This document shows, piece after piece, positions 1 to 64,000 of a stretch of DNA of 64,000 nucleotides. The stretch's first letter is position 1. Each line of letters opens with the position of its first letter. A model generated the notes under the pieces. That model saw only the letters and a list, made by a program, of their open reading frames with translations, was not told the DNA's origin and did not search any database. A program made the translations under genes and the position numbers. Source of the DNA: Alphaproteobacteria bacterium (GTDB taxonomy: Bacteria > Pseudomonadota > Alphaproteobacteria > SMXQ01); the NCBI GenBank assembly GCA_029863585.1, contig JAOTVC010000001.1:2704-66703 (forward strand), written 5' to 3'.

Positions 1-51
1 CTGGCGCTGCGCCTGATCTGGGTCGCGGCCCGGGAGGCCGGCGTATTTTGA
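1..51 (+). CDS. 3' end of an unidentified CDS (partial, begins upstream of window)
   Basis: Frame 1 is open from base 1 to TGA at 49-51. 14 of 16 codons end in G/C, like the confident genes here. Too short to assign a family. Confidence 0.3.
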   Translation: MALRLIWVAAREAGVF

Positions 52-61
52 CCCGATTTCC

Positions 62-1099
62 TTATCGCTCACGGGGCCAAGGGTAGCCTCGGGAATCGAT
101 CCGCCAGTCGGTGAAGGCGTAGGCGTGCGGATTGGGCACCCCGGCGGCGAAATGCCAGGAGTTGTCGCGTCCGAAGCGAATCAGGGTCTGCATCATCGTC
201 AGGTCGAGTGCCCAGCCCGCCGCCGTTTTCCGGAAGAAGAACGGCGCGCATTGGCGTTTGTCTACGGCGTACCGGATCGTGGCCTGAGTGCCCCTGGGGC
301 CAAGCCGCGTCTCGCTCGTGCCGCAGCGCGCGTATGTCCGCGCCACGGAATCCATCTGTGCCGGGGTCACCACCCAGCGGCGCAGCATGGCTTGCGTTTC
401 CGGCGTGTAGATCGGGAGATCCCGGGCCGCGTTCCGATCTCGCATGGCGCGAAGATAGGCGGCGAGTGTTTCACCGGGCGTCGCGCCCGGAGCGACACGC
501 GGACCCGGCCGCTTCTGCTGTGATGACCCGGGGACCTTCGCCGGGGTTCCGATGCGCGCGCGTGTCTTTGCCCCGCCGCCGCCGCTCCCCAGATACCAGG
601 CTTCGCCCGCGAAGCCGGCATTGGCCTTGGCCCGCTGGGCGCGCGCCACGATCAGCTCGGTTGCCGCCAGGATGCCATCGGCGATGCGCTCGGTGCGAAA
701 GAAGGGCACCATCTGGCGTTGTTCCAGGTAGCCTACGAACGCGTCGGGATAGACGCCCTCCAGGTTGGAGGACACTTCAAGGCGGACCAGGTCTTGCGCG
801 GCGTCGATCACCAGGAGGAGGCCGCGGCCGCTCCGGCCCCGCGCGCCGACTCCGTCGGTCTTGAAACGGGCCGCGGCAAAGGTGTTGATGTCGCCCAACC
901 TGTTTCCCGTCACCACGCGATAATCGATATCGTGATCCTTGAGAAGGAAGCGGTGATGCCGGTCGAGAAGGTCTTTGTCCGCCCGGGTTATCAGGATGGC
1001 GGCATCGTCCACCAAAGGCGCCTCGCCGCATGCCGCCGCAGCCATGAGCGGCAGTGCGGCGAGGACGAGCCGCTCAAGGAATTTTGAATTCCGGCGCAT
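62..1099 (-). CDS. TPM-domain lipoprotein (TLP18.3/Psb32-type fold)
   Basis: 345-aa ORF with a signal peptide and lipobox-like LMAAAAC. GRGLLLVIDAAQDLVRLEVSSNLEGVYPDAF fits the TPM pattern. It lies directly downstream of lemA (the usual LemA-TPM pairing) and overlaps the lemA stop by 26 nt. Confidence 0.75.
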   Translation of the reverse strand: MRRNSKFLERLVLAALPLMAAAACGEAPLVDDAAILITRADKDLLDRHHRFLLKDHDIDYRVVTGNRLGDINTFAAARFKTDGVGARGRSGRGLLLVIDAAQDLVRLEVSSNLEGVYPDAFVGYLEQRQMVPFFRTERIADGILAATELIVARAQRAKANAGFAGEAWYLGSGGGGAKTRARIGTPAKVPGSSQQKRPGPRVAPGATPGETLAAYLRAMRDRNAARDLPIYTPETQAMLRRWVVTPAQMDSVARTYARCGTSETRLGPRGTQATIRYAVDKRQCAPFFFRKTAAGWALDLTMMQTLIRFGRDNSWHFAAGVPNPHAYAFTDWRIDSRGYPWPRER

Positions 1100-2000
1100 T
1101 TCGCGCTTCCGCGTCGGATTGAAAATAGGCCTTTCTCTTGAAGCCGCCGGCCCGGGCGACCAGGGACCCGGGCATTTGCCGGATGGCCCCGTTGTACGCG
1201 CTCACCGCCTCGTTGAAACGAATTCGCGCCAGGTTGATCCGGTTTTCGGTCCCCTCGAGCTGGGCCTGAAGCTGAAGGAACTGATCGGATGAGCGCAGGT
1301 CGGGGTATTGCTCCGCGATGGCGACGATGGCGCCGATCCGCCCGCCGACCTGGGTCTGGGCGGCGAGCAGGGTCTTAAGGACCTCGTCTTTCTCCAGAAG
1401 GTCGCGCCCCTGGCCCTTGAGAAGGGTCACCGACTCCTTCTGTGCCTTGGCCAGGCCGTCGACCGCCTTGGCCAGGGCCGCGGTGCCCTCACTTCGCTTG
1501 CCCGTCACGGACTCCAAGGTCTCCTTTTCGTGGCGCGTGTACCGCGACACCGTTTCGATCAGAACCGGGATCAGGTCGCTGCGGCGCTGGAAATTGCTTT
1601 CGGTTTGGGCCCAGGCTTGGAAAACGCGTTCCTCCTTGGAGACCAGGCCGTTATGCAGCCAGACCCAGGCGATCAAAGGCACGATCAGGAATACGGCAAC
1701 CCCGATCATGCCCGAAAGAGACTTGTTCATTTCGCCATACCCTCCTGGTTGGTTGAGTGAACGGGTAACATCCTGGATCGTGCCGTCTTCGGCGCCACTC
1801 CAGGGAAAAATCAGATAGGCAAGGACTGCGAGCACCGCGACGCCGACGGCGACATAAGGCAAATTGCGCCGGCCCGCAGGCCGAGGCGTGTCGGTCGCCA
1901 CCTTCTCGAAGCTTTGAAAACTTTGACGCAGCATCTCGGCCTGATCGGCCGACAGAATGCCCTCGTCCTCCATGCGCAGGATGCGGTCTTCAGATGACAC
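1074..2000 (-). CDS. lemA: LemA family membrane protein with extended N-terminus
   Basis: 308-aa ORF. The C-terminal ~180 aa carry LemA hallmarks (ERVFQAWAQTESNFQRRSDLIPVLIETVSRYTRHEKETL, IRFNEAVSAYN). It has two hydrophobic helices and an extra cytoplasmic N-terminal segment. Confidence 0.85.
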   Translation of the reverse strand: MSSEDRILRMEDEGILSADQAEMLRQSFQSFEKVATDTPRPAGRRNLPYVAVGVAVLAVLAYLIFPWSGAEDGTIQDVTRSLNQPGGYGEMNKSLSGMIGVAVFLIVPLIAWVWLHNGLVSKEERVFQAWAQTESNFQRRSDLIPVLIETVSRYTRHEKETLESVTGKRSEGTAALAKAVDGLAKAQKESVTLLKGQGRDLLEKDEVLKTLLAAQTQVGGRIGAIVAIAEQYPDLRSSDQFLQLQAQLEGTENRINLARIRFNEAVSAYNGAIRQMPGSLVARAGGFKRKAYFQSDAEARNAPEFKIP

Positions 2001-2349
2001 CGTTCATCTCCTTGACAAGGCGGGCGGCTTCTTCGGCGGACCGCCGCCCCGCTTCAACATCGTCGAGAAGCGCCGCCCCACGGGCCTGGTCCTCGGTTTC
2101 CAGCCGTCCCAATTCGGTGATCAGGCCATCGATCCTTTTGCGCAGCGTCGGGTAGCTGACCTCCAAGGCCTCCGCAACCTGCTTGAGGTTGCCGGCGGCC
2201 AGGATGATCCGCTCGGCAAGCTGGTAATTTGCGGTATCGAGCCGCGCCAGACGGGGCAGGGCGAAGTCCCCTTCATAACTGAGACCACAGCCGCCGCAGC
2301 GGGTTCTCGTGACCTGGAGGCCGGTTGAGCAGTTTATGCAATTACGCAT
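1990..2349 (-). CDS. DUF2089-type zinc-ribbon plus HTH protein
   Basis: 119-aa ORF with an N-terminal CxxC...CxxC (CINCSTG...CGGCG) followed by an HTH-like NLKQVAEALEVSYPTLRKRI. Overlaps lemA by 11 nt, so it is probably the first gene of the operon. Confidence 0.7.
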   Translation of the reverse strand: MRNCINCSTGLQVTRTRCGGCGLSYEGDFALPRLARLDTANYQLAERIILAAGNLKQVAEALEVSYPTLRKRIDGLITELGRLETEDQARGAALLDDVEAGRRSAEEAARLVKEMNGVI

Positions 2350-2476
2350 TTCTTAGGCCCATAATTATATAATCTGTAAATTTGATATCAGAAAAATGAA
2401 TAAAATGTAAAGATTTTCCTTTCCGGCCGGTTCGGTCCGACACCGTCCGATCCCGGCAGGGACACAAAATAACGAG

Positions 2477-2503
2477 AAACCGGGCCCTCTCGGGGCCCGG
2501 TTT
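2477..2503 (-). terminator. Rho-independent terminator downstream of the aldo/keto reductase gene
   Basis: AAACCGGGCCC / GGGCCCGGTTT 11-bp stem with a 5-nt loop. On the minus strand it is followed by TTTCTCGTTATTTTGT. It lies 42 nt after the AKR stop. Confidence 0.6.
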
Positions 2504-2544
2504 GAAGTGCTCCTGTGCAGGAAAGGGGCCGCCCGGCCCTAGGA

Positions 2545-3525
<981 letters not shown>

Positions 3526-3731
3526 GCTTCTCCCCGTCTGGTTGGCGGTTTGTGCCCCGTTCCGCCACTGGCATTCGGGGTCTCATCTGGTATTCTTGAC
3601 GCCAAGAGTAACAGAAAAACCTGCGCCGGGAGAGCTTCGAAGAATCCGAAAAGAGGGCCGGCACGCCGCGCTTCGGTCATGGGCGCGGTCGCGGGTCCGT
3701 GGCGTGAGATAACCGGGGGATCAGCAAACAT

Positions 3732-4694
3732 ATGAGCGAAATCTGGAGTGCCGAATACACAGCCGAGAAGGGCGACGTGCCGCTTTACATGTTCCGCAAG
3801 CACGAAGGCCCGCCCGATGCGGCCAATCCCCGCCCGGTCCTGTTCCTGGTCCACGGCTCTTCGTTCTCGGGGCCGTCCGGTTTCGACCTGACGGTGCCGG
3901 GGCGGGACGACTATTCCCTGATGGATGCGTTCGCGCGCCTGGGCTACGACGTCTGGACCCTGGATCACGAAGGCTATGGCCGCTCCGGGCGGACCGACGG
4001 CAACGCGCCCATTTCCGAAGGGGTCAACGACCTGATCGCCGGCATGGACGTGGTGGAGAAAGAGACCGGGCAGACCAGCCACTTCTTCTACGGCCAGTCG
4101 TCGGGCGCGCTGCGCGCCGCCTGTTTCGCCGCCGCCCGGCCCGAGACCGTCCGGCGCGTGGTACTGGACGCCTTCGTCTGGACCGGGGAGGGAGCTCCCA
4201 CCCTGATCGAACGCGCGAAGAAGCTCGACCAGTGGCGGGCGTCGAACATGCGCCCGGTCGACCGTGCTTTCTATCATTCGATCTTCAACCGGGACCTGCC
4301 GGGCACCTCGGAAGCGGCGGTGCCCGACGCGCTGGCCGATGCGGAATTGCAGCTCTGCTCCGAGGTGCCGACGGGGACGTATCTGGATATGTGCGCGCAT
4401 TTGCCGGTGGTGGATCCGCTGGATATCACCTGCCCGGTGTTGATCCTGCGCGGCGAACATGACGGCATCGCCACCGAGGAAGACCTGATCGCCTTCTTCC
4501 AGCTCTTGCCCAACCAGGACAAGCAGTTCTCCATCATCGCCGGCCAGGCCCATGTGGCGCCGCTGGGCCTCAACCGCCGGCGCTTCTGGCACGTCATGGA
4601 TGGGTTCTTCAAGATGCCGGCGCGCCGGGACCCCTATGAGGACGAAGACCGCCAGAAGATCGAAGAGCGCAGGCGCGCCGGAGGCCGGTCATGA
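3732..4694 (+). CDS. alpha/beta-fold hydrolase (tandem paralog 1)
   Basis: 320-aa ORF with oxyanion region LFLVHGSSFSG, nucleophile elbow GQSSG, acid EHDGIAT and His in GQAHVA. ATGA start/stop overlap with the next gene. Confidence 0.8.
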   Translation: MSEIWSAEYTAEKGDVPLYMFRKHEGPPDAANPRPVLFLVHGSSFSGPSGFDLTVPGRDDYSLMDAFARLGYDVWTLDHEGYGRSGRTDGNAPISEGVNDLIAGMDVVEKETGQTSHFFYGQSSGALRAACFAAARPETVRRVVLDAFVWTGEGAPTLIERAKKLDQWRASNMRPVDRAFYHSIFNRDLPGTSEAAVPDALADAELQLCSEVPTGTYLDMCAHLPVVDPLDITCPVLILRGEHDGIATEEDLIAFFQLLPNQDKQFSIIAGQAHVAPLGLNRRRFWHVMDGFFKMPARRDPYEDEDRQKIEERRRAGGRS

Positions 4695-5602
4695 GCGAGA
4701 TGTGGTCATCGGAATACCGGGCCCACAAGGGCGATGTCGGCCTGCATGTGTGGCGCAAGCGGATCGGTGCGCCCAACGCCGGCCAGGCGGACAAGCCGCT
4801 CCTGTTCCTGGTCCATGGATCGTCGTTCTCCGGCCGTTCGGGGTTCGACCTGCAGGTCCCCGGCAAGCCCGGATATTCGATGATGGAAGCCTTCGCGGAA
4901 TGGGGGTTCGACGTCTGGCTGATGGATCACGAGGGCTACGGGCGCTCCGACTGGGGCGAGGGCGCCTTCGCTTATGTCAAAGAGGGCGTCGACGACCTCA
5001 AGGCGGCGATGGAGGTGATCGAGACCGCGACGGGCCATGCCAAGGTCTCCATGTATGGCGGGTCGTCGGGCGCCTTGCGCGCCGCCTGCTTCGCCGCCGC
5101 CTGCCCGGAGAATGTCGACCGCCTGGCGCTGGCCGCCATGGTCTATACCGGCCAGGGCTCACCGACCCTGGCCAAGCGGGCGGAAAAGCTCGATGAATGG
5201 CGGTCGTCGAACAAGCGGGCGGTGGATCACGCTTTCTTCGCCTCGATCTTCAACCGAGACAAGCCCGGCACGGCGGAGGACGAGGTGGCGGTGGCGCTGG
5301 CCGATTCGGAAGCGGCGCTCTGTACCCATGTGCCGACCGGCACCTATATCAACATGTGCGCGCATCTGCCCCTGGTGGAGCCCGAGGACGTGAAATGCCC
5401 GACGCTGCTGGTGCGGTCCGAGCATGACGGCATCGCGACCGACGCGGACGTGATGGAATTCTGGGCACGACTGCCTAACAAGGACAAGCAGTTCACCCAG
5501 ATGGACGGCCAGTCCCATGCGGCGGCCCTGGGGCTCAACCGCTGGCGCTTCTGGCACGTGCTCAAGACGTTCTTCGCCATGCCGCCGCGCTGCGACGTGT
5601 AG
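4691..5602 (+). CDS. alpha/beta-fold hydrolase (tandem paralog 2)
   Basis: 303-aa ORF collinear with the upstream hydrolase along its whole length (LFLVHGSSFSG, GGSSG, EHDGIAT, GQSHAA). Confidence 0.8.
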   Translation: MSEMWSSEYRAHKGDVGLHVWRKRIGAPNAGQADKPLLFLVHGSSFSGRSGFDLQVPGKPGYSMMEAFAEWGFDVWLMDHEGYGRSDWGEGAFAYVKEGVDDLKAAMEVIETATGHAKVSMYGGSSGALRAACFAAACPENVDRLALAAMVYTGQGSPTLAKRAEKLDEWRSSNKRAVDHAFFASIFNRDKPGTAEDEVAVALADSEAALCTHVPTGTYINMCAHLPLVEPEDVKCPTLLVRSEHDGIATDADVMEFWARLPNKDKQFTQMDGQSHAAALGLNRWRFWHVLKTFFAMPPRCDV

Positions 5603-5620
5603 GGGCCGGGGCGCCCGGCC

Positions 5621-6538
5621 ATGGTCGTGACCGCACCGCCTGCCCCTTCGCTTCCCGTCGCCCTGCCGCCTGATCCCAATACGCGCCCGCCGCGCTGGGT
5701 GGTGCCGGCGGGCGCCTGCGACACCCATTTCCACGTCTTCGGGCCCCCCGACCGCTTCCCCTTCGCGGCCACGCGCCGTTATGAGCCGCCGGCGGCCCCG
5801 GTCGAGCATTACTGGAACGTGCAGAAAATCACCGGGCTATCCCGGGCCGTCGCCGTGCAGCCGACGGCACATGGTTTCGACAACGCCGCCATCCTCGACG
5901 CCGTGGCCCGATCGGAGGGGCGGATGCGCGGCGTCGTCTGCATCGACGAAACGGTCACCGATGCCCAGCTTGCGGACATGAAGGCGGCCGGCGCGCGCGG
6001 GGCGCGGGTTTCCCTGATGTCGGACCGGACCGGAAGCACGGCGGCCATCGAAAGCCAGCTCGCCCGGATCGAGGCGATGGGCTGGTCGCTGGTGCTGCAT
6101 ATCGAGCCGCAATTCTTCCTCGCCCACGAAGACTTCATCCGCGCCCTGCCGGTCGCCACCGTCATTGATCACATGGCGCGCATCGATCCGGGCGCCGGGC
6201 TGGATCAGCCGGCGTTCCAGTTGTTGCTGGATCTTCTGGGCGATGACCGCTTCTGGACCAAGATCTGCTGCGTCGACAAGATCAGCACCCGGCCCCAGGC
6301 GCGGGTGGAGGCCGGCCTGCCGTTCGAAGACGTCATTCCTTTCGCCCGCGCCGTGATCGCCCGCGCGCCTGATCGCGTCATCTGGGGTTCGGATTGGCCC
6401 CACGGCAACACCTTCACCCCGGGGCGCACGCCGAACGAAGGCGATCTTCTGGACCTGGTTGCCGAGTTTGCGCCGGACGACGCCCAGCGCCGGGCCGTCC
6501 TGGTCGATAACCCGGCGCGGCTCTACGGCTTCGACTGA
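5621..6538 (+). CDS. amidohydrolase-2 family protein, LigI-like lactonase
   Basis: 305-aa ORF. The N-terminal CDTHFHVFGP metal-binding motif and C-terminal VIWGSDWPH are typical of the 2-pyrone-4,6-dicarboxylate lactonase subgroup. Confidence 0.8.
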   Translation: MVVTAPPAPSLPVALPPDPNTRPPRWVVPAGACDTHFHVFGPPDRFPFAATRRYEPPAAPVEHYWNVQKITGLSRAVAVQPTAHGFDNAAILDAVARSEGRMRGVVCIDETVTDAQLADMKAAGARGARVSLMSDRTGSTAAIESQLARIEAMGWSLVLHIEPQFFLAHEDFIRALPVATVIDHMARIDPGAGLDQPAFQLLLDLLGDDRFWTKICCVDKISTRPQARVEAGLPFEDVIPFARAVIARAPDRVIWGSDWPHGNTFTPGRTPNEGDLLDLVAEFAPDDAQRRAVLVDNPARLYGFD

Positions 6539-6548
6539 GGGGCGGGCG

Positions 6549-7478
6549 TTGATCCTCGCACTGAAATCCGGCCGCCTGTCCGCGCAAGATTGGATCGAGG
6601 CGTTCGCCGCCAAGATGCCGGAGCTCGAGGTCCGGGTGTGGCCCGATTGCGGCGACCGGGCGGAGGTCGATGTGCTGTTCACCACCCGCATCCCCAAGGG
6701 CGAGGTCGCGAGCTTCCCCAACCTCAAGTTCGTGGCCCTGGTGGCGGCGGGGGCCGACCGCTTCCTCGCCGATCCCGATATCCCGGCCCACCTTCCGATC
6801 GTGCGCGCCTACAACCCGGAACAGGCCCTGACCATGAAGGCCTGGGTGGTCTATCAGGTGATCCGCCACCACCGGGAAATGCCGCAATACGAGGCCGACC
6901 AGAAGGCGCATCGATGGGACCGGCGGCCGGTGCTCCAGCCGCGTTTCGTGCGCGTCGGCGTCATGGGGCTGGGCCAGTTGGGCGGCGCGGCGGCGCGATC
7001 GCTCGCCGACCTCGGCTACGACGTCGCCGGCTGGTCGCGGGGCGGGCGGGGGATCGAGGGCGTGGACGATTTCATCGGCCCCGACGGCCTCATGGCGTTT
7101 CTTGCCCGAACGGAGATCCTGATCGGCATCCTGCCGTTCACCCGGGAGACCGATCGCCTGTTGGATGGGCCGGCATTCGCCGCCCTGCCCAAGGGGGCTT
7201 ATGTGATCAATTGCGGGCGCGGCGAATTGATCGTCGAGAAGGACCTGCTGGCGGCCCTCGATTCAGGCCATCTGTCCGGCGCCGCCCTCGATGTCTTCCG
7301 GCAAGAGCCGCTGCCCGCCGATCACGTGTTCTGGGATCATCCCAAGATCACCGTGACACCGCACAATTCCTCGACCTCAAGCGCCTGGGGCGCGGTCGAT
7401 ATCGTGATCGAGAACATCCGGCGCTATCAAAACGGCGAGCCCCTGCGCGCCACCATCGACCGGCAGGCGGGCTACTAA
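6549..7478 (+). CDS. D-2-hydroxyacid dehydrogenase (GhrA-like glyoxylate/hydroxypyruvate reductase)
   Basis: VGVMGLGQLGGAAA Rossmann motif plus NCGRGELIVEKDLLAAL...AALDVFRQEPLP...ITVTPHNS. I moved the start to TTG 6549, which is preceded by GAGGGGCGGG. The ORF-track ATG at 6459 lies inside the upstream gene. Confidence 0.8.
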   Translation: MILALKSGRLSAQDWIEAFAAKMPELEVRVWPDCGDRAEVDVLFTTRIPKGEVASFPNLKFVALVAAGADRFLADPDIPAHLPIVRAYNPEQALTMKAWVVYQVIRHHREMPQYEADQKAHRWDRRPVLQPRFVRVGVMGLGQLGGAAARSLADLGYDVAGWSRGGRGIEGVDDFIGPDGLMAFLARTEILIGILPFTRETDRLLDGPAFAALPKGAYVINCGRGELIVEKDLLAALDSGHLSGAALDVFRQEPLPADHVFWDHPKITVTPHNSSTSSAWGAVDIVIENIRRYQNGEPLRATIDRQAGY

Positions 7479-7493
7479 CGGCGGCGGCGGGGA

Positions 7494-7514
7494 GGCCGGG
7501 GATATTCCCCGGCC
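7494..7514. terminator. GC hairpin between convergent genes (possible bidirectional terminator)
   Basis: GGCCGGGG-ATATT-CCCCGGCC lies between the stop of the dehydrogenase (7478) and the stop of the Bug gene (7525). There is no clear U-tract. Confidence 0.35.
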
Positions 7515-7524
7515 CCGAGCGGCC

Positions 7525-8808
7525 CTACTTGCAGGTGATCTTCGTGGCCAGGTCTTTTTCGCCGAAATGGCGGAAGTCGCAGGCCATGCCCACCTTGAGC
7601 GCCTTGGTCTTGGCCTTCTTGCCGCCGACCGTCACCTTCGAACGCCGGTTATGAATCTTGAAGACGTGGGTCTTGCCGTCCTCTCCCTGCACCGAAATGC
7701 TCTTCTTGGAAAGCTTGGCGATGGTGCCCGCGAGCTTCTTGAGCTTGACCTTGGTGATCTTGCCGATCTCGAGCGCCTTGCTTGCCCGGGCCACCACATT
7801 CTTCGGGTAGGACAGGAAGCGGGCGACCAGTTGGTCGACCTCATCGCCGCTCATGGGCGCGATGTTGAGCTTGCGCCGCTTGGCGTGTTTCAGGAAGGCC
7901 GGGTCCTTCATGGTCGCCATGAAGGCCGCACGCAGGGCCTTGGCGCGCTCAGGGGGCAGCGACGGCGGCGCGGCCAGCGGCCGGCCCAGCGTCTGGCGGC
8001 CGAAGATCAGCTCCATCGCCTTGCGGTCCTCCTCGTTCCGGGCGAAGTCGTAGATATGGGGCACTCCCTTGAGCTCCGGCGTCGGTTCAAACCCGTTCTG
8101 GACGATCACGATGAGGCGGCCCGACTGCCAGTCGCCTAGGCGCACGGACTTCAGGGTCGAAAGCGCCATGGCGCAGCTGCCCTGGACCTCGCCCCGCTGC
8201 ATGGCGAGCAACACGCCGGTGCCACCGGCATAGCCGTGGATTACCTGGGCCCGCGTGCCGATCAGCGCGTTCATGGCGCGGGGATACTCGCTCAGAACGC
8301 CGGTGGCGCCGCTGGCGCCGAAGATCGACGGGCGCGCGATGATGTCCTTGACGCTCTTGATCCCGGACGTGTGCCACATCGCGCAGGTGCCGATGGACCT
8401 TTCCATGTTGCCGATCCAGGTGAACTTGGCGGTATCGAAGCGCGCCTTCTTGTTGCCGAACAGTGGCGAGAACAGGGATCCTGCGCTGAACGCGCCCATG
8501 GCCGTGCCGTCGCGCGGCGCGGAATTGTAAATATAGTTTGCCGCGCGCAGGCTCGAGGCGCCGGGCATGTTCTTGATGATGACCTTGGGGGAGCCTGGAA
8601 TGTGGTTGCTGATATGGGCGCCGACGGTGCGGGCATAGCTGTTGTAGCCGCCGCCCGGCGGGAAGCCGATGACCAGCGAGATGCTCTTGCCCTTGTAGAA
8701 GTCGCCGACCGCGTCGGCGGCGGCGGGCGCGACAAGCGCCCAGGCGGACGCGGCGAAAACCGATAGGGCAAGTGCGCCGCGCGCAGAATTTCGGATGTCT
8801 TTGAACAT
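7525..8808 (-). CDS. Bug/TctC-like periplasmic solute-binding protein with ~80-aa C-terminal extra domain
   Basis: 427-aa ORF with a signal peptide (ALVAPAAADA) and GFPPGGGYNSYARTVG (the GGG.D/N loop of the TTT binding-protein fold). Paralog of 61018-62133. No adjacent tctAB. Confidence 0.7.
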   Translation of the reverse strand: MFKDIRNSARGALALSVFAASAWALVAPAAADAVGDFYKGKSISLVIGFPPGGGYNSYARTVGAHISNHIPGSPKVIIKNMPGASSLRAANYIYNSAPRDGTAMGAFSAGSLFSPLFGNKKARFDTAKFTWIGNMERSIGTCAMWHTSGIKSVKDIIARPSIFGASGATGVLSEYPRAMNALIGTRAQVIHGYAGGTGVLLAMQRGEVQGSCAMALSTLKSVRLGDWQSGRLIVIVQNGFEPTPELKGVPHIYDFARNEEDRKAMELIFGRQTLGRPLAAPPSLPPERAKALRAAFMATMKDPAFLKHAKRRKLNIAPMSGDEVDQLVARFLSYPKNVVARASKALEIGKITKVKLKKLAGTIAKLSKKSISVQGEDGKTHVFKIHNRRSKVTVGGKKAKTKALKVGMACDFRHFGEKDLATKITCK

Positions 8809-8919
8809 GGTTTGAAGCCTCCCGCGTTGTTCTCGCGCGGCGGGCCGAACCGCCGGCAGGAATTGGGCCCCGGCGCCCGGTTGGTCCGGGACTTGGCCAG
8901 AGCGGTATTGGGCCGGATG

Positions 8920-9412
8920 CTACCAAGCCCGGGCCTCCGGCACAATCGCCGCCCTTGTCGCGCGATTTCGACGGGGTGAGGGAAACCGGTCGAGATGGGC
9001 AAGGGCCCGGGGGCAAGGCATGGTGCAGGAACTGCCTGGGTTCGCGCAATCAGAGGCCTTCGTGGCCGCGAGATTCCGCCTCCGATGTCAGGACAGAGGA
9101 CGGTAAGGGAACGAGCGTCGCTTGCCAGCCCGGCCACCAGCGCTTCGCCTTCGCGGCGGTGTGCGCCAGGAAGGCCGCGCGGTCCGAATAGCCGTGGGAA
9201 TCGAAGAGGGTGTCGCCGCGGGCGCGGAAAATGTGGTTGCCACCGAATCCTTCCGCCGGCTATTGCCAGAGCGGAGAGAAACCACTCTCGGGATGGCGGT
9301 CGAGAAAAGCGCGGGCCAGGAGATGACAGGCCCCGCAGGCAACGAAGGCCGGGTCGGGCAGCGCCCAGCGCCGAACCGGATCGTCTCTTATTCCAGGGGC
9401 GAGGACGTACAT
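8920..9412 (-). pseudogene. decayed small conserved ORF (in-frame TAG and TGA plus one frameshift)
   Basis: From ATG 9412 the frame reads MYVLAPGIRDDPVRRWALPDPAFVACGACHLLARAFLDRHPESGFSPLWQ, then TAG (9260-9262), then PAEGFGGNHIF...HGYSDRAAFLAHTAAKAKRWWPGW...HEGL, then TGA (9050-9052), then LREPRQFLHHALP. A +1 shift in a GCCCCCGGGCCC run then gives ALAHLDRF... to TAG 8920-8922. Third codon positions stay strongly G/C across the stops. Confidence 0.5.
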
Positions 9413-9436
9413 CGTTTGCGGCCGCGTCCGTCTGCC

Positions 9437-10651
9437 TCAACAGGGGGGCACGTGGCCGGACGTGAAGTGCACCATCAGCACCACCTTGAACCAGTGCGTC
9501 CAGTCCTCGGGGCTGGAGAGCGGCGCAAGCTCGATGGCCGGATCGGAAAAGACAGGCTTGGCGCTGAGCGCGGCGCGCACCGGCCCGCGTCCCGGGCGGG
9601 TGAGGGTGAGCGTCACCCGGACGCCCTCGATCTCGACGAACACCGCGTGGGGGCGTCCCTCCCGGCTCCATTCGAAACGCCAGCCGGCGGCGTCTCTCCT
9701 CCCTTCGCCGAGCACCACGGGTGTGACGAACCTCGCTTCGCGGCCGTGGAGAAGGGTCTGAAACACGCCCACGGCGAACAGGCGCTCATCCTCCCGCCAC
9801 AGCCAGACCTGGCGCACGTCGGCATGGGCGCGGCTGCAGGCGACGGCGGCGAAACGGCCGAGATAGGAAAGGCGCCGGGGCTTTGATGCCGCGGGGATCG
9901 GCGGCGGCGCGCGCACCATGTCGACCGACTTTCCCCTGGTTTCGAGGCGCAGGCCTTGGGGCCCGGACCGGGTTATGCGCACCCGCCAGGGTTCGCCGAT
10001 ATTGGGCTTGAGCTCCGCTTGCCAGGCCAGACCGCCCGGCCCGCCGCCCGCGAGCGTGAGCGGCGTTCCGCCGGGGCCGACGGCACATTCGGTGCCGGAG
10101 CAGCGATAGAACAGCCAGGCCCGCCCCCGGGCATTGACGATCAGACGGGGATAGGCGGCCTTGTCCTCCCCCTGCCAGTGGCCGATCGGCAGGTCCGGCT
10201 TGTCATCGGCGGCGAAGGGCCCGAAGACCCGCTCGAAGGTCTCCCGGTCGCGGAACTTGGCCTCGAACAGGAGGGCGTTGCGGGCGTTGAAGTTGGCGGT
10301 GAGGCGCGCGCCCTCGCGGCCCGCCTGGACGATCTCGTATCCCATGCCGAGGGCGATCACGCTGAGTGCCGCGCCGAGGGCGCCGCCGGTCTTGCGCCAG
10401 CCCCTCAGGAACAGTTGGCCGGCGGCGACCACATGCAGGCCGCCCAGGATGACGGTGATCAGGAAGATATCGATGCGGATGGCTTCCCGGGTGAAAAAGG
10501 TCATCCGCACTTCGTGCGCGACGGCCAAGATCCCGAGGCCGATGGTCAGCCATAGAGTGATCCGCGCGCCGCCGGAGATGCGGACCGCGGGGACCAGCAA
10601 AACCAGCCACAGGGCAAGCAGTGCGTAATAAAGGCCGAGCGCCAGGGTCAT
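9437..10651 (-). CDS. hypothetical membrane protein (4 N-terminal TM helices plus ~270-aa soluble domain)
   Basis: Good G/C third-position bias. Start placed at the internal ATG (MTLALGLYYALLALWLVLL), which begins the first hydrophobic helix. No family recognised. Confidence 0.55.
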   Translation of the reverse strand: MTLALGLYYALLALWLVLLVPAVRISGGARITLWLTIGLGILAVAHEVRMTFFTREAIRIDIFLITVILGGLHVVAAGQLFLRGWRKTGGALGAALSVIALGMGYEIVQAGREGARLTANFNARNALLFEAKFRDRETFERVFGPFAADDKPDLPIGHWQGEDKAAYPRLIVNARGRAWLFYRCSGTECAVGPGGTPLTLAGGGPGGLAWQAELKPNIGEPWRVRITRSGPQGLRLETRGKSVDMVRAPPPIPAASKPRRLSYLGRFAAVACSRAHADVRQVWLWREDERLFAVGVFQTLLHGREARFVTPVVLGEGRRDAAGWRFEWSREGRPHAVFVEIEGVRVTLTLTRPGRGPVRAALSAKPVFSDPAIELAPLSSPEDWTHWFKVVLMVHFTSGHVPPC

Positions 10652-10771
10652 GACGCAGTCTAGCAACCCTGACGACCGCGCACCATTCGCCGTGGGACCG
10701 GGGCTTGAATGGGACCGCGCCGCTATCCTCGCCATCCTGACGGATGGCGGCCGGACGCCTAACGCGACGCT

Positions 10772-11554
10772 CTAGAAATAAGGATAGCTGTTGTGGATCA
10801 GCTTCGGCACGGTCAGGCCGACCTCTTCGATGCGCCTGATCCCGTCGATTGTGAAGGCCCGGCGCCGGTCCTCGTTGGAGCGGAACTTGAGGCCGAGGCG
10901 CAGGTAGGTGTCGTGGTGACGGCTCTTGGACGGGCCGTACATGTTGAGCGCGAAGCGCCACCACTTGTTCAGGGCCCGCTGCAGCGGCTGGGTCCCGAGC
11001 TTCTCCATCTGGGTCGCCAGGAACTCCATGCCGAGATCGGCGTGGCGTTCTTCCTCCTCCAGGCTGGCCTGCACCGCCCGGGCCCAGGGCGCGTAACTGG
11101 AGCGGGCGTAATCCTCCAGCATGTAATAGGCCGCCCGGTCGATCAGGAAAGTCGACATCACGATGTCGGTCCAACGCATGACCGGCACGAAGCATCGGCA
11201 GAGCGGGTAGAAATGGTGGAAGCTCTGATAGCTCGGCGCCTCGTCCCAGGGCACGCCGAGATCGCTCATCAGCTCAACCACGGTGCGCCAATGGGACAGT
11301 TCCTCGGTCACGATTTCGCCGATGATGCGCCGTTCCTCGATCCCGGGGGCCCGGTTGATCCAGGGCGCATAGGTGTTCGACGCATGGCGTTCGCCATAGG
11401 CCTGGTTCGCCATCAGCCGGAGCAGCGTGGCGCGGTATTCCTCGGTCATCGGACTGTCGAGGTCGACGCTTTCCGGCGGATACTCGCAATATGATGGAAC
11501 CTGAAGGCTTTGGCCGGCCGCGTCCATTCGTTCCACTGTCCTTTCAGAGGCCAC
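10772..11554 (-). CDS. ferritin-like diiron protein, PaaA/PaaC (phenylacetate-CoA oxygenase) family-like
   Basis: 260-aa ORF with two ExxH motifs spaced as in diiron carboxylate proteins (VTEELSHW and LEEEERHADLG). Last gene of the oxc-frc string on the same strand. The exact start is uncertain (ATG 11554 or 11527). Confidence 0.6.
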   Translation of the reverse strand: MASERTVERMDAAGQSLQVPSYCEYPPESVDLDSPMTEEYRATLLRLMANQAYGERHASNTYAPWINRAPGIEERRIIGEIVTEELSHWRTVVELMSDLGVPWDEAPSYQSFHHFYPLCRCFVPVMRWTDIVMSTFLIDRAAYYMLEDYARSSYAPWARAVQASLEEEERHADLGMEFLATQMEKLGTQPLQRALNKWWRFALNMYGPSKSRHHDTYLRLGLKFRSNEDRRRAFTIDGIRRIEEVGLTVPKLIHNSYPYF

Positions 11555-11670
11555 TCGTCGCTCCCCGTCTTGCGATCCCTTTTAGCATATGGGGCGTCTC
11601 TGCAAAGGATTTCCTTGCAATTTGCCTTAACTCGAAGCGCTCGGGGAAGAAGGGATCGATCAACCGATGG

Positions 11671-13803
11671 TTAAAGCAGCCCGGCATTCCGCGCCCAGCG
11701 GTACTTGGCGCCCAGAACTTCCACCGGCACTTCCGTGGTGTATGGGTAGGCCACCACGCCGCGCTCGTAAAGGTATTCCGATGCCTCTTCGACCTCGGTA
11801 TCCCCCACCAGGGAGGCGACGATGGGCTTGTCGATGCCCTTGGCCCGGCATTCCTCGACCACCTCGGCGGTGAGCTTGGCGAACACCATGGGCGGCGTGA
11901 TGATGGTATGCCAATAGCCCAGGATCAGGGCGTGGATGCGGTCGTCTTCCAGCCCCAGGCGGATGGTGTTCTGGTAAGTCGTGGGCGGTTCGCCGCCGGT
12001 GATGTCCACCGGGTTGCCCGAGGCGCCGAAGGGCGGGATGAATTGCTTGAAGGCCTCGTCCAGGTCGGGCGGGAATTTCATCAGGCTGAGCCCGTTGTCC
12101 GCGCAGGCGTCGGACAGCAGCACGCCGGAGCCGCCGGCGCCGGTGATGATGACCACGTTCTCGCCCTTGGGCGTCGGCAGCACCTGCAGGCTGCGGGCGT
12201 ATTCGAGCATCGAACGCAGGCTGGGGGCGCGGATGACGCCGGATTCGCGCAGCACGTCGTCATAGATCTTGTCGTTGCCGGCCAGGGCCCCGGTGTGGGA
12301 GGCCGCAGCCCGGGCCCCGTAGGCGGTCCGCCCGGCCTTCAGCATGATCACCGGCTTCTCCTTGGAGACCCGCTTGGCGACCTCGGCGAAACTGCGCCCG
12401 TCCTTGAGGTCCTCGGCATGCATGGCGATGACCTGGGTGTTCGGGTCCTGTTCGAAATAAGTGAGGAGATCGTCCTCGTCGAGATCCGACTTGTTGCCGA
12501 GCCCGACGATCGCCGACACCCCCATCTTGGTGGACCGCGCGAAGCCGATGATCGACATGCCGACGCCGCCGGACTGCGACGACAGGGCCGTCTTGCCGCG
12601 GACGTCGAAGGCGGTGCAGAAGGTCGCGCAAAGGTTCTCCGGCGTGTAGTAGAAGCCGTAGATGTTGGGGCCCATGATGCGCACACCGTGCTTGCGGGCG
12701 GTGGCGACCAGTTCGTTCTGGAGATCGATTTCCCCGACCTCGCCGAAGCCCGACGGAATCATCACCGCGCCGGGGATGCCTTTCCGGCCGACCTCTTCCA
12801 TGGCGCCGTTGCAGAACTTGGACGGGATCGCGAATACCGCCAGATCGACCGGGCCTGGGATGTCGAGAACGCTGGCATAGACCTTCTTGCCGAGGATCTC
12901 CTCCGCCTTGGGGTGGACCGGGTGGATTTCGCCTTTGAACCCGCCGTTGATCAGGTTCTTCATCACCGAATTGCCGATCTTGCCGTCCTCGGCCGAGGCG
13001 CCGATCACGGCGACGGATTTGGGATGGAAGATCCGGTTCATGGCCGTGAGGATCTCTTCCTGGGACGGCCGGAACACTTCCTTGGGCGGGGCGAAATCGA
13101 CGGTGATCAGGGCATCCACGGCGGTGGCCCCGCCGGGGGTTGCGAACACCGGGTTGAGATCCATTTCCTGGATTTCCGGGAAATCGCTGATCAGGTTCGA
13201 GACTTTGGAGATGATTGCGGCGATCGCGTCCTTGTCGACCGCTTCGGCGCCGCGCACGCCGTCCAGCACCTCGGCGGCGGCGATGGACTGAAGCATGCCG
13301 CGCGCCTCCGCTTGCGAGGCCGGCGCCAGGTGGAAGGTGATGTCCTTGAGGACCTCGACCAGGATGCCGCCAAGGCCGAAGGCCACCAACTTGCCGAAGC
13401 TGGGGTCGGTGACGGCGCCGATGATGACCTCCTGGGCGCCCGCTGGGCCCATCTCCTGCACCTGGACCCCGTCGATCGCGGCGTCCGGCTTATGGGCCCT
13501 GGCGGCGGCGACGATCTCGTCATAGGCGGCGGCGGCTTCGCCCGCGTCCTTGACGCCGATCTTCACGCCGCCGGCCTCGGTCTTGTGCAGGATGTCGGCC
13601 GACACGATCTTCATGACCACCGGAAAGCCGATGCCGCCGGCAATCTCCGCCGCCTCGGGCGCGGACGTGGCGATCCCCTCGGCCGGCAGCGGAATGCCAT
13701 AGGCGTCGCAGACGGCCTTGGCTTCCGGCGCGGTCAGGCTGGTTCGCCCCGCGGCCTTGACCTTGTCCAGGACGCTGCGGACGGCTGCTTTGTCTGAACT
13801 CAT
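11671..13803 (-). CDS. ADP-forming (NDP-forming) acyl-CoA synthetase, fused ATP-grasp then CoA-binding/ligase domains
   Basis: The N-terminal ATP-grasp part reads APEAKAVCDAYGIPLP...GFPVVMKIVSADILHKTEAGGVKIGV. It is followed by the CoA-binding PKSVAVIGASAEDGKIGNSVMKNL and the phospho-His loop AASHTGALAGND. Start set at ATG 13803 (MSSDKAAV), preceded by GGGGGAGGA. Confidence 0.85.
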   Translation of the reverse strand: MSSDKAAVRSVLDKVKAAGRTSLTAPEAKAVCDAYGIPLPAEGIATSAPEAAEIAGGIGFPVVMKIVSADILHKTEAGGVKIGVKDAGEAAAAYDEIVAAARAHKPDAAIDGVQVQEMGPAGAQEVIIGAVTDPSFGKLVAFGLGGILVEVLKDITFHLAPASQAEARGMLQSIAAAEVLDGVRGAEAVDKDAIAAIISKVSNLISDFPEIQEMDLNPVFATPGGATAVDALITVDFAPPKEVFRPSQEEILTAMNRIFHPKSVAVIGASAEDGKIGNSVMKNLINGGFKGEIHPVHPKAEEILGKKVYASVLDIPGPVDLAVFAIPSKFCNGAMEEVGRKGIPGAVMIPSGFGEVGEIDLQNELVATARKHGVRIMGPNIYGFYYTPENLCATFCTAFDVRGKTALSSQSGGVGMSIIGFARSTKMGVSAIVGLGNKSDLDEDDLLTYFEQDPNTQVIAMHAEDLKDGRSFAEVAKRVSKEKPVIMLKAGRTAYGARAAASHTGALAGNDKIYDDVLRESGVIRAPSLRSMLEYARSLQVLPTPKGENVVIITGAGGSGVLLSDACADNGLSLMKFPPDLDEAFKQFIPPFGASGNPVDITGGEPPTTYQNTIRLGLEDDRIHALILGYWHTIITPPMVFAKLTAEVVEECRAKGIDKPIVASLVGDTEVEEASEYLYERGVVAYPYTTEVPVEVLGAKYRWARNAGLL

Positions 13804-13902
13804 GATGTCCTCCCCCAAGAATGTCGGCCCAACCAGGTTTGGCCTTCGATGTGATTGACTGGGTTTCCGGCGGGCGGCCGATGCGGGCCGCCCCACCGCG
13901 GT

Positions 13903-15156
13903 CTATTCGCCGATGGCGCCGGATTTCCTGATCTCCTCAATCTCGTCCGCGCCGTAGTCCAAGACCTGCTGCAGGATCTCTTCCGTATGTTCGCCGAGAA
14001 GCGGCGAGCGGGTGACTTCGGCAGGCGAATCCGAAAGCTTCACGGGATTGCCGACGGTTAGGTACTTGCCCCGGGTCGGATGGTCGACTTCGACGATGGT
14101 GCCGGTGTCGCGCAGGGCCTGCTCCTCGGCCAGCTCCTTCATGGACAGGATCGGCCCGCAGGGAATGTCCAGCGGGTTGCAGATCTCCATGACCTCGAAC
14201 TTGGTCTTGGTCTTGGTCCATTCCTCGATGGTGTCGAAGATGTGGGTGAGCTTGTTCAGCCGGGCGTTGGGCTTGGCGTATTCTGGGTCTTCCTTCCATT
14301 CCGGCTTGCCGATGACGTCGCAGATGTTGCCCCAGATCGGCGCCTGGGTGATGAAGTAGATATAGGCGTTGGGATCGGTCTCGTAGCCCTTGCATTTGAG
14401 GATCCAGCCGGGCTGGCCGCCGCCGGAATCGTTGCCGGCGCGCGGCGTGGCGTCGCCGAAGGGGATGTCCTGGCCGTACTGGCTGTATTCGGTAAGCGGC
14501 CCGTGGGCGAGGCGCTGCTGGTCGCGCAGCTTGACCCGGCACAGGTTCAGCACGCCGTCCTGCATGGCGGCCTGAACGCGCTGGCCCCTGCCCGAGCGTT
14601 CGCGATGGTACAGCGCCGTGACGATGCCGAGCGCCAGGTGCAGGCCGGTGCCCGAATCGCCGATCTGGGCGCCAGTGACCAGAGGCGGCCCGTCCAGGAA
14701 GCCGGTGGTTGAGGCGGCGCCGCCGGCGCATTGCGCGACGTTCTCATAGACCTTGCAGTCCTCATAGGGCCCGGGGCCGAAGCCCTTGATCGAGGCGTAG
14801 ATCATCCGGGGATTGATCTCCTGGATGCGGTCCCAGCCGAAACCCATGCGGTCGAGCGCGCCGGGGGCGAAATTCTCCACCAGCACGTCGCAGGTCTTGA
14901 CCAGGCGCTCCAGCACCTCCTTGCCCTTCTCATTCTTGGTGTTCAGCGTGATCGAGCGCTTGTTGTGGTTGAGCATGGTGAAATAGAGCGAATCGACATC
15001 GGGGATGTCGCGCAGCTGGCCGCGGGTGATGTCGCCGATGCCGGGCCGCTCCACCTTGATGACGTCGGCTCCGAACCAGGCCAGCAGCTGGGTGCAGGTC
15101 GGACCCGATTGGACATGGGTGAAGTCCAGGATTCTGACGTCTTTTAGTGCTTCCAT
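13903..15156 (-). CDS. frc: formyl-CoA:oxalate CoA-transferase
   Basis: 417-aa [66 protein letters not shown] matches the Frc/YfdW N-terminus almost residue for residue, from memory. Adjacent to oxc. Confidence 0.93.
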
Positions 15157-15199
15157 TCGATGCTCCCTTCAGGGACCCGGCTCGATTGACAGGGTTCAC

Positions 15200-16930
15200 T
15201 CATTTCTTCGCGACGACGCTCTGCGGATTGAGGTTGCCGATGCGCCCGCTTTCGGTGCCGGCCTGCTCGTCGATGATGGCGTTGACGAGGGTCGGTTTTC
15301 CCGACTCCAGGGCTTCGATCACCGCGCGCGTCAGTTCGTCGGGGCTGGTGGCATAGACGCCCCTGCCGCCGAAGGCCTCCATCATCAGCTCGTAGCGCGC
15401 ATCCTTGACGAATACCGTGGGCGCCACATCGGGACCCCCGGTCGGGTTGACATCGGTGCCCCGGTAGATGCCGTTGTTGTTGAAGACCACGATGCAGACC
15501 GGGAGGTTGTAACGGCAGATCGTCTCGATCTCCATGCCGGAAAAGCCAAAGGCGCTGTCCCCTTCGACGGCCAGGACCGGCTTTCCGGTTTCGATCGCGG
15601 CTGCAACGGCGAAGCCCATGCCGATGCCCATGACCCCCCAAGTGCCGACGTCGAGGCGCTTGCGCGGCTGATAGATGTCTATGATGGAACGGGCGAAGTC
15701 GAGCGTGTTGGCGCCCTCGTTGACCAGCACCGTGTCCGGGCGATCCTTGATGATCCGGCGCAGCGCGCCGAGCGCACCGTGATAGTCCATGGGCACATTG
15801 TTGTTTTGCAGGCGCGGCGCCATGCGCTCGACATTGCTTGCGACCTTCTCCGTGACCTCGCCGGTCCAATCGGAGGGCGGCGCGTCCCAGTTGTCGCCCA
15901 TCGCTTCGAGAAGCGCGGAAACGCAAGAGCCGATGTCGCCCACCACCGGCGCCGCGATCTCGACATTGGAGTCCATCTCCCTGGGCTCGATGTCGATCTG
16001 GATGAACTGCTTTGAATGCGGCGGCCCCCATGCCTTGCCCTTGCCGTGCGACAGGAGCCAATTGAGGCGCGCGCCGATCATCATCACGACGTCGGACTTC
16101 TGCAGGACCAACGAGCGCGCCGCGGCCGCCGACTGGGGATGGGTGTCGGGCAAAAGGCCCTTCGCCATGCTCATGGGCAGATAGGGAATGCCGCTCTTCT
16201 CGACAAGGCCGCGAATTTCCGCATCGGCCTGCGCATAGGCGGCCCCCTTGCCGAGAATGATCAGCGGCCGCTTGGCGCTCTTTAGAAGATCAAGCGCGCG
16301 GGCGACCGCGCCGGCCGAGGGGATCTGGGGCGGCGCCGGATCGATGACCTCGACGAGCGATTTCCGGCCCGCCTCCGCATCCATGGTCTGGCCCAGGAGC
16401 TTGCCCGGAAGATCGAGATACACGCCCCCCGGTCGGCCCGACAGCGCGGCGCGGATGGCGCGCGCTACGCCGATGCCGATGTCCTCGGCGTGAAGAATGC
16501 GGAAAGCCGCCTTGCAGAGCGGCTTGGCGATCGCGAGCTGGTCCATCTCTTCATAGTCGCCCTGCTGCAGATCGATGATCTCGCGCTCGGACGAACCCGA
16601 CATCAGGATCATCGGGAAGCAGTTGGTAGTCGCGTTGGCCAGCGCCGTCAGGCCGTTCAGGAAGCCCGGGGCCGAGACCGTGAGGCAGAGACCCGGTTTC
16701 TTGGAGAGAAAGCCCGCCATCGCCGCGGCATTGCCGGCGTGCTGCTCGTGACGGAACGATATCACGCGCATCCCTGCCGCCTGCGCGAAGCGCCCCAAAT
16801 CGGTGATCGGAATGCCCGGCACCGTGTAGATCGTGTCCAGACCATTGAGCTTCAGTGCGTCGATGATCAGGTGGAAGCCGTCGGTCAAGTCGTGGGGCTC
16901 CACTTCCGTAACGGTCTCGAGTTCTGTCAT
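15200..16930 (-). CDS. oxc: oxalyl-CoA decarboxylase (ThDP-dependent)
   Basis: 576-aa ORF with [39 protein letters not shown] and the ThDP motif [22 protein letters not shown]...NNNGIY. Located immediately upstream of frc. Confidence 0.93.
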
Positions 16931-16978
16931 GGGGCTCTCCCTTACGGGACCGCTGCGGTCCCGGAATTCCTTGGTCGT

Positions 16979-17665
16979 TCAGTCGAGTTCGACATGGCGC
17001 GCCACATGGTCGCGCAGTTTCAGGGTGTGCTCGCGCACCAAACGTTCGGCCCGTTCGGTGTCCCGCGCCTCCAGGGCGTCGACGATGGCGAGGTGATCCT
17101 CGATCGAGCGCTTGGCGCGGTCCTCTTCGAAAATGGTGCGTGCCCGGATGGCCCGGACATGCATGAACAGGCGGTCGGTGATCTCGGCGATCAGCTGGCA
17201 TTTCGACAGCGAGATGATCGCCTGATGGAAGGAAATATTGGTTTCGGAATAATCATCGATATGGCCGTTGACCGCCTCGGTGTCGTAGACGCTCAGCATG
17301 CGGCGCAGGCCGGCAATCTCCGCGTCCCCGGCCTCGGTGGTGATCAGCCGCGCCGCCATGCTTTCCAGCGCCGCCCACACCGTGATCATGTCGAGAATTT
17401 CCTGCTTCGACTTGCGTCGGATGTAGATGCCGCGGCGCGGCTCGATGCGCACCAGCCCTTCCTGGTCGAGGCGCACCAGGGCTTCGCGCAGCGGCGTGCG
17501 GCTGATGCCCAACTGTTCCGACAGGCTGCGTTCGTCGAGACGGAGCTCCGCGTCGTCGTCGTAGATGTTCATGGTGGTGATGGCGGCTTTCAGCTCGTCG
17601 TAAATCCGCGCCTTGAGGCTGAAGTTCTCGCCGATCGGCTGAATTCGTAAGACGGTTTCGTTCAT
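16979..17665 (-). CDS. GntR-family transcriptional regulator (FadR/FCD subfamily)
   Basis: The winged-helix part is RLDERSLSEQLGISRTPLREALVRLDQEGLV, followed by a helical FCD-like C-terminal domain. Start set at ATG 17665 (MNETVLRI); the longer ORF-track N-terminus is Arg/Pro-rich junk. Confidence 0.85.
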   Translation of the reverse strand: MNETVLRIQPIGENFSLKARIYDELKAAITTMNIYDDDAELRLDERSLSEQLGISRTPLREALVRLDQEGLVRIEPRRGIYIRRKSKQEILDMITVWAALESMAARLITTEAGDAEIAGLRRMLSVYDTEAVNGHIDDYSETNISFHQAIISLSKCQLIAEITDRLFMHVRAIRARTIFEEDRAKRSIEDHLAIVDALEARDTERAERLVREHTLKLRDHVARHVELD

Positions 17666-17892
17666 GATCTTTTTCTTCTTGGTCCCTGTGTCCTCGTGAC
17701 CCGGAGACGGGCGTCTCCTGGTTCCTGTTGCGGCGGGGTGAAGCGGAAAGCGGTCCCGCGACTGGGACCGGCGGCCGACAACGCGCCCGGCCCGGCCTGG
17801 CGCGCCGCGATTCGTCGCCCCGACCCGCCGATCCGCGTTTGACTGTGTTTCCCGGCCGCCCAATAGCGGGTGGATCGGACCTGGGAGAAATC

Positions 17893-17909
17893 TGGTATAC
17901 AATATACCA
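17893..17909. promoter_or_regulatory. candidate GntR/FadR-type operator upstream of the gntR-oxc-frc string
   Basis: TGGTATA-CAA-TATACCA, with 7-bp inverted arms, lies 228 nt upstream of the regulator start. The core TGGTATAC recurs at 21339-21350. Confidence 0.55.
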
Positions 17910-18013
17910 AGGCACCCAACCCTTCAATCGCGGATGCCGGGCGGACGCCTGCAAGCGGCGGAAAGAAGCGCGGTTCAGGCCGGCAGCGATGATCGGCTTC
18001 GGGGCGCATCACA

Positions 18014-19522
18014 TCATGCCTTGACGGATTTGCGCTTTTGCATGGCCTTGATCAGCGGCCAGAGGAGCAACACGATGGCGATCGCCAGGATGGAGCCCGA
18101 GATCGGGCGGCTGACGAAGATATCGAACCCGCCCTGGTTCATGATCAGGGACTGGCGCATGCTGGCTTCGGCAAGGGGGCCGAGCACGATCGCCAGCACC
18201 GCCGGTGCCAGGGGATAATCGAGCTTGCGCATGAGATAGCCGACGACCCCGAAGATCAGCATCAGCCAGACGTCGTGCATGTCCTTGGTCGGCGCGTAGC
18301 CGCCCACCACGCACAGCACGTAGATCACCGGGGCCAGGATCGTGAAGGGCATCCGCAGCACCGCGATGAAGGCCGGAATGAAGGCGATGTTGATCAGAAG
18401 CGCGAACAGATTGGCGGCATATAGGCTGGCAATCAGGCCCCACACGAAATCCTGGTGGTCGAGGAACAGGCGGGGGCCCGGCTCCAGCCCCCAGATCACC
18501 ATTCCGCCGAGCAGGATCGCGGTGGTGGGCGAGCCGGGGATGCCGAGGGTCAGCATCGGCAGCATGGAGCCGGTGCTGGCTGCGTTGTTGGCCGCTTCCG
18601 GGGCCACCACGCCCTTGATATTGCCCTTGCCGAAGGTCTCGGGCTCCTTGTCCATGGTCTTGGCGACGCCGTAGGCCATCAGCGAACCCGGGGTCGCCCC
18701 CGCCGCCGGCAGGATGCCGACGAAGTAGCCCAGGAAGGAGCCCATCAGCATCTGGCGGATGCTGCCCTTGAGCTGCCTGACCGTGTCCAGGATGCGCCGG
18801 AGGGAAACCTCGGCCTTGGTGATCACCATCTTGCCCTTGGATTGTTCGATCACCCAGAGCATCTCGCCGATGCCGTAGATGCCGATGGCCAGCACCAGGA
18901 AATTGATGCCGTGATAGAAGCCGGGCAGATCGAAGAAGATCAGCCGCGGCTTGCCGCTGACGATGTCGAGCCCTACGGTGCTCAGGGCCAGGCCGATCAT
19001 GATGGAGAACAGGGTCTTGGGGATGTCGTCGCTGCCGAGCCCGACGAAGGTGGCGAAGGCCAGGATCATCAGGGTGAATTCCTCCGGCGGGCCGAACTTC
19101 AACGCGACATCGGCGAGCGGCGGCGCGAACAGGGTGAACAGCACCACGGAAATGGTGCCGCCGACGAAGCTGGCGGTGGCCGCGGCGACAAGCGCCCGAT
19201 CGGCTTCCCCTTTGAGCGCCATGGGGCGGCCGTCGAAGGTTGTCGCCACCGCGGTCGAGGCGCCGGGAATGCCCAGCATGATGGAGCTGATGGCGCCGCC
19301 ATACATGGCGCCGTAATAGAGCGCGCCGAGAAAGATGATGGCGCCGGTGGGCGGCACCAGGAAGGTCAGCGGCAGCAGGATGGCGACGCCGTTGACCGAG
19401 CCCAAACCCGGCATCGCCCCGATGAACAGGCCGGCGACGCAGCCCGCCGCCACCAGAAGCAGATTCTGCCATTGCAGGGCGACGGCGAAACCATCGAGCA
19501 GATGATTGAAAATATCGATCAT
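18014..19522 (-). CDS. tctA: tripartite tricarboxylate transporter large permease
   Basis: 502-aa polytopic ORF starting MIDIFNHLLDGFAVAL, with GAMPGLGSVNGVAILLPLTF and GIPGSPTTAILLGG, typical of TctA. Confidence 0.9.
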   Translation of the reverse strand: MIDIFNHLLDGFAVALQWQNLLLVAAGCVAGLFIGAMPGLGSVNGVAILLPLTFLVPPTGAIIFLGALYYGAMYGGAISSIMLGIPGASTAVATTFDGRPMALKGEADRALVAAATASFVGGTISVVLFTLFAPPLADVALKFGPPEEFTLMILAFATFVGLGSDDIPKTLFSIMIGLALSTVGLDIVSGKPRLIFFDLPGFYHGINFLVLAIGIYGIGEMLWVIEQSKGKMVITKAEVSLRRILDTVRQLKGSIRQMLMGSFLGYFVGILPAAGATPGSLMAYGVAKTMDKEPETFGKGNIKGVVAPEAANNAASTGSMLPMLTLGIPGSPTTAILLGGMVIWGLEPGPRLFLDHQDFVWGLIASLYAANLFALLINIAFIPAFIAVLRMPFTILAPVIYVLCVVGGYAPTKDMHDVWLMLIFGVVGYLMRKLDYPLAPAVLAIVLGPLAEASMRQSLIMNQGGFDIFVSRPISGSILAIAIVLLLWPLIKAMQKRKSVKA

Positions 19523-19609
19523 GATCCGCGATCCAAGCTGGCGACCCGATGCCGTTTGCCGCCCTGGGGCCCGTGGAGAACCGGCTCCGGCCGGCCGCCG
19601 CGGGGACGG

Positions 19610-20125
19610 CTAGAGGAAGATGTCATAGAGCGGGTAATAGATGAGTTCGTTGAGGAAATATTGGCCGGCCAGGCCCTTGGGGAGTTCGATCTTCAAACCG
19701 ATCTCGAAGAAGAAGAAGGTGGCCATCGGCGTCAGCAGCCCGACGGCGCCGGTCAAGGGCCAGGCGTGGTTGCCGATCCAGCGTAGGTAGAAGACCAGGT
19801 AGAGCGGAACGGAAACGTATACGCCCAAGATGTGGATCAGGCCGATCATCATGGTCAGGGATCCGGCACCGATCAGGAACAGCTTCAGCGAACGGCGGTC
19901 CATGTATGGCTCGGTGGATTGGGACGGCGGGCTCAACCGCCGGGCCCAACGCAGGATGATCCACGCGCAGCATGCCAGCATGCCGGCGCCCAGCCAGAAC
20001 GGGAACGCCCCGCCGCCCGGACCCGATCTGGGGATCCAGCCGACGGGGAGTTCCGCACTTTTCCACATCAGATAGGCGGAGAAGCCCGCCATGACGACGG
20101 CCATGATCAATTCCGCCCGACGCAT
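19610..20125 (-). CDS. tctB: tripartite tricarboxylate transporter small membrane subunit
   Basis: 171-aa ORF with 4 TM helices, positioned between tctC and tctA. Confidence 0.75.
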   Translation of the reverse strand: MRRAELIMAVVMAGFSAYLMWKSAELPVGWIPRSGPGGGAFPFWLGAGMLACCAWIILRWARRLSPPSQSTEPYMDRRSLKLFLIGAGSLTMMIGLIHILGVYVSVPLYLVFYLRWIGNHAWPLTGAVGLLTPMATFFFFEIGLKIELPKGLAGQYFLNELIYYPLYDIFL

Positions 20126-20170
20126 GGCGGTCCCCCCCCGTTCCGCGTATCCGATGCAGGCTAAAAAGGC

Positions 20171-21175
20171 CTACTTGATTTCCCCAAGGTCTTTCAGCAG
20201 CTTGCGATGCACCTCGCGTTCCTGGGTGAAGTACGCAGTCAGCTCCTTGCCGGTCAGCCAACCGGGCACCAGCCCTTTCTTAGACAGATAGGACTGCCAC
20301 TCCTTGGAGTTGTAGACCTTGTCGAAGACCGACACGTAAAAGTCCTGGGCGTCCTTTGGAATCCCCGGAGGCGCAATGATCGACCGCTGCATGTAATAGA
20401 CCATGTCGGATCCGTGGCCGAGTTCCTCGAAGGTCGGGATCTGACCCCATTTGCCCTTCAACTTGCCCTTGGGCGTGAAGCTCGCCAGCGGGATGGATTT
20501 CTTCGCATCCCAGAAGCCGACCTGCTCGGACGGGTTGTTGACGGTCGAATTGATGTGCTTGCCGATCAGCTGCTTGGCCACGGTTCCGCCCCCCTTGAAG
20601 GGAACGTAGGTCATCTTGATGCCGAATTTCTTCTCCAGCAGGGCGGTGACCAGGGAATCTTCCTGGCCCTTCCCGGTGCCGCCCATCTTCCAGCCGGCGG
20701 CTCCCGCCTTCTTGACCGCCGCGACGTAGTCCTCGACGGACTTGATACCACTGTCGCTGACAACCCAAAGCTGGAAGGTGTCCTCCGCGAGCCGCGCGAT
20801 CGGCGTGAATTTGGAAATGTCGACCCCGATGCCGGGATTGCGCAGCGGCGTCGTGTAGAGGCTGTTCAGCGTCGCCAGGATGATATGCGGGTTGCCCGCA
20901 TTGTCCTTCAGATACCTGAGTGCCTCGGCGCCCGAACCGCCGCCCTTGTTATTGGGAATGAAGGGCTTCGGGGAAAATTTGTGCTTTTCGATAATGCCCT
21001 GGATGAAGCGTGCCAGCCGGTCGGCACCACCGCCCTTGCCGGCCATGATCACGAATTCTACGGGTTTTCTCGGCTTCCATGCCGCCGCGGCATCGGTCGA
21101 TTGGACAAAGCTTCCCAGACCGAACGCGAACACCGCTCCGAGCGCGATTGCGCCCATTCCCACTGCTTGTTTCAT
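20171..21175 (-). CDS. tctC: tripartite tricarboxylate transporter substrate-binding protein
   Basis: 334-aa ORF with a signal peptide and the MAGKGGGADRLARF loop. First gene of a tctCBA string. Confidence 0.85.
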   Translation of the reverse strand: MKQAVGMGAIALGAVFAFGLGSFVQSTDAAAAWKPRKPVEFVIMAGKGGGADRLARFIQGIIEKHKFSPKPFIPNNKGGGSGAEALRYLKDNAGNPHIILATLNSLYTTPLRNPGIGVDISKFTPIARLAEDTFQLWVVSDSGIKSVEDYVAAVKKAGAAGWKMGGTGKGQEDSLVTALLEKKFGIKMTYVPFKGGGTVAKQLIGKHINSTVNNPSEQVGFWDAKKSIPLASFTPKGKLKGKWGQIPTFEELGHGSDMVYYMQRSIIAPPGIPKDAQDFYVSVFDKVYNSKEWQSYLSKKGLVPGWLTGKELTAYFTQEREVHRKLLKDLGEIK

Positions 21176-21338
21176 AATAAATTCTCCCAGTTCAACATGG
21201 ACGTGATGCTGCCATGAAACAAACCTGCCGTGGTTCTATCTGGGGCCCCTGTCTGAAGCGTGCGACCCGTTTCGGCTCGTTTCACCGTCGTTGTTACGCG
21301 GTACGAATTAATGAGCTACGCCAGGCAGTGTTTGTATG

Positions 21339-21350
21339 TGGTATACCACG
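21339..21350. promoter_or_regulatory. candidate GntR/FadR-type operator upstream of tctCBA
   Basis: Perfect 12-bp palindrome GTGGTATACCAC about 165 nt upstream of the tctC start. It shares TGGTATAC with the box at 17893-17909. Confidence 0.5.
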
Positions 21351-21425
21351 TAAAACCGCCGCGTCCTAGACGTGACACCGACCCGACACGCGGATTTGAT
21401 CGCCGCCGGCGAAAAGGGCAAGGCC

Positions 21426-21917
21426 TCAGGGGGCGACCCGCTCCCAAATCACGTTGAGTTCGACCCCGGCATCGGCCAGAAGGTTCATCACCGGACAGCG
21501 CATCTCCACGTTCTTGCGCAGCTTTTCGATCCGCTCCGGCGGTTCGTCGGTCTTCAAGAGGACCTTGAATTCAACCTTCTGAAAATGCGGCCGGACACCC
21601 CGCACCCCGCGCGATCCGCGCGCGTCGACCCAGCCGTCGCATTCGAAATCCACGCCGGTGTACTTGAAGTTCATGACCTTGGCGCAGCGGTTGATGATCA
21701 CGCCCTCGCAACCGGTCAGTGCGCAGAGCACGGTTTCCAGAGGCGACGGCGCGATATTGGTGCCGGTCTTTTCGTCGGTAACGACGGTGAAGTCGCGGAC
21801 CGTCGACACCGTCTTCGGTTCCGCTTTGTTGGTCGCCCGGATTTCGCGCACGCCGAGGAGCGACTTGTCTGGGTCCACGTCCGGCGGCAGGAAGCCGCTC
21901 GCATCGGTATCGGTCAT
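21426..21917 (-). CDS. OsmC/Ohr-family protein
   Basis: 163-aa ORF with PSPLETVLCALTGCEGV and a C-terminal VEMRCPVMNLL. The two-Cys layout is that of OsmC-like peroxiredoxins. Confidence 0.75.
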   Translation of the reverse strand: MTDTDASGFLPPDVDPDKSLLGVREIRATNKAEPKTVSTVRDFTVVTDEKTGTNIAPSPLETVLCALTGCEGVIINRCAKVMNFKYTGVDFECDGWVDARGSRGVRGVRPHFQKVEFKVLLKTDEPPERIEKLRKNVEMRCPVMNLLADAGVELNVIWERVAP

Positions 21918-22190
21918 CGTTCGGTCCTCTCTGTTGATAACCCGTGTTTCCTCTGCCGGCGGCCAGCGGATCTTCGCCCGCTCTTACGGGGTCGACGCCG
22001 CCGCAGCGGCGTCGCGATGCCTCGCTCCGGATGCTCTCCCGCGGCCATAGCTAGCCGACCGGCCTGTCCCCGTCAATCGGCTGACCGCCGGCGGGTCGGC
22101 CGGCGGCGTTCGACAGGCCCGGCCCGAGCCCCTATTGTTGGGCCCGGACGCGGCCCGCTGCGGCGGGCCCCAAAGGGAGAGGAGAGATCG

Positions 22191-22889
22191 ATGAGCGTCA
22201 TCAGGGTCTTGAGCGCGGGCGCGCCCAAGGGCGGCGTGGGCCTGACCGCGGAAGCCTTCGAGTCCGACACCGGCCATAGTTTTCAGATCAGCTTCGCCAC
22301 CGCGCCGACCATCAGAGCGGCGGTCGAGGGCGGCACGGCGGAGGCCGACGTCGTGGTGGCGACGGCGGATGCGGTCGAGGCGTTCGGGACCGAGGGATTG
22401 ACCCTGGAAGGGGCGATGACGGTGCTCGGATCCATCAAGGCGGGTGTCGTCATCCGCATCGGCGCCGACGTGCCCGACATTTCTTCCGCCGAGACCCTCA
22501 AGCAGGCGCTGCTCGATGCCCAATCCATCGTCCGCAACGAAGCGTCTTCGGGCCTTTACATCGCGCGGATGATCGAAGGCCTGGGCATCGCCGATCAGGT
22601 GAAGGACAAGACCGTGACCCTGCCGACCGGCGGCGATGTGCTGGCACATCTCGCCGAAAGCGACGTTCAGAAGGAGATCGGCTTCGGCCAGCTGACCGAG
22701 ATTCGCCGTCTGGAACCGGAGGGCAGGATCCGGCTGGTCGGCGCCTTGCCCAAGGAGGTGGAGAACATCACCACTTACGCCGCCGCACCCCTTGCCGGCG
22801 CCCGGGACCCGGATGCGGCCAAGGCCTACGTCGGTTATCTCGCCACCGACGCGGCGCGCAAGATCCTGGTCGCCTCCGGGGTGGAATAG
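22191..22889 (+). CDS. signal-peptide-less periplasmic-binding-protein-fold protein (ModA-like)
   Basis: ATG 22191 is preceded by GGGAGAGGAGAG. MSVIRVLSAGAPKGG runs straight into the first beta strand with no signal peptide. Paralog of 38959-39654. The upstream 273 aa of the ORF-track entry overlap the OsmC gene and are rejected. Confidence 0.65.
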   Translation: MSVIRVLSAGAPKGGVGLTAEAFESDTGHSFQISFATAPTIRAAVEGGTAEADVVVATADAVEAFGTEGLTLEGAMTVLGSIKAGVVIRIGADVPDISSAETLKQALLDAQSIVRNEASSGLYIARMIEGLGIADQVKDKTVTLPTGGDVLAHLAESDVQKEIGFGQLTEIRRLEPEGRIRLVGALPKEVENITTYAAAPLAGARDPDAAKAYVGYLATDAARKILVASGVE

Positions 22890-22901
22890 CGCGGTTGGCC
22901 C

Positions 22902-24224
22902 TCAGGGCCGGTCGAATTCCAGGATGTCGAAGCCGGTGAAACGGTCGACCAGATAGACCAGGCCGCGGGCGTCGGTATCGACGTCGTTGGACTGGGGCGC
23001 CGGCGCGTCCGCCACCGGTTCGGGAATGAAGTAGCCCGCCTCCAGCGGCGCCATCGGATCCTTGACGTCGACGATGCGCAAGCCGCCCGAGAACCACGCG
23101 CAATAGACCAGCGTATCCTCGAAATGTTCCTGGAACTGGTGCGCGCCGTAGCGGGTGCCCCGGGTCTCGGCCCAGGGGGTGGACGATTCCGATCCCTGAT
23201 AGATGGCCAGCGGCTTGAGGTCGGCGACATTCTCGGCGTCGAACACCCAGAGGTTGGCATGGGGGCGGCCGCGCCGGGCCTCGGCCTCGCGCGGGCTGTA
23301 GTACTGGTCCTCTTCGTCAATGGCGAGCGCGATCGTCCGCCCGCCGACCGGGAAGGGGACCCGCATGAAGGTGTGCGACGGTTCCGGGAACGGCGGGTGG
23401 TAGTTATAGGCGCCGACCGTGGTGGGCCGCGTGATGTCGGAGATGTCGATCACCCGCAGCCCGGCCTGCCAGACCCCGGCCCAGAGCTGATCGCCCACCC
23501 GCATGGCGTGATGCAGGCGGCACTCGCGGCCTTCCCAGGTGGGCACTTCGCCGCCGGCCAGGTGCTGGCCGTCCATCCACCAGCGCGAGACCTCTTGCGG
23601 CTTGGCGGGGTCGCGGATGTCGTAGATCACCAGGATGTTGCCGATGAATCCCTCCATCTCGGTCGAGATGTAGGCGTAGTTTTCATCCATGTCGAAGCGG
23701 TGGACGCCGATGCCGCCGGTCTTGTGATGGGTGATCAGTTTGGGGTCGGCCGGGTTGGCGGCGTCGAATAGCTTGAAGCCGCCGTTGGTGTATTGATGGA
23801 TTTCCGATGCTTCCAGGGCCGCGATGTTCTTTTCTTCGACCCCCAGCTTGTCCGCCAGTTCCCTGTCGCTGGGCGGACGGCCGAGCTCCACCTCCAGGCG
23901 CTTCTTCATGGGCGGAAGCTGCTCCGCCTTGCGGCCGATGCCGAAATTGTTGCGCTCCACGTTGACCGCCATCAGGCCGTCGACCACCCGCACCTTGTGG
24001 CTGTGGGATTCGGGATCGTCGACGTTGATCTGGGCGACGACCTTGGGCGCCCTTGGGTCGGAGACGTCGACCACCGAAGTGCCGAGCCCCGCCTTGTTGG
24101 GCAAATGACCGATATAGGCGTGATCCCCCGCCACATAGACCTGACCCGCGCCGGGCAGATCCAGATGGCCGAGGCGCTTGACGTTCCGTGCCAGCGGCGT
24201 GCCGTCGGCGTGTGACGCGTCCAT
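22902..24224 (-). CDS. LVIVD-repeat beta-propeller protein
   Basis: Repeated motifs: TSVVDVSDPRAPKVV, ILVIYDIRDPAKPQEV, GLRVIDISDITRPTTV and GLRIVDVKDPMAPLE. Start set at ATG 24224, preceded by GGAGG. Confidence 0.7.
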   Translation of the reverse strand: MDASHADGTPLARNVKRLGHLDLPGAGQVYVAGDHAYIGHLPNKAGLGTSVVDVSDPRAPKVVAQINVDDPESHSHKVRVVDGLMAVNVERNNFGIGRKAEQLPPMKKRLEVELGRPPSDRELADKLGVEEKNIAALEASEIHQYTNGGFKLFDAANPADPKLITHHKTGGIGVHRFDMDENYAYISTEMEGFIGNILVIYDIRDPAKPQEVSRWWMDGQHLAGGEVPTWEGRECRLHHAMRVGDQLWAGVWQAGLRVIDISDITRPTTVGAYNYHPPFPEPSHTFMRVPFPVGGRTIALAIDEEDQYYSPREAEARRGRPHANLWVFDAENVADLKPLAIYQGSESSTPWAETRGTRYGAHQFQEHFEDTLVYCAWFSGGLRIVDVKDPMAPLEAGYFIPEPVADAPAPQSNDVDTDARGLVYLVDRFTGFDILEFDRP

Positions 24225-24244
24225 GGTTCCGGCCTCCGCGTTCC

Positions 24245-25162
24245 CTAATCGAAACCGTACAATTCCTTGGGGTTGTCCACCAGGACCCTTTCCAAGGTTG
24301 CCGTGTCCCCGGCCCAGCCGCACAGGATATCGGCCAGTGTCCCGTCATTGGGCATGGCGCTCTTGACCATGACATGGGGCCAGTCCGAGCCCCAGACCAC
24401 CCGGTCCGGGGCCGCCTCCAGCAGCGCCCGGGCGAAGGGGTCGGTGTCGGCATAGGGCGCCGGCTCGGCCGAAATCCGGTAGGGACCGGTCAGCTTGACC
24501 CAGGCGCGGCCGCCCTTGAGCAGCCGCAACAGCGCCTGGAAGCCGGGGACGTCGGGATCCTGTCCCGGGCGGAAATAGCCGAGATGGCCGAACACCACGG
24601 GGGCCGGGAAATCGGCGAACTGGCTGTCCAGGTCCGGCACGTTGTCGACATGGACCAGGAATTCCACATGCCAGCCGAGGCGTGCGATGCGGGCCGCCAG
24701 CGCCCGGGCCTCATCCAGCGGCAAGGTGGCGCTGGGATCGGCCACGTCCACCAGGTTGAGCCGGGCGCCGCGCACGCCTGCGCCGTGCAGCGCATCGAGG
24801 GTCCTGTCTTCCACCGCCGGGTCCACCACGGCGACGCCCCGGGCGCAGCTCCCCATGTCCGACAGCGCCTTCAGGAGCACCCGGTTGTCGGTGCCGTAAA
24901 CGCTGGGCTGAACCAGCACCGCGCGGCTGAGCCCGAGGGTCGCCAGCATGGCGCGGTAATCCGGCAGCAGGGCGTCGGGCGGCGTATAGATGCGTGCCGG
25001 ATCGTAGTCGAACGCCGATGCCGGCCCGCAGATATGGGCGTGGCAATCGCAGGCGTCGGCGGGCAGCCGCCGCGCCGGCGGGCGGGGATCGGGATCCGGC
25101 GCGGCGCAGAGCGGCGCCGCCGCGCTCGCCTGGCTATCGGCATCGTTGGGGGGCGCGGCCAT
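24245..25162 (-). CDS. amidohydrolase-2 family protein, LigI-like lactonase (paralog of 5621-6538)
   Basis: Carries CDCHAHICGP and VVWGSDWPHV. Start set at ATG 25162, just downstream of the tctA stop. Confidence 0.8.
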   Translation of the reverse strand: MAAPPNDADSQASAAAPLCAAPDPDPRPPARRLPADACDCHAHICGPASAFDYDPARIYTPPDALLPDYRAMLATLGLSRAVLVQPSVYGTDNRVLLKALSDMGSCARGVAVVDPAVEDRTLDALHGAGVRGARLNLVDVADPSATLPLDEARALAARIARLGWHVEFLVHVDNVPDLDSQFADFPAPVVFGHLGYFRPGQDPDVPGFQALLRLLKGGRAWVKLTGPYRISAEPAPYADTDPFARALLEAAPDRVVWGSDWPHVMVKSAMPNDGTLADILCGWAGDTATLERVLVDNPKELYGFD

Positions 25163-25188
25163 GGCAGCGGTCCCGGCGGTCCGGCGGC

Positions 25189-26697
25189 TCAGGCCGCCGC
25201 CTGCTTGGCGCGCCGAAGTTGGATCAGGTATGGCACCGCAAGCGACAGCGCCAGGCCCACCCACAGGATGTTGCCCAGGTTGGACGAGAAGATCACCATG
25301 ATATCGCCCTCGGAAATCTTGAGCGCCCGCAGGAAATAGGTCTCCAGCAGTGGTCCCAGGATGACGCCGATCAGGATCGCCGCGGTATGGTAGCCCGTCT
25401 TGCGCGCGACGTAGCCGATCACCCCGAAGACCAGGGCCAGGTACATGTCGAACATGTATTGGCGCGGCACGAAGGACCCCACCAGGGTGAAGGAGATGAT
25501 GATCGGCGACATGTAGGTGGTCGAGACCACGGTGATCCGCGACATGTAGCGCGCCAGCGGCGCGATAGTGAAGATCATGATGAAGTAGGTCACCGCCATC
25601 GCGGCGAACGGTCCGTAGGCGAGCTCGGGATTGTCCATGAACAGGTCCGGGCCCATGGTGACACCGTGGTACTGCAGGACCACCAGCATGATGGCGGCGG
25701 TGGCGCCGCCGGGGATGCCGATGACCAGGAGCGGCACTAGAGTGCCGGAGGTCACGCCGTTATTGGCCGATTCGGGCGCCACCAGGCCTTCCACATGGCC
25801 GGTGCCGTACAGCTCCGGCGTTTTGGAATAGGTGCGGGACTGCTGGTAGGCGACGAACGAGGCGATGGCGGCGCCGGCCCCGGGCACCACGCCGATCACC
25901 AGGCCGATCATCGAAGTCCAGATGATGTGCCACCACTTGGACAGGGCGATGCGGACCCCTTCCATGGTTTCGGCCCAGCTCGCCTTCTGCATGGCTTCCT
26001 TGCCGCGCTGGGAGAGGATCGATTCGCCTTCGATGACGGCGAACGCCTCGGACACCGCGAACAGGCCGACCAGGGCGGGGATCAGCGGCACCTTGTCGTA
26101 AAGCTCGAGGAATCCGAAGGTGCCGCGCGGCGTCTCATAGACCACGTCGGCGCCGATATAGCCCAGCATCAGACCGAAGAACCCGGCGATCAGGCCCTTC
26201 AGCGTGTCGCGCGCGGCGATCGAGGCGATCAGGGAGATGCCGAACAGCATCACCACGATCATTTCCACCGAATGCAGGTAGAACGCGACCTGGGACAGCC
26301 ACGGCATCGCCAGCAGGGTCACCACCGTGGTCAGAAGCCCGCCGAGGACCGAGGAGACGAAGGAGATCGCCAGGGCCTGCTGGCCGCGCCCCTGCTTGGT
26401 CATGGGATAGCCGTCAAGCGGCGTCGCCGCCGCGCCCGCGGTGCCGGGGATGTTGACCAGGATCGCCGGGATGCCGGCGCCCATGCGCGAGGACGCGTAA
26501 AGCGCCACCATGAAGACCAGCCCGATCTCGGGATCCATGGCCAGGGTCATGGGCAGCAGGATGATGATGGTGTTGGCGGCGGAGAAACCGGGGATCGCGC
26601 CGACGATCAGGCCCAAGAAAATCGCCGGCAGGATGATCCACCAGAATTCGAAGTTGCGGATGAACAGGTCGACGAAGAGGCCGGGATCGAATTCCAT
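25189..26697 (-). CDS. tctA: tripartite tricarboxylate transporter large permease (second system)
   Basis: MEFDPGLFVDLF...GAIPGFSAANTIIILLPMTL and GIPGGATAAIMLVV. ATG 26697 lies 1 nt downstream of the tctB stop codon (26699-26701). Confidence 0.9.
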   Translation of the reverse strand: MEFDPGLFVDLFIRNFEFWWIILPAIFLGLIVGAIPGFSAANTIIILLPMTLAMDPEIGLVFMVALYASSRMGAGIPAILVNIPGTAGAAATPLDGYPMTKQGRGQQALAISFVSSVLGGLLTTVVTLLAMPWLSQVAFYLHSVEMIVVMLFGISLIASIAARDTLKGLIAGFFGLMLGYIGADVVYETPRGTFGFLELYDKVPLIPALVGLFAVSEAFAVIEGESILSQRGKEAMQKASWAETMEGVRIALSKWWHIIWTSMIGLVIGVVPGAGAAIASFVAYQQSRTYSKTPELYGTGHVEGLVAPESANNGVTSGTLVPLLVIGIPGGATAAIMLVVLQYHGVTMGPDLFMDNPELAYGPFAAMAVTYFIMIFTIAPLARYMSRITVVSTTYMSPIIISFTLVGSFVPRQYMFDMYLALVFGVIGYVARKTGYHTAAILIGVILGPLLETYFLRALKISEGDIMVIFSSNLGNILWVGLALSLAVPYLIQLRRAKQAAA

Positions 26698-26698
26698 C

Positions 26699-27211
26699 TT
26701 AGAACAGCCCCGCCATGAGCTTCTCGAACGGGCCCGCGGGGAACCGCGTCTGGAAGGCGACGATGAACAGGAAATAGCCGCCGATGGCGACCACCGCGGA
26801 AAGGCTGACAATCAGCAATTTTTTCTTGCCCTCGCTCAGCAGCAGCATGGCCAGCGCCAGGAATGCAAAGACCGTAAGCGTGAAGCCCAGCCAATCCACG
26901 AAGTAGATGAAAGCGATGGTCAGGCCGAGCAGCGCGAGCCGCTTGGGAATGAAGTTCTTGGGTTCCACGATGCGCCCGAGCCCAAGGTCCGCCTCGCCCG
27001 CCTTCACTTGCTTGGCGATACGGATTCCCAGCAGGATCACCAGCACAATCAGGATAGTGCCGACGAACAAGGCGCTGACCTGCGCGATGCGGGGGACGTC
27101 CCAGATCGTGTAAAAGTAATATAGCGTGAACAGGAGCGCAGCGCCGGGAAGGATCAGCTCGCCGCCGACTGATTTCTTTTCGGGATTGTCCGTTTCGTTA
27201 TCGTCCGTCAT
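26699..27211 (-). CDS. tctB: tripartite tricarboxylate transporter small membrane subunit (second system)
   Basis: 170-aa hydrophobic ORF between tctC and tctA. Confidence 0.7.
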   Translation of the reverse strand: MTDDNETDNPEKKSVGGELILPGAALLFTLYYFYTIWDVPRIAQVSALFVGTILIVLVILLGIRIAKQVKAGEADLGLGRIVEPKNFIPKRLALLGLTIAFIYFVDWLGFTLTVFAFLALAMLLLSEGKKKLLIVSLSAVVAIGGYFLFIVAFQTRFPAGPFEKLMAGLF

Positions 27212-27351
27212 TCCCCGCCCCCCATGACGCGGTGCTTTCCCGGACGGCGCCCCCGTGCCGTCCAGCGAAACTTGGTCGAAATGTTAGGCGGGTGGCATGT
27301 CCGTTTCCGGGCATGCCACCCGTATCGCTGCGGAGCAACGCGGTTCAGGCC

Positions 27352-28383
27352 TTACGACTTGCCGGTGAGCAGGTCTTTGTACTCTTCGCCGATCTTCGTA
27401 ATGTTCGCGACGTACTTCGCGATCGCGGCCTGGGACGAGCTCTTGGTGAACAGCTCCATCGGCACCTTGGTCTTCTTCAGGACCTTCTGGTAGTCGGGGT
27501 CCTTGAACACTTGGTCCGACGTGTCCGTGAGGACCTTGAAGTTGTCGGGATGCTTGTCGATGACCGCCTTCTTGATGCCGAAGGCACGGGCGCCGGCGAT
27601 CAACGGCGGCAGGTTCATGCCGAACTCTTTGTTGATCAGGACCGCCTCCTTGACCAGCTTCGGCATTGGATTGCTGTCGTCGAAGATGGCCAGGATGCGG
27701 AAGTTCTTGCCGCGCCGGGCGATGCCGCCCGACGGCAGGGCGCCGCAGTCCATTTCGCCGGTGGCGACGCCGGCCCGGGTCCGCTTGCCGCCCGACAGCG
27801 GCACGACATTGAACTTGGCGCCGGTGTGGCGACCGAGTGCCAGGATGCCGAGGGTCGCGGGATGGGCGAGACGGCTGACGCCGACCTTGATGGTGCGCTT
27901 CTTGCCTTCCTCGACGATGTCTTTCATGGTTTTGAATTTGGATTTGCGGCCGACGAAGACGATGCCCGGGTCACGGTCCATCTGGCCGAAATAGACCAAG
28001 TCGGAGACCTTGAAGCCGGTCGGCTTCTTGACCACCCAGTTCAGGACCTCGGGGCCCATGTTGCCGAACAGCAGGTCGTGGCCGTCGTCGCTGCCGATGC
28101 CCATGTACTTTTCGTAACCGACGCGGCCGGCGGCGCCGGGATAGAAGGCCGGTTCGAAATTGACCTTGAGGTACTTTTTCCAAATGGTCGTAAAGGCACG
28201 AAGGTTGCGGTCGGCGCCGCCGCCTTCGCGGGTCGGCACGTAGACCTTCATATTTCTGGAGGGGAAACCGGCGGCAAAGGCGGAGGTGGCGGGCAGGCCC
28301 GCAAGCAGGCCGGCGCCCACGGCCGCGGCGGATCCGGTCAGGAAACGGCGACGGTCGAGTTCGTCAAAATAATCGTCAAACAT
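27352..28383 (-). CDS. tctC: TTT substrate-binding protein with Tat-type signal (second system)
   Basis: MFDDYFDELDRRRFLTGSAAAVGAGLL is a twin-arginine leader, followed by the PTREGGGADRNLRAF loop. Start set at ATG 28383. Confidence 0.8.
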   Translation of the reverse strand: MFDDYFDELDRRRFLTGSAAAVGAGLLAGLPATSAFAAGFPSRNMKVYVPTREGGGADRNLRAFTTIWKKYLKVNFEPAFYPGAAGRVGYEKYMGIGSDDGHDLLFGNMGPEVLNWVVKKPTGFKVSDLVYFGQMDRDPGIVFVGRKSKFKTMKDIVEEGKKRTIKVGVSRLAHPATLGILALGRHTGAKFNVVPLSGGKRTRAGVATGEMDCGALPSGGIARRGKNFRILAIFDDSNPMPKLVKEAVLINKEFGMNLPPLIAGARAFGIKKAVIDKHPDNFKVLTDTSDQVFKDPDYQKVLKKTKVPMELFTKSSSQAAIAKYVANITKIGEEYKDLLTGKS

Positions 28384-28733
28384 GTTTTTCTCCCAGTTAT
28401 CGCGCGCAGCGCGCAAATCGTCGCGGCAGAATTTTTTCGGGACCGCTTCTTGCCAACCTCAGCCCGAACCCATTGGATCATAGGTTTGACCCAACAGGGA
28501 TATTTATTGAATGGGCCGTAGCGCACCGCCCTTGATGGCGGTATGTTCGGTTCTTCCTCGGCTCCCTTTCAAACTGCGGTTTTCCCTATTTATTTTTGTC
28601 TACCGTGGCCGCGATGATGCATCGGTCCGGGACGGGCGGTCAAGGCGAGACTTGGCGCGCCCCGCTGCGCGGTTGCGTGCGGCGCGACTCGAGGCGTAGG
28701 GTGGCCGGGTGCTGAAACGGTGAAAGATCGGGC

Positions 28734-29666
28734 GTGGCCATGAGAATCCTGATGGTCGGGGCCGGCGGTGTCGGCGGTTATTTCGGCGGCAGGTTGGCGG
28801 CGGCGGGCGACGACGTCACCTTCATTGCCCGCGGTGCGCATCTCGCGGCGATGCGCGAGACCGGCCTTCGCATCGAGAGCCCCTTGGGCGATGCCCGGGT
28901 CGATCCGGTCCAGGCGGTGGAGACGGCCCGGGGGCTGGATCCCATGGATGTCGTCTTCGTGGCCGTCAAGATCGGCGATACCGGGGACGCCATCGCAGCC
29001 TGCCGCGCGGCGGTGGGGCCGGATACGGTCGTGATTTCGTTGCAGAATGGCCTGGCCGCCGATGACGCGTTGATCGACGCCTTCGGCGCGGCCCGGGTCG
29101 CGGGCGGCGTGGCTTATATCGCCGCCCAGGTCGCGCGGCCGGGGCTGATCCAGCATATCGGCGCCAATCAGCGCATCCAGGTTGGCGAGCTCGCGGGCGG
29201 CACCAGCGCCCGGTGCGAGGCTATCGCCGCCCGGCTTCGCGCCGCCGGCATCGACGGCGAGGCGGTGGCGGACATCGTGCGCGCCATGTGGGACAAGTTT
29301 TCGTTCCTGGTGGCGCTCGCCGGTGTCACGTCGCTCACCGGCGAACCGATCGGTGTCATCCGCGCCGATCCCGACATGCGCGCTTTCCTGCATGAGGTGA
29401 TGAAGGAGACGGTGGCGGTCGGCCGCGCGCGCGGCGTCGACTTTCCTTCCGATTATGCCGACCAAAGGCTCGCCTTCGCCGATACCCTGCCCGAAGACAT
29501 GCGCTCGTCGATGTATCACGATTTGTCTGCGGGAAAGCCGCTCGAGCTCGATTGGCTGACCGGCGCGGTGGTGGAGATGGGAAAGGCCGCGGGCATTCCG
29601 ACGCCGGCCAACTTGGCGATCTATGCCGCCCTCAAATCCCGCCGCCACGGGGGCCGCACGTCCTAA
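28734..29666 (+). CDS. 2-dehydropantoate 2-reductase family oxidoreductase (PanE/ApbA-like)
   Basis: RILMVGAGGVGGYFGGRLAAAGDDVTFIARG Rossmann start and a C-terminal SSMYHDLSAGKPLELDWLTGAVV. Confidence 0.8.
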   Translation: MAMRILMVGAGGVGGYFGGRLAAAGDDVTFIARGAHLAAMRETGLRIESPLGDARVDPVQAVETARGLDPMDVVFVAVKIGDTGDAIAACRAAVGPDTVVISLQNGLAADDALIDAFGAARVAGGVAYIAAQVARPGLIQHIGANQRIQVGELAGGTSARCEAIAARLRAAGIDGEAVADIVRAMWDKFSFLVALAGVTSLTGEPIGVIRADPDMRAFLHEVMKETVAVGRARGVDFPSDYADQRLAFADTLPEDMRSSMYHDLSAGKPLELDWLTGAVVEMGKAAGIPTPANLAIYAALKSRRHGGRTS

Positions 29667-29730
29667 CATTGAACTAAATTACCCATGCGGGGGGCGGTGC
29701 AGCCGAGGTGGAGGCCGAAACGGCCCAACG

Positions 29731-29771
29731 GCTTGTTAACCCGATGTCCGCTAATAGCCATAAGCGGACAT
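29731..29771 (+). repeat. hairpin repeat family 1, copy R1 (GTTAAC flank on the left)
   Basis: GCTTGTTAACCCG followed by ATGTCCGC-N12-GCGGACAT. Confidence 0.85.
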
Positions 29772-29792
29772 AAGCGGCGGAAAGGTTACTGC

Positions 29793-29821
29793 AAAAAAAG
29801 AAACCCCCGCCGAAGCGGGGG
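29793..29821 (-). terminator. Rho-independent terminator (minus strand)
   Basis: CCCCCGC-CGAA-GCGGGGG hairpin. On the minus strand it is followed by TTTCTTTTTTT. It lies 230 nt downstream of the 30051 gene stop, so it may end a long 3' UTR or a separate small transcript. Confidence 0.6.
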
Positions 29822-29888
29822 CCAGGGAGAAAATTTCCATAAGCCCAGTAACACTAATCCTCAGTCGCGGGGCTGGCAAGGCGGTACC

Positions 29889-29921
29889 GTTAACCCAATG
29901 CCCGATTAAAGAAGCGGACAT
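29889..29921 (+). repeat. hairpin repeat family 1, degenerate copy R1b (GTTAAC on the left)
   Basis: GTTAACCCAATGCCCG...GAAGCGGACAT. The right arm is intact and the left arm is decayed. Confidence 0.6.
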
Positions 29922-30050
29922 GATGAGCTTCAAGGTTGGAATAGTTTTTTTTGCCTCTCTAACACTGCCTTTAGATCAAAGTCAGGAGCGCGGGTTGGTG
30001 AAAGCGCCGTTGATTTCTTGCAGTTTCAGAAGGACGATTATTCAGTTTGC

Positions 30051-30542
30051 TTAGTCTGAAGATTTTTTATCGTCAAGACTCCGCAAACCTCTCACGAAAG
30101 TAAATGTAAGTTCAGTATTTGATCTGGCACTCGTGGCAATCATCTTTTCGCCCTTAAGACGAAAGCTATGGTAGCAAATTTCAGCAAAAATTTTGCGATA
30201 AAACCAACAAAACCTTCCACTTTTGCTCACTGTCCAGGTCGTCTGTAGAGGTTGAGGATAGCCGTTGTTACGATCCCTTTCATAAACGAGTTTCTTGTCG
30301 TCGATGAAATAATAGGTACGCACTTCGCCTTTACCGTTTTTCTTCTCAAATCCACTTATCCTCTCCAAGGTATTACCAAGCATCAGCTTCCCAAATTCCG
30401 CACCGCTCATACCTCCAGCGGATGCTACGTGCGCATCGCTGAGGTACGTGCCAAAGAAAACACCAAACGCTGCGACTGTGATAAATGTGAAGCGACGCAT
30501 ATTCCTTTTATCCTTTCGAGTGGCCGAGCGCGTGTTCTGCAC
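30051..30542 (-). CDS. secreted hypothetical protein (DUF995-like)
   Basis: 163-aa ORF. The likely real start is MRRFTFITVAAFGVFF (ATG 30500), which gives a signal peptide. Lower G+C than the backbone. Family assignment is from memory only. Confidence 0.5.
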   Translation of the reverse strand: MQNTRSATRKDKRNMRRFTFITVAAFGVFFGTYLSDAHVASAGGMSGAEFGKLMLGNTLERISGFEKKNGKGEVRTYYFIDDKKLVYERDRNNGYPQPLQTTWTVSKSGRFCWFYRKIFAEICYHSFRLKGEKMIATSARSNTELTFTFVRGLRSLDDKKSSD

Positions 30543-30638
30543 GTAGGGCTATGTCACGCCCCGATCTCGGTTATCGATGAGTTGCTATGTCGGTTGCGGT
30601 AGTGATTGCCGCGTGTAAGACAACCGAGAACGGCGGCA

Positions 30639-30821
30639 CTATCTCCTACGATGCGTAGCCCCCTGGCGAGCAGATCCGCTGCGCCACATTGACGTGTGTT
30701 TGCATTTGGGACAGATGCGCTCGCCCGCCCATGCGCTGGTGAATGGACGCTGGCAGCTGAGGCAGTCACGCACTTTTGAAGCCATATCAACATCAGGTTG
30801 GGGTTTCACCGTGTAACTCAT
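30639..30821 (-). CDS. small zinc-ribbon protein
   Basis: 60-aa ORF with CLSCQRPF...ICPKCK (CxxC-N13-CxxC). The start could also be the internal ATG (MASKVRDC). Confidence 0.45.
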   Translation of the reverse strand: MSYTVKPQPDVDMASKVRDCLSCQRPFTSAWAGERICPKCKHTSMWRSGSARQGATHRRR

Positions 30822-30992
30822 GGAAAGATCCTTCTACTTGAAGAGAAATTGGCTGGGAACCAATCAAACAAAAGTGTTCGTTTCTTGGCATCGCCCTTGT
30901 CCCGAGGCCGGCGGTCGTGAACCTGGCCTGGCCTAGGCGTTCGTTCCCATCCTCACCGTCTCTTTATCCTTGGTGTGCCATTAATTGCCGCA

Positions 30993-31544
30993 TCATACCG
31001 CCCGCACCTCAATCACTTCCGGGATGTGATGCCGCAATAAATTCTCGATCCCGACCTTTAGAGTCGCGGTAGAGCTGGGACAACCCGAGCAGGAGCCTTG
31101 CATACGCAGGTAGACAACGCCGCGCTGGAAACCATGGAACAGGATGTCGCCCCCGTCCTGAGCCACCGCGGGACGGATGCGAGTCTCAAGAAGTTCTTTG
31201 ATCTTGGTCACGAGTTCGTCATCCTCGCCGGAGTCTGCATGCACCGAAATGGCGCTATCATCCGTGAACAGCGGCGCGCCGGCGGTGAAATGCTCCATGA
31301 TTGCGCCGAGGATCGGCGACTTGAGAAACGACCAGTCCTGGTCATCAGACTTCGTCACCGTGATGAAGTCGCCACCAAAAAACACGCCGGTTACGCCTTC
31401 GATCTCGTAAAGACGCATAGCCAAAGGTGAGGAAGCCGCGTCGTCCCGCGTCGCGAAATTAGCTGTGCCGCTTTCCATAACGGATTCGCCCGGGAGGAAC
31501 TTGAGTGTCGCCGGGTTCGGGGTTGCTTCGGTTTGAATGAACAT
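30993..31544 (-). CDS. NifU-like Fe-S cluster scaffold/carrier (Nfu N-domain plus NifU C-domain)
   Basis: MFIQTEATPNPATLKFLPG start and a C-terminal GSCSGCPSSTATLKVGIENLL (CxxC). Confidence 0.85.
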   Translation of the reverse strand: MFIQTEATPNPATLKFLPGESVMESGTANFATRDDAASSPLAMRLYEIEGVTGVFFGGDFITVTKSDDQDWSFLKSPILGAIMEHFTAGAPLFTDDSAISVHADSGEDDELVTKIKELLETRIRPAVAQDGGDILFHGFQRGVVYLRMQGSCSGCPSSTATLKVGIENLLRHHIPEVIEVRAV

Positions 31545-31553
31545 CTGAAGCCT

Positions 31554-32561
31554 CTACTTTGCAATGTTGCCGGAAGGTCGGACCGGAACGCCGGCGCCAT
31601 GGGGAGACATTCCCTTTAGGAACTTGAAGAGATCACTGTCCGTGGAAAGGACGAGCGTGGTGTTCTTGGCGATGATGGTTCCATAGGACTGCATGGTCCG
31701 TGTAAATTCGTAGAATTCCACTGATGCCGGGCTTTGGTTGTAAGCCTTTGCGTAGATTTCCGTGGCTTTGGCATCCGCCACGCCACGAATTTCCTCGACC
31801 TTTCGGTAGGCTTCAGACTGGATCTTATTGAGGTCACGTTCACGATTACCACGAATTCGAGCGGCCTCTCCGTTGCCTTCGGATAAGAATCGTTCGGCTA
31901 TCTGCCGCCGTTCGCTGATCATTCGATCGTAGATCTTGGGGCGTACGCTTTCATTGTAGTTGATGCGCTTGAACCGGATATCGAGCAATTGAATACCGAA
32001 CACGCGCACCTTCTCAGCGGCCGCGGAAAAGATTTCCTGCTCGACCAGCATGCGCCCCTTCTGGATTGGCACAAGTGCCCCCATGTTCTGTTCGCGCTCA
32101 GCGTCGGTTAAAAGAGCGTCGCGCAGCGGCTCACGATCCTTCGTGGTGCGGATGATCTCGATCAGCTCATGCTTGGCGACCGCGTTGCGGGTTTCGCTGC
32201 CGAGGATATCGTCCAGGCGGGACTGGGCGCTGCGTTCGTCGCGCAGCCGCAGAAAGTACTGGAGCGGATCCGTGATCCGCCAGCGGGCGAACAGGTCGAC
32301 CGAGATGTAGAGCTTGTCCTTGGTCGGCATATCTGATGGATTTCCATCCCACTCGAGGACGCGTCGGTCAATCGGATTGACATCCTGAATGAAGGGTACC
32401 TTGAACTTTAGGCCGGCGGTGGTCACGGGCGCGCCCACCGGCTTGCCGAACTGCGTGATGATCGCCTGCTCGACTTCGCTCACCGTATAGATGGAACTCG
32501 ACGCGACGAACGAACTGGCCCCCAAAACCACAAGGATTGCTATTTGCATGATCTTGTTCAT
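31554..32561 (-). CDS. hflC: protease modulator HflC
   Basis: 335-aa SPFH/band-7 protein with an N-terminal TM helix. IITQFGKPVG...GLKFKVPFIQDV is collinear with HflC. Overlaps the hflK stop by 4 nt. Confidence 0.85.
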   Translation of the reverse strand: MNKIMQIAILVVLGASSFVASSSIYTVSEVEQAIITQFGKPVGAPVTTAGLKFKVPFIQDVNPIDRRVLEWDGNPSDMPTKDKLYISVDLFARWRITDPLQYFLRLRDERSAQSRLDDILGSETRNAVAKHELIEIIRTTKDREPLRDALLTDAEREQNMGALVPIQKGRMLVEQEIFSAAAEKVRVFGIQLLDIRFKRINYNESVRPKIYDRMISERRQIAERFLSEGNGEAARIRGNRERDLNKIQSEAYRKVEEIRGVADAKATEIYAKAYNQSPASVEFYEFTRTMQSYGTIIAKNTTLVLSTDSDLFKFLKGMSPHGAGVPVRPSGNIAK

Positions 32562-33622
32562 GGCTGGTCTCCCTTCTGGGCGCCCAGATCGAGAAGAGGC
32601 AGGATGCTGCGAGTCTGTTCATCGACGATGATCTTGGAGCGTATGCTCGGCAGGACGTCTTGAAGGGTTTCGATATAAATGCGGCGGCGGGTGACCTCCG
32701 GGGCCTTGCTGTATTCCGCCAGGAGCGCACTGAATCGGGCGGCATCGCCTTCCGCCTCATTTATCCTCTTGAGCCGGTAACCGTCCGCCTCCCGGATACG
32801 CTGATCCTTCTCGCCCTCGGCCAAGGGGATTACCTTGTTGTAGTCTCGGCGGGCTTCGTTGATCAGTTTCTCTTTCTCTTGCTGAGCCTGGTTGACCTCG
32901 TTGAAGGATTCCTGCACCGGTTGGGGCGGGTTAATGTTCTTTAATTGGACCTGATCGATGCTGATCCCCATTGCATATTTGGTTGAGAGCGCCTGCATCT
33001 TGGTCAACGCTTCCGTTTCGATTTCCTGCCGCCCGATCGTAATCACCTCATCCACGGTGCGATCGCCGACGACTTCCCGCATGACGGATTCGGAGACATA
33101 GCGAAGGGTTTCAGCTGGTTCCCGAACCTCGAAGAGGAACTTGACAGGATCCGCGATGCGATATTGGACCACCCACTCCACCAGGGCCGCATTCAGGTCA
33201 CCGGTCACCATCTGTGTTTCCCGGGTTGTATCGCGAGGACGAGGGCTTTGGTAAGGATCTCTGGCGCCAGGGGTCGTAAAACCGAATTCCTGTTTCAGCT
33301 GACGTTTAACGGGAACGATGGTCGCCGCGTCAATTCCAAGTGGAAGTTTGAAATGCAGGCCTGGTGGAACCTGCTTGACGTATTTGCCAAAGCGCTGCAC
33401 GACAGCGACGGAATCACTCGGCACGGTGTAATAGGCCGACCATGCACCCCAAGCGGCGAGAGCTAGGACGGTAATGATGATGATTCCGCGCGGCCCACCA
33501 CCTGGAATAATTTGTTTGAGTCGCGCTTGTCCCTGGCGCAACATATTTTCGAGGTCAGAACCGAGAGGGCCGCCTGTCCCCCACGGGCCACCTTGTCCGC
33601 CATTGCTGTTCTGTGATGTCAT
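32558..33622 (-). CDS. hflK: protease modulator HflK
   Basis: 354-aa ORF with a Gly-rich N-terminus, a TM helix and VVQRFGKYVKQVPPGLHFKLPLGID, followed by the SPFH domain and a coiled-coil tail. Confidence 0.85.
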   Translation of the reverse strand: MTSQNSNGGQGGPWGTGGPLGSDLENMLRQGQARLKQIIPGGGPRGIIIITVLALAAWGAWSAYYTVPSDSVAVVQRFGKYVKQVPPGLHFKLPLGIDAATIVPVKRQLKQEFGFTTPGARDPYQSPRPRDTTRETQMVTGDLNAALVEWVVQYRIADPVKFLFEVREPAETLRYVSESVMREVVGDRTVDEVITIGRQEIETEALTKMQALSTKYAMGISIDQVQLKNINPPQPVQESFNEVNQAQQEKEKLINEARRDYNKVIPLAEGEKDQRIREADGYRLKRINEAEGDAARFSALLAEYSKAPEVTRRRIYIETLQDVLPSIRSKIIVDEQTRSILPLLDLGAQKGDQP

Positions 33623-34122
33623 TGGGCTTTCCGATTCCTTTGTCGCGTAAAATCACATTTGGTGTGCCAATTGATTCGCGGCCAGAAGAACGCTCTCGAT
33701 GCGAATTCCTGGCGCTTTTTGGGCCAATCGTTCATTTTGGTCGAACTATCATCCCCTCGGCATCGGCTCGTGCTAAGGCCCGAATGTCGGCTTTTTTTGC
33801 GAGCGCCTCATCCTTTTGGTTCAAGGCACTCTTGATTTCCTCCTGGTCGTTGGTGTGCCTTCGGCGCTTGATCGCGTATCAAAGTGGCATCCAGCGCAAT
33901 CGGGTCGATCGTCATTGTGCGTATACGCCCCGGGAATTGTCGCTCCGCATGCAAATGAATCAGGGTCAGAATCCGGCGGTACGCAGGGAATGAAACGCCC
34001 GAAATTTCATGCTTTTTTTCTTTATCTAAAAGATGTGGGGCCAAATACCGGCGATAAGGCGCAATCCGGGGGCAGTGGCGCACTGCCGCCCGTTTCGCCC
34101 GTCGAGTCGATATTCGGCTTGT

Positions 34123-34245
34123 CTAATTGAGAATAAGGAATAAGACGAACGCGAGGAGAGCTCCGCCCATTATGACGTAACTAAGAATACTGGGCCGCGA
34201 ACCCTTGGTATCGGCATTTACGCCCCCAGGTGGCTGATCAGTCAT
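34123..34245 (-). CDS. candidate 40-aa tail-anchored membrane peptide
   Basis: Hand translation gives MTDQPPGGVNADTKGSRPSILSYVIMGGALLAFVLFLILN, then a stop. GGGAAGG lies about 8 nt upstream of the ATG. It is shorter than the ORF-track cutoff and has no homology evidence. Confidence 0.3.
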   Translation of the reverse strand: MTDQPPGGVNADTKGSRPSILSYVIMGGALLAFVLFLILN

Positions 34246-34453
34246 TTCTGGAACCTTCCCGTAAGGCCGGGTCTTCCGTGTCAGGAGCCTCATGGCCTAC
34301 GTCAATGCTACATGGGAACTCCGGTCAACTATAACAATAGGCAGCGGCGAATATATTCGCCAACGGTTGCTGACGCCCCCGCCTTTCGGTGGTGTGGTGA
34401 ACTTGGTTCGGTGCTCAAGGGGGGCAAGAAGCGTTGGTGCGATTCTGGCCGCT

Positions 34454-34489
34454 ATGTCCTCTTCGGGTCAGAAGAAGGCATCAATTGAG
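34454..34489. repeat. hairpin repeat family 1, degenerate copy R2
   Basis: ATGTCCTCTTCGGGTCAGAAGAAGGCAT. Loop and spacing are conserved but the arms are mutated, and the flank is too decayed to orient. Confidence 0.5.
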
Positions 34490-34586
34490 CGACACGGTTC
34501 ACACGAATTCCCAGCCCCGCCTTGCCAGCCCTAGCGGTGCGGAGTAGGGTTTCAATGTTTGCTCGTATGTAGATGTTGAGCCTTTG

Positions 34587-34617
34587 GCCCCCATTATTCG
34601 CGGGGGCTTCTTTTGTT
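34587..34617 (+). terminator. orphan terminator-like hairpin T1
   Basis: GCCCCC-N9-GGGGGC followed by TTCTTTTGTT. No upstream plus-strand ORF. Confidence 0.45.
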
Positions 34618-34728
34618 CGCCAAAGATCGCGGGGCCCTTGTATGAAACTGCGCGCATGGCCATATCGCTTTAAGGCGGGCTTGTTCACGCCAAACATTTG
34701 CGAGCCCATCTATCAGTAGCCGCTTACT

Positions 34729-34760
34729 GGGCCGCCCTTCGGGGCGGCCCTTTTAATTTT
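34729..34760 (+). terminator. orphan Rho-independent terminator T2
   Basis: Perfect 9-bp stem GGGCCGCCC-TTCG-GGGCGGCCC followed by TTTTAATTTT. No credible plus-strand CDS ends upstream. Confidence 0.65.
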
Positions 34761-34846
34761 AGATACCATCCCCAGCTTAGCCAGCCTGTTAGGCGCTCGT
34801 TAATACTCCACGCGCAGACTATTCATAATCCAAGCTTTGGCCGACT

Positions 34847-34870
34847 AGCCCCCTCTGCCAGGGGGCTTTA
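34847..34870 (+). terminator. orphan terminator-like hairpin T3
   Basis: AGCCCCCT-CTGCC-AGGGGGCT followed by TTATCT. The U-tract is weak. Confidence 0.35.
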
Positions 34871-34893
34871 TCTAGAGTGTTTGCGTGATCCCA

Positions 34894-34930
34894 ATGTCTG
34901 CTTTGGGTCAAAAGCGGTCATCGGATTAAT
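34894..34930 (-). repeat. hairpin repeat family 1, copy R3 (flank on the right, degenerate)
   Basis: ATGTCTGCTTTGGGTCAAAAGCGGTCAT followed by CGGATTAAT, which matches CAGGTTAAC at 6 of 9 positions. Confidence 0.75.
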
Positions 34931-35209
34931 ATCCGCCAATAGCCAACAGCGGACATGAGTAACAAAACGGCGCATCATTAGCCCGCCAGTCATACCGACA
35001 CCAATCGGCAATCGAATCGACATCGTCCGCATTGGTTTTTTCGCGGTTCGCCCGCGATATGAAAATGTGTGCATCTCCGTTAGCCCTCTCGACCGAAAGG
35101 CGACATTCTTGGTCGACAGACGCGGTGGTCTTCCTTATTTGGGAATAGCGGGCTCCTTGCTTGTCCGCTGGGACTTGTCAGTTGATGCTAAGGCGCCCCA
35201 CAGGGAGAT

Positions 35210-36349
35210 GTGGTCAAGGTCATGATTCAGAATCTCACGCGTGCGCTAGCCTTTGCCGGAACCATACTTTTGTTGGCAGCGAGCTCGTCGGCGGTCGCAC
35301 AGCAGGCGGGTGCGGCTGTCTCCATCGATTCTCCGGTGGCCGAGGATCAGTATCTCGCGGGCGGAACCGTTACGGTACGTACGCAGGTGGCCGGCGATGT
35401 GACCGCCGCCGGTGGAAAAATTCTTGTGGACGGTCAGGTCGGAGGCGACGTGAACGCCGCCGGTGGCGCTATCGACCTCTTCGGCCGGGTTCTCGACGAT
35501 GCAAGGCTGGCTGGCGGCATGCTCACTATCGGCGCCAAGCTCGGTGGTGACCTTGTCGCAGCCGGTGGGTCGGTTTTCGTGCTCCGAGACTCGGAGGTCT
35601 CGGGGCGGGCATGGCTTGGTGGTGGGCGCGTTGAGGTCCTTGGTCGGATCGGGGGAGAGCTCAAAGCCACAGGCGGCAAAGTGGTCATCAACGGGATCGT
35701 GAATGGCGATGTTCACGTCATCGGGCGACAGGTTCGCATTGGCTCGGCCGCACGTATCGCAGGTGATCTCACCTATACCAGCAGGCGCGAGGCCATTATC
35801 GACGCTGGCGCCAGGATCGACGGTGCGGTCAAGCGCTTGCCGCCGACGAAAATGGCGGTGCCGTCAGCTGCCGTCGCGATCGGCATTATGGGCGGATTGT
35901 GGTTGGTCGGATTGATCGTAATGGGCATGGCCCTTGTCCTCGTTTTTCCAACTGCAACGGCCCGCCTCACCGAGACGATCCAAGAGAATTCCGGGCGATG
36001 CGCCTTGGTGGGCTTTGCGCTTTTGGCGGCGGTGCCCTTGGCCTCACTGATCAGCTTTATGATGTTGATCGGCGTGCCGCTCGGGCTCGCCCTGCTTGCG
36101 CTATACCTGACTGCGCTTCTCGCCGCCTATTTGACGGGTGCGTTGTGGCTCGCCGAGCGAGTCCTCTCGTGGCTTGGTGGTGACCGGTCCCATCGGACGG
36201 GGCAGCGCGCGGGCTTCCTGGCAATCACCTTGATCGTGTTGATGCTGATTGGCTGGATTCCGATTGTTGGCTGGTTGGTTTTCCTCGCGATCTTGGTTCT
36301 TGGTTTGGGCGGTCTCAGCCTGCGGCTACACCGATTGGCAGGTGGCTGA
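35210..36349 (+). CDS. bactofilin-like beta-helix repeat protein with signal peptide and C-terminal polytopic membrane domain
   Basis: 379-aa ORF with signal peptide ILLLAASSSAVAQQ. About 170 aa are short G-rich repeats (GDVTAAGGKILVDGQVGGDVNAAGGAIDLFGRV...GGDLVAAGGSVFV...GGELKATGGKVVINGIVNGDVHVIG), followed by 4-5 hydrophobic helices. Confidence 0.65.
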   Translation: MVKVMIQNLTRALAFAGTILLLAASSSAVAQQAGAAVSIDSPVAEDQYLAGGTVTVRTQVAGDVTAAGGKILVDGQVGGDVNAAGGAIDLFGRVLDDARLAGGMLTIGAKLGGDLVAAGGSVFVLRDSEVSGRAWLGGGRVEVLGRIGGELKATGGKVVINGIVNGDVHVIGRQVRIGSAARIAGDLTYTSRREAIIDAGARIDGAVKRLPPTKMAVPSAAVAIGIMGGLWLVGLIVMGMALVLVFPTATARLTETIQENSGRCALVGFALLAAVPLASLISFMMLIGVPLGLALLALYLTALLAAYLTGALWLAERVLSWLGGDRSHRTGQRAGFLAITLIVLMLIGWIPIVGWLVFLAILVLGLGGLSLRLHRLAGG

Positions 36350-36510
36350 TCGAGTAAATGATGCTGCCACTCATTCTCGCTATACAACTAGCGACCATGT
36401 TTGGGATCGCATCCGTCTGTCTTCATCGAACGACCAAAGTCGCGCGGGTGGTTTGGGTAATGAATCCAGAGGCGGATAAACGGGTGTTCTCCTGAATGTC
36501 GCTGATCCTG

Positions 36511-36547
36511 ACGTCCGCCTTGGGTCAGAAGCGGACATTAGGTTAAC
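36511..36547 (-). repeat. hairpin repeat family 1, copy R4 (GGTTAAC on the right)
   Basis: ACGTCCGCCTTGGGTCAGAAGCGGACAT followed by TAGGTTAAC. Confidence 0.85.
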
Positions 36548-36682
36548 CCGCCCCAGTCACAACCAGGCACCGGAGCAGTCAACATACTCGTGATCGGGGG
36601 CGCCCGGGGGCGGCTTGCCAGGGCGTGAGATTGACCGTATACCAAGCCCCGCATCGATCAACGGGAGCCCGAGGAATCCGCC

Positions 36683-37378
36683 ATGACCCACGCCGTGACC
36701 GCACCGCCGGCCGTGACCCTGCCGATCGCCGGAAGCGAAGAAACCTACCCCGTCCGCCGCATCTGGTGCGTCGGGCGAAACTATGCCGCTCATGCAAGGG
36801 AGATGGGGTCCGACCCCGATCGCGAGCCCCCCTTCTTCTTCCAAAAGCCGACCGATGCCATCGTTCAGAACGGCGAGGCCATCCCCTATCCGCCGGGCAC
36901 CGGAAACCTGCATTACGAGATCGAGCTGGTGGTCGCCATCGGCAAGGCCGGGTTCAAGATCCCGGCGGAGAAGGCCTTGGAGCACGTCTATGGCTATGCC
37001 GTGGGGCTGGACATGACCCGGCGCGATCTGCAGAACGCCGCCAAGGACACCGGCCGGCCCTGGGAAATGGGCAAGGCCTTCGACCGTTCGGCGCCGTGTT
37101 CGGAGATTCAGCCGGCGTCGAAGATCGGCCATCCGGAGGCGGGCGCGATCTGGCTGAAGGTCGACGGCGCGATCAAGCAGGAAAGCGACATCAGCCACCT
37201 GATCTGGAACGTCAGTGAGACCATCGCGCATCTCTCCGACCTGGTGGAACTGCAGCCGGGCGACCTGATCTATACCGGCACGCCGGAAGGCGTCGGCCCG
37301 GTGGTCGCCGGCGAGGTCATGGAGGGTCATGTCGACGGCGTCGGCGACATCCGGACCCCGGTGACCGACCCGGCCTAG
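36683..37378 (+). CDS. fumarylacetoacetate hydrolase (FAH) family protein
   Basis: 231-aa ORF with RIWCVGRNYAAHAREMG, PFFFQKP, LHYEIELVVAIGK and GDLIYTGTPEGVGPV. Confidence 0.85.
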   Translation: MTHAVTAPPAVTLPIAGSEETYPVRRIWCVGRNYAAHAREMGSDPDREPPFFFQKPTDAIVQNGEAIPYPPGTGNLHYEIELVVAIGKAGFKIPAEKALEHVYGYAVGLDMTRRDLQNAAKDTGRPWEMGKAFDRSAPCSEIQPASKIGHPEAGAIWLKVDGAIKQESDISHLIWNVSETIAHLSDLVELQPGDLIYTGTPEGVGPVVAGEVMEGHVDGVGDIRTPVTDPA

Positions 37379-37382
37379 ACCC

Positions 37383-38267
37383 ATGCGGCTCGTCACCTTC
37401 GCCGCCGGCGGCGGCGCGCCCGTTCCCGGCGCTCTGGACGAAGCGGGGCGGGTGCTGGACCTTTCCGCGGTGGCGCCCGACATGACCGCGCTGATCAGGG
37501 GCGGCGCCGAGGCGCTCGCCCGGGCGCGGTCTCTGGTGGACGGCGCGGGGCAAGGCGACTGGCTGGCCGCCGATGCCGTGCGGCTTTTGGCGCCGATCCC
37601 GCGGCCGGAAAAGAACATTCTCTGCGTCGGCAAGAACTATCACGCCCACGCGCGGGAGTTTCAGGGCTCGGGCTTCGACAAGTCGTCCGGCGGCACCGAC
37701 GTGCCGGAGCTTCCCATCATCTTCACCAAGGCGCCGACCAGCGTCATCGGGCCGGGGGACCCGGTGCCGAGCGGTCTCGATCCCACCCAGACCACCGATT
37801 ACGAGGGCGAGCTGGCGGTCGTCATCGGCACCGGCGGGCGCGGCATTGCCGCCGCCGACGCCTACGATCACGTGTTCGGCTACACCATCATCAACGATGT
37901 CACCGCCCGTGAAATCCAGCGCCGCCATGCCCAATGGTTCCTCGGCAAGTCGATCGACGGCTTCTGTCCCATGGGCCCCGCCATCGTGACCAAGGACGAA
38001 GTCGGCGACGTGACCGCGCTGCGCCTCACCACCCACGTCAACGGCGAGCTGCGCCAGGACGCCCGGGTGTCCGATCTGATCTTCGACGTGCCCACCTTGA
38101 TCGAGACGCTGTCCCTCGGCATGACGCTGGAGCCCGGCGACATCATTTCCACCGGCACCGCGGAAGGTGTCGGGATCGGCTTCAAGCCGCCCAAGTATCT
38201 CAAGCCAGGCGATGTGGTCAGGATCGAGATCGACCGCCTCGGCGCCCTTGAAAATCCTATTGCCTGA
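37383..38267 (+). CDS. FAH family protein (longer two-domain type)
   Basis: 294-aa ORF with [34 protein letters not shown] and [13 protein letters not shown]. Confidence 0.85.
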
Positions 38268-38323
38268 ACCGGCGATACGCAAACGCCGGCCTCTCGGAAA
38301 CCTATACAGAAACGGAGTCTCCC

Positions 38324-38899
38324 ATGATCCTGCGCCGTCTCTTCGTGATTTCGCTGCTTGCCTGTCTTGCTGCCTTTGCCACCCAACCCGCCGCCGCCGG
38401 TCCCAAGGTGCGGTTGACGACGAACATGGGCGTGATCGAGCTCGAGCTCGACGACAAGAAGGCTCCTGGAACGGTGAAGAACTTCCTCTCCTACGTCGAA
38501 GGCGGCCATTACAACGGCACCATCTTCCACCGGGTGATCCGCGGCTTCATGATCCAGGGCGGCGGCTTCGGCCAGGACATGCGCCGCAAGTCGACCCGGG
38601 CGCCGATCCGCAACGAGGCCGACAACGGCCTGTCCAACCGCACCGGTACCATCGCCATGGCGCGGACATCGGATCCGCATTCGGCTTCCGCCCAGTTTTT
38701 CATCAACACGGTGGACAATGCCAACCTCGACCACCGCTCGAAGGACGAGCGGGGCTGGGGCTATGCCGTGTTCGGCCGGGTGGTGAAGGGCATGGACGTG
38801 GTGCGCCGGATCGAGGACGCGCGCACCACCAATGTCGGCCCCATGGGCAACGTGCCGCGCCAGCCCATCGTCATCGAAAAGGCCGAAACCCTGCGCTGA
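38324..38899 (+). CDS. ppiA: periplasmic peptidyl-prolyl cis-trans isomerase (cyclophilin type)
   Basis: Signal peptide, then [18 protein letters not shown] and [13 protein letters not shown]. Confidence 0.9.
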
Positions 38900-38958
38900 C
38901 AGGACCGCGCCCCCGCCCTATCCTGGGTGCGGACAAGAAAATCAGGGGAGGAGACGCC

Positions 38959-39654
38959 ATGGCCCGCATCAGGGTGCTGAGCGCGCCGGCCATCCGCCAG
39001 GGGTTGGCGGCGCTGGTCGAAGGCTTTAAGGCCGACACCGGCCACGCGGTCGACCTGGACTACGCATCCGGGCCCAATATCGGCAAGCGCATGGATACCG
39101 AACGCGACGTCTGCGACGTCGTGGTCGCGCCGGACGGCGTGATCGCGGCGCGCCGGGATACGGGCCGCTTCGGTCATGAGCGCGCCATCCCGGTCGGCGG
39201 CGTCGAAGCCGGCGTCGCCATCCGCACCGGCGCCCCGGTTCCCGATATCGCATCCGCCGATGCGGTGCGCCAGGCGCTCCTCAACGCCGAGGCCGTGGTG
39301 TTCAACAAGGCCTCGTCGGGCGACTTCATCGCCGAGATGATCACCGGACTCGGCGTCATGGAGGCGATCGCGGATCGCGTGACGCGGTTCGAGGACGGGC
39401 GCGAGGCGATGGAATTTTTGGCCAAGACGCAAGGCGACACGGCGCTCGGTTTTGGCCAGTCGACCGGCCTCAAGGTGCACGAGCCGCTCGGCATCACCGT
39501 GATCGGCGCGCTGCCGGAAGACATCGGCAACGTCACAACCTATATGGCGATGCGGATGCCCGAGGCGGGCGATTTCGATGCCGCGGAAGCTCTGGTCGAA
39601 TACCTCACCAACGAAGCGGGCCGCGCGCGGTTCCGGGAAACCGGCGTGATGTAG
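38959..39654 (+). CDS. signal-peptide-less periplasmic-binding-protein-fold protein (ModA-like), paralog of 22191-22889
   Basis: ATG 38959 is preceded by GGGGAGGAG. MARIRVLSAPAIRQG has no signal peptide. Collinear with the other copy (DTGH, VVVAPDG, NKASSG, GFGQ, NVTTY). Confidence 0.65.
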   Translation: MARIRVLSAPAIRQGLAALVEGFKADTGHAVDLDYASGPNIGKRMDTERDVCDVVVAPDGVIAARRDTGRFGHERAIPVGGVEAGVAIRTGAPVPDIASADAVRQALLNAEAVVFNKASSGDFIAEMITGLGVMEAIADRVTRFEDGREAMEFLAKTQGDTALGFGQSTGLKVHEPLGITVIGALPEDIGNVTTYMAMRMPEAGDFDAAEALVEYLTNEAGRARFRETGVM

Positions 39655-39658
39655 GCCT

Positions 39659-40894
39659 ATGGAAGACAATCTCACCACCGAACGGCCGACCTTCGTCACC
39701 CGCCTGGAATGCGGGGCGACCGGGGCGGCGTATGAGCCAGACAGGGTCTACAACCTGTCCGAGGCCGGCAAGCCCTTGCTGGTGCGCTATGATCTCGACG
39801 GGATCGGCAAGGCGGTCGCGCGCGACGACCTCGCCCTCCGGGCGCCGGACCTGTGGCGCTATCGCGAGCTGCTGCCGGTCCGCAAAGCGCGCAACATCGT
39901 CAGCCTGGGCGAGACCATGACCCCGGTGATCCCGTGCCCCGCCGTGACCCGGGCGCTTCGCTCCGGCGAGGTCCTGGTCAAGGACGAAGGCCGGCTTCCC
40001 ACCGGGTCGTTCAAGGCGCGTGGGCTGGTGATGGCGGTCTCCATGGCCAAGGAGCTCGGGATTGCGAAAATGGCGATGGCGACCAACGGCAATGCCGGGG
40101 CGGCGCTCGCCGCCTATTGCTCCCGCGCCGGCATCGAAAGCGTCGTGTTCTGCCCCGACGACACGCCGGAGATCAACGTCCGCGAGATCGCCTTGCAGGG
40201 GGCCAGGGTCTACCGGGTCAACGGGCTGATCAACGATTGCGGCAAGATCGTCGTCGACGGGCGCGAGGCCGCCGGCTGGTTCGAGGCGAACACGTTGAAA
40301 GAGCCCTACCGGATCGAGGGCAAGAAGACCATGGGCCTGGAGCTCGCCGAGCAACTGGGCTGGGACGTGCCCGACGTGATCCTCTATCCCACCGGCGGCG
40401 GCACCGGCTTGATCGGCATGTGGAAGGCCTTCGCGGAGCTGGGTGCCCTTGGCTGGCTCGGCGAAAAGCGCCCGCGCATGGTGGCGGTGCAGGCGGCGGG
40501 CTGCGCCCCCATCGTCAAGGCCTATAACGAAGGCCTGGACCATGCGGACCTGTGGCAGGGCGCCTTCACCATCGCCGCCGGCATCCGGGTGCCCGTCGCC
40601 ATCGGCGATTTCCTGATCCTCCAAGCGATCCGCGAATCGGGCGGCTTTGCCAGTGCCGTGGACGATGCGGCCATCGAAGCCGCGCGCACAGAGATGGCGG
40701 CCCGTGAAGGCCTGCTGCTGTGTCCGGAGGGCGCGGCGACCTTTGCCGCGCTCAAACAGGAACTTGCCAGCGGGCGGATCGCCAAGGACGAAAGGGTGGT
40801 CCTGTTCAACTGCGGCAACGGCCTCAAATACGACATGCCGCGCGCCGATCAGAAGCTGGATCTCAATGCCCCCATCGATTACGCGGCACTGTAA
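39659..40894 (+). CDS. threonine synthase-like PLP enzyme (tryptophan synthase beta superfamily)
   Basis: 411-aa ORF with the PLP lysine motif LPTGSFKARG and the GGGTGLIG glycine loop. Starts 4 nt after the binding-protein-like gene. Confidence 0.75.
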   Translation: MEDNLTTERPTFVTRLECGATGAAYEPDRVYNLSEAGKPLLVRYDLDGIGKAVARDDLALRAPDLWRYRELLPVRKARNIVSLGETMTPVIPCPAVTRALRSGEVLVKDEGRLPTGSFKARGLVMAVSMAKELGIAKMAMATNGNAGAALAAYCSRAGIESVVFCPDDTPEINVREIALQGARVYRVNGLINDCGKIVVDGREAAGWFEANTLKEPYRIEGKKTMGLELAEQLGWDVPDVILYPTGGGTGLIGMWKAFAELGALGWLGEKRPRMVAVQAAGCAPIVKAYNEGLDHADLWQGAFTIAAGIRVPVAIGDFLILQAIRESGGFASAVDDAAIEAARTEMAAREGLLLCPEGAATFAALKQELASGRIAKDERVVLFNCGNGLKYDMPRADQKLDLNAPIDYAAL

Positions 40895-40913
40895 TCGGGG
40901 GTGCCGCAGTTAG

Positions 40914-40931
40914 GGGGGCTCCCCCATTTTT
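40914..40931 (+). terminator. weak terminator after the threonine synthase-like gene
   Basis: GGGGG-GCT-CCCCC followed by ATTTTT, 20 nt after the stop. The stem is short. Confidence 0.4.
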
Positions 40932-41082
40932 GACCGTCATGCCCTGGGTCGTGCGGGAGCACGCATTCGCACGACTCCCGCGCATCCATAAACAACCTCG
41001 CCCTCGGCTCTGAGAGATCGCCCAGATGACCTGAGCGATGACGTGGTGGAGTTGGGCTGCGCAAAGAGAGCCCTTGCCGAAT

Positions 41083-41111
41083 CCTCATGCTTCGACGGGC
41101 TCAGCACGAGG
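41083..41111 (+). repeat. hairpin repeat family 2, copy a
   Basis: CCTCATGCTTCGACGGGCTCAGCACGAGG. It has the same architecture as 43671-43699, with the centre inverted. Confidence 0.6.
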
Positions 41112-41223
41112 GGCCGTCAATTTGAATTACCTCCTTAAGGAATCACGCCCCATGTCTGGCCGCGTGGTGATGTCATGCGGCCAAATTCTTCGGGCCGATC
41201 TGCTCAAGGTGATCGGCCTCCGG

Positions 41224-41264
41224 GCTTGTTAACCCGATGTCTGCTTTTGACCCTAAGCGGACAT
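41224..41264 (+). repeat. hairpin repeat family 1, copy R5 (GTTAAC on the left)
   Basis: GCTTGTTAACCCG followed by ATGTCTGCTTTTGACCCTAAGCGGACAT. Confidence 0.85.
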
Positions 41265-41466
41265 CGCTAGATTGAGTGTTTGCCGTAATCTGAGTGTAGC
41301 GATCTAGTCGAATGGTTCGAAAGGTAAAAGAACCGAAAAATGCAAAGGCAAAAACACCCATTATACTTCAAGATCGCTAGACCAGAATGTTTGCTTCGTT
41401 GCGCTTTTGCTACCGCCGAACCAGAATGACAGCGAAAATTGTACGGCGGGTCGGGGGGACGGTACT

Positions 41467-42915
41467 GTGTCGAACGACGCAAGAATATTTATCGGTGCCG
41501 GCACCAGCGCACAGTATCTGGAGCTGGCGCGCGCCAATCGTCATGGGCTGATCACCGGCGCCACGGGCACAGGCAAAACCGTAACCTTGCAAATCCTCGC
41601 AGAAGGGTTTTCCAGGGCAGGCGTGCCGGTGTTCCTAGCCGACGTCAAAGGGGATCTGTCGGGCCTCTGCCAGGCGGGCGAGGCAAAGGACTTTCTCATC
41701 AAGCGCGCCGAGGCCATCGGCCTCAGCGATTACGAGTTCGCGCCCGCGCCGACCATCTTCTGGGATGTTTTCGGCGAGAGTGGCCATCCGGTCCGCACAA
41801 CGATCTCGGAGATGGGGTCGTTGCTTTTGGCGCGCTTGCTCGAGTTGAACGAGACACAGGAAGGCGTGCTCTATATCGCGTTCCGGGTTGCCGACGATGA
41901 GGGGATGCTGCTGCTCGACCTCGACGATCTGCGGTCGATGCTGACGTTCCTGAGCGAGAACGCCGCAGAGATCGAGCGCGAATACGGCCGCGTGTCGGCC
42001 GCCTCGGTGGGGGCAATACAGCGCCGCCTGTTGACGCTGCAGGCGCAGGGCGGCGACCGATTTTTCGGCGAACCCGCGCTGCAGCTTGCCGACTTCATGA
42101 AGCAAACCTTCGACGGACGCGGCTTCGTCAACATTCTAGCCGCCGACCGGCTCATCGAATCGCCCCGGGTCTACGCCACCTTGCTGTTGTGGCTGCTGTC
42201 GGAGCTGTTTGAAGACCTGCCCGAGGTCGGCGATCCCGACCGGCCAAAGCTCGTATTTTTCTTCGACGAGGCGCATTTCCTGTTCGACGGCGCACCAAAA
42301 GCGCTGATCGAGCGGATTACGCAGGTTGTGCGCCTGATCCGTTCGAAAGGCGTCGGTGTCTACTTCGTCACCCAGAACCCGCTCGACATTCCCGACGACG
42401 TCCTTGGCCAGCTCGGCAACCGGGTCCAGCACGCATTGCGCGCCTACACGCCGCGCGACGCCAAAGCGGTGCGTGCGGCGGCGCAGACCTTTCGTCAGAA
42501 TCCGGCGATCGACACCGAGGCCGCGATCACCGAACTTGGCGTCGGCGAAGCGCTCGTTTCGACGCTCGACGTCAAGGGCGTGCCGAACATGGTCGATCGT
42601 GTGCTCGTGCGGCCGCCCGGCTCGCGCCTCGGCCCCGCCGACCCCGCAGAGCGCCAGTACGTGTTTGGCCGCAGCCCGGTCGCGGGCCGGTACGACAAGG
42701 AAGTCGACCGGGAGTCGGCGCACGAAATCCTCACGCGGCGCGCCGACGAGGCCGCGCGGCAGGCGGAGGCCGAACGCGAGCGCAAACCAAGCCCTCGGCG
42801 CTCTAACCGGCAAAGTATCGGCGAGGCGCTCGCCAAGTCGGTCGTTCGCTCGATCGGCAGCCGTATCGGGCGGGAGATCGTGCGGGGCATCCTGGGCTCG
42901 CTTTCGCGTCGCTAG
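41467..42915 (+). CDS. HerA-like P-loop NTPase, DUF853 (YjgR) family
   Basis: Walker A in [41 protein letters not shown] and Walker B in [13 protein letters not shown], with a basic C-terminal tail. I prefer GTG 41467, preceded by GGGGGGACGG. The ORF-track start at 41407 is also possible. Confidence 0.8.
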
Positions 42916-43082
42916 CGCGGTCGCAGCCCTCAACGGAAGAATTGTGGACCCATTCATGCAGGGTAATGTGCCAAAAGTAGAAGTTGGTCGCGTTGACCGA
43001 ATTCCCGCCAATCCCATACGGTGGGTGGCAATCGTGGCGAAGCAAGATCACCGGTAGTGCATCCGGACAGGAAGGAGCAGTG

Positions 43083-43418
43083 ATGGCAGGCAAGTTTGAA
43101 ATCTACAAAGACAAGGCGGGCGAGTTCCGGTTTCGATTGAAGGCCGGCAACGGGCAGATAATCCTCGCCAGCGAAGGCTACAAACGAAAGGCGAGTGCGA
43201 CCAACGGCATCGAATCCGTTAAAAAGAACGCACCGTCGGATGTGAACTACGAGCGTAAGGAAACCAAATCGGGCGGCGTCATGTTCAACCTGTTGGCCGC
43301 CAACAAGCAGGTCATCGGCACCAGCGAGGTCTATAACAGCGCCGCGGCGCGCGACAATGGGGTGGAATCAGTGAAGTCCAACGCGCCGAATGCATCTGTC
43401 GACGACCTGAGCAGCTGA
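43083..43418 (+). CDS. YegP/DUF1508 (UPF0339) protein, two tandem repeats
   Basis: MAGKFEIYKDKAGEFRFRLKAGNGQIILASEGY...NGIESVKKNAP is repeated as FNLLAANKQVIGTSEVY...NGVESVKSNAP. The ATG is preceded by AGGAAGGAG. Confidence 0.8.
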   Translation: MAGKFEIYKDKAGEFRFRLKAGNGQIILASEGYKRKASATNGIESVKKNAPSDVNYERKETKSGGVMFNLLAANKQVIGTSEVYNSAAARDNGVESVKSNAPNASVDDLSS

Positions 43419-43506
43419 TATTGTTTTTGGTGGCAGGTGGCGTTGCAATGCCGCCGCGATAACACGCGCCATTTAATCAAGTCAGGCTGTCTTGGCAGTC
43501 AGTAAG

Positions 43507-43542
43507 ATGGCAGCCTCGGCTAAAAGCAGACATCAGGTTAAC
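43507..43542 (-). repeat. hairpin repeat family 1, copy R6 (GGTTAAC on the right, left arm decayed)
   Basis: ATGGCAGCCTCGGCTAAAAGCAGACAT followed by CAGGTTAAC. Confidence 0.7.
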
Positions 43543-43670
43543 GTTGGAAAAAGAGGCGCATCGGTAATCGCCAACGGTGCAAGTCCCCTCTGCCATCTTC
43601 CCTCGTTCTTGCCCAGCACTCTCACCCGACGGATGATTTTGGCTGACACAACCTGGGCTTATTCGGGGGG

Positions 43671-43699
43671 CCTCATCCGGAGCTTGTCGAAGGACGAGG
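43671..43699 (-). repeat. hairpin repeat family 2, copy b (inverted relative to copy a)
   Basis: CCTCATCCGGAGCTTGTCGAAGGACGAGG. Its centre GAGCTTGTCGAA is the reverse complement of TTCGACGGGCTC in copy a, apart from 2 mismatches. Confidence 0.6.
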
Positions 43700-43768
43700 T
43701 TGATGCAGGGTCGCGAAAAACGGTCTTGTTTCAAGAACTCTTTAATTAAATGATTATTTAAACAAGGC

Positions 43769-45946
43769 CTATTTCTCGCGCCGGGCCGCGGCCAGCATGG
43801 CGCGCACCCGGTCCGGCGTGAACGGGATCTCGCGCAGGCGCGCAGCCGTTGCATGGGCCACCGCGTTGGCCAGCGCCGCACCCCCTGGTCCCTGGCTGCC
43901 TTCGCCGGAGCCGAGGTACGGTTCTCCCGGCCGGTTGATGAGAATGGCCTCCACCGGCGGGGCGTCGGGGAAGGTGAGGATGGGGTAGGTTTCCCAATCG
44001 ACGCTTTCGATCCGCTGGGGGCCGAAGCGCACGCGTTCCTTCAGGGTCCAGCTGATGGCCTGGAGCACGCCGCCTTCGAGCTGGCAGGCGAGCCCGTCCC
44101 GGCTGACCACCTGGCCCGCGTCGCCCGCCACCACGGCGCGCAGCACCCGGATGACGCCGGTATCGGCGTTCACCTCCACTTCCATGGCGACGGCGGCGAA
44201 GGCCTTGCCGTTCTTATAGCGATTGAAGGCGATGCCCTTGCCGGTGCCTGCGCCGGCGGGGCCGGGCGGCCAGCCGATGGCTTGCGCCGCGGCTTCCAGC
44301 ACGGCGCGGCCGCGCTCGTCCTTGAGGTGCCGCAGGCGGAATTCCAACGGATCCGCCCCCGCCGCTTCCGCCAGCTCGTCCATGAAGGATTCGATGGCGA
44401 AGATGTTGGCGTAATTGCCGAGCCCCCTAAACGAGCTGGTGCGCAGCGGCGTCTCGGCGACGAAATGATTGACCACGCGCTGGGCCGGCAGGTCGTAATA
44501 CGACCAGGCATTGCGATGGGCGCCCGATTCGTTGGAGAAATTGGGCTTTGCCGGCGGCCTTTGCCGCGCCGGCTCCCGGTGCCAGTCGGCCAGCAGGCTC
44601 GAATGGGTCTCCGTGGTCGGGCGCGGGCGGCCCTGATGGGTGGTCGACCACAGGTCGAGGTTCCAGTCGATGATGTTACCGTCTCCGTCGAGGCTGGCAT
44701 TGGTCATCACCGCCATGGCCGGGCTGTAGGGCTCCCACATGTGCTCATCGGCCCGCATCCATTGCAGGCGCACCGGGCGGCCGGGCACGGCCTGGGCCAG
44801 CAGGGCGGCATCCAGGCAAACGTCGTCGGCCCCGTTATGGCCGTAGCATCCGGCACCTTGGGCGTGGATGATGGTGATGGCGTCCTCGTCCAGGCCCAGG
44901 GAGCCCGCGAGCGCCCGGCGCAGCGGGTAGGGGCCCTGGCTCGGCCCCCAGATGGTGAGCCGCCCGTCCTCGAACTTGGCCACCGCCGCCGATGGGGCGA
45001 GGGAGGCATGCATGTGATAGGGCTTGGTGTAGCTGGCCTCGATGGTCTGGACCGCGCCTGTCGGCACGTTGATCTCCGGCGGCTCTTGCTCCCGGGGCGT
45101 GCCGTCGATCACCGGGTGGGCGGCGCTTTCGTTCTCGATCAGCCAGGCGCCGAGCGTTTCCTCGTCGGGCAGCCCGGCGCTTTCCTGCCAAGTCGCACTT
45201 TCGGCCAAGGCGTCACGCGCCTTCACCGCCGCCCATTCGCTCTCGGCGATCAATCCTAAGAAGCTGCCGCTTTTCACCACCTCGATGACGCCGTCCATGG
45301 CCTGGGCGGCGTCCGCGTCGGCGGATTTCAGCACCGCGCCATAGGACGGCGGGCGCACGACGCGGCCGTGGAGCATGCCGTCCATGGCCAGGTCGTGGAC
45401 GAAGGCCGGCGCGCCGGTCACCTTGGCGACGGCGTCGAGCTCGGGGATCGCCGTGCCCACCAGGGTATGCAGGCTGGGGTCCTTGGGTTTGACTGCGCCG
45501 GTCGCCTCGCCCTCGATCGGGGTGCCGCCCTGCAGCTCCCAATAGGTCATCTGCTGGTTGGTGGCGGGGCTGCGGATGGTGCCGTCCTCGACCAATAGGC
45601 TGGCGGCATCGACGCCGAGCCGTTCGGCGGCCTGCTTGAGCAGCACGGCGCGGGCTTCGGCCGCGACCTGATGCATGGCGCGCCCGGATTCCTCCATGGA
45701 GCCCGAGCCCGAGGTGACGCCTTCGTCGACCACGTCGCCGGTGATGCCGCTGACGATGCGGATGCGGTCGAGCGACACGTCGAGTTCCTCGGCGGCGATC
45801 ATGGCGACGGCGGTGCGGATGCCCTGGCCGATTTCCACCTTGCCGGTCTTGACCGTCACCGTGCCGTCGCTCTCGATGGCGATCCAGCTGGCGATCCGCG
45901 CGTCCTTCCTCAGGCTGCCCGGGAGGTTGGTGCCGCCGCCGCTCAT
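43769..45946 (-). CDS. molybdopterin-dependent hydroxylase large subunit (IorB / aldehyde oxidase-xanthine dehydrogenase family), cytoplasmic type
   Basis: 725 aa from ATG 45946 (MSGGGTNLPGSL), in an ATGA overlap with the small-subunit stop. GKVEIGQGIRTAVAMIAAEEL and a C-terminal GSGEGSQGPGGAALANAV. No Tat leader. Confidence 0.85.
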   Translation of the reverse strand: MSGGGTNLPGSLRKDARIASWIAIESDGTVTVKTGKVEIGQGIRTAVAMIAAEELDVSLDRIRIVSGITGDVVDEGVTSGSGSMEESGRAMHQVAAEARAVLLKQAAERLGVDAASLLVEDGTIRSPATNQQMTYWELQGGTPIEGEATGAVKPKDPSLHTLVGTAIPELDAVAKVTGAPAFVHDLAMDGMLHGRVVRPPSYGAVLKSADADAAQAMDGVIEVVKSGSFLGLIAESEWAAVKARDALAESATWQESAGLPDEETLGAWLIENESAAHPVIDGTPREQEPPEINVPTGAVQTIEASYTKPYHMHASLAPSAAVAKFEDGRLTIWGPSQGPYPLRRALAGSLGLDEDAITIIHAQGAGCYGHNGADDVCLDAALLAQAVPGRPVRLQWMRADEHMWEPYSPAMAVMTNASLDGDGNIIDWNLDLWSTTHQGRPRPTTETHSSLLADWHREPARQRPPAKPNFSNESGAHRNAWSYYDLPAQRVVNHFVAETPLRTSSFRGLGNYANIFAIESFMDELAEAAGADPLEFRLRHLKDERGRAVLEAAAQAIGWPPGPAGAGTGKGIAFNRYKNGKAFAAVAMEVEVNADTGVIRVLRAVVAGDAGQVVSRDGLACQLEGGVLQAISWTLKERVRFGPQRIESVDWETYPILTFPDAPPVEAILINRPGEPYLGSGEGSQGPGGAALANAVAHATAARLREIPFTPDRVRAMLAAARREK

Positions 45947-46413
45947 TTGGCCGTCTCCCTGGCCGCCTTCTTGACGGCTTCGATCACCCTGGGATGGCTG
46001 CCGCAGCGGCAGAGGTTGTCCTGCAGGGCGGTGCGGATGGCGGCCTCGCTGGGTTCGGGATCGCGGTCCAGAAGCCCCTTGGCGGTGACGATCAGCCCGG
46101 GGGTGCAATAGCCGCACTGGAAGGCGTGTTCGTCGATGAAGGCCCGCTGCAGCGGATGGAGATTGTCGCCATCGGCCACGCCTTCGATGGTGACGATGTC
46201 CCGCCCCTTGGCTTCGCCCAAGGTGGTCTTGCAGGAGAAGGCGCGTTCGCCGTCGATCAGCACGGAACATGATCCGCATTGTTCGGTGCCGCAGCCGTAT
46301 TTGGTGCCGCTGAGGCCCAGCCGATCGCGCAACGCGTAGAGCAGCGGCATGTCGCCGTCGCCGTCCACTTGCCGCTCGACCCCGTTGATGGTGAGGTTGA
46401 AGATCTCCGCCAT
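45943..46413 (-). CDS. [2Fe-2S]-binding small subunit (IorA/CoxS-like)
   Basis: 156 aa from ATG 46413 (MAEIFNLTINGV). Carries GCGTEQCGSCSV and QCGYCTPG...LCRCGSH cysteine clusters. Confidence 0.9.
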   Translation of the reverse strand: MAEIFNLTINGVERQVDGDGDMPLLYALRDRLGLSGTKYGCGTEQCGSCSVLIDGERAFSCKTTLGEAKGRDIVTIEGVADGDNLHPLQRAFIDEHAFQCGYCTPGLIVTAKGLLDRDPEPSEAAIRTALQDNLCRCGSHPRVIEAVKKAARETAK

Positions 46414-46592
46414 GGCCCTCCCTTTCCAAAAGGGGGCATGCGCCCATTTGCTGGGTTTTCCCGCCCCCGTCAAGGATGCCTCTTTGTGGCGCGGGGGGCC
46501 GGGGCCTGTCAAGGTGCGGCGCCCCGGGGTCTTGTATAATCGGGGCTCAGCCGTTATTTCTGGAACACGCAAATCCAGGGAGATGACCCAAG

Positions 46593-46928
46593 ATGAACGA
46601 TATTGTGCCCGGCAGCGGCGACGACGTGCTCGCGACCGCGGCCAAATGGAAAGACGAAGGCCGCGAGGTCGCGTTGGCGACCGTGGTGACGACCTGGGGC
46701 TCTTCGCCGCGCCCGGTGGGCAGCCAGCTGGCGGTCGATGACAAAGGGAATTTCTCGGGCTCGGTTTCCGCCGGCTGCGTCGAGAGCGCGGTCGTCGAGG
46801 CGGCCTCCGAGGTGATCGCCGAGGGCAAGGCCAGGCTGCTCGAATTCGGCATCGCCGACGACCAGGCTTGGGAAGTGGGCCTCAGCTGCGGCGGCAACAT
46901 CAAGATCTTTCTGGAGAAGGTCGAATGA
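46593..46928 (+). CDS. XdhC/CoxI family maturation factor, N-terminal-domain protein
   Basis: 111-aa ORF with VALATVVTTWGSSPRPVGSQLAV...GSVSAGCVE, typical of the XdhC_CoxI N-domain. Confidence 0.8.
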   Translation: MNDIVPGSGDDVLATAAKWKDEGREVALATVVTTWGSSPRPVGSQLAVDDKGNFSGSVSAGCVESAVVEAASEVIAEGKARLLEFGIADDQAWEVGLSCGGNIKIFLEKVE

Positions 46929-47647
46929 AGGCGGCGCATCTCAAGGCGCTGCTGGAAGCCCGCGCGGGCAAGCGCGAATGCGCCTTCCTGACGGACCTCG
47001 ACAGCGGCGAAGAGGCGATCATCGCCAATGGCCGGACCGAGGGCGAGCTTGAGATCGACGATGCCCTGATGAGCCAGGTCGACGCGGCTTTCTCCAAGAG
47101 GGAGAGCCGGCTGGTCGAGGATGCCAACCGGCGGGTGTTCATCCAGGTGCTGGTGCCGCGCCTGCGTCTCGCCATCATCGGCGCCGGCCATATTTCCCAA
47201 TACCTGACCACCATCGCCGGCGCCGCCGGGTTCGATTGCACCGTCATCGACCCGCGCACGCTCTATGCCAGCCCGGAACGCTTCCCCGGCGCCACCATCA
47301 GCCACGACTGGCCGGACGAGGCGCTCGACGCGCTCGGCCTCGACAGCGGCTGCGCGGTGGTGGCGCTGAGCCACGATCCCAAGCTGGACGAGCCCGCCCT
47401 GGGCGCGGCGGTTCGGTCCGACGCCTTCTATATCGGGGCGCTGGGCTCGCGCAAGACCACGGCTCAGAGGCGCGAGCGCATGAAGGCAGAGGGCTTCACC
47501 GATGCCGAGCTCGACCGCATCCATGGGCCCGTGGGTCTCGATATCGGCGCGCTGTCGCCGGCCGAGATCGCGGTCTCCATCGTCGCCGAGATGATCGACG
47601 TGTTGCGCCCCGAAAAGAAGGGGTATGGCCGCGCCCGGGTCGCCTGA
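46925..47647 (+). CDS. XdhC family maturation factor, Rossmann-domain protein
   Basis: ATGA overlap with the previous gene. Carries LAIIGAGHISQYL, HDPKLDEPAL and YIGALGSRKT. Confidence 0.8.
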   Translation: MKAAHLKALLEARAGKRECAFLTDLDSGEEAIIANGRTEGELEIDDALMSQVDAAFSKRESRLVEDANRRVFIQVLVPRLRLAIIGAGHISQYLTTIAGAAGFDCTVIDPRTLYASPERFPGATISHDWPDEALDALGLDSGCAVVALSHDPKLDEPALGAAVRSDAFYIGALGSRKTTAQRRERMKAEGFTDAELDRIHGPVGLDIGALSPAEIAVSIVAEMIDVLRPEKKGYGRARVA

Positions 47648-48254
47648 GCCGCGCCCGGCGCCGCGCATCGCGGCCGTGGTGCTGGCCGCCGGCCGCAGCA
47701 CGCGGGCCGGGGACATCAACAAGCTCACCGCTCTGATCGACGGCGTTCCCATGGTCGCCCGCGTCCTCGCGCGCATTCGGGCATCACAGGCCGATCCCGT
47801 CATCGTCGTCACCGGCCACGAGGCCGCGCGCGTGCGCGCGGCGCTTTCCGAAACCGACGTGACCTTCGCCCACAACCCGGATTACGCCCAGGGCATGGCG
47901 ACCTCCATCGCCGCCGGCATCGAAGCGTTGCCCGGCGGCCTCGACGGCGCGCTGATCTGCCTCGGCGACATGCCGGGGATCGAGGCGGCGGAGATCGACC
48001 GGTTAATCGGGGCGTTCGACCCAATGGGCGGGGCCGCCATCTGCATCCCCGTGGCTGACGGCCGCCGGGGCAACCCGGTGCTGTTCGCGGCCCGCTTCTT
48101 CGATGAATTGAAGGCGCTTGCGGGCGATAGCGGCGCCAAATCGGTGATCGCCGCCCATGGCGACGCGGTGGCGGAGGTGGCCATGGCCGGCAGCGGCACC
48201 TTGATCGATCTCGACACCCAAGAGGCCATCGCCGGATACGGGCGATCGGAATGA
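47625..48254 (+). CDS. MobA-like nucleotidyltransferase (molybdenum cofactor cytidylyltransferase MocA-like)
   Basis: IAAVVLAAGRSTRAG..NKL glycine-rich loop and LGDMPGI. Downstream of xdhC. Confidence 0.8.
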   Translation: MAAPGSPEPRPAPRIAAVVLAAGRSTRAGDINKLTALIDGVPMVARVLARIRASQADPVIVVTGHEAARVRAALSETDVTFAHNPDYAQGMATSIAAGIEALPGGLDGALICLGDMPGIEAAEIDRLIGAFDPMGGAAICIPVADGRRGNPVLFAARFFDELKALAGDSGAKSVIAAHGDAVAEVAMAGSGTLIDLDTQEAIAGYGRSE

Positions 48255-48523
48255 TCCCGAGGTTGTGAACACCTCGACCTTGACTTCGCCTCGGGCGGAG
48301 CGGAGAATTTCCAACTGCCGTGTCAGGACAACAAAAACAAGATTTCGCGGGGCGGCCCCAACAGGGGCTTGGGCGGCAGCTACATCACGCGTTCTTTATT
48401 TTTCGTGTCTTCAATCGACCGCTTCCTCTCTAGGGGCGGTTATCGGATCCGGTGCGGGGGCGCCGGCGGCATGATGGTCGCCATAGCTTGCCGCGGGCCC
48501 ACGGACGAACAGGGAGGTGCCAG

Positions 48524-49000
48524 ATGGCGAAATCTCAGAGAATGAGACTCAATGTAAACGGCGGTCACCACGTCATCACGGTGGACCCGGATATGCCGCT
48601 CCTGTATGCGCTCAGGAACGACATCGGTTTGAACAATCCCCATTTCGGTTGCGGCCTGGCCCAGTGCGGAGCCTGCACCGTGCATGTCAACGGTAAGGCG
48701 ACGCGCTCCTGCGTGACGCCGGTGGGCTCGGTCAAGGGCAAGAAGATCGTCACCCTGACCGGCCTGGGCACGCCCGAAAAGCCCCATCCCGTGCAGAAGG
48801 CCTTCGTCGATGAGCAGGTGCCCCAGTGCGGTTACTGCGTCAACGGCTGGATCATGACGGCGGCGGAAATGCTCAACAAGAACCCCAAGGTCAACGATCA
48901 ACAGATCCGCGAGGGGCTCAGCGGGTTGAAGTGCCGCTGCGGCACCCATCTTGCCATTCACCGGGCGGTCAAGCGTGCCGCCAAGGCCATGGCGTCCTAA
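48524..49000 (+). CDS. [2Fe-2S]-binding small subunit of second Mo hydroxylase
   Basis: 158 aa from ATG 48524 (MAKSQRMRLNVNG). Carries GCGLAQCGACTV and QCGYCVNG...LKCRCGTH. Confidence 0.9.
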   Translation: MAKSQRMRLNVNGGHHVITVDPDMPLLYALRNDIGLNNPHFGCGLAQCGACTVHVNGKATRSCVTPVGSVKGKKIVTLTGLGTPEKPHPVQKAFVDEQVPQCGYCVNGWIMTAAEMLNKNPKVNDQQIREGLSGLKCRCGTHLAIHRAVKRAAKAMAS

Positions 49001-49014
49001 GGGAGGGCAGGAAC

Positions 49015-51312
49015 ATGACAAAGATGAAATCGCCACAGGATTTCGCATTCTCTCGCCGCGACATGATGAGGGGCGCGGGCGCCCTGGTGGTCACCGCCGC
49101 GGGTGCCGGCGTCGGCGGCAGGAAGGCCAAGGCCGCGCTCGGTTCCAAGGTCAAGCCGGCGCTGCATCCGACCGAGCTCGACAGCTTCATCCATGTCGGC
49201 GCCGACGGCCGGGTGACGGCGTTCTTCGGCAAGATGGACATGGGCCAGGGCGTCGATGTCGCGATCAGCCAGATCGTCGCCGATGAACTCGATGTCGCCT
49301 ATGAGAAGGTGACGACGCTGCTGTCGGACACCGGCACCAGCGTGAACCAGGGCGGGGCGTCGGGCTCTTTCGCCATCAAGCTGGGCGGGGTCACCATGCG
49401 CCACGTCGCCGCCGAGGCACGCCGGCTCCTGGTCGAGGAAGCCGCCAGGCGCTTGGGCGTCAAGCCGATGGCGCTCCGGGTCGATGACGGCGTGGTCAGC
49501 GTCAAGGGCAGTCCGCGCAAGAAGATCGCCTACGCGGAGATCCTTCAGGGCCAGTATTTCAACCACAAGCTCAAGTGGAACAAGAAGCTCGGCAACCGGC
49601 TGTTCTCTTCCGGCGCGGCCAAGCCCAAGAGCTATAAGGAGTACAAGGTCGTCGGCAAGCCTTTCCCGAGGGTGGACGTGGCCGGCAAGGTTTACGGCAC
49701 CACCGACTTCGTGACCGACATCAAGGTGCCGGGCATGGTCCACGGCCGGGTCATCCATCCGGAGAAGGCGGGGGCCAAGGTCAAGAGCGTCGATGCGTCC
49801 TCGATCAAGCACATCAAGGGCGCCCAGGTGGTCCACATGAAGGACTTCCTTGCCGTGGTCGCGAATACCGAATGGGACGTGGTGCAGGCGGCCCGGGACC
49901 TCAAGGTCACCTGGACCGACAGCCCCAAGCCGTTCTCCAAGCAGCAAGACCTGTACACCCACATCCGCAAGGCGCCGGTCGTCAAGAAGAAGATCGACAC
50001 CAACGAGGGCGATGTGGACGGGGCGTTCAAGAACGCCGCCAAGGTGATCGAGGCGGAATTCGAATTCCCCTTCCAGTCCCATGCCTCCATGGGGCCGGCC
50101 TGCGCCGTGGTCGATACCACGTCCAACCCGGTGATGCTGTGGACCGGATCCCAGAAGGCCCATTACACGGCCGAAGGCGTGGAGCGCATCCTCAAGCTCA
50201 AGCCGGGCAGCGTGCGCGGTGTCTGGGTCCCGGGTCCGGGGTCCTACGGCCGCAACGATGCCGGCGATGCCGCCATGCAGGCGGCGGTGCTGTCCAAGGC
50301 GGTGGGAAAGCCGGTCCGGGTTCAGGGCATGCGCCATGAAGGCACGGCCTGGGATCCCAAGAACCCGGCCTCGGTACATCGCTGCCGCGCGGCGTTGGAC
50401 GCCATGGGCAATGTCTTGGCCTATGAGTTCATGTCCAAGGCGTTCGACCGCCAGGACGTGCGGTCCAACGAATCCAAGCCCGCCGACAACCTGGCGGGCC
50501 AGGCCTTGGGCGTGAAGCTCAAGCCCAGGACCTTCTTCCGCTCGCCGGAGGACATCTACACCATGCCCGCGAGGCGGCTCGGGTGGGAGGTGATCCCGCC
50601 GTTCCTGGATCGCTATTCGCCGCTGCGGACGTCGCATCTGCGCGATCCCATCGGGCCGCAGATCCACTTTGCTTCGGACCAGTTCCACGACATGCTGGCC
50701 GAGGAAGCGGGTCTGGATCCGGTGGATTACCGCCTCAAGTACCTCAAGTCCAAGCGCGACCGCGACCTGGTCGAAGCCGCGGCCAAGCAGGCGGGTTGGC
50801 AGAAGCGCGTCGGGCCCAACAAGGGCCAGAGCGGCGACATCGTCCGCGGCCGAGGCATCGGTTATGCCTTCCGCAGCGGCTGCCGCGTCGCCGTGGTCGC
50901 CGATATCGAAGTCAACAAGAAGACCGGCAAGGTCTGGGGCAAGAAGTTCACGGTCGCCCACGATTGCGGCCTGATCATCAACCCCGACGGCCTGACCCGG
51001 ACGATCCACGGCAATATCGGCATGGCGCTGAGCCGGATCCTTTACGAAGAAGTGAACTTCGATGAGGAATCGGTCACCAGCGTCGATTGGGTCAGCTATC
51101 CCATCGTCGAAAGCCCCGATGCGCCGGAATCCATCGACGTGGTCCTGATTAACAAGCCGGACCAGCCGGCCCAGGGCGCGGGCGAAGGCTCCACCCGGCC
51201 GGTGTCCGGCGCGGTCGCCAATGCGTTCTATGACGCCACCGGCGTGCGCATGATGCAGGCTCCGCTGTCCCCGGAAAAGGTCAAGGCGGCCCTTGCCAAG
51301 GCCAAAGCCTAA
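49015..51312 (+). CDS. molybdopterin-dependent hydroxylase large subunit with Tat signal (IorB / membrane-associated aldehyde dehydrogenase type)
   Basis: 765 aa from ATG 49015. FSRRDMMRGAGALVVTAAGAGV is a twin-arginine leader. Also carries KMDMGQGVDVAISQIVADEL and a C-terminal GAGEGSTRPVSGAVANAF. Confidence 0.85.
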   Translation: MTKMKSPQDFAFSRRDMMRGAGALVVTAAGAGVGGRKAKAALGSKVKPALHPTELDSFIHVGADGRVTAFFGKMDMGQGVDVAISQIVADELDVAYEKVTTLLSDTGTSVNQGGASGSFAIKLGGVTMRHVAAEARRLLVEEAARRLGVKPMALRVDDGVVSVKGSPRKKIAYAEILQGQYFNHKLKWNKKLGNRLFSSGAAKPKSYKEYKVVGKPFPRVDVAGKVYGTTDFVTDIKVPGMVHGRVIHPEKAGAKVKSVDASSIKHIKGAQVVHMKDFLAVVANTEWDVVQAARDLKVTWTDSPKPFSKQQDLYTHIRKAPVVKKKIDTNEGDVDGAFKNAAKVIEAEFEFPFQSHASMGPACAVVDTTSNPVMLWTGSQKAHYTAEGVERILKLKPGSVRGVWVPGPGSYGRNDAGDAAMQAAVLSKAVGKPVRVQGMRHEGTAWDPKNPASVHRCRAALDAMGNVLAYEFMSKAFDRQDVRSNESKPADNLAGQALGVKLKPRTFFRSPEDIYTMPARRLGWEVIPPFLDRYSPLRTSHLRDPIGPQIHFASDQFHDMLAEEAGLDPVDYRLKYLKSKRDRDLVEAAAKQAGWQKRVGPNKGQSGDIVRGRGIGYAFRSGCRVAVVADIEVNKKTGKVWGKKFTVAHDCGLIINPDGLTRTIHGNIGMALSRILYEEVNFDEESVTSVDWVSYPIVESPDAPESIDVVLINKPDQPAQGAGEGSTRPVSGAVANAFYDATGVRMMQAPLSPEKVKAALAKAKA

Positions 51313-51340
51313 ACCTGAAGCCGACAAACTCACCGATCCG

Positions 51341-51368
51341 CGGCGGGCCTTCGGGCCCGCCGTTTTTT
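51341..51368 (+). terminator. Rho-independent terminator after the Mo hydroxylase operon
   Basis: CGGCGGGCC-TTCG-GGCCCGCCG (9-bp stem) followed by TTTTTT, 29 nt after the stop. Confidence 0.8.
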
Positions 51369-51446
51369 CTTGCGCTTCGCCCTGTTGCGCCGGCGCCGCC
51401 GCCGCCGTAGCTTGGGCCCCCTATTAACCTGAGCCGGAGCCGGTTC

Positions 51447-52265
51447 ATGCCGAGCGCGCTGATCCGCGGCGCCGATTGCGTCTATGAGGTCACGGGGACG
51501 GGCCCGCCCCTGATCCTGATCCATTCCATCGGCCTGTCGACGCGCCAGGGCTGGCGCGCCCAGGTGCCGGTGCTGGCCCGGACGCACCGGGTGGTGACCT
51601 ACGACATCCGGGGATTGGGCGAATCGGCCGCGGGGGCGGAACGTTTAGGCGTCGCGACCTTCGCCGCCGACCTCGCCGGACTGATGGATCATTTGAGCCT
51701 TCCGCGCGCGGCGTTGATGGGCGTGTCGCTCGGCGGTTTCATCGCCCAGGCCTTCGCCATCGCCAATCCCGACCGCGTCTCCGCCCTGGTGCTGGTGTCG
51801 ACCGCCTGCCGGATCGCCGCCGGCAATAGCGGGGCCAGGGCCCAGCGCAACGCGCGCATCCGGGCCGAGGGCATGGGCGTTGCCGCGGGGCCGCAGCTCG
51901 AAAGCCATTTCTCGGGCGCCTTCCGCACCGCCCATCCCGAAATCATGGACTGGTACCGCGGGCATTACTGCGCCAACGATCCGGCGCATTACACCGCGAT
52001 CATGGAAGATCTCGGGACTTTCGATTGCTGCGACCGATTGGGCGCGATCCGCTGTCCCACCCTGGTGGTGGCGGGCGCGGCGGATGCCGGCGCGGTGGCG
52101 GGACGCGTGCCGCTGGAAAGCGCCAAGGCGCTGTGCGCACGGATTCCCGGCGCACGGCTTGAAATCATTGAAGACGCCCATCACTATCCCCAGATTGAGC
52201 AGGCGGAAGCCTTCAACCGCGCGGTGGCCGCATTCCTCCACCGGCCGGCGGGAGAGGGCGCATAG
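51447..52265 (+). CDS. alpha/beta-fold hydrolase (3-oxoadipate enol-lactonase-like)
   Basis: 272-aa ORF with [10 protein letters not shown], nucleophile elbow GVSLGG and a C-terminal [14 protein letters not shown]. Confidence 0.8.
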
Positions 52266-52281
52266 GGAAGGACCGGACCAC

Positions 52282-52695
52282 ATGGTGGAGAAGATCACCA
52301 AGACCGATGCCGAATGGCGGGCCCAGCTGAGCGACGAGGAATATGAGGTGACGCGCCGCAAGGGTACCGAGCGCGCCTTCACCGGCCGCTATCACGATTG
52401 CCACGATTCCGGCACCTATATGTGCGTCTGTTGCGGCGCGCCGCTGTTCTCGTCCGACGACAAGTTCGATTCCGGCACCGGTTGGCCCAGCTTCACCCAG
52501 CCGGTGGATCAGGACGCGCTGGCGGCGGAGGACGACAGCTCCTTCTTCATGCGCCGTACGGAGGTGCTGTGCGCGAAGTGTGACGCCCATCTCGGCCACG
52601 TCTTCCCCGATGGGCCCAAACCGACCGGCCTGCGCTACTGCATCAATTCGGCCTCGCTCAAGATGAAAAAAGACGCAGGCGGCGGCGACGGCTAG
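52282..52695 (+). CDS. msrB: peptide-methionine (R)-S-oxide reductase
   Basis: 137 aa from ATG 52282. Carries [24 protein letters not shown] and [26 protein letters not shown]. Confidence 0.92.
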
Positions 52696-52952
52696 GCCGC
52701 GCCATCCTCGTCCCCGTCGGGATCGAGCAGCTTGTGCAGATGCACGATGAAGTAGCGCATCCGGGCGTCGTCCTGGGATTTGAAGGCAGCCCCCTGCCAG
52801 GCCTTGTGGGCGCTTTCGTAGTCGGGATAGATGCCGACGATGTCGAGCGCGCTTAGGTCTTCGAACCGCACGCCGCGCGTGGATTCGAGCCTGCCGCCGA
52901 ACACCAGGTGGAGAAGCTGCTGATCGGCAGCGGCTTCGGTTTCGCCGTTCAT
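52692..52952 (-). CDS. DUF4170-family small protein
   Basis: Start set at ATG 52952 (MNGETEAA). [12 protein letters not shown]...[17 protein letters not shown]...[14 protein letters not shown] matches my recollection of DUF4170. Confidence 0.65.
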
Positions 52953-53049
52953 CGCCGTTCTCCTTTGGTCCTTGCCAGGAGAATCCCAACCCCAATGCGG
53001 CCTCAAGACTAGCGAACCGTCGCCTCACCGTGCAACCGCGAGGCGGCTC

Positions 53050-53475
53050 TCACGCCTCGGCGGTCAGTCCCGCCGCCTCGATGCCGGCGATGGCGCAGGC
53101 CTCGTCCTGTTCCGAGGTCGCCCCGGTGGCGCCCACGGCGCCGGCGATGGCGCCGTCGGCATTGCGCACCAGCACGCCGCCCTGGACCGGGAAATAGTGA
53201 TCGGTCACCGCTTGCAGGGATTGCACCAGCACCGGATTGCGTTGCGCCTGTTCGGCCAGGCGCCGGCCGCCCGCGCCCCGGGCCGCCACCGCCCAGGCCT
53301 TGCCGTGGGCGATGTCGAAGCGGATGAACGGCGCCCCGTCTTCGCGCAGGAATCCCGCGACATGGCCGCCCGCGTCCAGCACGCAGACCGCCATGGGGCC
53401 GATCCCCAGCTCCTTGGCCTTGGCCAGCGCGCCGTCGAGGATCGCGCGCACTTCCTCAAGCGTAATCGGGGCCAT
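53050..53475 (-). CDS. GlcG/HbpS-like (DUF336) protein
   Basis: 141-aa ORF with AVCVLDAGGHVAGFLREDGA, GKAWAVAA and GGVLVRN.DGAIAGAVGATGATSEQDEACA. Confidence 0.8.
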   Translation of the reverse strand: MAPITLEEVRAILDGALAKAKELGIGPMAVCVLDAGGHVAGFLREDGAPFIRFDIAHGKAWAVAARGAGGRRLAEQAQRNPVLVQSLQAVTDHYFPVQGGVLVRNADGAIAGAVGATGATSEQDEACAIAGIEAAGLTAEA

Positions 53476-53622
53476 GATGTGTCCTCCCTTGGCGTGGTTC
53501 CCCTCGTCGCCCTTCCCTGGGGCTCCCGCCTTATATCATGGTCAGATGGGTGGTTGTGCTCGGCCGCGATCTGGGCAATTCTCGGGCAAAGCGAATGACA
53601 AGCGAAATCGGGGAGGACGCCC

Positions 53623-54360
53623 ATGAACTGGGGCCAGATTCACGGCCACCGCGCGCGTATCGGCTACACCGTCGCCGCCGTCACCACAGAGGTCTATCCC
53701 ATCGACTGGTACCGCATCGTGCCCGATGGGGTGTCGCTGATGATGATCACCCTGCCGTTGGGCGACCGTTCCGAGAAAGACGTCGAGAAATGCTACGCCA
53801 TTTCCATCGAGGCGGCCCACACCATGGCCCGGGCCGGCGCCGACCTGGTGCTGCTGGGCGGCCTGCCGATCAACATTTCCAAGGGCGACGACACCGTGGA
53901 AGGGCTGATGGCCAAGCTGGAAAGCGAGATCGGTGTCAAGATGTCGTGCTCGGCCCTGGCCCAGGTGCGCGCCTTTGCGGCGCTGGGATCGAAGAAGGTG
54001 GCGGTGGTCCATCCTTTCCTTGCCGATCAAAACCCGCGCCATGAACGCACCATCGCAGATTTCTTCGGGCTCGATCCCGTCGGCGTCCATGCCGGCGGCT
54101 CCAGCCTGGTGGCGCTCGGCACCCTGGCGCCGCAATGCGCGCTGGATTGGGGCCGGGCGGCGATGGCGGCGCATCCGGAGGCCGACACCATCTATTTCGG
54201 CTGTCCGCACTGGACGGTGATCGACGCCATTCAGCCGCTCGAGGACGAATTCGGGGTCAACGTCATGACGTCGCTTCAGGCCATCGCCTGGGACGCCATG
54301 CGCCAGACCGGGGTGGAGGATCGCATCGACGGCTTCGGCCGCCTGTTGAAGGAATTCTAG
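53623..54360 (+). CDS. Asp/Glu-racemase-superfamily protein, AMDase/maleate isomerase-like, array copy 1 (C-terminal Cys retained)
   Basis: 245-aa ORF with RBS GGGGAGGA. Motifs: RARIGYTVAA, GADLVLLGGLPINISKG, IYFGCPHW, FGVNVMTSLQAIAW and GFGRLLKEF. Confidence 0.75.
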   Translation: MNWGQIHGHRARIGYTVAAVTTEVYPIDWYRIVPDGVSLMMITLPLGDRSEKDVEKCYAISIEAAHTMARAGADLVLLGGLPINISKGDDTVEGLMAKLESEIGVKMSCSALAQVRAFAALGSKKVAVVHPFLADQNPRHERTIADFFGLDPVGVHAGGSSLVALGTLAPQCALDWGRAAMAAHPEADTIYFGCPHWTVIDAIQPLEDEFGVNVMTSLQAIAWDAMRQTGVEDRIDGFGRLLKEF

Positions 54361-54406
54361 GGCCGGGGCGCCAAGAGAGCCGGGGCCCCAGGAAAGGAAG
54401 AGGAAC

Positions 54407-55132
54407 ATGTACGGATACCGAGCGCGGATCGGCTACTGCTCGCCCCCGGTGGTGACGGAAGTCTTCGTCTATGAATTCTACAAGATGGCGCCGCCCGGGG
54501 TGACGCTGTTGCTGACGACGCTGGAGGTCGGCCTCGAATACACCCAGCAGGCCTTCGACGGCAGCCATGACCGCTCGCTGGAAGCCGCCAAGTACATGGC
54601 CGGCGCCGGGGCCGACGTGGTGGTGCTGGGGGGCAACCCGGTCAACCAGTCCCGCGGCATCGAGAACCTGCCCGGCATCTGCGAGGATCTTTCGGCGGAG
54701 ATCGGCACCAAGGTGGTGGCCTCGACCCTGTGCCAGAAGGAGGCGATGGAAAAGCTCGGCGTCAAGAAGGTGGCAAGCGCGCATGCCTCGGGCGCCCAGC
54801 ACAACGACCGCCACGCCAAGCAGATGGAGAACATGGGCTTCGAATCGGTCGGCGTCACGTCGCTGGAAGGCCACAAGCTGTTGGCTTACGGCAAGATCCC
54901 GACGGAAGCCGCCTTCGACGTCGCCAAGCAGCTGAAGGACGCGCATCCCGAAGCGGACTGCATCCATCTGGCCTCGGCCCATTGGCCGACGGCGCACGCC
55001 ATCGACCGGATCGAGAACGAGCTTGGCGTCTCGGTCATGAATTCCCAACAGGCCATCGTCTGGAAGGCCTTCCGCACCGCCGGCATCACCGAGCCCATCG
55101 AAGGGTTCGGCCGGCTGTTCCGCGAATTCTGA
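54407..55132 (+). CDS. AMDase/maleate isomerase-like, array copy 2 (Cys in N-terminal loop, Ser at C-terminal site)
   Basis: 241-aa ORF. Motifs: RARIGYCSPP, GADVVVLGGNPVNQSRG, IHLASAHW, LGVSVMNSQQAIVW and GFGRLFREF. Confidence 0.75.
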   Translation: MYGYRARIGYCSPPVVTEVFVYEFYKMAPPGVTLLLTTLEVGLEYTQQAFDGSHDRSLEAAKYMAGAGADVVVLGGNPVNQSRGIENLPGICEDLSAEIGTKVVASTLCQKEAMEKLGVKKVASAHASGAQHNDRHAKQMENMGFESVGVTSLEGHKLLAYGKIPTEAAFDVAKQLKDAHPEADCIHLASAHWPTAHAIDRIENELGVSVMNSQQAIVWKAFRTAGITEPIEGFGRLFREF

Positions 55133-55154
55133 TCGAGGCGAAGGAGAAGAACCC

Positions 55155-55880
55155 ATGCCCATACTTGGACACCGCGCGCGGATCGGCTACTGCTCGCCGC
55201 CCTTCGTCACGGAGACCTTCTGCACCGAGTTCTACATGATGGCGCCCGAGGGCGTGACCCTGATGATCACCACCCTGGAGATCCGCACCCGCACCAAGCA
55301 AGAGGTCGCGGCCAGTCACGAACGCAGCCTTCTCGCCGCCAAATACATGGCCGACGCCGGGGCCGACGTGGTGGTGCTCGGCGGAAACCCCATCAATCAG
55401 AGTTTGGGGATGGAGAATATCGGCTCGGTCACCGACAACCTGGCGAAAGAGATCGGCACCAAGGTCATCAGCTCCACCCAGGCCCAGATCGACGCGTTGA
55501 ATTGTCTCGGCGCGAAAAAGGTCGCCCAGGTGTTTTGTTACGAGGATTCGGAAAAAGAACGCCACGCCAATTCCATGCGCAACATGGGGTTCGAGCCGGG
55601 CGCCATCCGCGCGTGCGGGGCGTCGTTTCAGGACATCGGCGCCGTCGACGGCGAGCTGGCTTTGACCCTATCGCGCGAGGTGATGGAGGAAACCCCGGAC
55701 GCCGACACCATCCACCTGGGCTCCGCCCATTGGGCGACCGCCCATGCGCTGGACCGGATCGAGCGGGAACTCGGCGTCTCCACCATGACCTCGCAACAGG
55801 CGATCTTCTGGAAGGCGCTCCGCACCGCCGGCGTCGACGATAAGATCAAGGGCTTCGGGCGGCTGTTGCGCGAATTCTAG
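55155..55880 (+). CDS. AMDase/maleate isomerase-like, array copy 3
   Basis: 241-aa ORF. Motifs: RARIGYCSPP, GADVVVLGGNPINQSLG, IHLGSAHW, LGVSTMTSQQAIFW and GFGRLLREF. Confidence 0.75.
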   Translation: MPILGHRARIGYCSPPFVTETFCTEFYMMAPEGVTLMITTLEIRTRTKQEVAASHERSLLAAKYMADAGADVVVLGGNPINQSLGMENIGSVTDNLAKEIGTKVISSTQAQIDALNCLGAKKVAQVFCYEDSEKERHANSMRNMGFEPGAIRACGASFQDIGAVDGELALTLSREVMEETPDADTIHLGSAHWATAHALDRIERELGVSTMTSQQAIFWKALRTAGVDDKIKGFGRLLREF

Positions 55881-55906
55881 GGTCCAGGGAGAGGGAGACC
55901 GCCGCC

Positions 55907-56626
55907 ATGTACGGATACCGCGCGCGAATCGGCTATTGCTCGCCGCCTTACGTGACGGAAACCTTCTGCACCGAGTTCTATATGATGGTGCCCAAGGGCG
56001 TGACGCTCCTGATCAAGACGCTGGAGGTCCGCACCCGCGCCAAGGACGAGATCGCGGCATCCCACGTGGCGGCGCTGGAGGCGGCGGACTACATGGCGAA
56101 GTGCGGCGCCGATGTCGTGGTGCTGGGCGGCAACCCGGTCAACCAGTCCCAGGGGGTGGAGAACCTGGCCGATATCTGCGCCGACCTCGCCCGAAAGATC
56201 GGCACCAAGGTCATCACCTCGACCCAGGCCCAGACCGAGGCGCTTCGGGCGCTCGGCGCCAGGCGGGTGGCCCAGGTGCATTGCTACGAGGCGCAAGACA
56301 ACGCGCGCCACGAACAATCGATCCGCAACATGGGGGTCGAGCCCGCGGGTGTCCTCGGCCTCGGCTACACCGATTACCAGGTCGGCCAGATTCCGGGCGA
56401 CGTGGCGCTCGCCGCCTCGCGCCGGGTCAAGGAAGAGAACCCTGAGGCCGATTGCATCCACCTGGCCTCGGCCCATTGGGCCATCGCCCATGCCATCGAC
56501 CGGATCGAGCAGGAGCTGGACGTGTCGGTCATGACCTCCCAGCAGGCGATCGTCTGGAAGGCGCTGCGCACCGCCGGCATCGAGGACAGGATCGACGGCT
56601 TCGGGCGGTTGCTCAGGGAGTTCTGA
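55907..56626 (+). CDS. AMDase/maleate isomerase-like, array copy 4
   Basis: 239-aa ORF. Motifs: RARIGYCSPP, GADVVVLGGNPVNQSQG, IHLASAHW, LDVSVMTSQQAIVW and GFGRLLREF. Confidence 0.75.
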   Translation: MYGYRARIGYCSPPYVTETFCTEFYMMVPKGVTLLIKTLEVRTRAKDEIAASHVAALEAADYMAKCGADVVVLGGNPVNQSQGVENLADICADLARKIGTKVITSTQAQTEALRALGARRVAQVHCYEAQDNARHEQSIRNMGVEPAGVLGLGYTDYQVGQIPGDVALAASRRVKEENPEADCIHLASAHWAIAHAIDRIEQELDVSVMTSQQAIVWKALRTAGIEDRIDGFGRLLREF

Positions 56627-56872
56627 GCGCCGCGCCGTTCTAGCGTCCGGACTCGATACACATCATCTCCCAAGCTGACTTGCCGGAAATCTTCGATTTC
56701 CTTCACAGATCGCGCTGTCCGGGATCCTGGTCCGCCGTTTCGTCTCGGCAGGTATGTATCCTGGGGGGACAACTCTCACGCTCGGAAAACCTCACGGTTT
56801 TCCGCCTCACCCAGCGCCTGCGATGACGGAACACGCCGATGTTGCTAGTCCCGGCCTATGTTTGGAACATGA

Positions 56873-56913
56873 GCTTGTTAACCCGATGTCTCCTTTTAGC
56901 CAAAAGCAGACAT
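56873..56913 (+). repeat. hairpin repeat family 1, copy R7 (GTTAAC on the left)
   Basis: GCTTGTTAACCCG followed by ATGTCTCCTTTTAGCCAAAAGCAGACAT. Confidence 0.85.
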
Positions 56914-57124
56914 ATGACGTCCACAAGAATGGAATGTGCGCGCTTCACATTGCGGCCTATACAAATCCGCGATCGAGAACATTGGAGCCCGCGTCTGCTG
57001 CGCCCCAAGTAATTAACCTTAAAGAAAGCTACATTTTTATGTAGTGATTAACGAAATCCTCATTGATGAATGCAGCCGATTTTTGGAATCTCCACCTACC
57101 TCGATTGGTATTGGAGATTTTCAA

Positions 57125-57319
57125 ATGTTGATTACTGGGCACGTTTGGCTGAAAGCATTTATCGAAAAAGACGACGGCGTCACCGCCATTGAATATGGCC
57201 TCATTGCCGCACTTATCGCGGTCGTCATCATTGCCGCTCTAAGTCTCGTAGGCACAGAGCTCAACACGACCTTTTCAGAAATCCAAAGTGCATTAGCTAA
57301 CGCCAATAACGGCAGCTGA
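57125..57319 (+). CDS. flp: Flp-family type IVb pilin
   Basis: 64 aa from ATG 57125, with GGAG 8 nt upstream. KDDGVTAIEYGLIAALIAVVIIAAL is the Flp prepilin motif (G/xTAIEYGLI). Confidence 0.85.
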   Translation: MLITGHVWLKAFIEKDDGVTAIEYGLIAALIAVVIIAALSLVGTELNTTFSEIQSALANANNGS

Positions 57320-57425
57320 GCACCAGGGTGCGTTGCATCGCAGGTTTAATTTTCTAAGAGAAGAGAATACTTGCGCTCCAGGTAGGAGCGTCTTTTTCCC
57401 GGTTGATTACGGTGAGTGGTTAGTC

Positions 57426-59015
57426 ATGTTGCGTTCTGTTGCGAATCGTTTTTGTCCGCTTTCTCGTCCTTTTCAACAGTTTGCTCGGCGATTCTGGAGG
57501 GCTCGAAAGGGCACAGTTGCGATCTACGTGTCCTTCGTCTCCGTGATCATGATCGGCTTTGGCGCCTTGGTGGTTGATGCTGGACGTGCCTATACGCTGC
57601 AAACCGAACTGCAGAATGCAGCCGATGCGGCTGCGCTCGCCGGGGCAGCCGAGCTTGATCTAACAGCGACATCCATCACGCGGGCGCGCGCCGCGGCTAA
57701 GACCGCATTGATTAAGAATCTTCAGACTTTTGCTTCGGGCGGCACGGATGTGGAGATCACGGATGCCAACATCCGGTTTCTGTCATCGTTGCCACCTGAC
57801 GATGATTCACCAATCACTGCGGCTATCGTCACGACCGATTCGCTAAAGGCGAAATACATCGAGGTCACACCCACAGTCCGTGAGGTGGACTATCTCCTGG
57901 GGCCGGTTCTGGCCGCCTTCTTTGGCAATCAAGGCGAACAGCTCAGCAAGGGCAAGGCCTCGGCCACGGCGGTGGCGGGATTGGAGTGTGTCGTCTGCAA
58001 TTTCCCACCATTGATGATCTGCAATCCTGCAGAGTCCAACGGTTTGCCCGGTGCCGCATTCAACCCGGTTCCCGGCCAACTGGTAAAGCTCAAACAGGGC
58101 GGAGGTACGGGCAGCTGGACACCTGGCAACTTTGGCCTGCTCGATCCACCCCAGGGCAATCAGGGGACTGCTAACCTTCAAGAGGCTCTGGCGAGTAGCA
58201 GTCCGGAGGGGTGCTATTCGACCCTTGTCGATCTGCGCACGGGGTCGGCCGCCAATCCGATCTCAACGGCCATCAACACCCGCTTTGACATGTATGAGAC
58301 CCCGGGCTTCGGCGGAGGAGCAAGAAACAATTCGGCATATCTGCCGGCGCCGAACGTGACCAAGGGCAAGTACAAATCAGGCAACGACTATGTCGACTAC
58401 GCGGGTAGCCCACCGGCGGGTCAGGCCATGCCCAAGCACCCCTGCTTTGCCGCGGGCAACTGCGGAACCTTAGGCCCGTCCTTCCACGACCGTTTCGCTC
58501 CACCGGCGCCCGCCAATCTGTCTGACCAGCAGTCATTCTGGTCGGATTATTGGACGACCAATCATCCCACCGACGACTTCGCCTCGCTCTATTCCAATGG
58601 CGACATCGATCCCAACAATGACGGCGTTGTCACTCGGCAAGAGATGTATGAATGGGAAAACAGCGCCGGCAAGATCCCGACCGGGGACACCGATGGCGAC
58701 GGCGATGTTGATGCCTCCGATGCGGCCACGGCGAGTAGTGCCACGGGAGAGAATGGCCGGCCCATGAATTACGGTGGCGCGGTCGCACCCGATCCCAAGC
58801 GCCGCATCATCTATATCGCCGTGATCAACTGCGTCGATAACGGCCCGCTCAACGGCAATTCAGACAACGTTCCGGTCTTGGCCTACGCCAAGATGTTCAT
58901 TACCCATCCCGCCGAGGGCGGCAGCGATCAAACGATCTACGCGGAAATTATCGGCGTGTTGGAACCAAATCAGGACCAGGGGGTGCTGCATGACATTGTT
59001 CAGCTCTATCGCTAG
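57426..59015 (+). CDS. TadG-like pilus-assembly protein (pseudopilin) with C-terminal EF-hand-like loops
   Basis: Start set at ATG 57426. RKGTVAIYVSFVSVIMIGFGALVVDAGRAYTLQTELQNAADAAALAGA is the TadG N-terminal signature. The large C-terminal region has no other recognised domain. Confidence 0.75.
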   Translation: MLRSVANRFCPLSRPFQQFARRFWRARKGTVAIYVSFVSVIMIGFGALVVDAGRAYTLQTELQNAADAAALAGAAELDLTATSITRARAAAKTALIKNLQTFASGGTDVEITDANIRFLSSLPPDDDSPITAAIVTTDSLKAKYIEVTPTVREVDYLLGPVLAAFFGNQGEQLSKGKASATAVAGLECVVCNFPPLMICNPAESNGLPGAAFNPVPGQLVKLKQGGGTGSWTPGNFGLLDPPQGNQGTANLQEALASSSPEGCYSTLVDLRTGSAANPISTAINTRFDMYETPGFGGGARNNSAYLPAPNVTKGKYKSGNDYVDYAGSPPAGQAMPKHPCFAAGNCGTLGPSFHDRFAPPAPANLSDQQSFWSDYWTTNHPTDDFASLYSNGDIDPNNDGVVTRQEMYEWENSAGKIPTGDTDGDGDVDASDAATASSATGENGRPMNYGGAVAPDPKRRIIYIAVINCVDNGPLNGNSDNVPVLAYAKMFITHPAEGGSDQTIYAEIIGVLEPNQDQGVLHDIVQLYR

Positions 59016-59535
59016 GACCCTCCGAGTCAGCCCGGATCCGAAACAATCGATCCGGATGATGCTGGCCGATGACTCGCGCGGCGCTGCGGCCGTCGAGTTC
59101 GGAATTCTCCTTCCGTTCATGGTCGTATTGCTGGCAGGGATTGCCGATGTCGGGCGCAGCATCTGGCACCATCACACCCTGGAAAAGGGCGTTCGTGATG
59201 CGGCCCGCTATCTGTCCCGGGTCGATGCTCCCCCGACAGTCGCACAACGAGCAGCAGCCAAGAACCTCATGCTGCGCGGCGACTTCGATGGCTCGAAGCC
59301 GCTACCCTATGGCTATTGGTCGGGCAACATGACTACCAATCTCGATTCCCAGACCAATCTCGTTACGCCCTATGACAACAGTGCTGGCACCTTTCGCGGC
59401 CCCGATACGATCAACATCATCACGGTGACCGCATCGGTAACCGCACCGTCGGGGGAATTCCCGCTCCTGTCTTTGTTTGGAGGAGGCACGGTCAAGTATT
59501 CGGCCCGCCACCAGATCAGGAATGTCGGAGAGTAG
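58990..59535 (+). CDS. TadE-like pseudopilin
   Basis: RGAAAVEFGILLPFMVVLLAGIADVGRSI is the TadE motif. The start may be the internal ATG at 59056, which removes the 26-nt overlap with tadG. Confidence 0.75.
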   Translation: MTLFSSIARTLRVSPDPKQSIRMMLADDSRGAAAVEFGILLPFMVVLLAGIADVGRSIWHHHTLEKGVRDAARYLSRVDAPPTVAQRAAAKNLMLRGDFDGSKPLPYGYWSGNMTTNLDSQTNLVTPYDNSAGTFRGPDTINIITVTASVTAPSGEFPLLSLFGGGTVKYSARHQIRNVGE

Positions 59536-59538
59536 AGA

Positions 59539-60162
59539 ATGGCCAAGAAACTCCTGCGATCGTATTGGAGAAGGTCAGAGGGCGCAACGGCTCTGGAATT
59601 TGCCCTGGTCTGCGTCCCCCTGCTGATCCTCACCCTCGGAATCATCGAGTTTGCCTTTGCCCTGTTTCAATGGAACACAGCGGAAAAGGCGACACAGTTA
59701 GGGGTCAGGCGTGCGGTGGTCTCCGCGCCGGTTGCAACCGGGCTCAATACATTCAACGGAAAGACCAATAGCAATGAATATGGCGATGAGCCGATGCCGG
59801 ATTTTGCCAATTCTCCGGTGATCTGTAACGGGGCCACGTCTACATGCTCCAACGGCTTCACCTATTCGTCCGCAGCGCACGGCCGCATTGTCGCCAGGAT
59901 GCGGTCAATTTTCCCGCGCATCGCGGCAAACAACGTCGTGGTTGAGTATCAGCCGATGGGCCTTGGCTTCGTCGGGCGCTGCGGTGCAGTGCCGTCCGTG
60001 ACGGTTCGTCTGCAGAACATGTCCTACGACTTCATGGTCATCGACTCGCTGTTGAACCTGGTGGGCGGGACGGGGGCCGCGAGCATGGCCATGCCGAGCT
60101 TCACGGCCACCATGGTCGGCGAGGACCTCAACACTGCGGGGGCAATCTCACCCTGCGCGTGA
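59539..60162 (+). CDS. TadE/TadF-like pseudopilin
   Basis: Carries SEGATALEFALVCVPLLILTLGIIEFAFALFQWNTAEKA. Starts 4 nt after the previous stop. Confidence 0.75.
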   Translation: MAKKLLRSYWRRSEGATALEFALVCVPLLILTLGIIEFAFALFQWNTAEKATQLGVRRAVVSAPVATGLNTFNGKTNSNEYGDEPMPDFANSPVICNGATSTCSNGFTYSSAAHGRIVARMRSIFPRIAANNVVVEYQPMGLGFVGRCGAVPSVTVRLQNMSYDFMVIDSLLNLVGGTGAASMAMPSFTATMVGEDLNTAGAISPCA

Positions 60163-60301
60163 GCTACTGAAACGAAATGTAAACGTTCCAACCGTATCCT
60201 GATCATATCTTTTCACTGCAAACAGGCCCCTTCTGATTGCAGGAAAGAGCGAAGCATTTTCTGTTCTTCAAATTTACGAAGTGCTCTGGTCCTAGCTGCT
60301 G

Positions 60302-60338
60302 ATGACCGCTTTGGGTCATAAGCGGTCATCAGGTTAAC
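60302..60338 (-). repeat. hairpin repeat family 1, copy R8 (GGTTAAC on the right)
   Basis: ATGACCGCTTTGGGTCATAAGCGGTCAT followed by CAGGTTAAC. Confidence 0.85.
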
Positions 60339-60355
60339 GGGCTGCCACAGGCGAC

Positions 60356-60798
60356 TTAACGGGGCCTACCTCGATCAAAATGTTCGGTCTCGTTTGATAG
60401 CTGCACAAAGGGCAGCTTGCTCGATACGAAGATATCCATCTCCGGGCGCACAAAATTGGCGTTGTCAATCGTGCCGACTTTGATGTGAACCATCTTGCCG
60501 GCCCGTGAACTCCTGGCGAAAAGAGGCGTGCCGCAAGTTTCGCAAAAGCGCTTTGTGAGGGTTAGGCCAGCTTCATTCTCATGCTCGAATGTTTTCGGGG
60601 TGCCTTGCAGGATTTTCAGATCGTCTTCGTTGACAAAGACATAGGTTCCAAAGGCTGTCCTGTCGTTTTACGACAATCGTCACAGTGGCAATTCAAGGTT
60701 CTTATTAGTTCCCCATTCACCTCGTACCTGATGGCACCACATAAACACCGTCCCGTAAATTTCGGCATTTCTATTCCCCCTTTAATATGAACCGGCAT
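60356..60798 (-). pseudogene. GFA/CENP-V family (glutathione-dependent formaldehyde-activating-like) gene with a frameshift
   Basis: The N-terminal frame gives MPKFTGRCLCGAIRYEVNGELIRTLNCHCDDCRKTTG and then stops at 60616. A second frame, open from about 60667, continues AFGTYVFVNEDDLKILQGTPKTFEHENEAGLTLTKRFCETCGTPLFARSSRAGKMVHIKVGTIDN... to TAA 60356-60358. The shift lies within about 60653-60667. Confidence 0.7.
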
Positions 60799-60836
60799 TA
60801 GACACCTAAAGGGGGGGGAGTAGCGACAGAGTGCTT

Positions 60837-60873
60837 ATGTCCGCTTTGGGTCAGAAGCGGACATTCGGCTGAG
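60837..60873. repeat. hairpin repeat family 1, copy R9 (consensus hairpin, flank decayed)
   Basis: ATGTCCGCTTTGGGTCAGAAGCGGACAT, with perfect 10-bp arms. The flank TCGGCTGAG only weakly resembles CAGGTTAAC. Confidence 0.8.
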
Positions 60874-60961
60874 AACCCCTTGAGCCGTTCGGGCCGCCTC
60901 TTCGGTCATGCCGCGCGCGGGCCACTTGAATTGACAGGCCTCAGCCCCCAGGCCTTAAGGT

Positions 60962-60989
60962 AAAAAAAACCCCCGGCCGGAGCCGGGGG
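60962..60989 (-). terminator. Rho-independent terminator after the Bug-like gene (structurally bidirectional)
   Basis: CCCCCGGC-CGGA-GCCGGGGG. On the minus strand it is followed by T8. It lies 29 nt after the stop at 61018. Confidence 0.8.
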
Positions 60990-61017
60990 TTTCGTGTTTC
61001 GGGGTGCCTCGGGCGCC

Positions 61018-62133
61018 CTAGTTTTTCTTCTTCTTTTTCTTGCGCGCCTTGCGGCACCAGCTCGCCTCCTTTGTGTATTTCGAGCACGAGGTGACCGAGC
61101 CCTTGGCCGGGCGGCCCACCAGCTTGGCCGCGGCCTCCACGGTCTCCCGCGAGTTGGCATAGGCGCGCGTGGCGAGCTCCCGGATGGTCTTGGCGTCGAC
61201 AAAGGTGATCTCGAGCCGCAGCCTCTCGGCATCCTTCAGGAAGGCGGGGTCCTTGACCGCCTTTTCGAAGGCGTCGGTCAGCGCCTTGACCCGGTCCGCC
61301 GGGACCTCCGGCGGCGCCACATAGGGGCGGCCCGGTTCCTGGGCGATCAGCAGGAGTTCCACCACCTTGCGGGATTTCTCGTCCGGAATCTGCTGCAGGA
61401 TCAGCGGCACATTGGGCAGCTTAGGGTGCTTGTACAGGCCGATCTGGGCCAGAATGTTGAGCTTGTTCTGCAGGATCCAGTCGGGACTGGCGGCCAGCAT
61501 CGTCGAATAGCCCAAACCGCAGATGCCTTCCACCTCGCCGCGCTCCAGCGCCAGCCGCGAGCCGGAAGTGGAGTAGCCCTGGATCACCTTGAACTTGGTG
61601 CCGGTCGCCCAATTGAAGATCGCCGGCATCTTGGCCATGTTGCTGGTGGCCCCGGTGGCGGAGACGGTGACCGTCCTTTTCCTGGCGTCTTCAAGGGTCT
61701 TGACGGGGCTGGTGTGCCAGGTGGTGCAGATCGCCAGCAGCTTGCCGAGCGATCCCAGCCAATTGAACTTGAAGACGTCGAACTTGGCCTTCTGGTTGCC
61801 GAGCAGGGGCTCCAGCATCATCGTGTTGAAGGTCGACGCCACATGGGTGCCGTCGCGCTTGGCCTTGTTGTACATGTAATTGGTGACGAGCAGCCCGGCC
61901 GCGCCCTGCATGTTCTTCACCACCATCTTGGGCCGGCCGGGAATGTATTTGGTGTAATGGCGGATGAAGGCCCTGGTGTAGGTGTCGTAGCCGCCGCCGG
62001 GCCCGGAGCCGACGAACATGGTCATGCGTTGGGTCTTGTAGAAATCGCTGACGGCATCGGCCTTGGCGGCGGGCCCCGCCGCGATGGCTAGGGCACAGGC
62101 GCCGAGGCCGGCCAGGATTCGGCTCTGGATCAT
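61018..62133 (-). CDS. Bug/TctC-like periplasmic solute-binding protein with Cys-containing poly-Lys tail
   Basis: 371-aa ORF with a signal peptide (AIAAGPAAKADA) and GSGPGGGYDTYTRAF. Collinear with 7525-8808. Ends SCSKYTKEASWCRKARKKKKKKN. Confidence 0.7.
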   Translation of the reverse strand: MIQSRILAGLGACALAIAAGPAAKADAVSDFYKTQRMTMFVGSGPGGGYDTYTRAFIRHYTKYIPGRPKMVVKNMQGAAGLLVTNYMYNKAKRDGTHVASTFNTMMLEPLLGNQKAKFDVFKFNWLGSLGKLLAICTTWHTSPVKTLEDARKRTVTVSATGATSNMAKMPAIFNWATGTKFKVIQGYSTSGSRLALERGEVEGICGLGYSTMLAASPDWILQNKLNILAQIGLYKHPKLPNVPLILQQIPDEKSRKVVELLLIAQEPGRPYVAPPEVPADRVKALTDAFEKAVKDPAFLKDAERLRLEITFVDAKTIRELATRAYANSRETVEAAAKLVGRPAKGSVTSCSKYTKEASWCRKARKKKKKKN

Positions 62134-62271
62134 CGTGTCCTCCCTCGTGTTCCGTTGCAGAGCTTGGGGTACTCGCTTGAGCTTCCTGGAAGGCTAATGG
62201 AAAAGGGACGCCCGGGCCACGCTTTCCTATAATCGGGCGGGACGACGCCGCTGGGGAAAAAGGAGAAAAAA

Positions 62272-63060
62272 ATGCCGAAGAGCCAAGCCAACGGGATCGA
62301 TGTCCATTTCGAAGTCACCGGCGACGGCCCGGGCATGGTCCTGATCCACGCCATCCCGTTCGACAATACGCTGTGGCTTTATCAGGCGGCGCATTTCTCC
62401 ACCTGGTTCACCGTGGCGTCGGTCGACCTGCGCGGCTGGGGCCGCACCGAGAAGGTCACCGCCCCCTTCACCCTGGAAGACATCTGCCGCGACGTGATCG
62501 GGGTGATGGACGACCTCGGGATGGACACCGCCGTGGTGATGGGATGCTCCATCGGTTCCAAGACCGCCCTGATGCTGGGGGCGCTGTGGCCGGAGCGGTT
62601 CAAGGCGGTGATCCAGGTGGGCGGCAATTCCGGCCCCCAGGACATGTCCGCGCGGATGAAGGGCTACGCGGATGAGGATTTCCCGCCCTACCGCCGGGCG
62701 CATATGGATTTCGGCGTCACCGAACGGTTCGCGGCGAGCCCGATGGCGAAATACCTGTTCGCCAATCTGGCCGAGCGCGATCCCTGGCACGATCCCGCCG
62801 CCATCGTGCGCACCTTCGAGGCGCTTTCGGCGGCGGACCTGCGCGATCGCCTCGCCGCCTATCCGCTGCCCACCATGATCATTAACGGCGAATTCGACAA
62901 CGCCCGGCCCCGGGGCGAGGAAACGGCGGCCCGCATTCCCCATGCGCGGCACGAGGTCTTGCTTGGCGCGGGCCATGCCTGCATGATCGAGGATCCCGCC
63001 GGGTTCGATGCCCTGGTCCTCGACTTCCTCAAGGCCGAGGGATTGCTGCCTGGGCTCTGA
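62272..63060 (+). CDS. alpha/beta-fold hydrolase
   Basis: 262-aa ORF with MVLIHAIPFD, nucleophile elbow GCSIGS and a C-terminal GAGHACMIEDPAGF. Confidence 0.8.
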   Translation: MPKSQANGIDVHFEVTGDGPGMVLIHAIPFDNTLWLYQAAHFSTWFTVASVDLRGWGRTEKVTAPFTLEDICRDVIGVMDDLGMDTAVVMGCSIGSKTALMLGALWPERFKAVIQVGGNSGPQDMSARMKGYADEDFPPYRRAHMDFGVTERFAASPMAKYLFANLAERDPWHDPAAIVRTFEALSAADLRDRLAAYPLPTMIINGEFDNARPRGEETAARIPHARHEVLLGAGHACMIEDPAGFDALVLDFLKAEGLLPGL

Positions 63061-63144
63061 GCCCAAGAGGTCCTGGCCGTTGCGGACCGCCGCAGGGGCG
63101 GATAGACATGACCAACAACCAATCGAGAGAGGAGACACCCGCCC

Positions 63145-63870
63145 ATGCCCATCTACGGCCACCGCGCGCGCATCGGATACACCTCGCCGCCCTCGGCGAC
63201 GGAGATTTTTCCCTACGAATTCTACAAGATCGTGCCCGACGGCGTGACCCTGGTGGTCCACACCCTGCCGCTGGTCGAACGCAACGACGAGGAGGTCGAC
63301 CGCTCCTATGAGGCGAGCCTGCGCGCGGCCCGGATCATGGCCCGGGCCAAGGTCGATATCCTGGTCCATGGCGGCCTGCCCATCAACGTCTCCAAGGGGT
63401 TCGACAATCTCGACGACATGACGTCGGACACCGAGCGCCAGGTCGGCATTCCCGTGACCTCGTCGGCCACGGCCCAGCGCGAGGCGTTCAAGGTGCTGGG
63501 TTGCAGGAAGGTCGGCATCGTCCAGCCCTACGACACCTCTCACGACGAGCGCCACATGCAATACATGCGCGAGTTCGGGATGGAACCCGCCGGCTGCGCC
63601 CAGGCCAACGCCAAGTTCATCGAGTTGGGCCTGGTGCCCGACGAGGTGGCGCCGGCGCTCGGCCGAAAGGTCAAGGCGGAACACCCGGAGATCGACACGA
63701 TCTATTATTCCTGCCCCCATTGGGCCATGATCGGCGCCATCGACGTGCTGGAGAAGGAGTTGGGCGTGACCGTGGTCCAGCCCATCCAGGCGATCATCTG
63801 GCAGGCGCTCAGGCGCTGCGGCATTGACGACAAGATCCAAGGTTACGGGCGGCTGTTGCGCGATTTCTAG
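63145..63870 (+). CDS. AMDase/maleate isomerase-like protein, solitary fifth copy (C-terminal Cys retained)
   Basis: 241-aa ORF. Motifs: RARIGYTSPP, ILVHGGLPINVSKG, IYYSCPHW, LGVTVVQPIQAIIW and GYGRLLRDF. Confidence 0.75.
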   Translation: MPIYGHRARIGYTSPPSATEIFPYEFYKIVPDGVTLVVHTLPLVERNDEEVDRSYEASLRAARIMARAKVDILVHGGLPINVSKGFDNLDDMTSDTERQVGIPVTSSATAQREAFKVLGCRKVGIVQPYDTSHDERHMQYMREFGMEPAGCAQANAKFIELGLVPDEVAPALGRKVKAEHPEIDTIYYSCPHWAMIGAIDVLEKELGVTVVQPIQAIIWQALRRCGIDDKIQGYGRLLRDF

Positions 63871-63924
63871 GCCGCAGCCCCGCCCGCGGGGCCGAAAAAC
63901 AAGAAGAGGCGGAAGGAGGGGACC

Positions 63925-64000
63925 ATGACCGTCATCATCACCGACGAAGACGTCGCACGGCATCTCAGCATGAAGGAATGCATCGGCGCCATGGCCACCG
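63925..64000 (+). CDS. ornithine cyclodeaminase/mu-crystallin family protein (5' fragment, runs off window)
   Basis: The ATG is preceded by GGAAGGAGGGG. MTVIITDEDVARHLSMKECIGAMAT resembles the usual N-terminus of this family. Only 25 codons are visible. Confidence 0.5.
   Translation, partial: MTVIITDEDVARHLSMKECIGAMAT

Follow-up and report, generated by a model that had tools for sequence, protein, structure and literature searches.

Plants and yeast activate oxalate with an AAE3-type oxalyl-CoA synthetase (EC 6.2.1.8), an enzyme of the adenylate-forming (AMP-binding) superfamily with AMP and PPi as products. In E. coli, the cycle formed by formyl-CoA:oxalate CoA-transferase (Frc) and oxalyl-CoA decarboxylase (Oxc) is primed by YfdE, encoded in the oxalate operon; like UctC of Acetobacter, it is an acetyl-CoA:oxalate CoA-transferase (PMC3720670), a family III enzyme using acetyl-CoA. 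ADP-forming acyl-CoA synthetases have been described in other contexts. ACD1, the NDP-forming acetyl-CoA synthetase of Ca. Korarchaeum cryptofilum (PDB 4xyl/4xym), has two subunits and serves acetate formation, and Nmar_1309 is a single-chain archaeal enzyme of CO2 fixation. Here we analyse a bacterial oxalate locus that carries a single-chain enzyme of this last superfamily. We propose that its net reaction is that of AAE3, with oxalyl-CoA formed from oxalate and passed on to an oxalyl-CoA decarboxylase. No paper on this ligase came up in a literature search.

The locus lies in a stretch of 64,000 nucleotides, hereafter the window. Domain or equivalog matches bear out the five genes of the initial annotation, all on the minus strand in the order gntR, oxc, frc, ACD and diiron gene. 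The first (16979..17665) encodes a GntR/FCD-family regulator with the Pfam domains GntR and FCD, and is present in 49 of 81 loci. The oxc product (15200..16930) was identified as Oxc both by its equivalog score (NCBIfam NF006721, 1010 bits for a cutoff of 557) and by Tyr126, Glu127, Tyr489, Ser561 and Arg563, all invariant in 25 Oxc-type sequences. From the O. formigenes literature, we take these to be the catalytic Tyr/Glu, the Tyr and the Ser/Arg lid residues. The frc product (13903..15156) is a Frc by two models (TIGR03253, 727 bits, cutoff 504; NF003809, 735 bits, cutoff 442), and the only true one of the source genome. Next comes ACD (11671..13803), a 710-aa single-chain ADP-forming acyl-CoA synthetase and candidate oxalate-CoA ligase assigned by its Pfam domains, and then a stand-alone PaaA-like diiron (ferritin-like) protein (10772..11554; Pfam PaaA_PaaC, 89.7 bits). 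The spacers are those reported initially, 99 nt between frc and ACD and 116 nt between ACD and the diiron gene. Upstream, on the same strand, stand tctC (20171..21175; Pfam TctC), which encodes a TTT-family solute-binding protein and candidate oxalate uptake component, tctB (19610..20125; Pfam TctB) for the small membrane subunit and tctA (18014..19522; Pfam TctA, 499 bits) for the large one. A TctCBA set adjoins the module in about 27 related loci, and the tctA homologues of L009, L010, L016 and L017 are 75-89% identical.

The Pfam matches of ACD, all far above cutoffs, are ATP-grasp_5 (residues 15-235), CoA_binding/CoA_binding_2 (261-384), Succ_CoA_lig (402-538) and Ligase_CoA_2 (550-710). 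All five subdomains of the superfamily are present (CoA-binding 1 and 2, ATP-grasp 3 and 4, ligase-CoA 5), in the order 3-4-1-2-5, or beta-alpha. The initial annotation was right to call this order the less usual one: it is a minority form, and all six paralogues in the source genome are alpha-beta. It is not new, since it has been described and solved for Nmar_1309 (PDB 9y43, PMC13018889), with which ACD is colinear over residues 6-624 (chain match 408 bits). His503 of ACD, in the SHTGALAG loop, and His73, in ILHKTE, are each at least 98% invariant in 80 orthologues. They align with H503 and H69 of Nmar_1309 (PMC13018889), the phosphohistidine and the ATP-grasp histidine of a superfamily that works by a swinging phosphohistidine loop. 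ACD1 and the Pyrococcus-type ACS share the superfamily and the catalytic loop as well; both the alpha part (255-706) and the beta part (9-233) of ACD align over their full length with ACD1, the two subunits of the latter being one chain here. YfdE, in contrast, is an analogue of unrelated fold and chemistry: the accessory gene of our locus encodes an ATP-grasp/CoA-ligase protein using ATP, not a CoA_transf_3 protein, so that the likeness to the E. coli yfdXWUVE type is functional only. Nor did the Pfam scan find in ACD the AMP-binding domain of AAE3. From this make-up, ACD is predicted to be a catalytically competent ADP-forming acyl-CoA synthetase, of a discrete clade that appears to have been recruited to oxalate loci.

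Within 80 loci, the ACD orthologues are 71-89% identical, and 38% of the positions are at least 98% invariant. Identity is about 68-100% within the clade and 51-59% to the next relatives, past which it falls to about 40%. At 50% identity, the whole clade collapses into one cluster representative (1060 bits), and the next relatives score 744 to 629 bits. By these measures the clade is discrete and strongly conserved. Its acyl site was compared by sequence alignment to one published structure, that of Nmar_1309. The clade-specific residues G413, H462, G555 and S559 fall at or next to acid- and phosphate-contact positions of that enzyme (PMC13018889), where T413 is changed to G, N555 to G and P559 to S. 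The acyl-site residues of ACD set it apart from the acetate, 3-hydroxypropionate and 4-hydroxybutyrate enzymes, and from all six genome paralogues. The site thus looks remodelled.

The initial annotation had presented the synthetase as an extension of the oxalate operon, and had suggested surveying how often it is found next to frc or oxc. The survey upheld the extension: in 61 of 80 related loci, frc immediately precedes ACD in the same direction, with spacers of 12 to 604 nt. These loci are spread over Alpha-, Beta- and Gammaproteobacteria, Gemmatimonadota, Acidobacteria and Binatia. Co-occurrence was also measured in two random genome samples of 401, one at the level of the class and one of the phylum. 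All 13 genomes with ACD in the two samples also had Frc, at 5 kb or less in 12 of them. In the class sample, 7 of the 401 genomes carried ACD and about 38 a true Frc; each of the 7 was Frc+, with frc adjacent in 6. Some 18% of the Frc-bearing genomes of this sample thus have ACD and about 80% are without it, which means that ACD is dispensable. The phylum sample gave 6 further ACD genomes, each with Frc no more than 5 kb away: frc was adjacent in one, and ACD was divergent from gntR-oxc-frc in five. In 31 loci, a ThDP enzyme of unrelated lineage (ThDP2) takes the place of Oxc and the ACD linkage is kept, so ACD is tied to Frc and its substrates, not to one gene order. Other loci have as neighbours NAD-formate dehydrogenase, MFS transporters, SucCD-like genes, or an ApbA/PanE-family reductase that is a candidate oxalyl-CoA reductase.

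Signals in the spacers bear on how the unit is expressed. A perfect palindrome, TGGTATACAATATACCA (17893..17909, TGGTAT-N5-ATACCA), stands about 230 nt upstream of gntR and is likely a GntR/FCD operator. The motif recurs a short distance before gntR in at least 13 related loci, ThDP2-type loci among them. A similar operator-like palindrome with one mismatch, TTGTATGTGGTATACCA (21332..21348), is upstream of tctC, as it is in L016, L017, L022, L030 and L037. With up to 2 mismatches, the window holds 4 matches for 0.47 expected, and the palindrome precedes both gntR and tctC in the window and in 15 loci. The divergent gntR/ACD spacer of L102 contains two copies of a related palindrome, TGGCAT-N5-ATGCCA. 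Through such operators, the GntR/FCD regulator probably controls both the gntR-oxc-frc-ACD unit and, upstream of it, the tctCBA genes for uptake. Directly 3′ of the frc stop, on the minus strand, lies a GC-rich hairpin, GGGCGGCC-cgcatc-GGCCGCCC (13872..13893), which lacks a T-run and is possibly an intercistronic attenuator or stabiliser. Because of it, read-through from frc to ACD is an assumption. Comparable hairpins are seen in L009, L010 and many further frc-ACD spacers, other spacers being merely 12-50 nt long; in Bosea, frc and ACD are parted by a terminator-like hairpin and about 600 nt, or by formate dehydrogenase genes. A strong Shine-Dalgarno sequence, GGGGGAGGA, precedes the ACD ATG.

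The diiron gene, which the initial annotation had counted in the operon, did not turn out to be a general part of it: among the 80 genome loci a single one has it, as do a few closely related metagenome contigs. The protein has 260 aa from a GTG start; its homologues start at Met10, which would give 251 aa, a start at 11527 and a spacer of 143 nt. It belongs to the ferritin-like PaaA_PaaC fold family, as do PaaA (PDB 3pvr, 4iit) and a stand-alone homologue (4mud), and is shorter than PaaA (311-320 aa). Aligned with E. coli PaaA (3pvr), it keeps the residues at all six diiron ligand positions as numbered in the literature (Glu, Glu-x-x-His, Asp, Glu-x-x-His). Sequence comparison thus points to a real diiron protein, apparently a recent addition to the operon in one narrow lineage. 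CoA thioesters are the substrates of the PaaA and BoxB families, and the protein could have a function in the oxalate pathway, for instance as an O2-dependent enzyme acting on oxalyl-CoA, formyl-CoA or a derived CoA ester. Its gene is co-directional with ACD and follows it after 116-143 nt that hold no predicted terminator, and every placeable homologue of at least 67% identity has the same operon position (L009, L089, L090). We nevertheless find such a role rather doubtful, given its rarity, its absence from L010, where ACD is 87% identical, and the unrelated contexts, with no conserved partner, of homologues about 49% identical. Its low PaaA score (TIGR02156, 101 bits, equivalog cutoff 280) and the lack of partner genes speak against the role too, and set it apart from phenylacetyl-CoA epoxidase of the PaaABC(D)E type. 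No PaaB, PaaC, PaaD or PaaE-type partner or reductase was found within about 10 kb on either side, the genes there being tct, gntR, oxc, frc, ACD, orf432, a TctC-like gene, a 2-hydroxyacid dehydrogenase and an amidohydrolase, in a context of oxalate and not of phenylacetate. It is doubtful that orf432 (9437..10735, minus strand), a hypothetical protein with a hydrophobic N-terminus and no Pfam match, is part of the operon. Its sole homologue is in L009 (58%), and L089 lacks it, the diiron gene being followed there by a convergent 2-hydroxyacid dehydrogenase.

As to ACD itself, the most likely reading, to which we give an even chance, is that it is an ADP-forming oxalate-CoA ligase which, within a gntR-oxc-frc-ACD unit, would prime and top up the Frc/Oxc cycle; substrate, direction and co-transcription are inferred. 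The initial annotation had offered two roles, priming of the cycle or conservation of thioester energy as ATP. The better fit is priming, or a net supply of oxalyl-CoA, a role analogous to that of YfdE (PMC3720670). Conservation of ATP from formyl- or oxalyl-CoA is less likely: it would compete with Frc for formyl-CoA, and ATP formation from oxalyl-CoA, ADP and Pi has been estimated at +11 +/- 7 kJ/mol (PMC8085960), which favours the ligase direction. Oxalate is also listed among the substrates accepted by succinyl-CoA synthetase (PMC8085960).

It is unlikely, in our judgement, that ACD activates another acid (acetate, succinate, glycolate or glyoxylate) whose CoA ester would be an alternative donor for Frc, or is a general acetyl-CoA synthetase travelling with the operon. 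Its best family matches are indeed acetate, 3-hydroxypropionate and 4-hydroxybutyrate ligases, but the scores are far under the cutoffs of every named model: 472 bits against 567 for TIGR02717 and 462 against 1200 for NF045494 (Archaeoglobus type), both for acetate-CoA ligase (EC 6.2.1.13), and 454 and 549 against 1300 for NF045492, the model of Nmar_1309, and NF045493, the 3-hydroxypropionate- and 4-hydroxybutyrate-CoA ligase models. Succinate is accepted by some Frc enzymes (PMC8085960); acetyl-CoA and succinyl-CoA are, however, always on hand, which would make a dedicated operon ligase superfluous, and the source genome already has the six other ACD paralogues and a SucD homologue. ACD orthologues 72-74% identical occur in housekeeping-type contexts in four Deltaproteobacteria/Binatia genomes where no true Frc, Oxc or ThDP2 was found, so ACD is not strictly dependent on the oxalate module. 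Against this, the nearest relatives outside the clade are not in oxalate loci, which argues for a function specific to the clade, and the acyl-site residues match neither the three solved enzymes nor the six paralogues.

Quite improbable, too, is a C1 substrate, with ACD either driving Frc as a formate-CoA ligase or converting formyl-CoA, ADP and Pi to formate, CoA and ATP. Frc is the most constant partner of ACD, formyl-CoA is its common substrate with either type of ThDP enzyme, ACD enzymes are reversible in principle (PMC8085960), and formate dehydrogenase genes are nearby in about 15 loci. In L044 a ThDP enzyme abuts ACD with no frc at the locus, and no Frc was found in its MAG; some route to dispose of formyl-CoA is needed there. 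The same locus speaks for the oxalate reading, in that ACD there would have to make the substrate of the decarboxylase. ATP made from formyl-CoA would starve Frc and would have to be repaid for oxalate activation, and a review doubts substrate-level phosphorylation with C1 and dicarboxyl-CoAs, and with acyl-CoAs other than C2-C4 (PMC8085960). Moreover, the clade changes put Gly in place of larger residues and bring His and Ser to the acyl site, which suggests a bigger and more polar pocket, whereas formate, being smaller, would call for the reverse. As for a functionally meaningless juxtaposition of frc and ACD, by chance or within a lineage, most Frc-bearing genomes do lack ACD, but the locus survey effectively refutes it, since the association recurs in 61 of 80 loci, in several phyla and in two architectures (co-directional and divergent), shares operators, and persists when another ThDP enzyme stands in for Oxc.

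If ACD is the oxalate-CoA ligase that we propose, it would convert oxalate, ATP and CoA to oxalyl-CoA, ADP and Pi, and thereby supply thioester to the Frc/Oxc cycle without formyl-CoA. It could start the cycle where formyl-CoA is absent and replace the thioester lost through this labile compound, which proved the least stable thioester in a published comparison (half-life 1.9 h; PMC3720670). It may also refill oxalyl-CoA drained to assimilation, for example by reduction to glyoxylate. As an oxalate ligase, ACD would spend one ATP equivalent, compared to two for AAE3.

On the minus strand of the window, one co-directional series runs from tctC to orf432. It opens with tctC (21175..20171), tctB (20125..19610) and tctA (19522..18014), assigned to Pfam TctC, TctB and TctA, and continues with gntR (17665..16979, GntR and FCD domains), oxc (16930..15200, NCBIfam equivalog, 1010 bits vs a cutoff of 557) and frc (15156..13903, TIGR03253, 727 bits vs 504). 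Then come the 710-aa single-chain ADP-forming acyl-CoA synthetase, hereafter ACD (13803..11671, ATP-grasp_5, CoA_binding, Succ_CoA_lig and Ligase_CoA_2), a 260-aa Pfam PaaA_PaaC-family protein, hereafter the diiron protein (11554..10772), and orf432 (10735..9437), which has no family match. The spacers given in the initial annotation, 99 nt between frc and ACD and 116 nt between ACD and the diiron gene, were borne out, and the ACD start codon is preceded by a strong Shine-Dalgarno, GGGGGAGGA. The host MAG (4.09 Mb, 383 contigs) encodes six further ACD paralogues, all in alpha-beta order (contigs C19, C30, C194, C269, C327 and C382); their alpha part is 26-34% identical, and one frame contains a TGA.

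Textbook bacterial oxalate catabolism involves Frc and Oxc only. How often such a synthetase stands next to frc, a survey called for by the initial annotation, was examined by tblastn with the proteins of the window, in 80 loci encoding ACD orthologues (71-89% identity) from Alpha-, Beta- and Gammaproteobacteria, Longimicrobiales, Acidobacteria, Binatia and "delta" lineages. The linkage holds across several lineages: frc is directly upstream of ACD and co-directional with it in 61 of the 80 loci, with spacers of 12 to 604 nt, many of just 12-50 nt. For 3 of the remaining 19 loci the flank was too short for judging neighbours. Of the rest, L012 has ACD divergent from gntR-oxc-frc, the Bosea loci L018, L028 and L036 have formate dehydrogenase genes between oxc-frc and ACD, and a few loci show no linkage. 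Two random genome samples gave the converse view, with true Frc defined by at least 60% identity. Among 401 genomes of the class, ACD was found in 7 and true Frc in ∼38; all 7 ACD genomes contain Frc, adjacent in 6, the seventh ACD lying on a 5.7-kb contig. A sample of 401 genomes from the phylum added 6 ACD carriers, all with Frc at most 5 kb away; in its large-genome group, ACD and gntR-oxc-frc are divergently transcribed. Neither ACD nor Frc was found in three genomes belonging to the same family as the window, a patchy distribution which is consistent with horizontal transfer. We conclude that ACD very probably has a function within the oxalate locus.

A perfect palindrome, TGGTATACAATATACCA, lies at 17893-17909, ∼230 nt upstream of gntR, and a copy with one mismatch at 21332-21348, upstream of tctC. 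The operator-like motif has 4 matches in the window at up to 2 mismatches, vs 0.47 expected, and in 15 related loci both sites, ahead of gntR and of tctC, bear TGGTAT-N5-ATACCA exactly. In L102, of divergent architecture, two TGGCAT-N5-ATGCCA copies separate gntR and ACD (10585-10605 and 10672-10692). The short FadR-type pattern TGGTNNNACCA was discarded, being no more frequent than expected by chance; the longer palindrome is the informative one. No copy of the motif lies in the frc-ACD or ACD-diiron spacers of the window, and a scan of these spacers detected neither a canonical terminator nor a sigma-70 promoter, with totals close to the shuffle expectation, a weak indication either way. The placement of the motif fits a single regulon, comprising tctCBA and gntR-oxc-frc-ACD, under the predicted GntR operator. 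Just past the frc stop, an 8-bp GC hairpin without T-run is present (13893..13872, minus strand). Similar hairpins are found in many frc-ACD spacers, those of Bosea being terminator-like with T-runs. The spacer hairpin may set a lower ACD:Frc expression ratio.

The TctCBA tripartite tricarboxylate-type transporter genes (18014-21175, minus strand), which adjoin the module upstream and share the operator, are retained beside it in ∼27 loci. TctCBA is a candidate TTT-family oxalate importer in place of OxlT. TctC (Bug-family) solute-binding genes are hugely expanded in this genome, with ∼100 tblastn matches to the TctC-like orf427.

We then consider the enzyme itself. Its domain order, beta before alpha, had been pointed out as unusual; the order is real and uncommon, but already known from the archaeal ligase Nmar_1309, whose structure is solved (PDB 9y43, PMC13018889), so that domain order was dropped as a novelty. 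In the alignment, His73 and His503 of ACD correspond to the catalytic histidine pair, and both are invariant in the frc-linked ACD clade (hereafter the clade). A Pat-like regulatory acetyltransferase is ruled out by the presence of both histidines and the absence of a GNAT domain. Against the acetate, 3-hydroxypropionate and 4-hydroxybutyrate ligase models, ACD falls well short of the cutoff in each case. In a search of 1.84 billion representatives at 50% identity, the whole clade was a single representative (68% identity, 1060 bits); the next matches, outside the clade, were at 51-59% identity (744-629 bits), after which identity fell to ∼40%. Within the clade, 38% of positions are at least 98% invariant. 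Set against the six paralogues and three enzymes of solved structure, the clade has seven unique residues: S408, G413, R423, G434, H462, G555 and S559. In Nmar_1309, T413, N555, A557 and G558 contact the bound acid and phosphate (PMC13018889), and G413, G555 and S559 of the clade fall on or beside these contacts, while H462 sits 2 residues before the Glu pairing with the phosphohistidine. Clade-unique residues at the acid contacts point to a remodelled pocket, roomier and with more polar or cationic groups. Judging from the alignment, such a pocket would accommodate a small dicarboxylate more readily than it would formate or acetate.

The Oxc slot itself is not constant. In 31 of the 80 loci it is filled by a non-canonical ThDP enzyme, ThDP2, ∼25% identical to Oxc (L014-L017, L020, L022, L030, L033, L037-L039, L042-L045, L048, L055, L056, L060, L066, L068, L069, L071, L074, L075, L078, L080, L084, L087 and L088; e.g. 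L016:4781-6535). Its best matches are acetolactate-synthase-like and 2-hydroxyacyl-CoA lyase models, both under cutoff, and it has Leu, Gln, Ile and Gly at the catalytic Tyr, Glu, Tyr and Ser of Oxc. The ThDP2 loci retain GntR, the operator, TctCBA, Frc and ACD, and ThDP2 may be an unrecognised type of oxalyl-CoA decarboxylase. In oxalotrophy surveys, oxc and frc serve as markers; since many of these loci have ThDP2 instead of Oxc, oxc-based counts of oxalotrophs are perhaps too low.

The Frc/Oxc cycle cannot begin without a thioester, and of the thioesters concerned formyl-CoA is the most labile (half-life 1.9 h, PMC3720670). Our favoured mechanism is that ACD would prime the cycle and ensure net supply, by making oxalyl-CoA for Frc and Oxc. 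Oxalyl-CoA drawn off to assimilation, through reduction to glyoxylate, is not regenerated, as is established for methylotrophs (cited in PMC3720670). In E. coli the priming need is covered by YfdE, whose gene shares an operon with frc and oxc (PMC3720670), and we propose a like role for ACD. Oxalate is among the listed substrates of succinyl-CoA synthetase (PMC8085960). The recurrent neighbours of ACD in other loci, i.e. ApbA/PanE-family reductases, NAD-formate dehydrogenase, MFS transporters and SucCD-like genes, were counted in favour of priming, as was L044, where ThDP2 adjoins ACD and the MAG has no Frc. Altogether, we give an even chance to ACD being an ADP-forming oxalate-CoA ligase.

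Several observations bear against this reading or compete with it. In L052, L079, L082 and L085 ("delta"/Binatia, ACD at ∼8001-10130 in each), orthologues 72-74% identical stand in housekeeping-type contexts, next to genes for DnaE, a GTPase, a CDP-alcohol phosphatidyltransferase and a metallo-beta-lactamase-fold protein, and no true Frc, Oxc or ThDP2 was found in these four genomes. An oxalate-only function does not explain these orthologues. Together with the absence of ACD from ∼80% of the Frc-bearing genomes of the class sample, these four module-free carriers are counter-evidence to an oxalate ligase. That ACD would instead conserve thioester energy as ATP is less likely: the reaction of oxalyl-CoA with ADP and Pi to give ATP is estimated at about +11 kJ/mol (PMC8085960), a value that speaks for the ligase direction, and ACD would vie with Frc for formyl-CoA. 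Also less likely is a generic acetate or succinate ligase, as the CoA esters of these acids are always on hand, the ACD pocket is clade-specific, and relatives outside the clade are unlinked to oxalate genes (two of those at 51-59% identity were placed on contigs, P0187, an alpha-beta fusion, and P0189, a split alpha subunit, and neither has frc or oxc nearby). A further proposal, which we consider quite improbable, is that ACD works in both directions in one pathway, or forms ATP from formyl-CoA, saving the thioester energy left after decarboxylation. It touches on L044 (6239-10133), where ThDP2 abuts ACD without frc in between and the pair is flanked by formate dehydrogenase and PanE-like reductase genes. 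No Frc was found anywhere in this 2.4-Mb MAG, and the pair may be a Frc-less oxalate module. If ACD were ATP-forming, the ligase would stand in for the CoA-transferase in such organisms, net substrate-level phosphorylation would follow where oxalyl-CoA comes from glyoxylate oxidation, and aerobic oxalate/glyoxylate catabolism would gain a new mode of energy conservation.

Other genes around ACD deserve mention. SucC/SucD (MtkAB)-like pairs, FAH-family genes, a second GntR and PanE-like reductases adjoin ACD in Bosea and other lineages (L015, L018, L023, L025, L051, L057, L058, L060, L073, L077, L080 and L083), in what looks like a larger oxalate-assimilation island. The window has an ApbA/PanE-family reductase gene at 28734-29666 (plus strand), ∼11 kb from oxc, ∼31% identical to the PanE-like genes adjoining ACD elsewhere; it could be an oxalyl-CoA reductase candidate or an ordinary ketopantoate reductase. 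Downstream of the operon are Amidohydrolase_2, D-2-hydroxyacid dehydrogenase and TctC-like genes (5621-7478, plus strand, and 7525-8808, minus strand). The same three come after ACD in L010, and the dehydrogenase after the diiron gene in L089 and L090. This dehydrogenase could be a glyoxylate/hydroxypyruvate reductase tied to assimilation.

The diiron protein, presented in the initial annotation as an extension of the operon, turned out to be confined to a narrow lineage. Homologues begin at Met10; with that start the protein has 251 aa and the spacer after ACD 143 nt. All six positions aligned to the PaaA metal ligands are kept, and by this alignment the product is a genuine ferritin-like diiron protein; its score lies far under the PaaA equivalog cutoff, and no PaaB, PaaC or PaaE partner was found near the gene. 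Homologues of at least 67% identity are few, and those that could be placed close the same operon in every case (L009, L089 and L090). The gene is absent from L010, though the ACD there is 87% identical, and homologues of ∼49% identity occur singly, in unrelated surroundings. The diiron gene is therefore a lineage-restricted addition to the operon, and a role of its product in oxalate metabolism is doubtful. Relative to L010, orf432 and the diiron gene form a joint insertion; orf432 has a hydrophobic N-terminus and a sole homologue, in L009 (58%).

The ACD enzyme family, the beta-alpha domain order and the concept of priming are already known. Our literature search found no description of an ADP/NDP-forming synthetase tied to oxc/frc; an earlier mention is possible. 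The apparent novelty is that oxalate operons contain a dedicated ACD clade, one that has been transferred widely and probably acts as an ADP-forming oxalyl-CoA synthetase. The oxalyl-CoA synthetases known to us are AMP-forming and eukaryotic. A dedicated ADP-forming oxalate-CoA ligase, if confirmed, would be a new enzyme activity, of use for engineered oxalate-degrading strains and for synthetic C1/C2 pathways needing cheap oxalyl-CoA or formyl-CoA. It would also account for the way the Frc/Oxc cycle of aerobic oxalotrophs is set going and replenished, the oxalyl-CoA withdrawn for assimilation being paid for with one ATP equivalent, not two.

Follow-up and report, generated by a model that had tools for sequence, protein, structure and literature searches.

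Short palindromic repeats that are scattered between genes are known from several described systems, and the repeat family analysed here has features in common with a number of them. With REP/REPIN-RAYT systems it shares short extragenic palindromes in tens to hundreds of copies, an occurrence as singlets and inverted doublets, an enzyme gene that is flanked by the repeats and far outnumbered by non-autonomous copies, and the behaviour of the repeats as hot spots of insertion and rearrangement. As in integrons, a tyrosine recombinase is paired with foldable palindromic sites, circular cassettes inserted at a site are bounded by hybrid sites, and cassettes are common to replicons of different genera. 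The pdif modules of Acinetobacter plasmids are similar in that gene modules are bounded by short, dispersed tyrosine-recombinase sites and occur in different plasmid contexts, the recombinase being host- or plasmid-encoded. FimB and FimE resemble the linked enzyme, being catalytic-domain-only tyrosine recombinases of ~200 aa with short inverted repeats near their own gene.

The Neisseria repeat dRS3 (ATTCCC-N8-GGGAAT) is a short dispersed palindrome with an 8-nt centre, flanks variable intergenic modules (NIMEs, minimal mobile elements) and provides DNA integration sites via a site-specific recombinase, which is of the IS110 type for filamentous prophages. The present family is alike in its short dispersed palindrome with an 8-nt centre, in flanking modules and in acting as an integration site, but differs in sequence and enzyme class, and dRS3 is confined to one genus. 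dRS3 has been equated with CGTC-1 REPs (PMC3733652).

The stretch of alphaproteobacterial DNA analysed here (the window, 64,000 nt in length) was searched with a profile built from the complete family unit. This search yielded 11 hairpin copies, seven strong and four decayed, all within 29.7-60.9 kb, and the first match below this set has an E value of 4.8. The repeat family of an initial annotation is real, with a count of 11 instead of ten copies, and its absence from the high-G+C backbone was borne out by the search of the whole window, in which no copies were found at 1-29.7 kb or in the high-G+C blocks. The hairpin consensus is ATGTCCGCTT-N8-AAGCGGACAT (28 bp, two 10-bp inverted arms, 8-nt centre). 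A 10-8-10 arrangement is the canonical core layout of tyrosine recombinases, comparable to loxP and FRT (13-8-13), and seven window copies have such 10-8-10 inverted arms around an overlap region of the expected 6-8 bp. Palindromes of this form with ≤3 mismatches occur seven times in the window, compared to 0.00 expected from 100 shuffles. The centres can be sorted into a small number of classes (TGGGTCAW, TTGGCTAW and others). A one-sided tail, YRGGTTAAC, is found on sites 29731, 29889, 36511, 41224, 43507, 56873 and 60302, is degenerate at 34894/34929 and is not present at sites 60837 and 34453. The longer string noted before in left-facing copies, GCTTGTTAACCCGATGTC, is indeed shared and is explained as the tail followed by the conserved first part of the doublet spacer (GTTAAC-AAGCC). 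The sites are the following.

29731-29771, minus strand: site 1, left-facing; GCTT and GTTAACCCG tail, then hairpin 29744-29771 (ATGTCCGCTA ATAGCCAT AAGCGGACAT, loop class 2, reverse orientation); starts 65 nt past the stop of the gene 28734-29666
29889-29921, minus strand: site 2, left-facing, decayed; GTTAACCCA and ATGCCCGATT AAAG AAGCGGACAT, loop shortened; E 3.5e-4
34453-34481, plus strand: site 3, right-facing, weak; ATGTCCTCTT CGGGTCAG AAGAAGGCAT, no recognisable tail; E 2.6e-3
34894-34956, no single strand: sites 4 and 5, compact doublet, tail to tail, right- then left-facing; two hairpins (34894-34921, loop TGGGTCAA, class 1; 34929-34956, loop ATAGCCAAC, class 2 reverse) around the shared degenerate tail CGGATTAAT
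36511-36547, plus strand: site 6, right-facing; ACGTCCGCCT TGGGTCAG AAGCGGACAT and TAGGTTAAC; E 1e-11
41224-41264, minus strand: site 7, left-facing; GCTT GTTAACCCG and ATGTCTGCTT TTGACCCT AAGCGGACAT, class 1 reverse; alignment extends ~15 nt into the doublet spacer; E 4e-13
43507-43542, plus strand: site 8, right-facing; ATGGCAGCCT CGGCTAA AAGCAGACAT and CAGGTTAAC, class 2, left arm decayed; E 3e-4
56873-56913, minus strand: site 9, left-facing; GCTT GTTAACCCG and ATGTCTCCTT TTAGCCAA AAGCAGACAT, class 2 reverse
60302-60338, plus strand: site 10, right-facing; ATGACCGCTT TGGGTCAT AAGCGGTCAT and CAGGTTAAC, stem with a compensated change (T-A to A-T); E 4e-12
60837-60864, plus strand: site 11, right-facing by its loop; perfect ATGTCCGCTT TGGGTCAG AAGCGGACAT, with TCGGCTGAGAAC in place of the tail

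All window copies are intergenic, located in AT-richer spacers at junctions of genes that differ in GC3. The seven site-bearing spacers have a G+C content of 0.51-0.58. The GC3 difference across them has a median of 0.15 (n = 7), compared to 0.03 for 28 other spacers (Mann-Whitney p = 3e-4; p = 0.002 when only spacers of ≥300 bp are considered). The 11 sites mark seams between compositionally different gene blocks. Three lower-G+C blocks lie between sites.

29772-36510, no strand: block 1; 163-aa ORF, Nfu-type scaffold, HflC and HflK (GC3 0.46-0.71), as well as ~1.6 kb in which no gene is supported and a 379-aa ORF assigned to no family
41265-43506, no strand: block 2; HerA-like ATPase (DUF853) and DUF1508 protein (GC3 0.80 and 0.72)
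56914-60301, no strand: block 3; TadG-like protein and two TadE-like proteins (GC3 0.66-0.75)

Among relatives of the source organism, even the closest have a HerA identity of only 73-74% and show no synteny.

Taken literally, one of the two readings of the initial annotation makes these blocks transposon-like cassettes with hairpins as terminal inverted repeats and GTTAAC outward. Its left and right orientations are correct on re-reading of the tails, and both the L…R geometry with outward tails around each low-G+C block and the position at GC3 seams agree with such a model. The inverted bracketing as such was not borne out as meaningful, with alternation in 7 of 10 neighbouring pairs (p about 0.17, own arithmetic); the p of about 0.03 for the six outer orientations named before is post hoc (own arithmetic). 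At other loci LR pairs number 37 and RL pairs 3, and a long-range L…R order is expected because the family forms R-L doublets. In its ~98-bp tail-to-tail doublet, which was seen in metagenome loci, the tail side faces the partner hairpin, so that GTTAAC is the inside of the doublet; at the alphaproteobacterial locus L210 it faces a recombinase gene. The brackets of the window's blocks pair different loop classes, whereas in the cassette demonstrated on a plasmid (see below) the repeats are direct and share one loop class. The mixed classes and inverted order of the window brackets speak against our main reading as well. Moreover, no target duplication was seen beside window copies, there is no transposase, the blocks hold housekeeping-type genes, and G+C did not differ between tail side and hairpin side in 21 singlets from other genomes. 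Transposon-like cassettes are therefore very unlikely. The lack of G+C asymmetry elsewhere also counts against the main reading, and the idea that the repeat proliferates only in foreign AT-rich DNA is not general, as judged from the same 21 singlets.

Beyond the window, the family is present across many lineages of proteobacteria as well as in some other phyla, with identical-arm palindromes in Alpha-, Beta-, Gamma- and Deltaproteobacteria, Nitrospinaceae and Udaeobacter. A count over 768 kb of genome loci gave 524 copies. More than 97% are extragenic (oriented copies inside ORFs: 13/663, i.e. 11/431 and 2/232 in two sets), all intergenic configurations including divergent gene pairs are represented, and no orientation bias toward flanking genes was found (65:58 and 15:14). 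Copies occur as singlets, inverted doublets and arrays. Over 939 copies the arms hardly vary, whereas the centres form discrete classes; the loop mostly measures 8 nt over 743 copies, with some 9-nt classes. Stem variation is mostly uncompensated decay (1,363 one-sided changes versus 92 compensated). A loop length that is not strictly fixed and stem changes that are mostly uncompensated stand against the main reading.

These values also bear on a role at the RNA level, in which a stem-loop in the 3'-UTR would stabilise or terminate transcripts. The 10-bp stem is stable, 7 of the 11 window copies are located downstream of a gene end, and G.T is favoured over A.C mismatches on the C-rich-loop strand (70:25 and 133:90). 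However, no U-tract follows the stem, orientation is unbiased with copies also between divergent genes, sequence rather than structure is conserved, and the repeat has no match in Rfam, making an RNA function the least probable of the explanations weighed here.

In its distribution the family is REP-like (short palindromes, hundreds of copies, singlets and inverted doublets, extragenic), and to this extent the REP-type reading of the initial annotation holds. An ordinary REP/BIME-type palindrome, selfish or domesticated, would owe its copies to a RAYT-like HUH transposase or to an unknown enzyme and would accumulate in long AT-rich spacers; synteny breaks at copies would result from occasional homologous recombination between copies, and the small recombinase would be a chance gene flanked by copies. 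The extragenic placement without orientation bias, the inverted doublets and arrays and the one-sided decay are in line with this explanation, as are 127 ordinary, unrelated genes with copies on both sides in site-rich genomes. REPs are known as targets and recombination hot spots, and a MITE sits inside a hairpin loop at locus L215; a RAYT gene, being single-copy per genome, would escape locus sampling. Against it, neither of the REP tags GTAG and CGTC (as defined in PMC3733652) was found beside the stem, which itself starts with ATGTC. Searches with E. coli RayT gave no match in the window, in agreement with the initial annotation, or in site-bearing loci totalling 1.3 Mb, and the site-carrying plasmids of Pantoea, Klebsiella and rhizobia likewise yielded no RAYT; instead of a Y1/HUH gene, of which none was found, the repeats flank a tyrosine recombinase gene. 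Arm sequence is kept across classes and phyla, which is unusual for REPs, as these are reportedly lineage-specific (papers of Bertels and Nunvar). Fixed recombinase-site distances even on site-poor plasmids and breakpoints that recur in the 8-nt centre are likewise unfavourable, and the junctions point to exchange in the palindrome centre, not to cleavage beside it. We consider the REP/BIME explanation rather doubtful.

The linked enzyme is a PF00589 protein (72 bits) of 200-211 aa (~205 aa), comprising only the catalytic domain, and its gene is palindrome-flanked in several lineages, with palindromes upstream and just past the stop codon. The enzyme acting on the sites is likely a tyrosine recombinase and not an HUH/Y1 transposase. 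Such a flanked gene is found at L210, a contig with the window's GTTAAC subfamily whose sites are 88-94% identical to those of the window, on a second alphaproteobacterial contig (L270), and in Pseudoxanthomonas, Pantoea (2 loci), E. coli IncY and Klebsiella, the four enterobacterial loci representing one conserved module and not independent cases. Downstream half-sites are present in Agrobacterium, Roseomonas, Methylocystis and Leisingera, and after the same gene Betaproteobacteria carry a variant palindrome specific to their lineage. No recognisable site was found at several recombinase loci (Paracoccus, Pseudoalteromonas). Palindromes with ≤4 mismatches occur in 5/28 recombinase flanks versus 1.7% of background windows, and GTCCGC/GCGGAC is denser in these flanks than elsewhere (4.1 versus 0.98 per kb). 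Flanking alone is weak evidence in site-rich genomes, because almost any gene there is site-flanked (the 127 ordinary genes); the recombinase-site unit keeps its fixed distances also on plasmids with few sites. In line with doublets being deleted recombinase units, the 12-nt spacer of the Pantoea doublet, CAGGGCTGCCGT, has CAGGGCTGC in common with the sequence directly after the recombinase stop. The gene thus adjoins a site in relatives; tblastn found none in the window, and this, like the recombinase loci without a recognisable site, counts against the main reading. With at least 8000 clusters and 65-72% identity across proteobacterial classes, the recombinase family matches the palindrome in breadth.

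Comparison with known enzymes separates the linked recombinase from integron integrases and XerC/XerD. An IntI-type integrase was ruled out by the model TIGR02249 (28.6 bits, cutoff 265) and by size, since the enzyme has about 205 aa (IntI about 320 aa) and lacks the IntI-specific insertion. The sites are not attC (R''/L''-L'/R' boxes, GTTRRRY core, array by attI): their arms are conserved in sequence and those of attC in structure, the tail is one-sided, and they are scattered in both orientations without an attI/Pc platform or a one-way array. XerC/XerD models gave 40-55 bits (cutoffs about 330), and the best solved-structure match is to Xer proteins (E 5e-6, catalytic domain only). Unlike pdif, the site is not dif-like (dif has 11-bp XerC and XerD arms and a 6-bp spacer) and on direct reading bears no resemblance to the Xer/dif site TTATGTTAAAT. 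FimB/FimE invertons flip one local promoter segment, whereas the present sites are numerous and genome-wide, and the event observed is an insertion between direct sites.

Inverted sites of one class around segments flipped by a tyrosine invertase, as for FimB/E or in a Hin-type layout, where inverted sites enclose the gene of the enzyme, were also considered. At L210 the recombinase gene lies between such sites with tails inward (facing the gene), matched-class tails-inward pairs surround 36511-41264 (class 1) and 43507-56913 (class 2) of the window, and NCBIfam tyrosine-type DNA invertase models match weakly (35 bits, below cutoff). The class match in two pairs has a chance of about 25% (own arithmetic), no inverted isoform was found in other assemblies of the source species, the segments are ordinary operons without an obvious switchable promoter, and the demonstrated event is an insertion. 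Inversion sites are hence an improbable explanation.

This event was observed on closed plasmids. Pantoea agglomerans C410P1 has a single site between Bor and GNAT genes, whereas P. agglomerans L15 has two direct-orientation sites around a 1.8-kb two-gene insert (hypothetical protein and HEPN-related protein). The site is duplicated with hybrid arms: the left junction retains the left arm of the target and the right junction its right arm. An IncF plasmid of Klebsiella michiganensis has the same cassette (81% identity), which there extends exactly from one site to the next, and the three-way comparison places the crossover in the 8-nt loop. Within the same 19 kb, synteny breaks a second time, again from the loop of a site onward. 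Furthermore, the flank downstream of repA is common to >5000 IncFII plasmid records, and in a spread sample of these most alignments stop at query positions 865-901, which is the site. The four IncFII plasmids examined have an identical left arm, a nearly identical loop and four different right arms and downstream DNAs. Exchange points in plasmids hence recur in the 8-nt centre; crossover in the centre with hybrid sites was found in relatives. It should be added that homologous recombination between 28-bp repeats leaves the same hybrid junctions, which counts against the main reading.

Based on these comparisons, the repeats are best interpreted as dispersed, REP-like core sites at which a small tyrosine recombinase exchanges modules, with a probability of roughly 0.55. 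The hairpin is more likely a docking site for recombination than a transposon end, because palindromes in related DNA flank the recombinase gene and mark points of module swapping. The initial suggestion of cassettes moved in trans agrees with this as far as the hybrid-arm cassette and the site-flanked recombinase of relatives are concerned, while its specific picture is not borne out. The catalytic-domain-only recombinase would act in trans on the sites, either as duplex DNA or, possibly, as a folded single strand. The arms would bind the enzyme, and strand exchange would occur in the 8-nt centre, which would also set polarity and partner compatibility. Singlets and ~98-bp doublets would be the non-autonomous form and resemble internally deleted copies of a "site-tail-recombinase gene-tail-site" unit.

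Recombination of a site on a circular DNA module with one on a replicon would insert the module between two hybrid sites, and recombination among resident sites would lead to deletion, inversion or reshuffling of modules. As the sites lie at seams of compositionally different blocks, the window looks like a mosaic that was assembled or rearranged there, its blocks presumably having been moved by site recombination.

The palindrome ATGTCCGCTT-N8-AAGCGGACAT, a 28-bp hairpin with 10-bp arms and an 8-nt centre, was found in seven copies in the window at up to three mismatches, compared to none in 100 dinucleotide-preserving shuffles. Two profiles, one built from 128 copies of other genomes and the second from the full unit of the palindrome family, yielded the eleven sites listed below; the next profile match in the 64 kb has an E value of 4.8. 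Seven of these copies carry YRGGTTAAC as a one-sided tail.

29731, left-facing site with tail
29889, left-facing site with tail
34453, site, tail missing
34894 and 34929, pair with degenerate tails, forming a compact doublet (34894-34956)
36511, right-facing site with tail
41224, left-facing site with tail
43507, right-facing site with tail
56873, left-facing site with tail
60302, right-facing site with tail
60837, site, tail missing

The tail positions agree with the orientations assigned in the initial annotation, which had overlooked the compact doublet. It had also overlooked that the string common to three left copies, GCTTGTTAACCCGATGTC, consists of the tail and the beginning of a conserved spacer. 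The window copies are monomers of hairpin, tail and spacer start. To the right of the window, 10 kb of high G + C content are free of sites.

The G + C content is 0.49–0.61 at 30–37, 41–44 and 57–61 kb, compared to 0.62–0.70 in the rest of the window. According to a crude GC3-based gene map, all sites fall in seven intergenic spacers with G + C contents of 0.51–0.58. The genes flanking these spacers differ in GC3 by a median of 0.15, compared to 0.03 at 28 other spacers (p = 3e-4; p = 0.002 for spacers of at least 300 bp). Based on the G + C profile, the spacer map and the GC3 differences, the earlier claim that the hairpins are confined to lower-G + C segments and lie at their borders holds true for this window. 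The blocks and further features are as follows.

Lower-G + C blocks: Nfu, HflK/HflC, HerA-like ATPase, DUF1508, TadG/TadE-like proteins
High-G + C blocks: TctABC transporters, molybdopterin oxidoreductases, hydrolases, Amdase paralogues
18.0-20.1 and 25.2-27.2 kb: duplicated TctA/TctB (tripartite tricarboxylate transporter) clusters, about 7.18 kb apart, 70–74% identity; TctC-family receptors occur in several places
29787-29850 (-): sub-threshold Rfam match to the suhB/mmgR (alpha-r8) sRNA (27 bits, gathering threshold 41, E 0.025), with a CUCCC motif and an intrinsic terminator, between the left-facing sites 29731 and 29889
33623-35209: about 1.6 kb without a family-supported gene, G + C 0.54, three sites; includes a weak SorY-like Rfam match (34674-34757)
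35210-36349 (+, 379 aa) or 35246-35716 (-, 156 aa): conflicting gene calls, both without a Pfam family
43769-46447 (-) and 48826-51312 (+): inverted molybdopterin-binding oxidoreductase paralogues (95-nt arms, 75% complementarity), with XdhC and MobA-like genes between them
53623-56626: four tandem Amdase (arylmalonate decarboxylase, PF17645) paralogues, about 750 bp apart
60538-60678 (approximate): in the stretch from site 60302 to site 60837, overlap of about 141 nt between two contigs of an ENA assembly made from this sample; spanned by the window's own assembly
63145-63870: fifth Amdase-family copy, 7.2 kb downstream of the tandem four

Outside the species, the nearest homologues of the HerA protein are 73–74% identical and lie in unrelated contexts. 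Other samples contained the same strain, and its site sequences showed no differences.

Each low-G + C segment had been described as bracketed by inverted copies with the GTTAAC side outward, like terminal inverted repeats. The geometry stands for the window, but not its use as a sign of such repeats. More than 119 loci were obtained by scanning metagenome contigs for hairpin plus tail. The canonical unit of the family, about 98 bp in length, consists of hairpin A (loop TGGGTCAW), the tail YRGGTTAAC, a spacer of about 24 nt (RGCCCAGGGGCC...), the reversed tail GTTAACCYR and hairpin B (loop TTAGCCAA). In this doublet the GTTAAC side therefore faces the partner hairpin and does not point outward from an element. 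Since doublets read right then left, consecutive distant copies read left then right, as observed in 37 versus 3 cases at the metagenome loci and 34 versus 17 at the genome loci. By our own arithmetic, the alternation of 7 of 10 neighbouring pairs in the window corresponds to p ~0.17, and the six outer orientations to p ~0.03, the latter post hoc. For 21 singlets of other genomes, the G + C content is 0.560 on the tail side and 0.553 on the hairpin side (p = 0.59). Cassettes with literal terminal inverted repeats are a very improbable explanation, despite the bracket geometry.

A scan with exact arms, using one genome per species, revealed at least 119 loci. Among the matches listed, most belong to Pseudolabrys and other Xanthobacteraceae; further carriers are Agrobacterium vitis, Sphingomonas, Lysobacter, Luteimonas, Pseudoxanthomonas, Pantoea, beta-, gamma- and deltaproteobacterial MAGs, Nitrospinaceae and Udaeobacter. 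In the 768 kb of the listed genome loci there are 524 copies, frequently arrayed with spacers of 13–16 nt and alternating loop classes (groups of centre sequences). Only 11 of 431 and 2 of 232 copies lie inside ORFs, every intergenic configuration is occupied and no orientation bias relative to flanking genes or transcription was detected (65:58 and 15:14). Being extragenic, multi-copy and unbiased in this way, the family is REP-like in its distribution.

The arms are nearly invariant in 939 copies. Stem changes were one-sided in 1,363 cases and compensated in 92, compared to 36 expected; this excess of about 2.6-fold indicates some selection for pairing, although shared sequence is the main signal. 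The strand whose loop is C-rich has more G.T than A.C mismatches (70:25 and 133:90), which hints at single-strand folding or, alternatively, at inheritance within subfamilies. At the gathering threshold, the window's repeat fits no Rfam family, and the repeat also remained without a match at E ≤ 5 (window 29–37 kb) and E ≤ 1 (four array-rich loci); a tRNA search found none. We regard an RNA role as very improbable.

Among the features of bacterial genomes that lack an explanation, REP-type palindromes are some of the commonest; to our knowledge, the RAYT transposase (a REP-associated Y1/HUH enzyme) is the only enzyme so far linked to them. With E. coli RayT as query, no match was obtained in the window, in 1.3 Mb of site-bearing loci or on Pantoea or rhizobial plasmids. 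Clustering of 4,836 ORFs from 238 loci revealed no recurrent transposase near the sites; the recurrent clusters were ABC substrate-binding proteins, their antisense frames, cyclase/TPR proteins and acyl-CoA synthetases. In line with the initial annotation, no transposase, integrase or RAYT gene was found in the window, nor was a gene for the recombinase described below. At the Xanthobacteraceae loci (L001–L119), arrays very often adjoin orphan ABC-type substrate-binding protein genes (32 loci) and also SAM/cyclase/TPR regulator genes (15 loci). The 'protein' LFDHLVGAGEQ…, common in metagenomes, corresponds to the 3' end of these binding-protein genes read in antisense. The habit of the family would suit an ordinary REP element served by an unseen enzyme, an explanation which we consider unlikely.

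Genes with sites on both sides comprise 127 ordinary genes and one tyrosine recombinase gene (211 aa), located on the alphaproteobacterial contig L210 and found again adjoining a site in a Pseudoxanthomonas locus. The protein consists of a catalytic domain only. It scores 72 bits against Pfam PF00589, and the motifs LRACDL, HSLRR, LLGH and RYL were recognised by eye. None of the NCBIfam models scores it above its cutoff, and the best matches among solved structures are Xer proteins (E 5e-6, catalytic domain only). The family includes at least 8000 clusters of 206–211 aa with 65–72% identity across Alpha-, Beta- and Gammaproteobacteria, and occurs on 443 plasmids, including 41 of Sinorhizobium, 35 of Pantoea and 26 of Escherichia.

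Linkage between recombinase and sites was compared at fourteen loci. L210 carries the same GTTAAC subfamily as the window; its palindromes, 88–94% identical to the window sites, stand on both sides of the gene with tails toward it. In L270, of the same subfamily, a tail with a decayed hairpin lies downstream and only a tail-like motif upstream. At two Pantoea loci, in E. coli IncY and in Klebsiella, palindromes flank the gene at fixed distances, 36–48 nt upstream of the ATG in three of the four and about 20 nt past the stop codon. Sites or half-sites are located downstream of the gene in Pseudoxanthomonas, Agrobacterium, Roseomonas, Methylocystis and Leisingera; two of the fourteen loci contain nothing site-like. 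Near-consensus sites occur in 5 of 28 recombinase flanks, compared to 1.7% of background windows, and GTCCGC/GCGGAC hexamers are four-fold enriched in these flanks.

One identical 207-aa recombinase was observed in at least five contexts in betaproteobacterial metagenomes (L267–L269, L272–L275), next to GreA-like, gyrB, tolB-pal or transposase genes depending on the contig. A lineage-specific palindrome, AAGGTCGCCGCTT-TGAGATA-AGTAGCGACCTT, always follows 8 nt after its stop codon, and judging from these contexts the gene behaves as a mobile single-gene unit. The 12-nt spacer of the Pantoea doublets, CAGGGCTGCCGT, has CAGGGCTGC in common with the sequence directly after the recombinase stop codon; doublets therefore look like recombinase units with an internal deletion.

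Of 40 internal homology breakpoints in the metagenome contigs, 19 are no more than 15 nt away from a site, and in pairs such as L146/L173 flank and left arm are alike and the sequences differ from the loop onward. These observations agree with the closed plasmids described below, but little weight was given to them, since repeats are places where assemblers split and join contigs. A supposed cassette in two contexts (L200/L215) is really one locus with differing flanking arrays and a MITE in one loop. This 155-bp element (L215, about 1464-1620) has 14-bp terminal inverted repeats, GGYTGTGTRAAAAC, and duplicated TGGGTC upon insertion; the orthologous hairpin of L200 is intact.

Closed plasmids, unlike metagenome contigs, give what reads as a clean answer on site behaviour. 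The Pantoea agglomerans megaplasmid C410P1 has a single site between the Bor and GNAT genes. On the L15 megaplasmid, two sites in direct orientation surround a 1.8-kb insert with two genes, coding for a hypothetical and a HEPN-related protein. Its left junction combines the target's left arm with the insert's right arm, and the right junction is reversed. The same cassette was found exactly from site to site on a Klebsiella michiganensis IncF plasmid (81% identity). Within the same 19 kb of Pantoea sequence, a second synteny break starts at a further site's loop, and a third indel is a deletion of the ordinary microhomology kind. The IncFII flank downstream of repA matches more than 5000 plasmid records, and in a spread sample most alignments stop at query positions 865–901, which is the site. 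Four IncFII-type plasmids have a common left arm and a nearly identical loop, followed by four differing right arms and cargos. In the IncFII-type plasmids L254 (4854-4881) and L276–L279, the site is located about 1.1 kb downstream of repA.

The family appears to have a tyrosine recombinase as its partner, and its copies lie exactly at module junctions. We put the probability at roughly 55% that this small recombinase uses the palindrome as its core site. Enzyme binding would occur at the arms and strand exchange in the 8-nt centre, which would also set polarity and compatibility; dispersed singlets and doublets would be the places where gene modules dock and are reshuffled. However, homologous recombination between 28-bp repeats would give the same junctions. 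If the palindrome is indeed a core site, the eleven window sites would be the seams of a compositional mosaic. This does not establish the low-G + C blocks as the mobile parts, since the sites bracketing the three blocks are inverted and differ in loop class, the matched-class inverted pairs with tails inward (36511/41224 and 43507/56873) flank high-G + C blocks, the window lacks the recombinase and no close relative is available. The geometry of these matched pairs is that of the recombinase unit in L210. Inversion modules, which such pairs might suggest, are a very unlikely reading; the sites around the L15 insert are in direct orientation. The centre GTGCCAA resembles what we take to be the R64 shufflon crossover sfx, a likeness dismissed as coincidence because the arms differ.

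The genomic habit is that of REP/REPIN elements, the proposed chemistry and cassette behaviour are those of integrons or pdif modules, and the recombinase has the size of FimB/FimE. In the searchable literature, which excludes figures and subscription journals so that an earlier description is possible, the arm-plus-loop strings occur in primers only and no recombinase-linked REP-like family is described; nor is the family among those of the GTAG/CGTC REP survey. Tentatively, and with the odds somewhat against it, we propose a decentralised, integron-like gene exchange. Widespread recombinases of about 205 aa would use REP-like palindromes scattered over the intergenic DNA of chromosomes and plasmids, including the one downstream of the IncFII replication region, as docking sites. 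Any site could gain, lose or reshuffle modules, and the 98-bp doublets would be non-autonomous remnants. If the link to the recombinase is true, the palindromes would represent a second kind of REP-like system and would explain the mosaic gene order in many soil Alphaproteobacteria. They would also constitute a recombination hot spot beside the IncFII replicon, at the start of the variable cargo of thousands of clinical plasmids.
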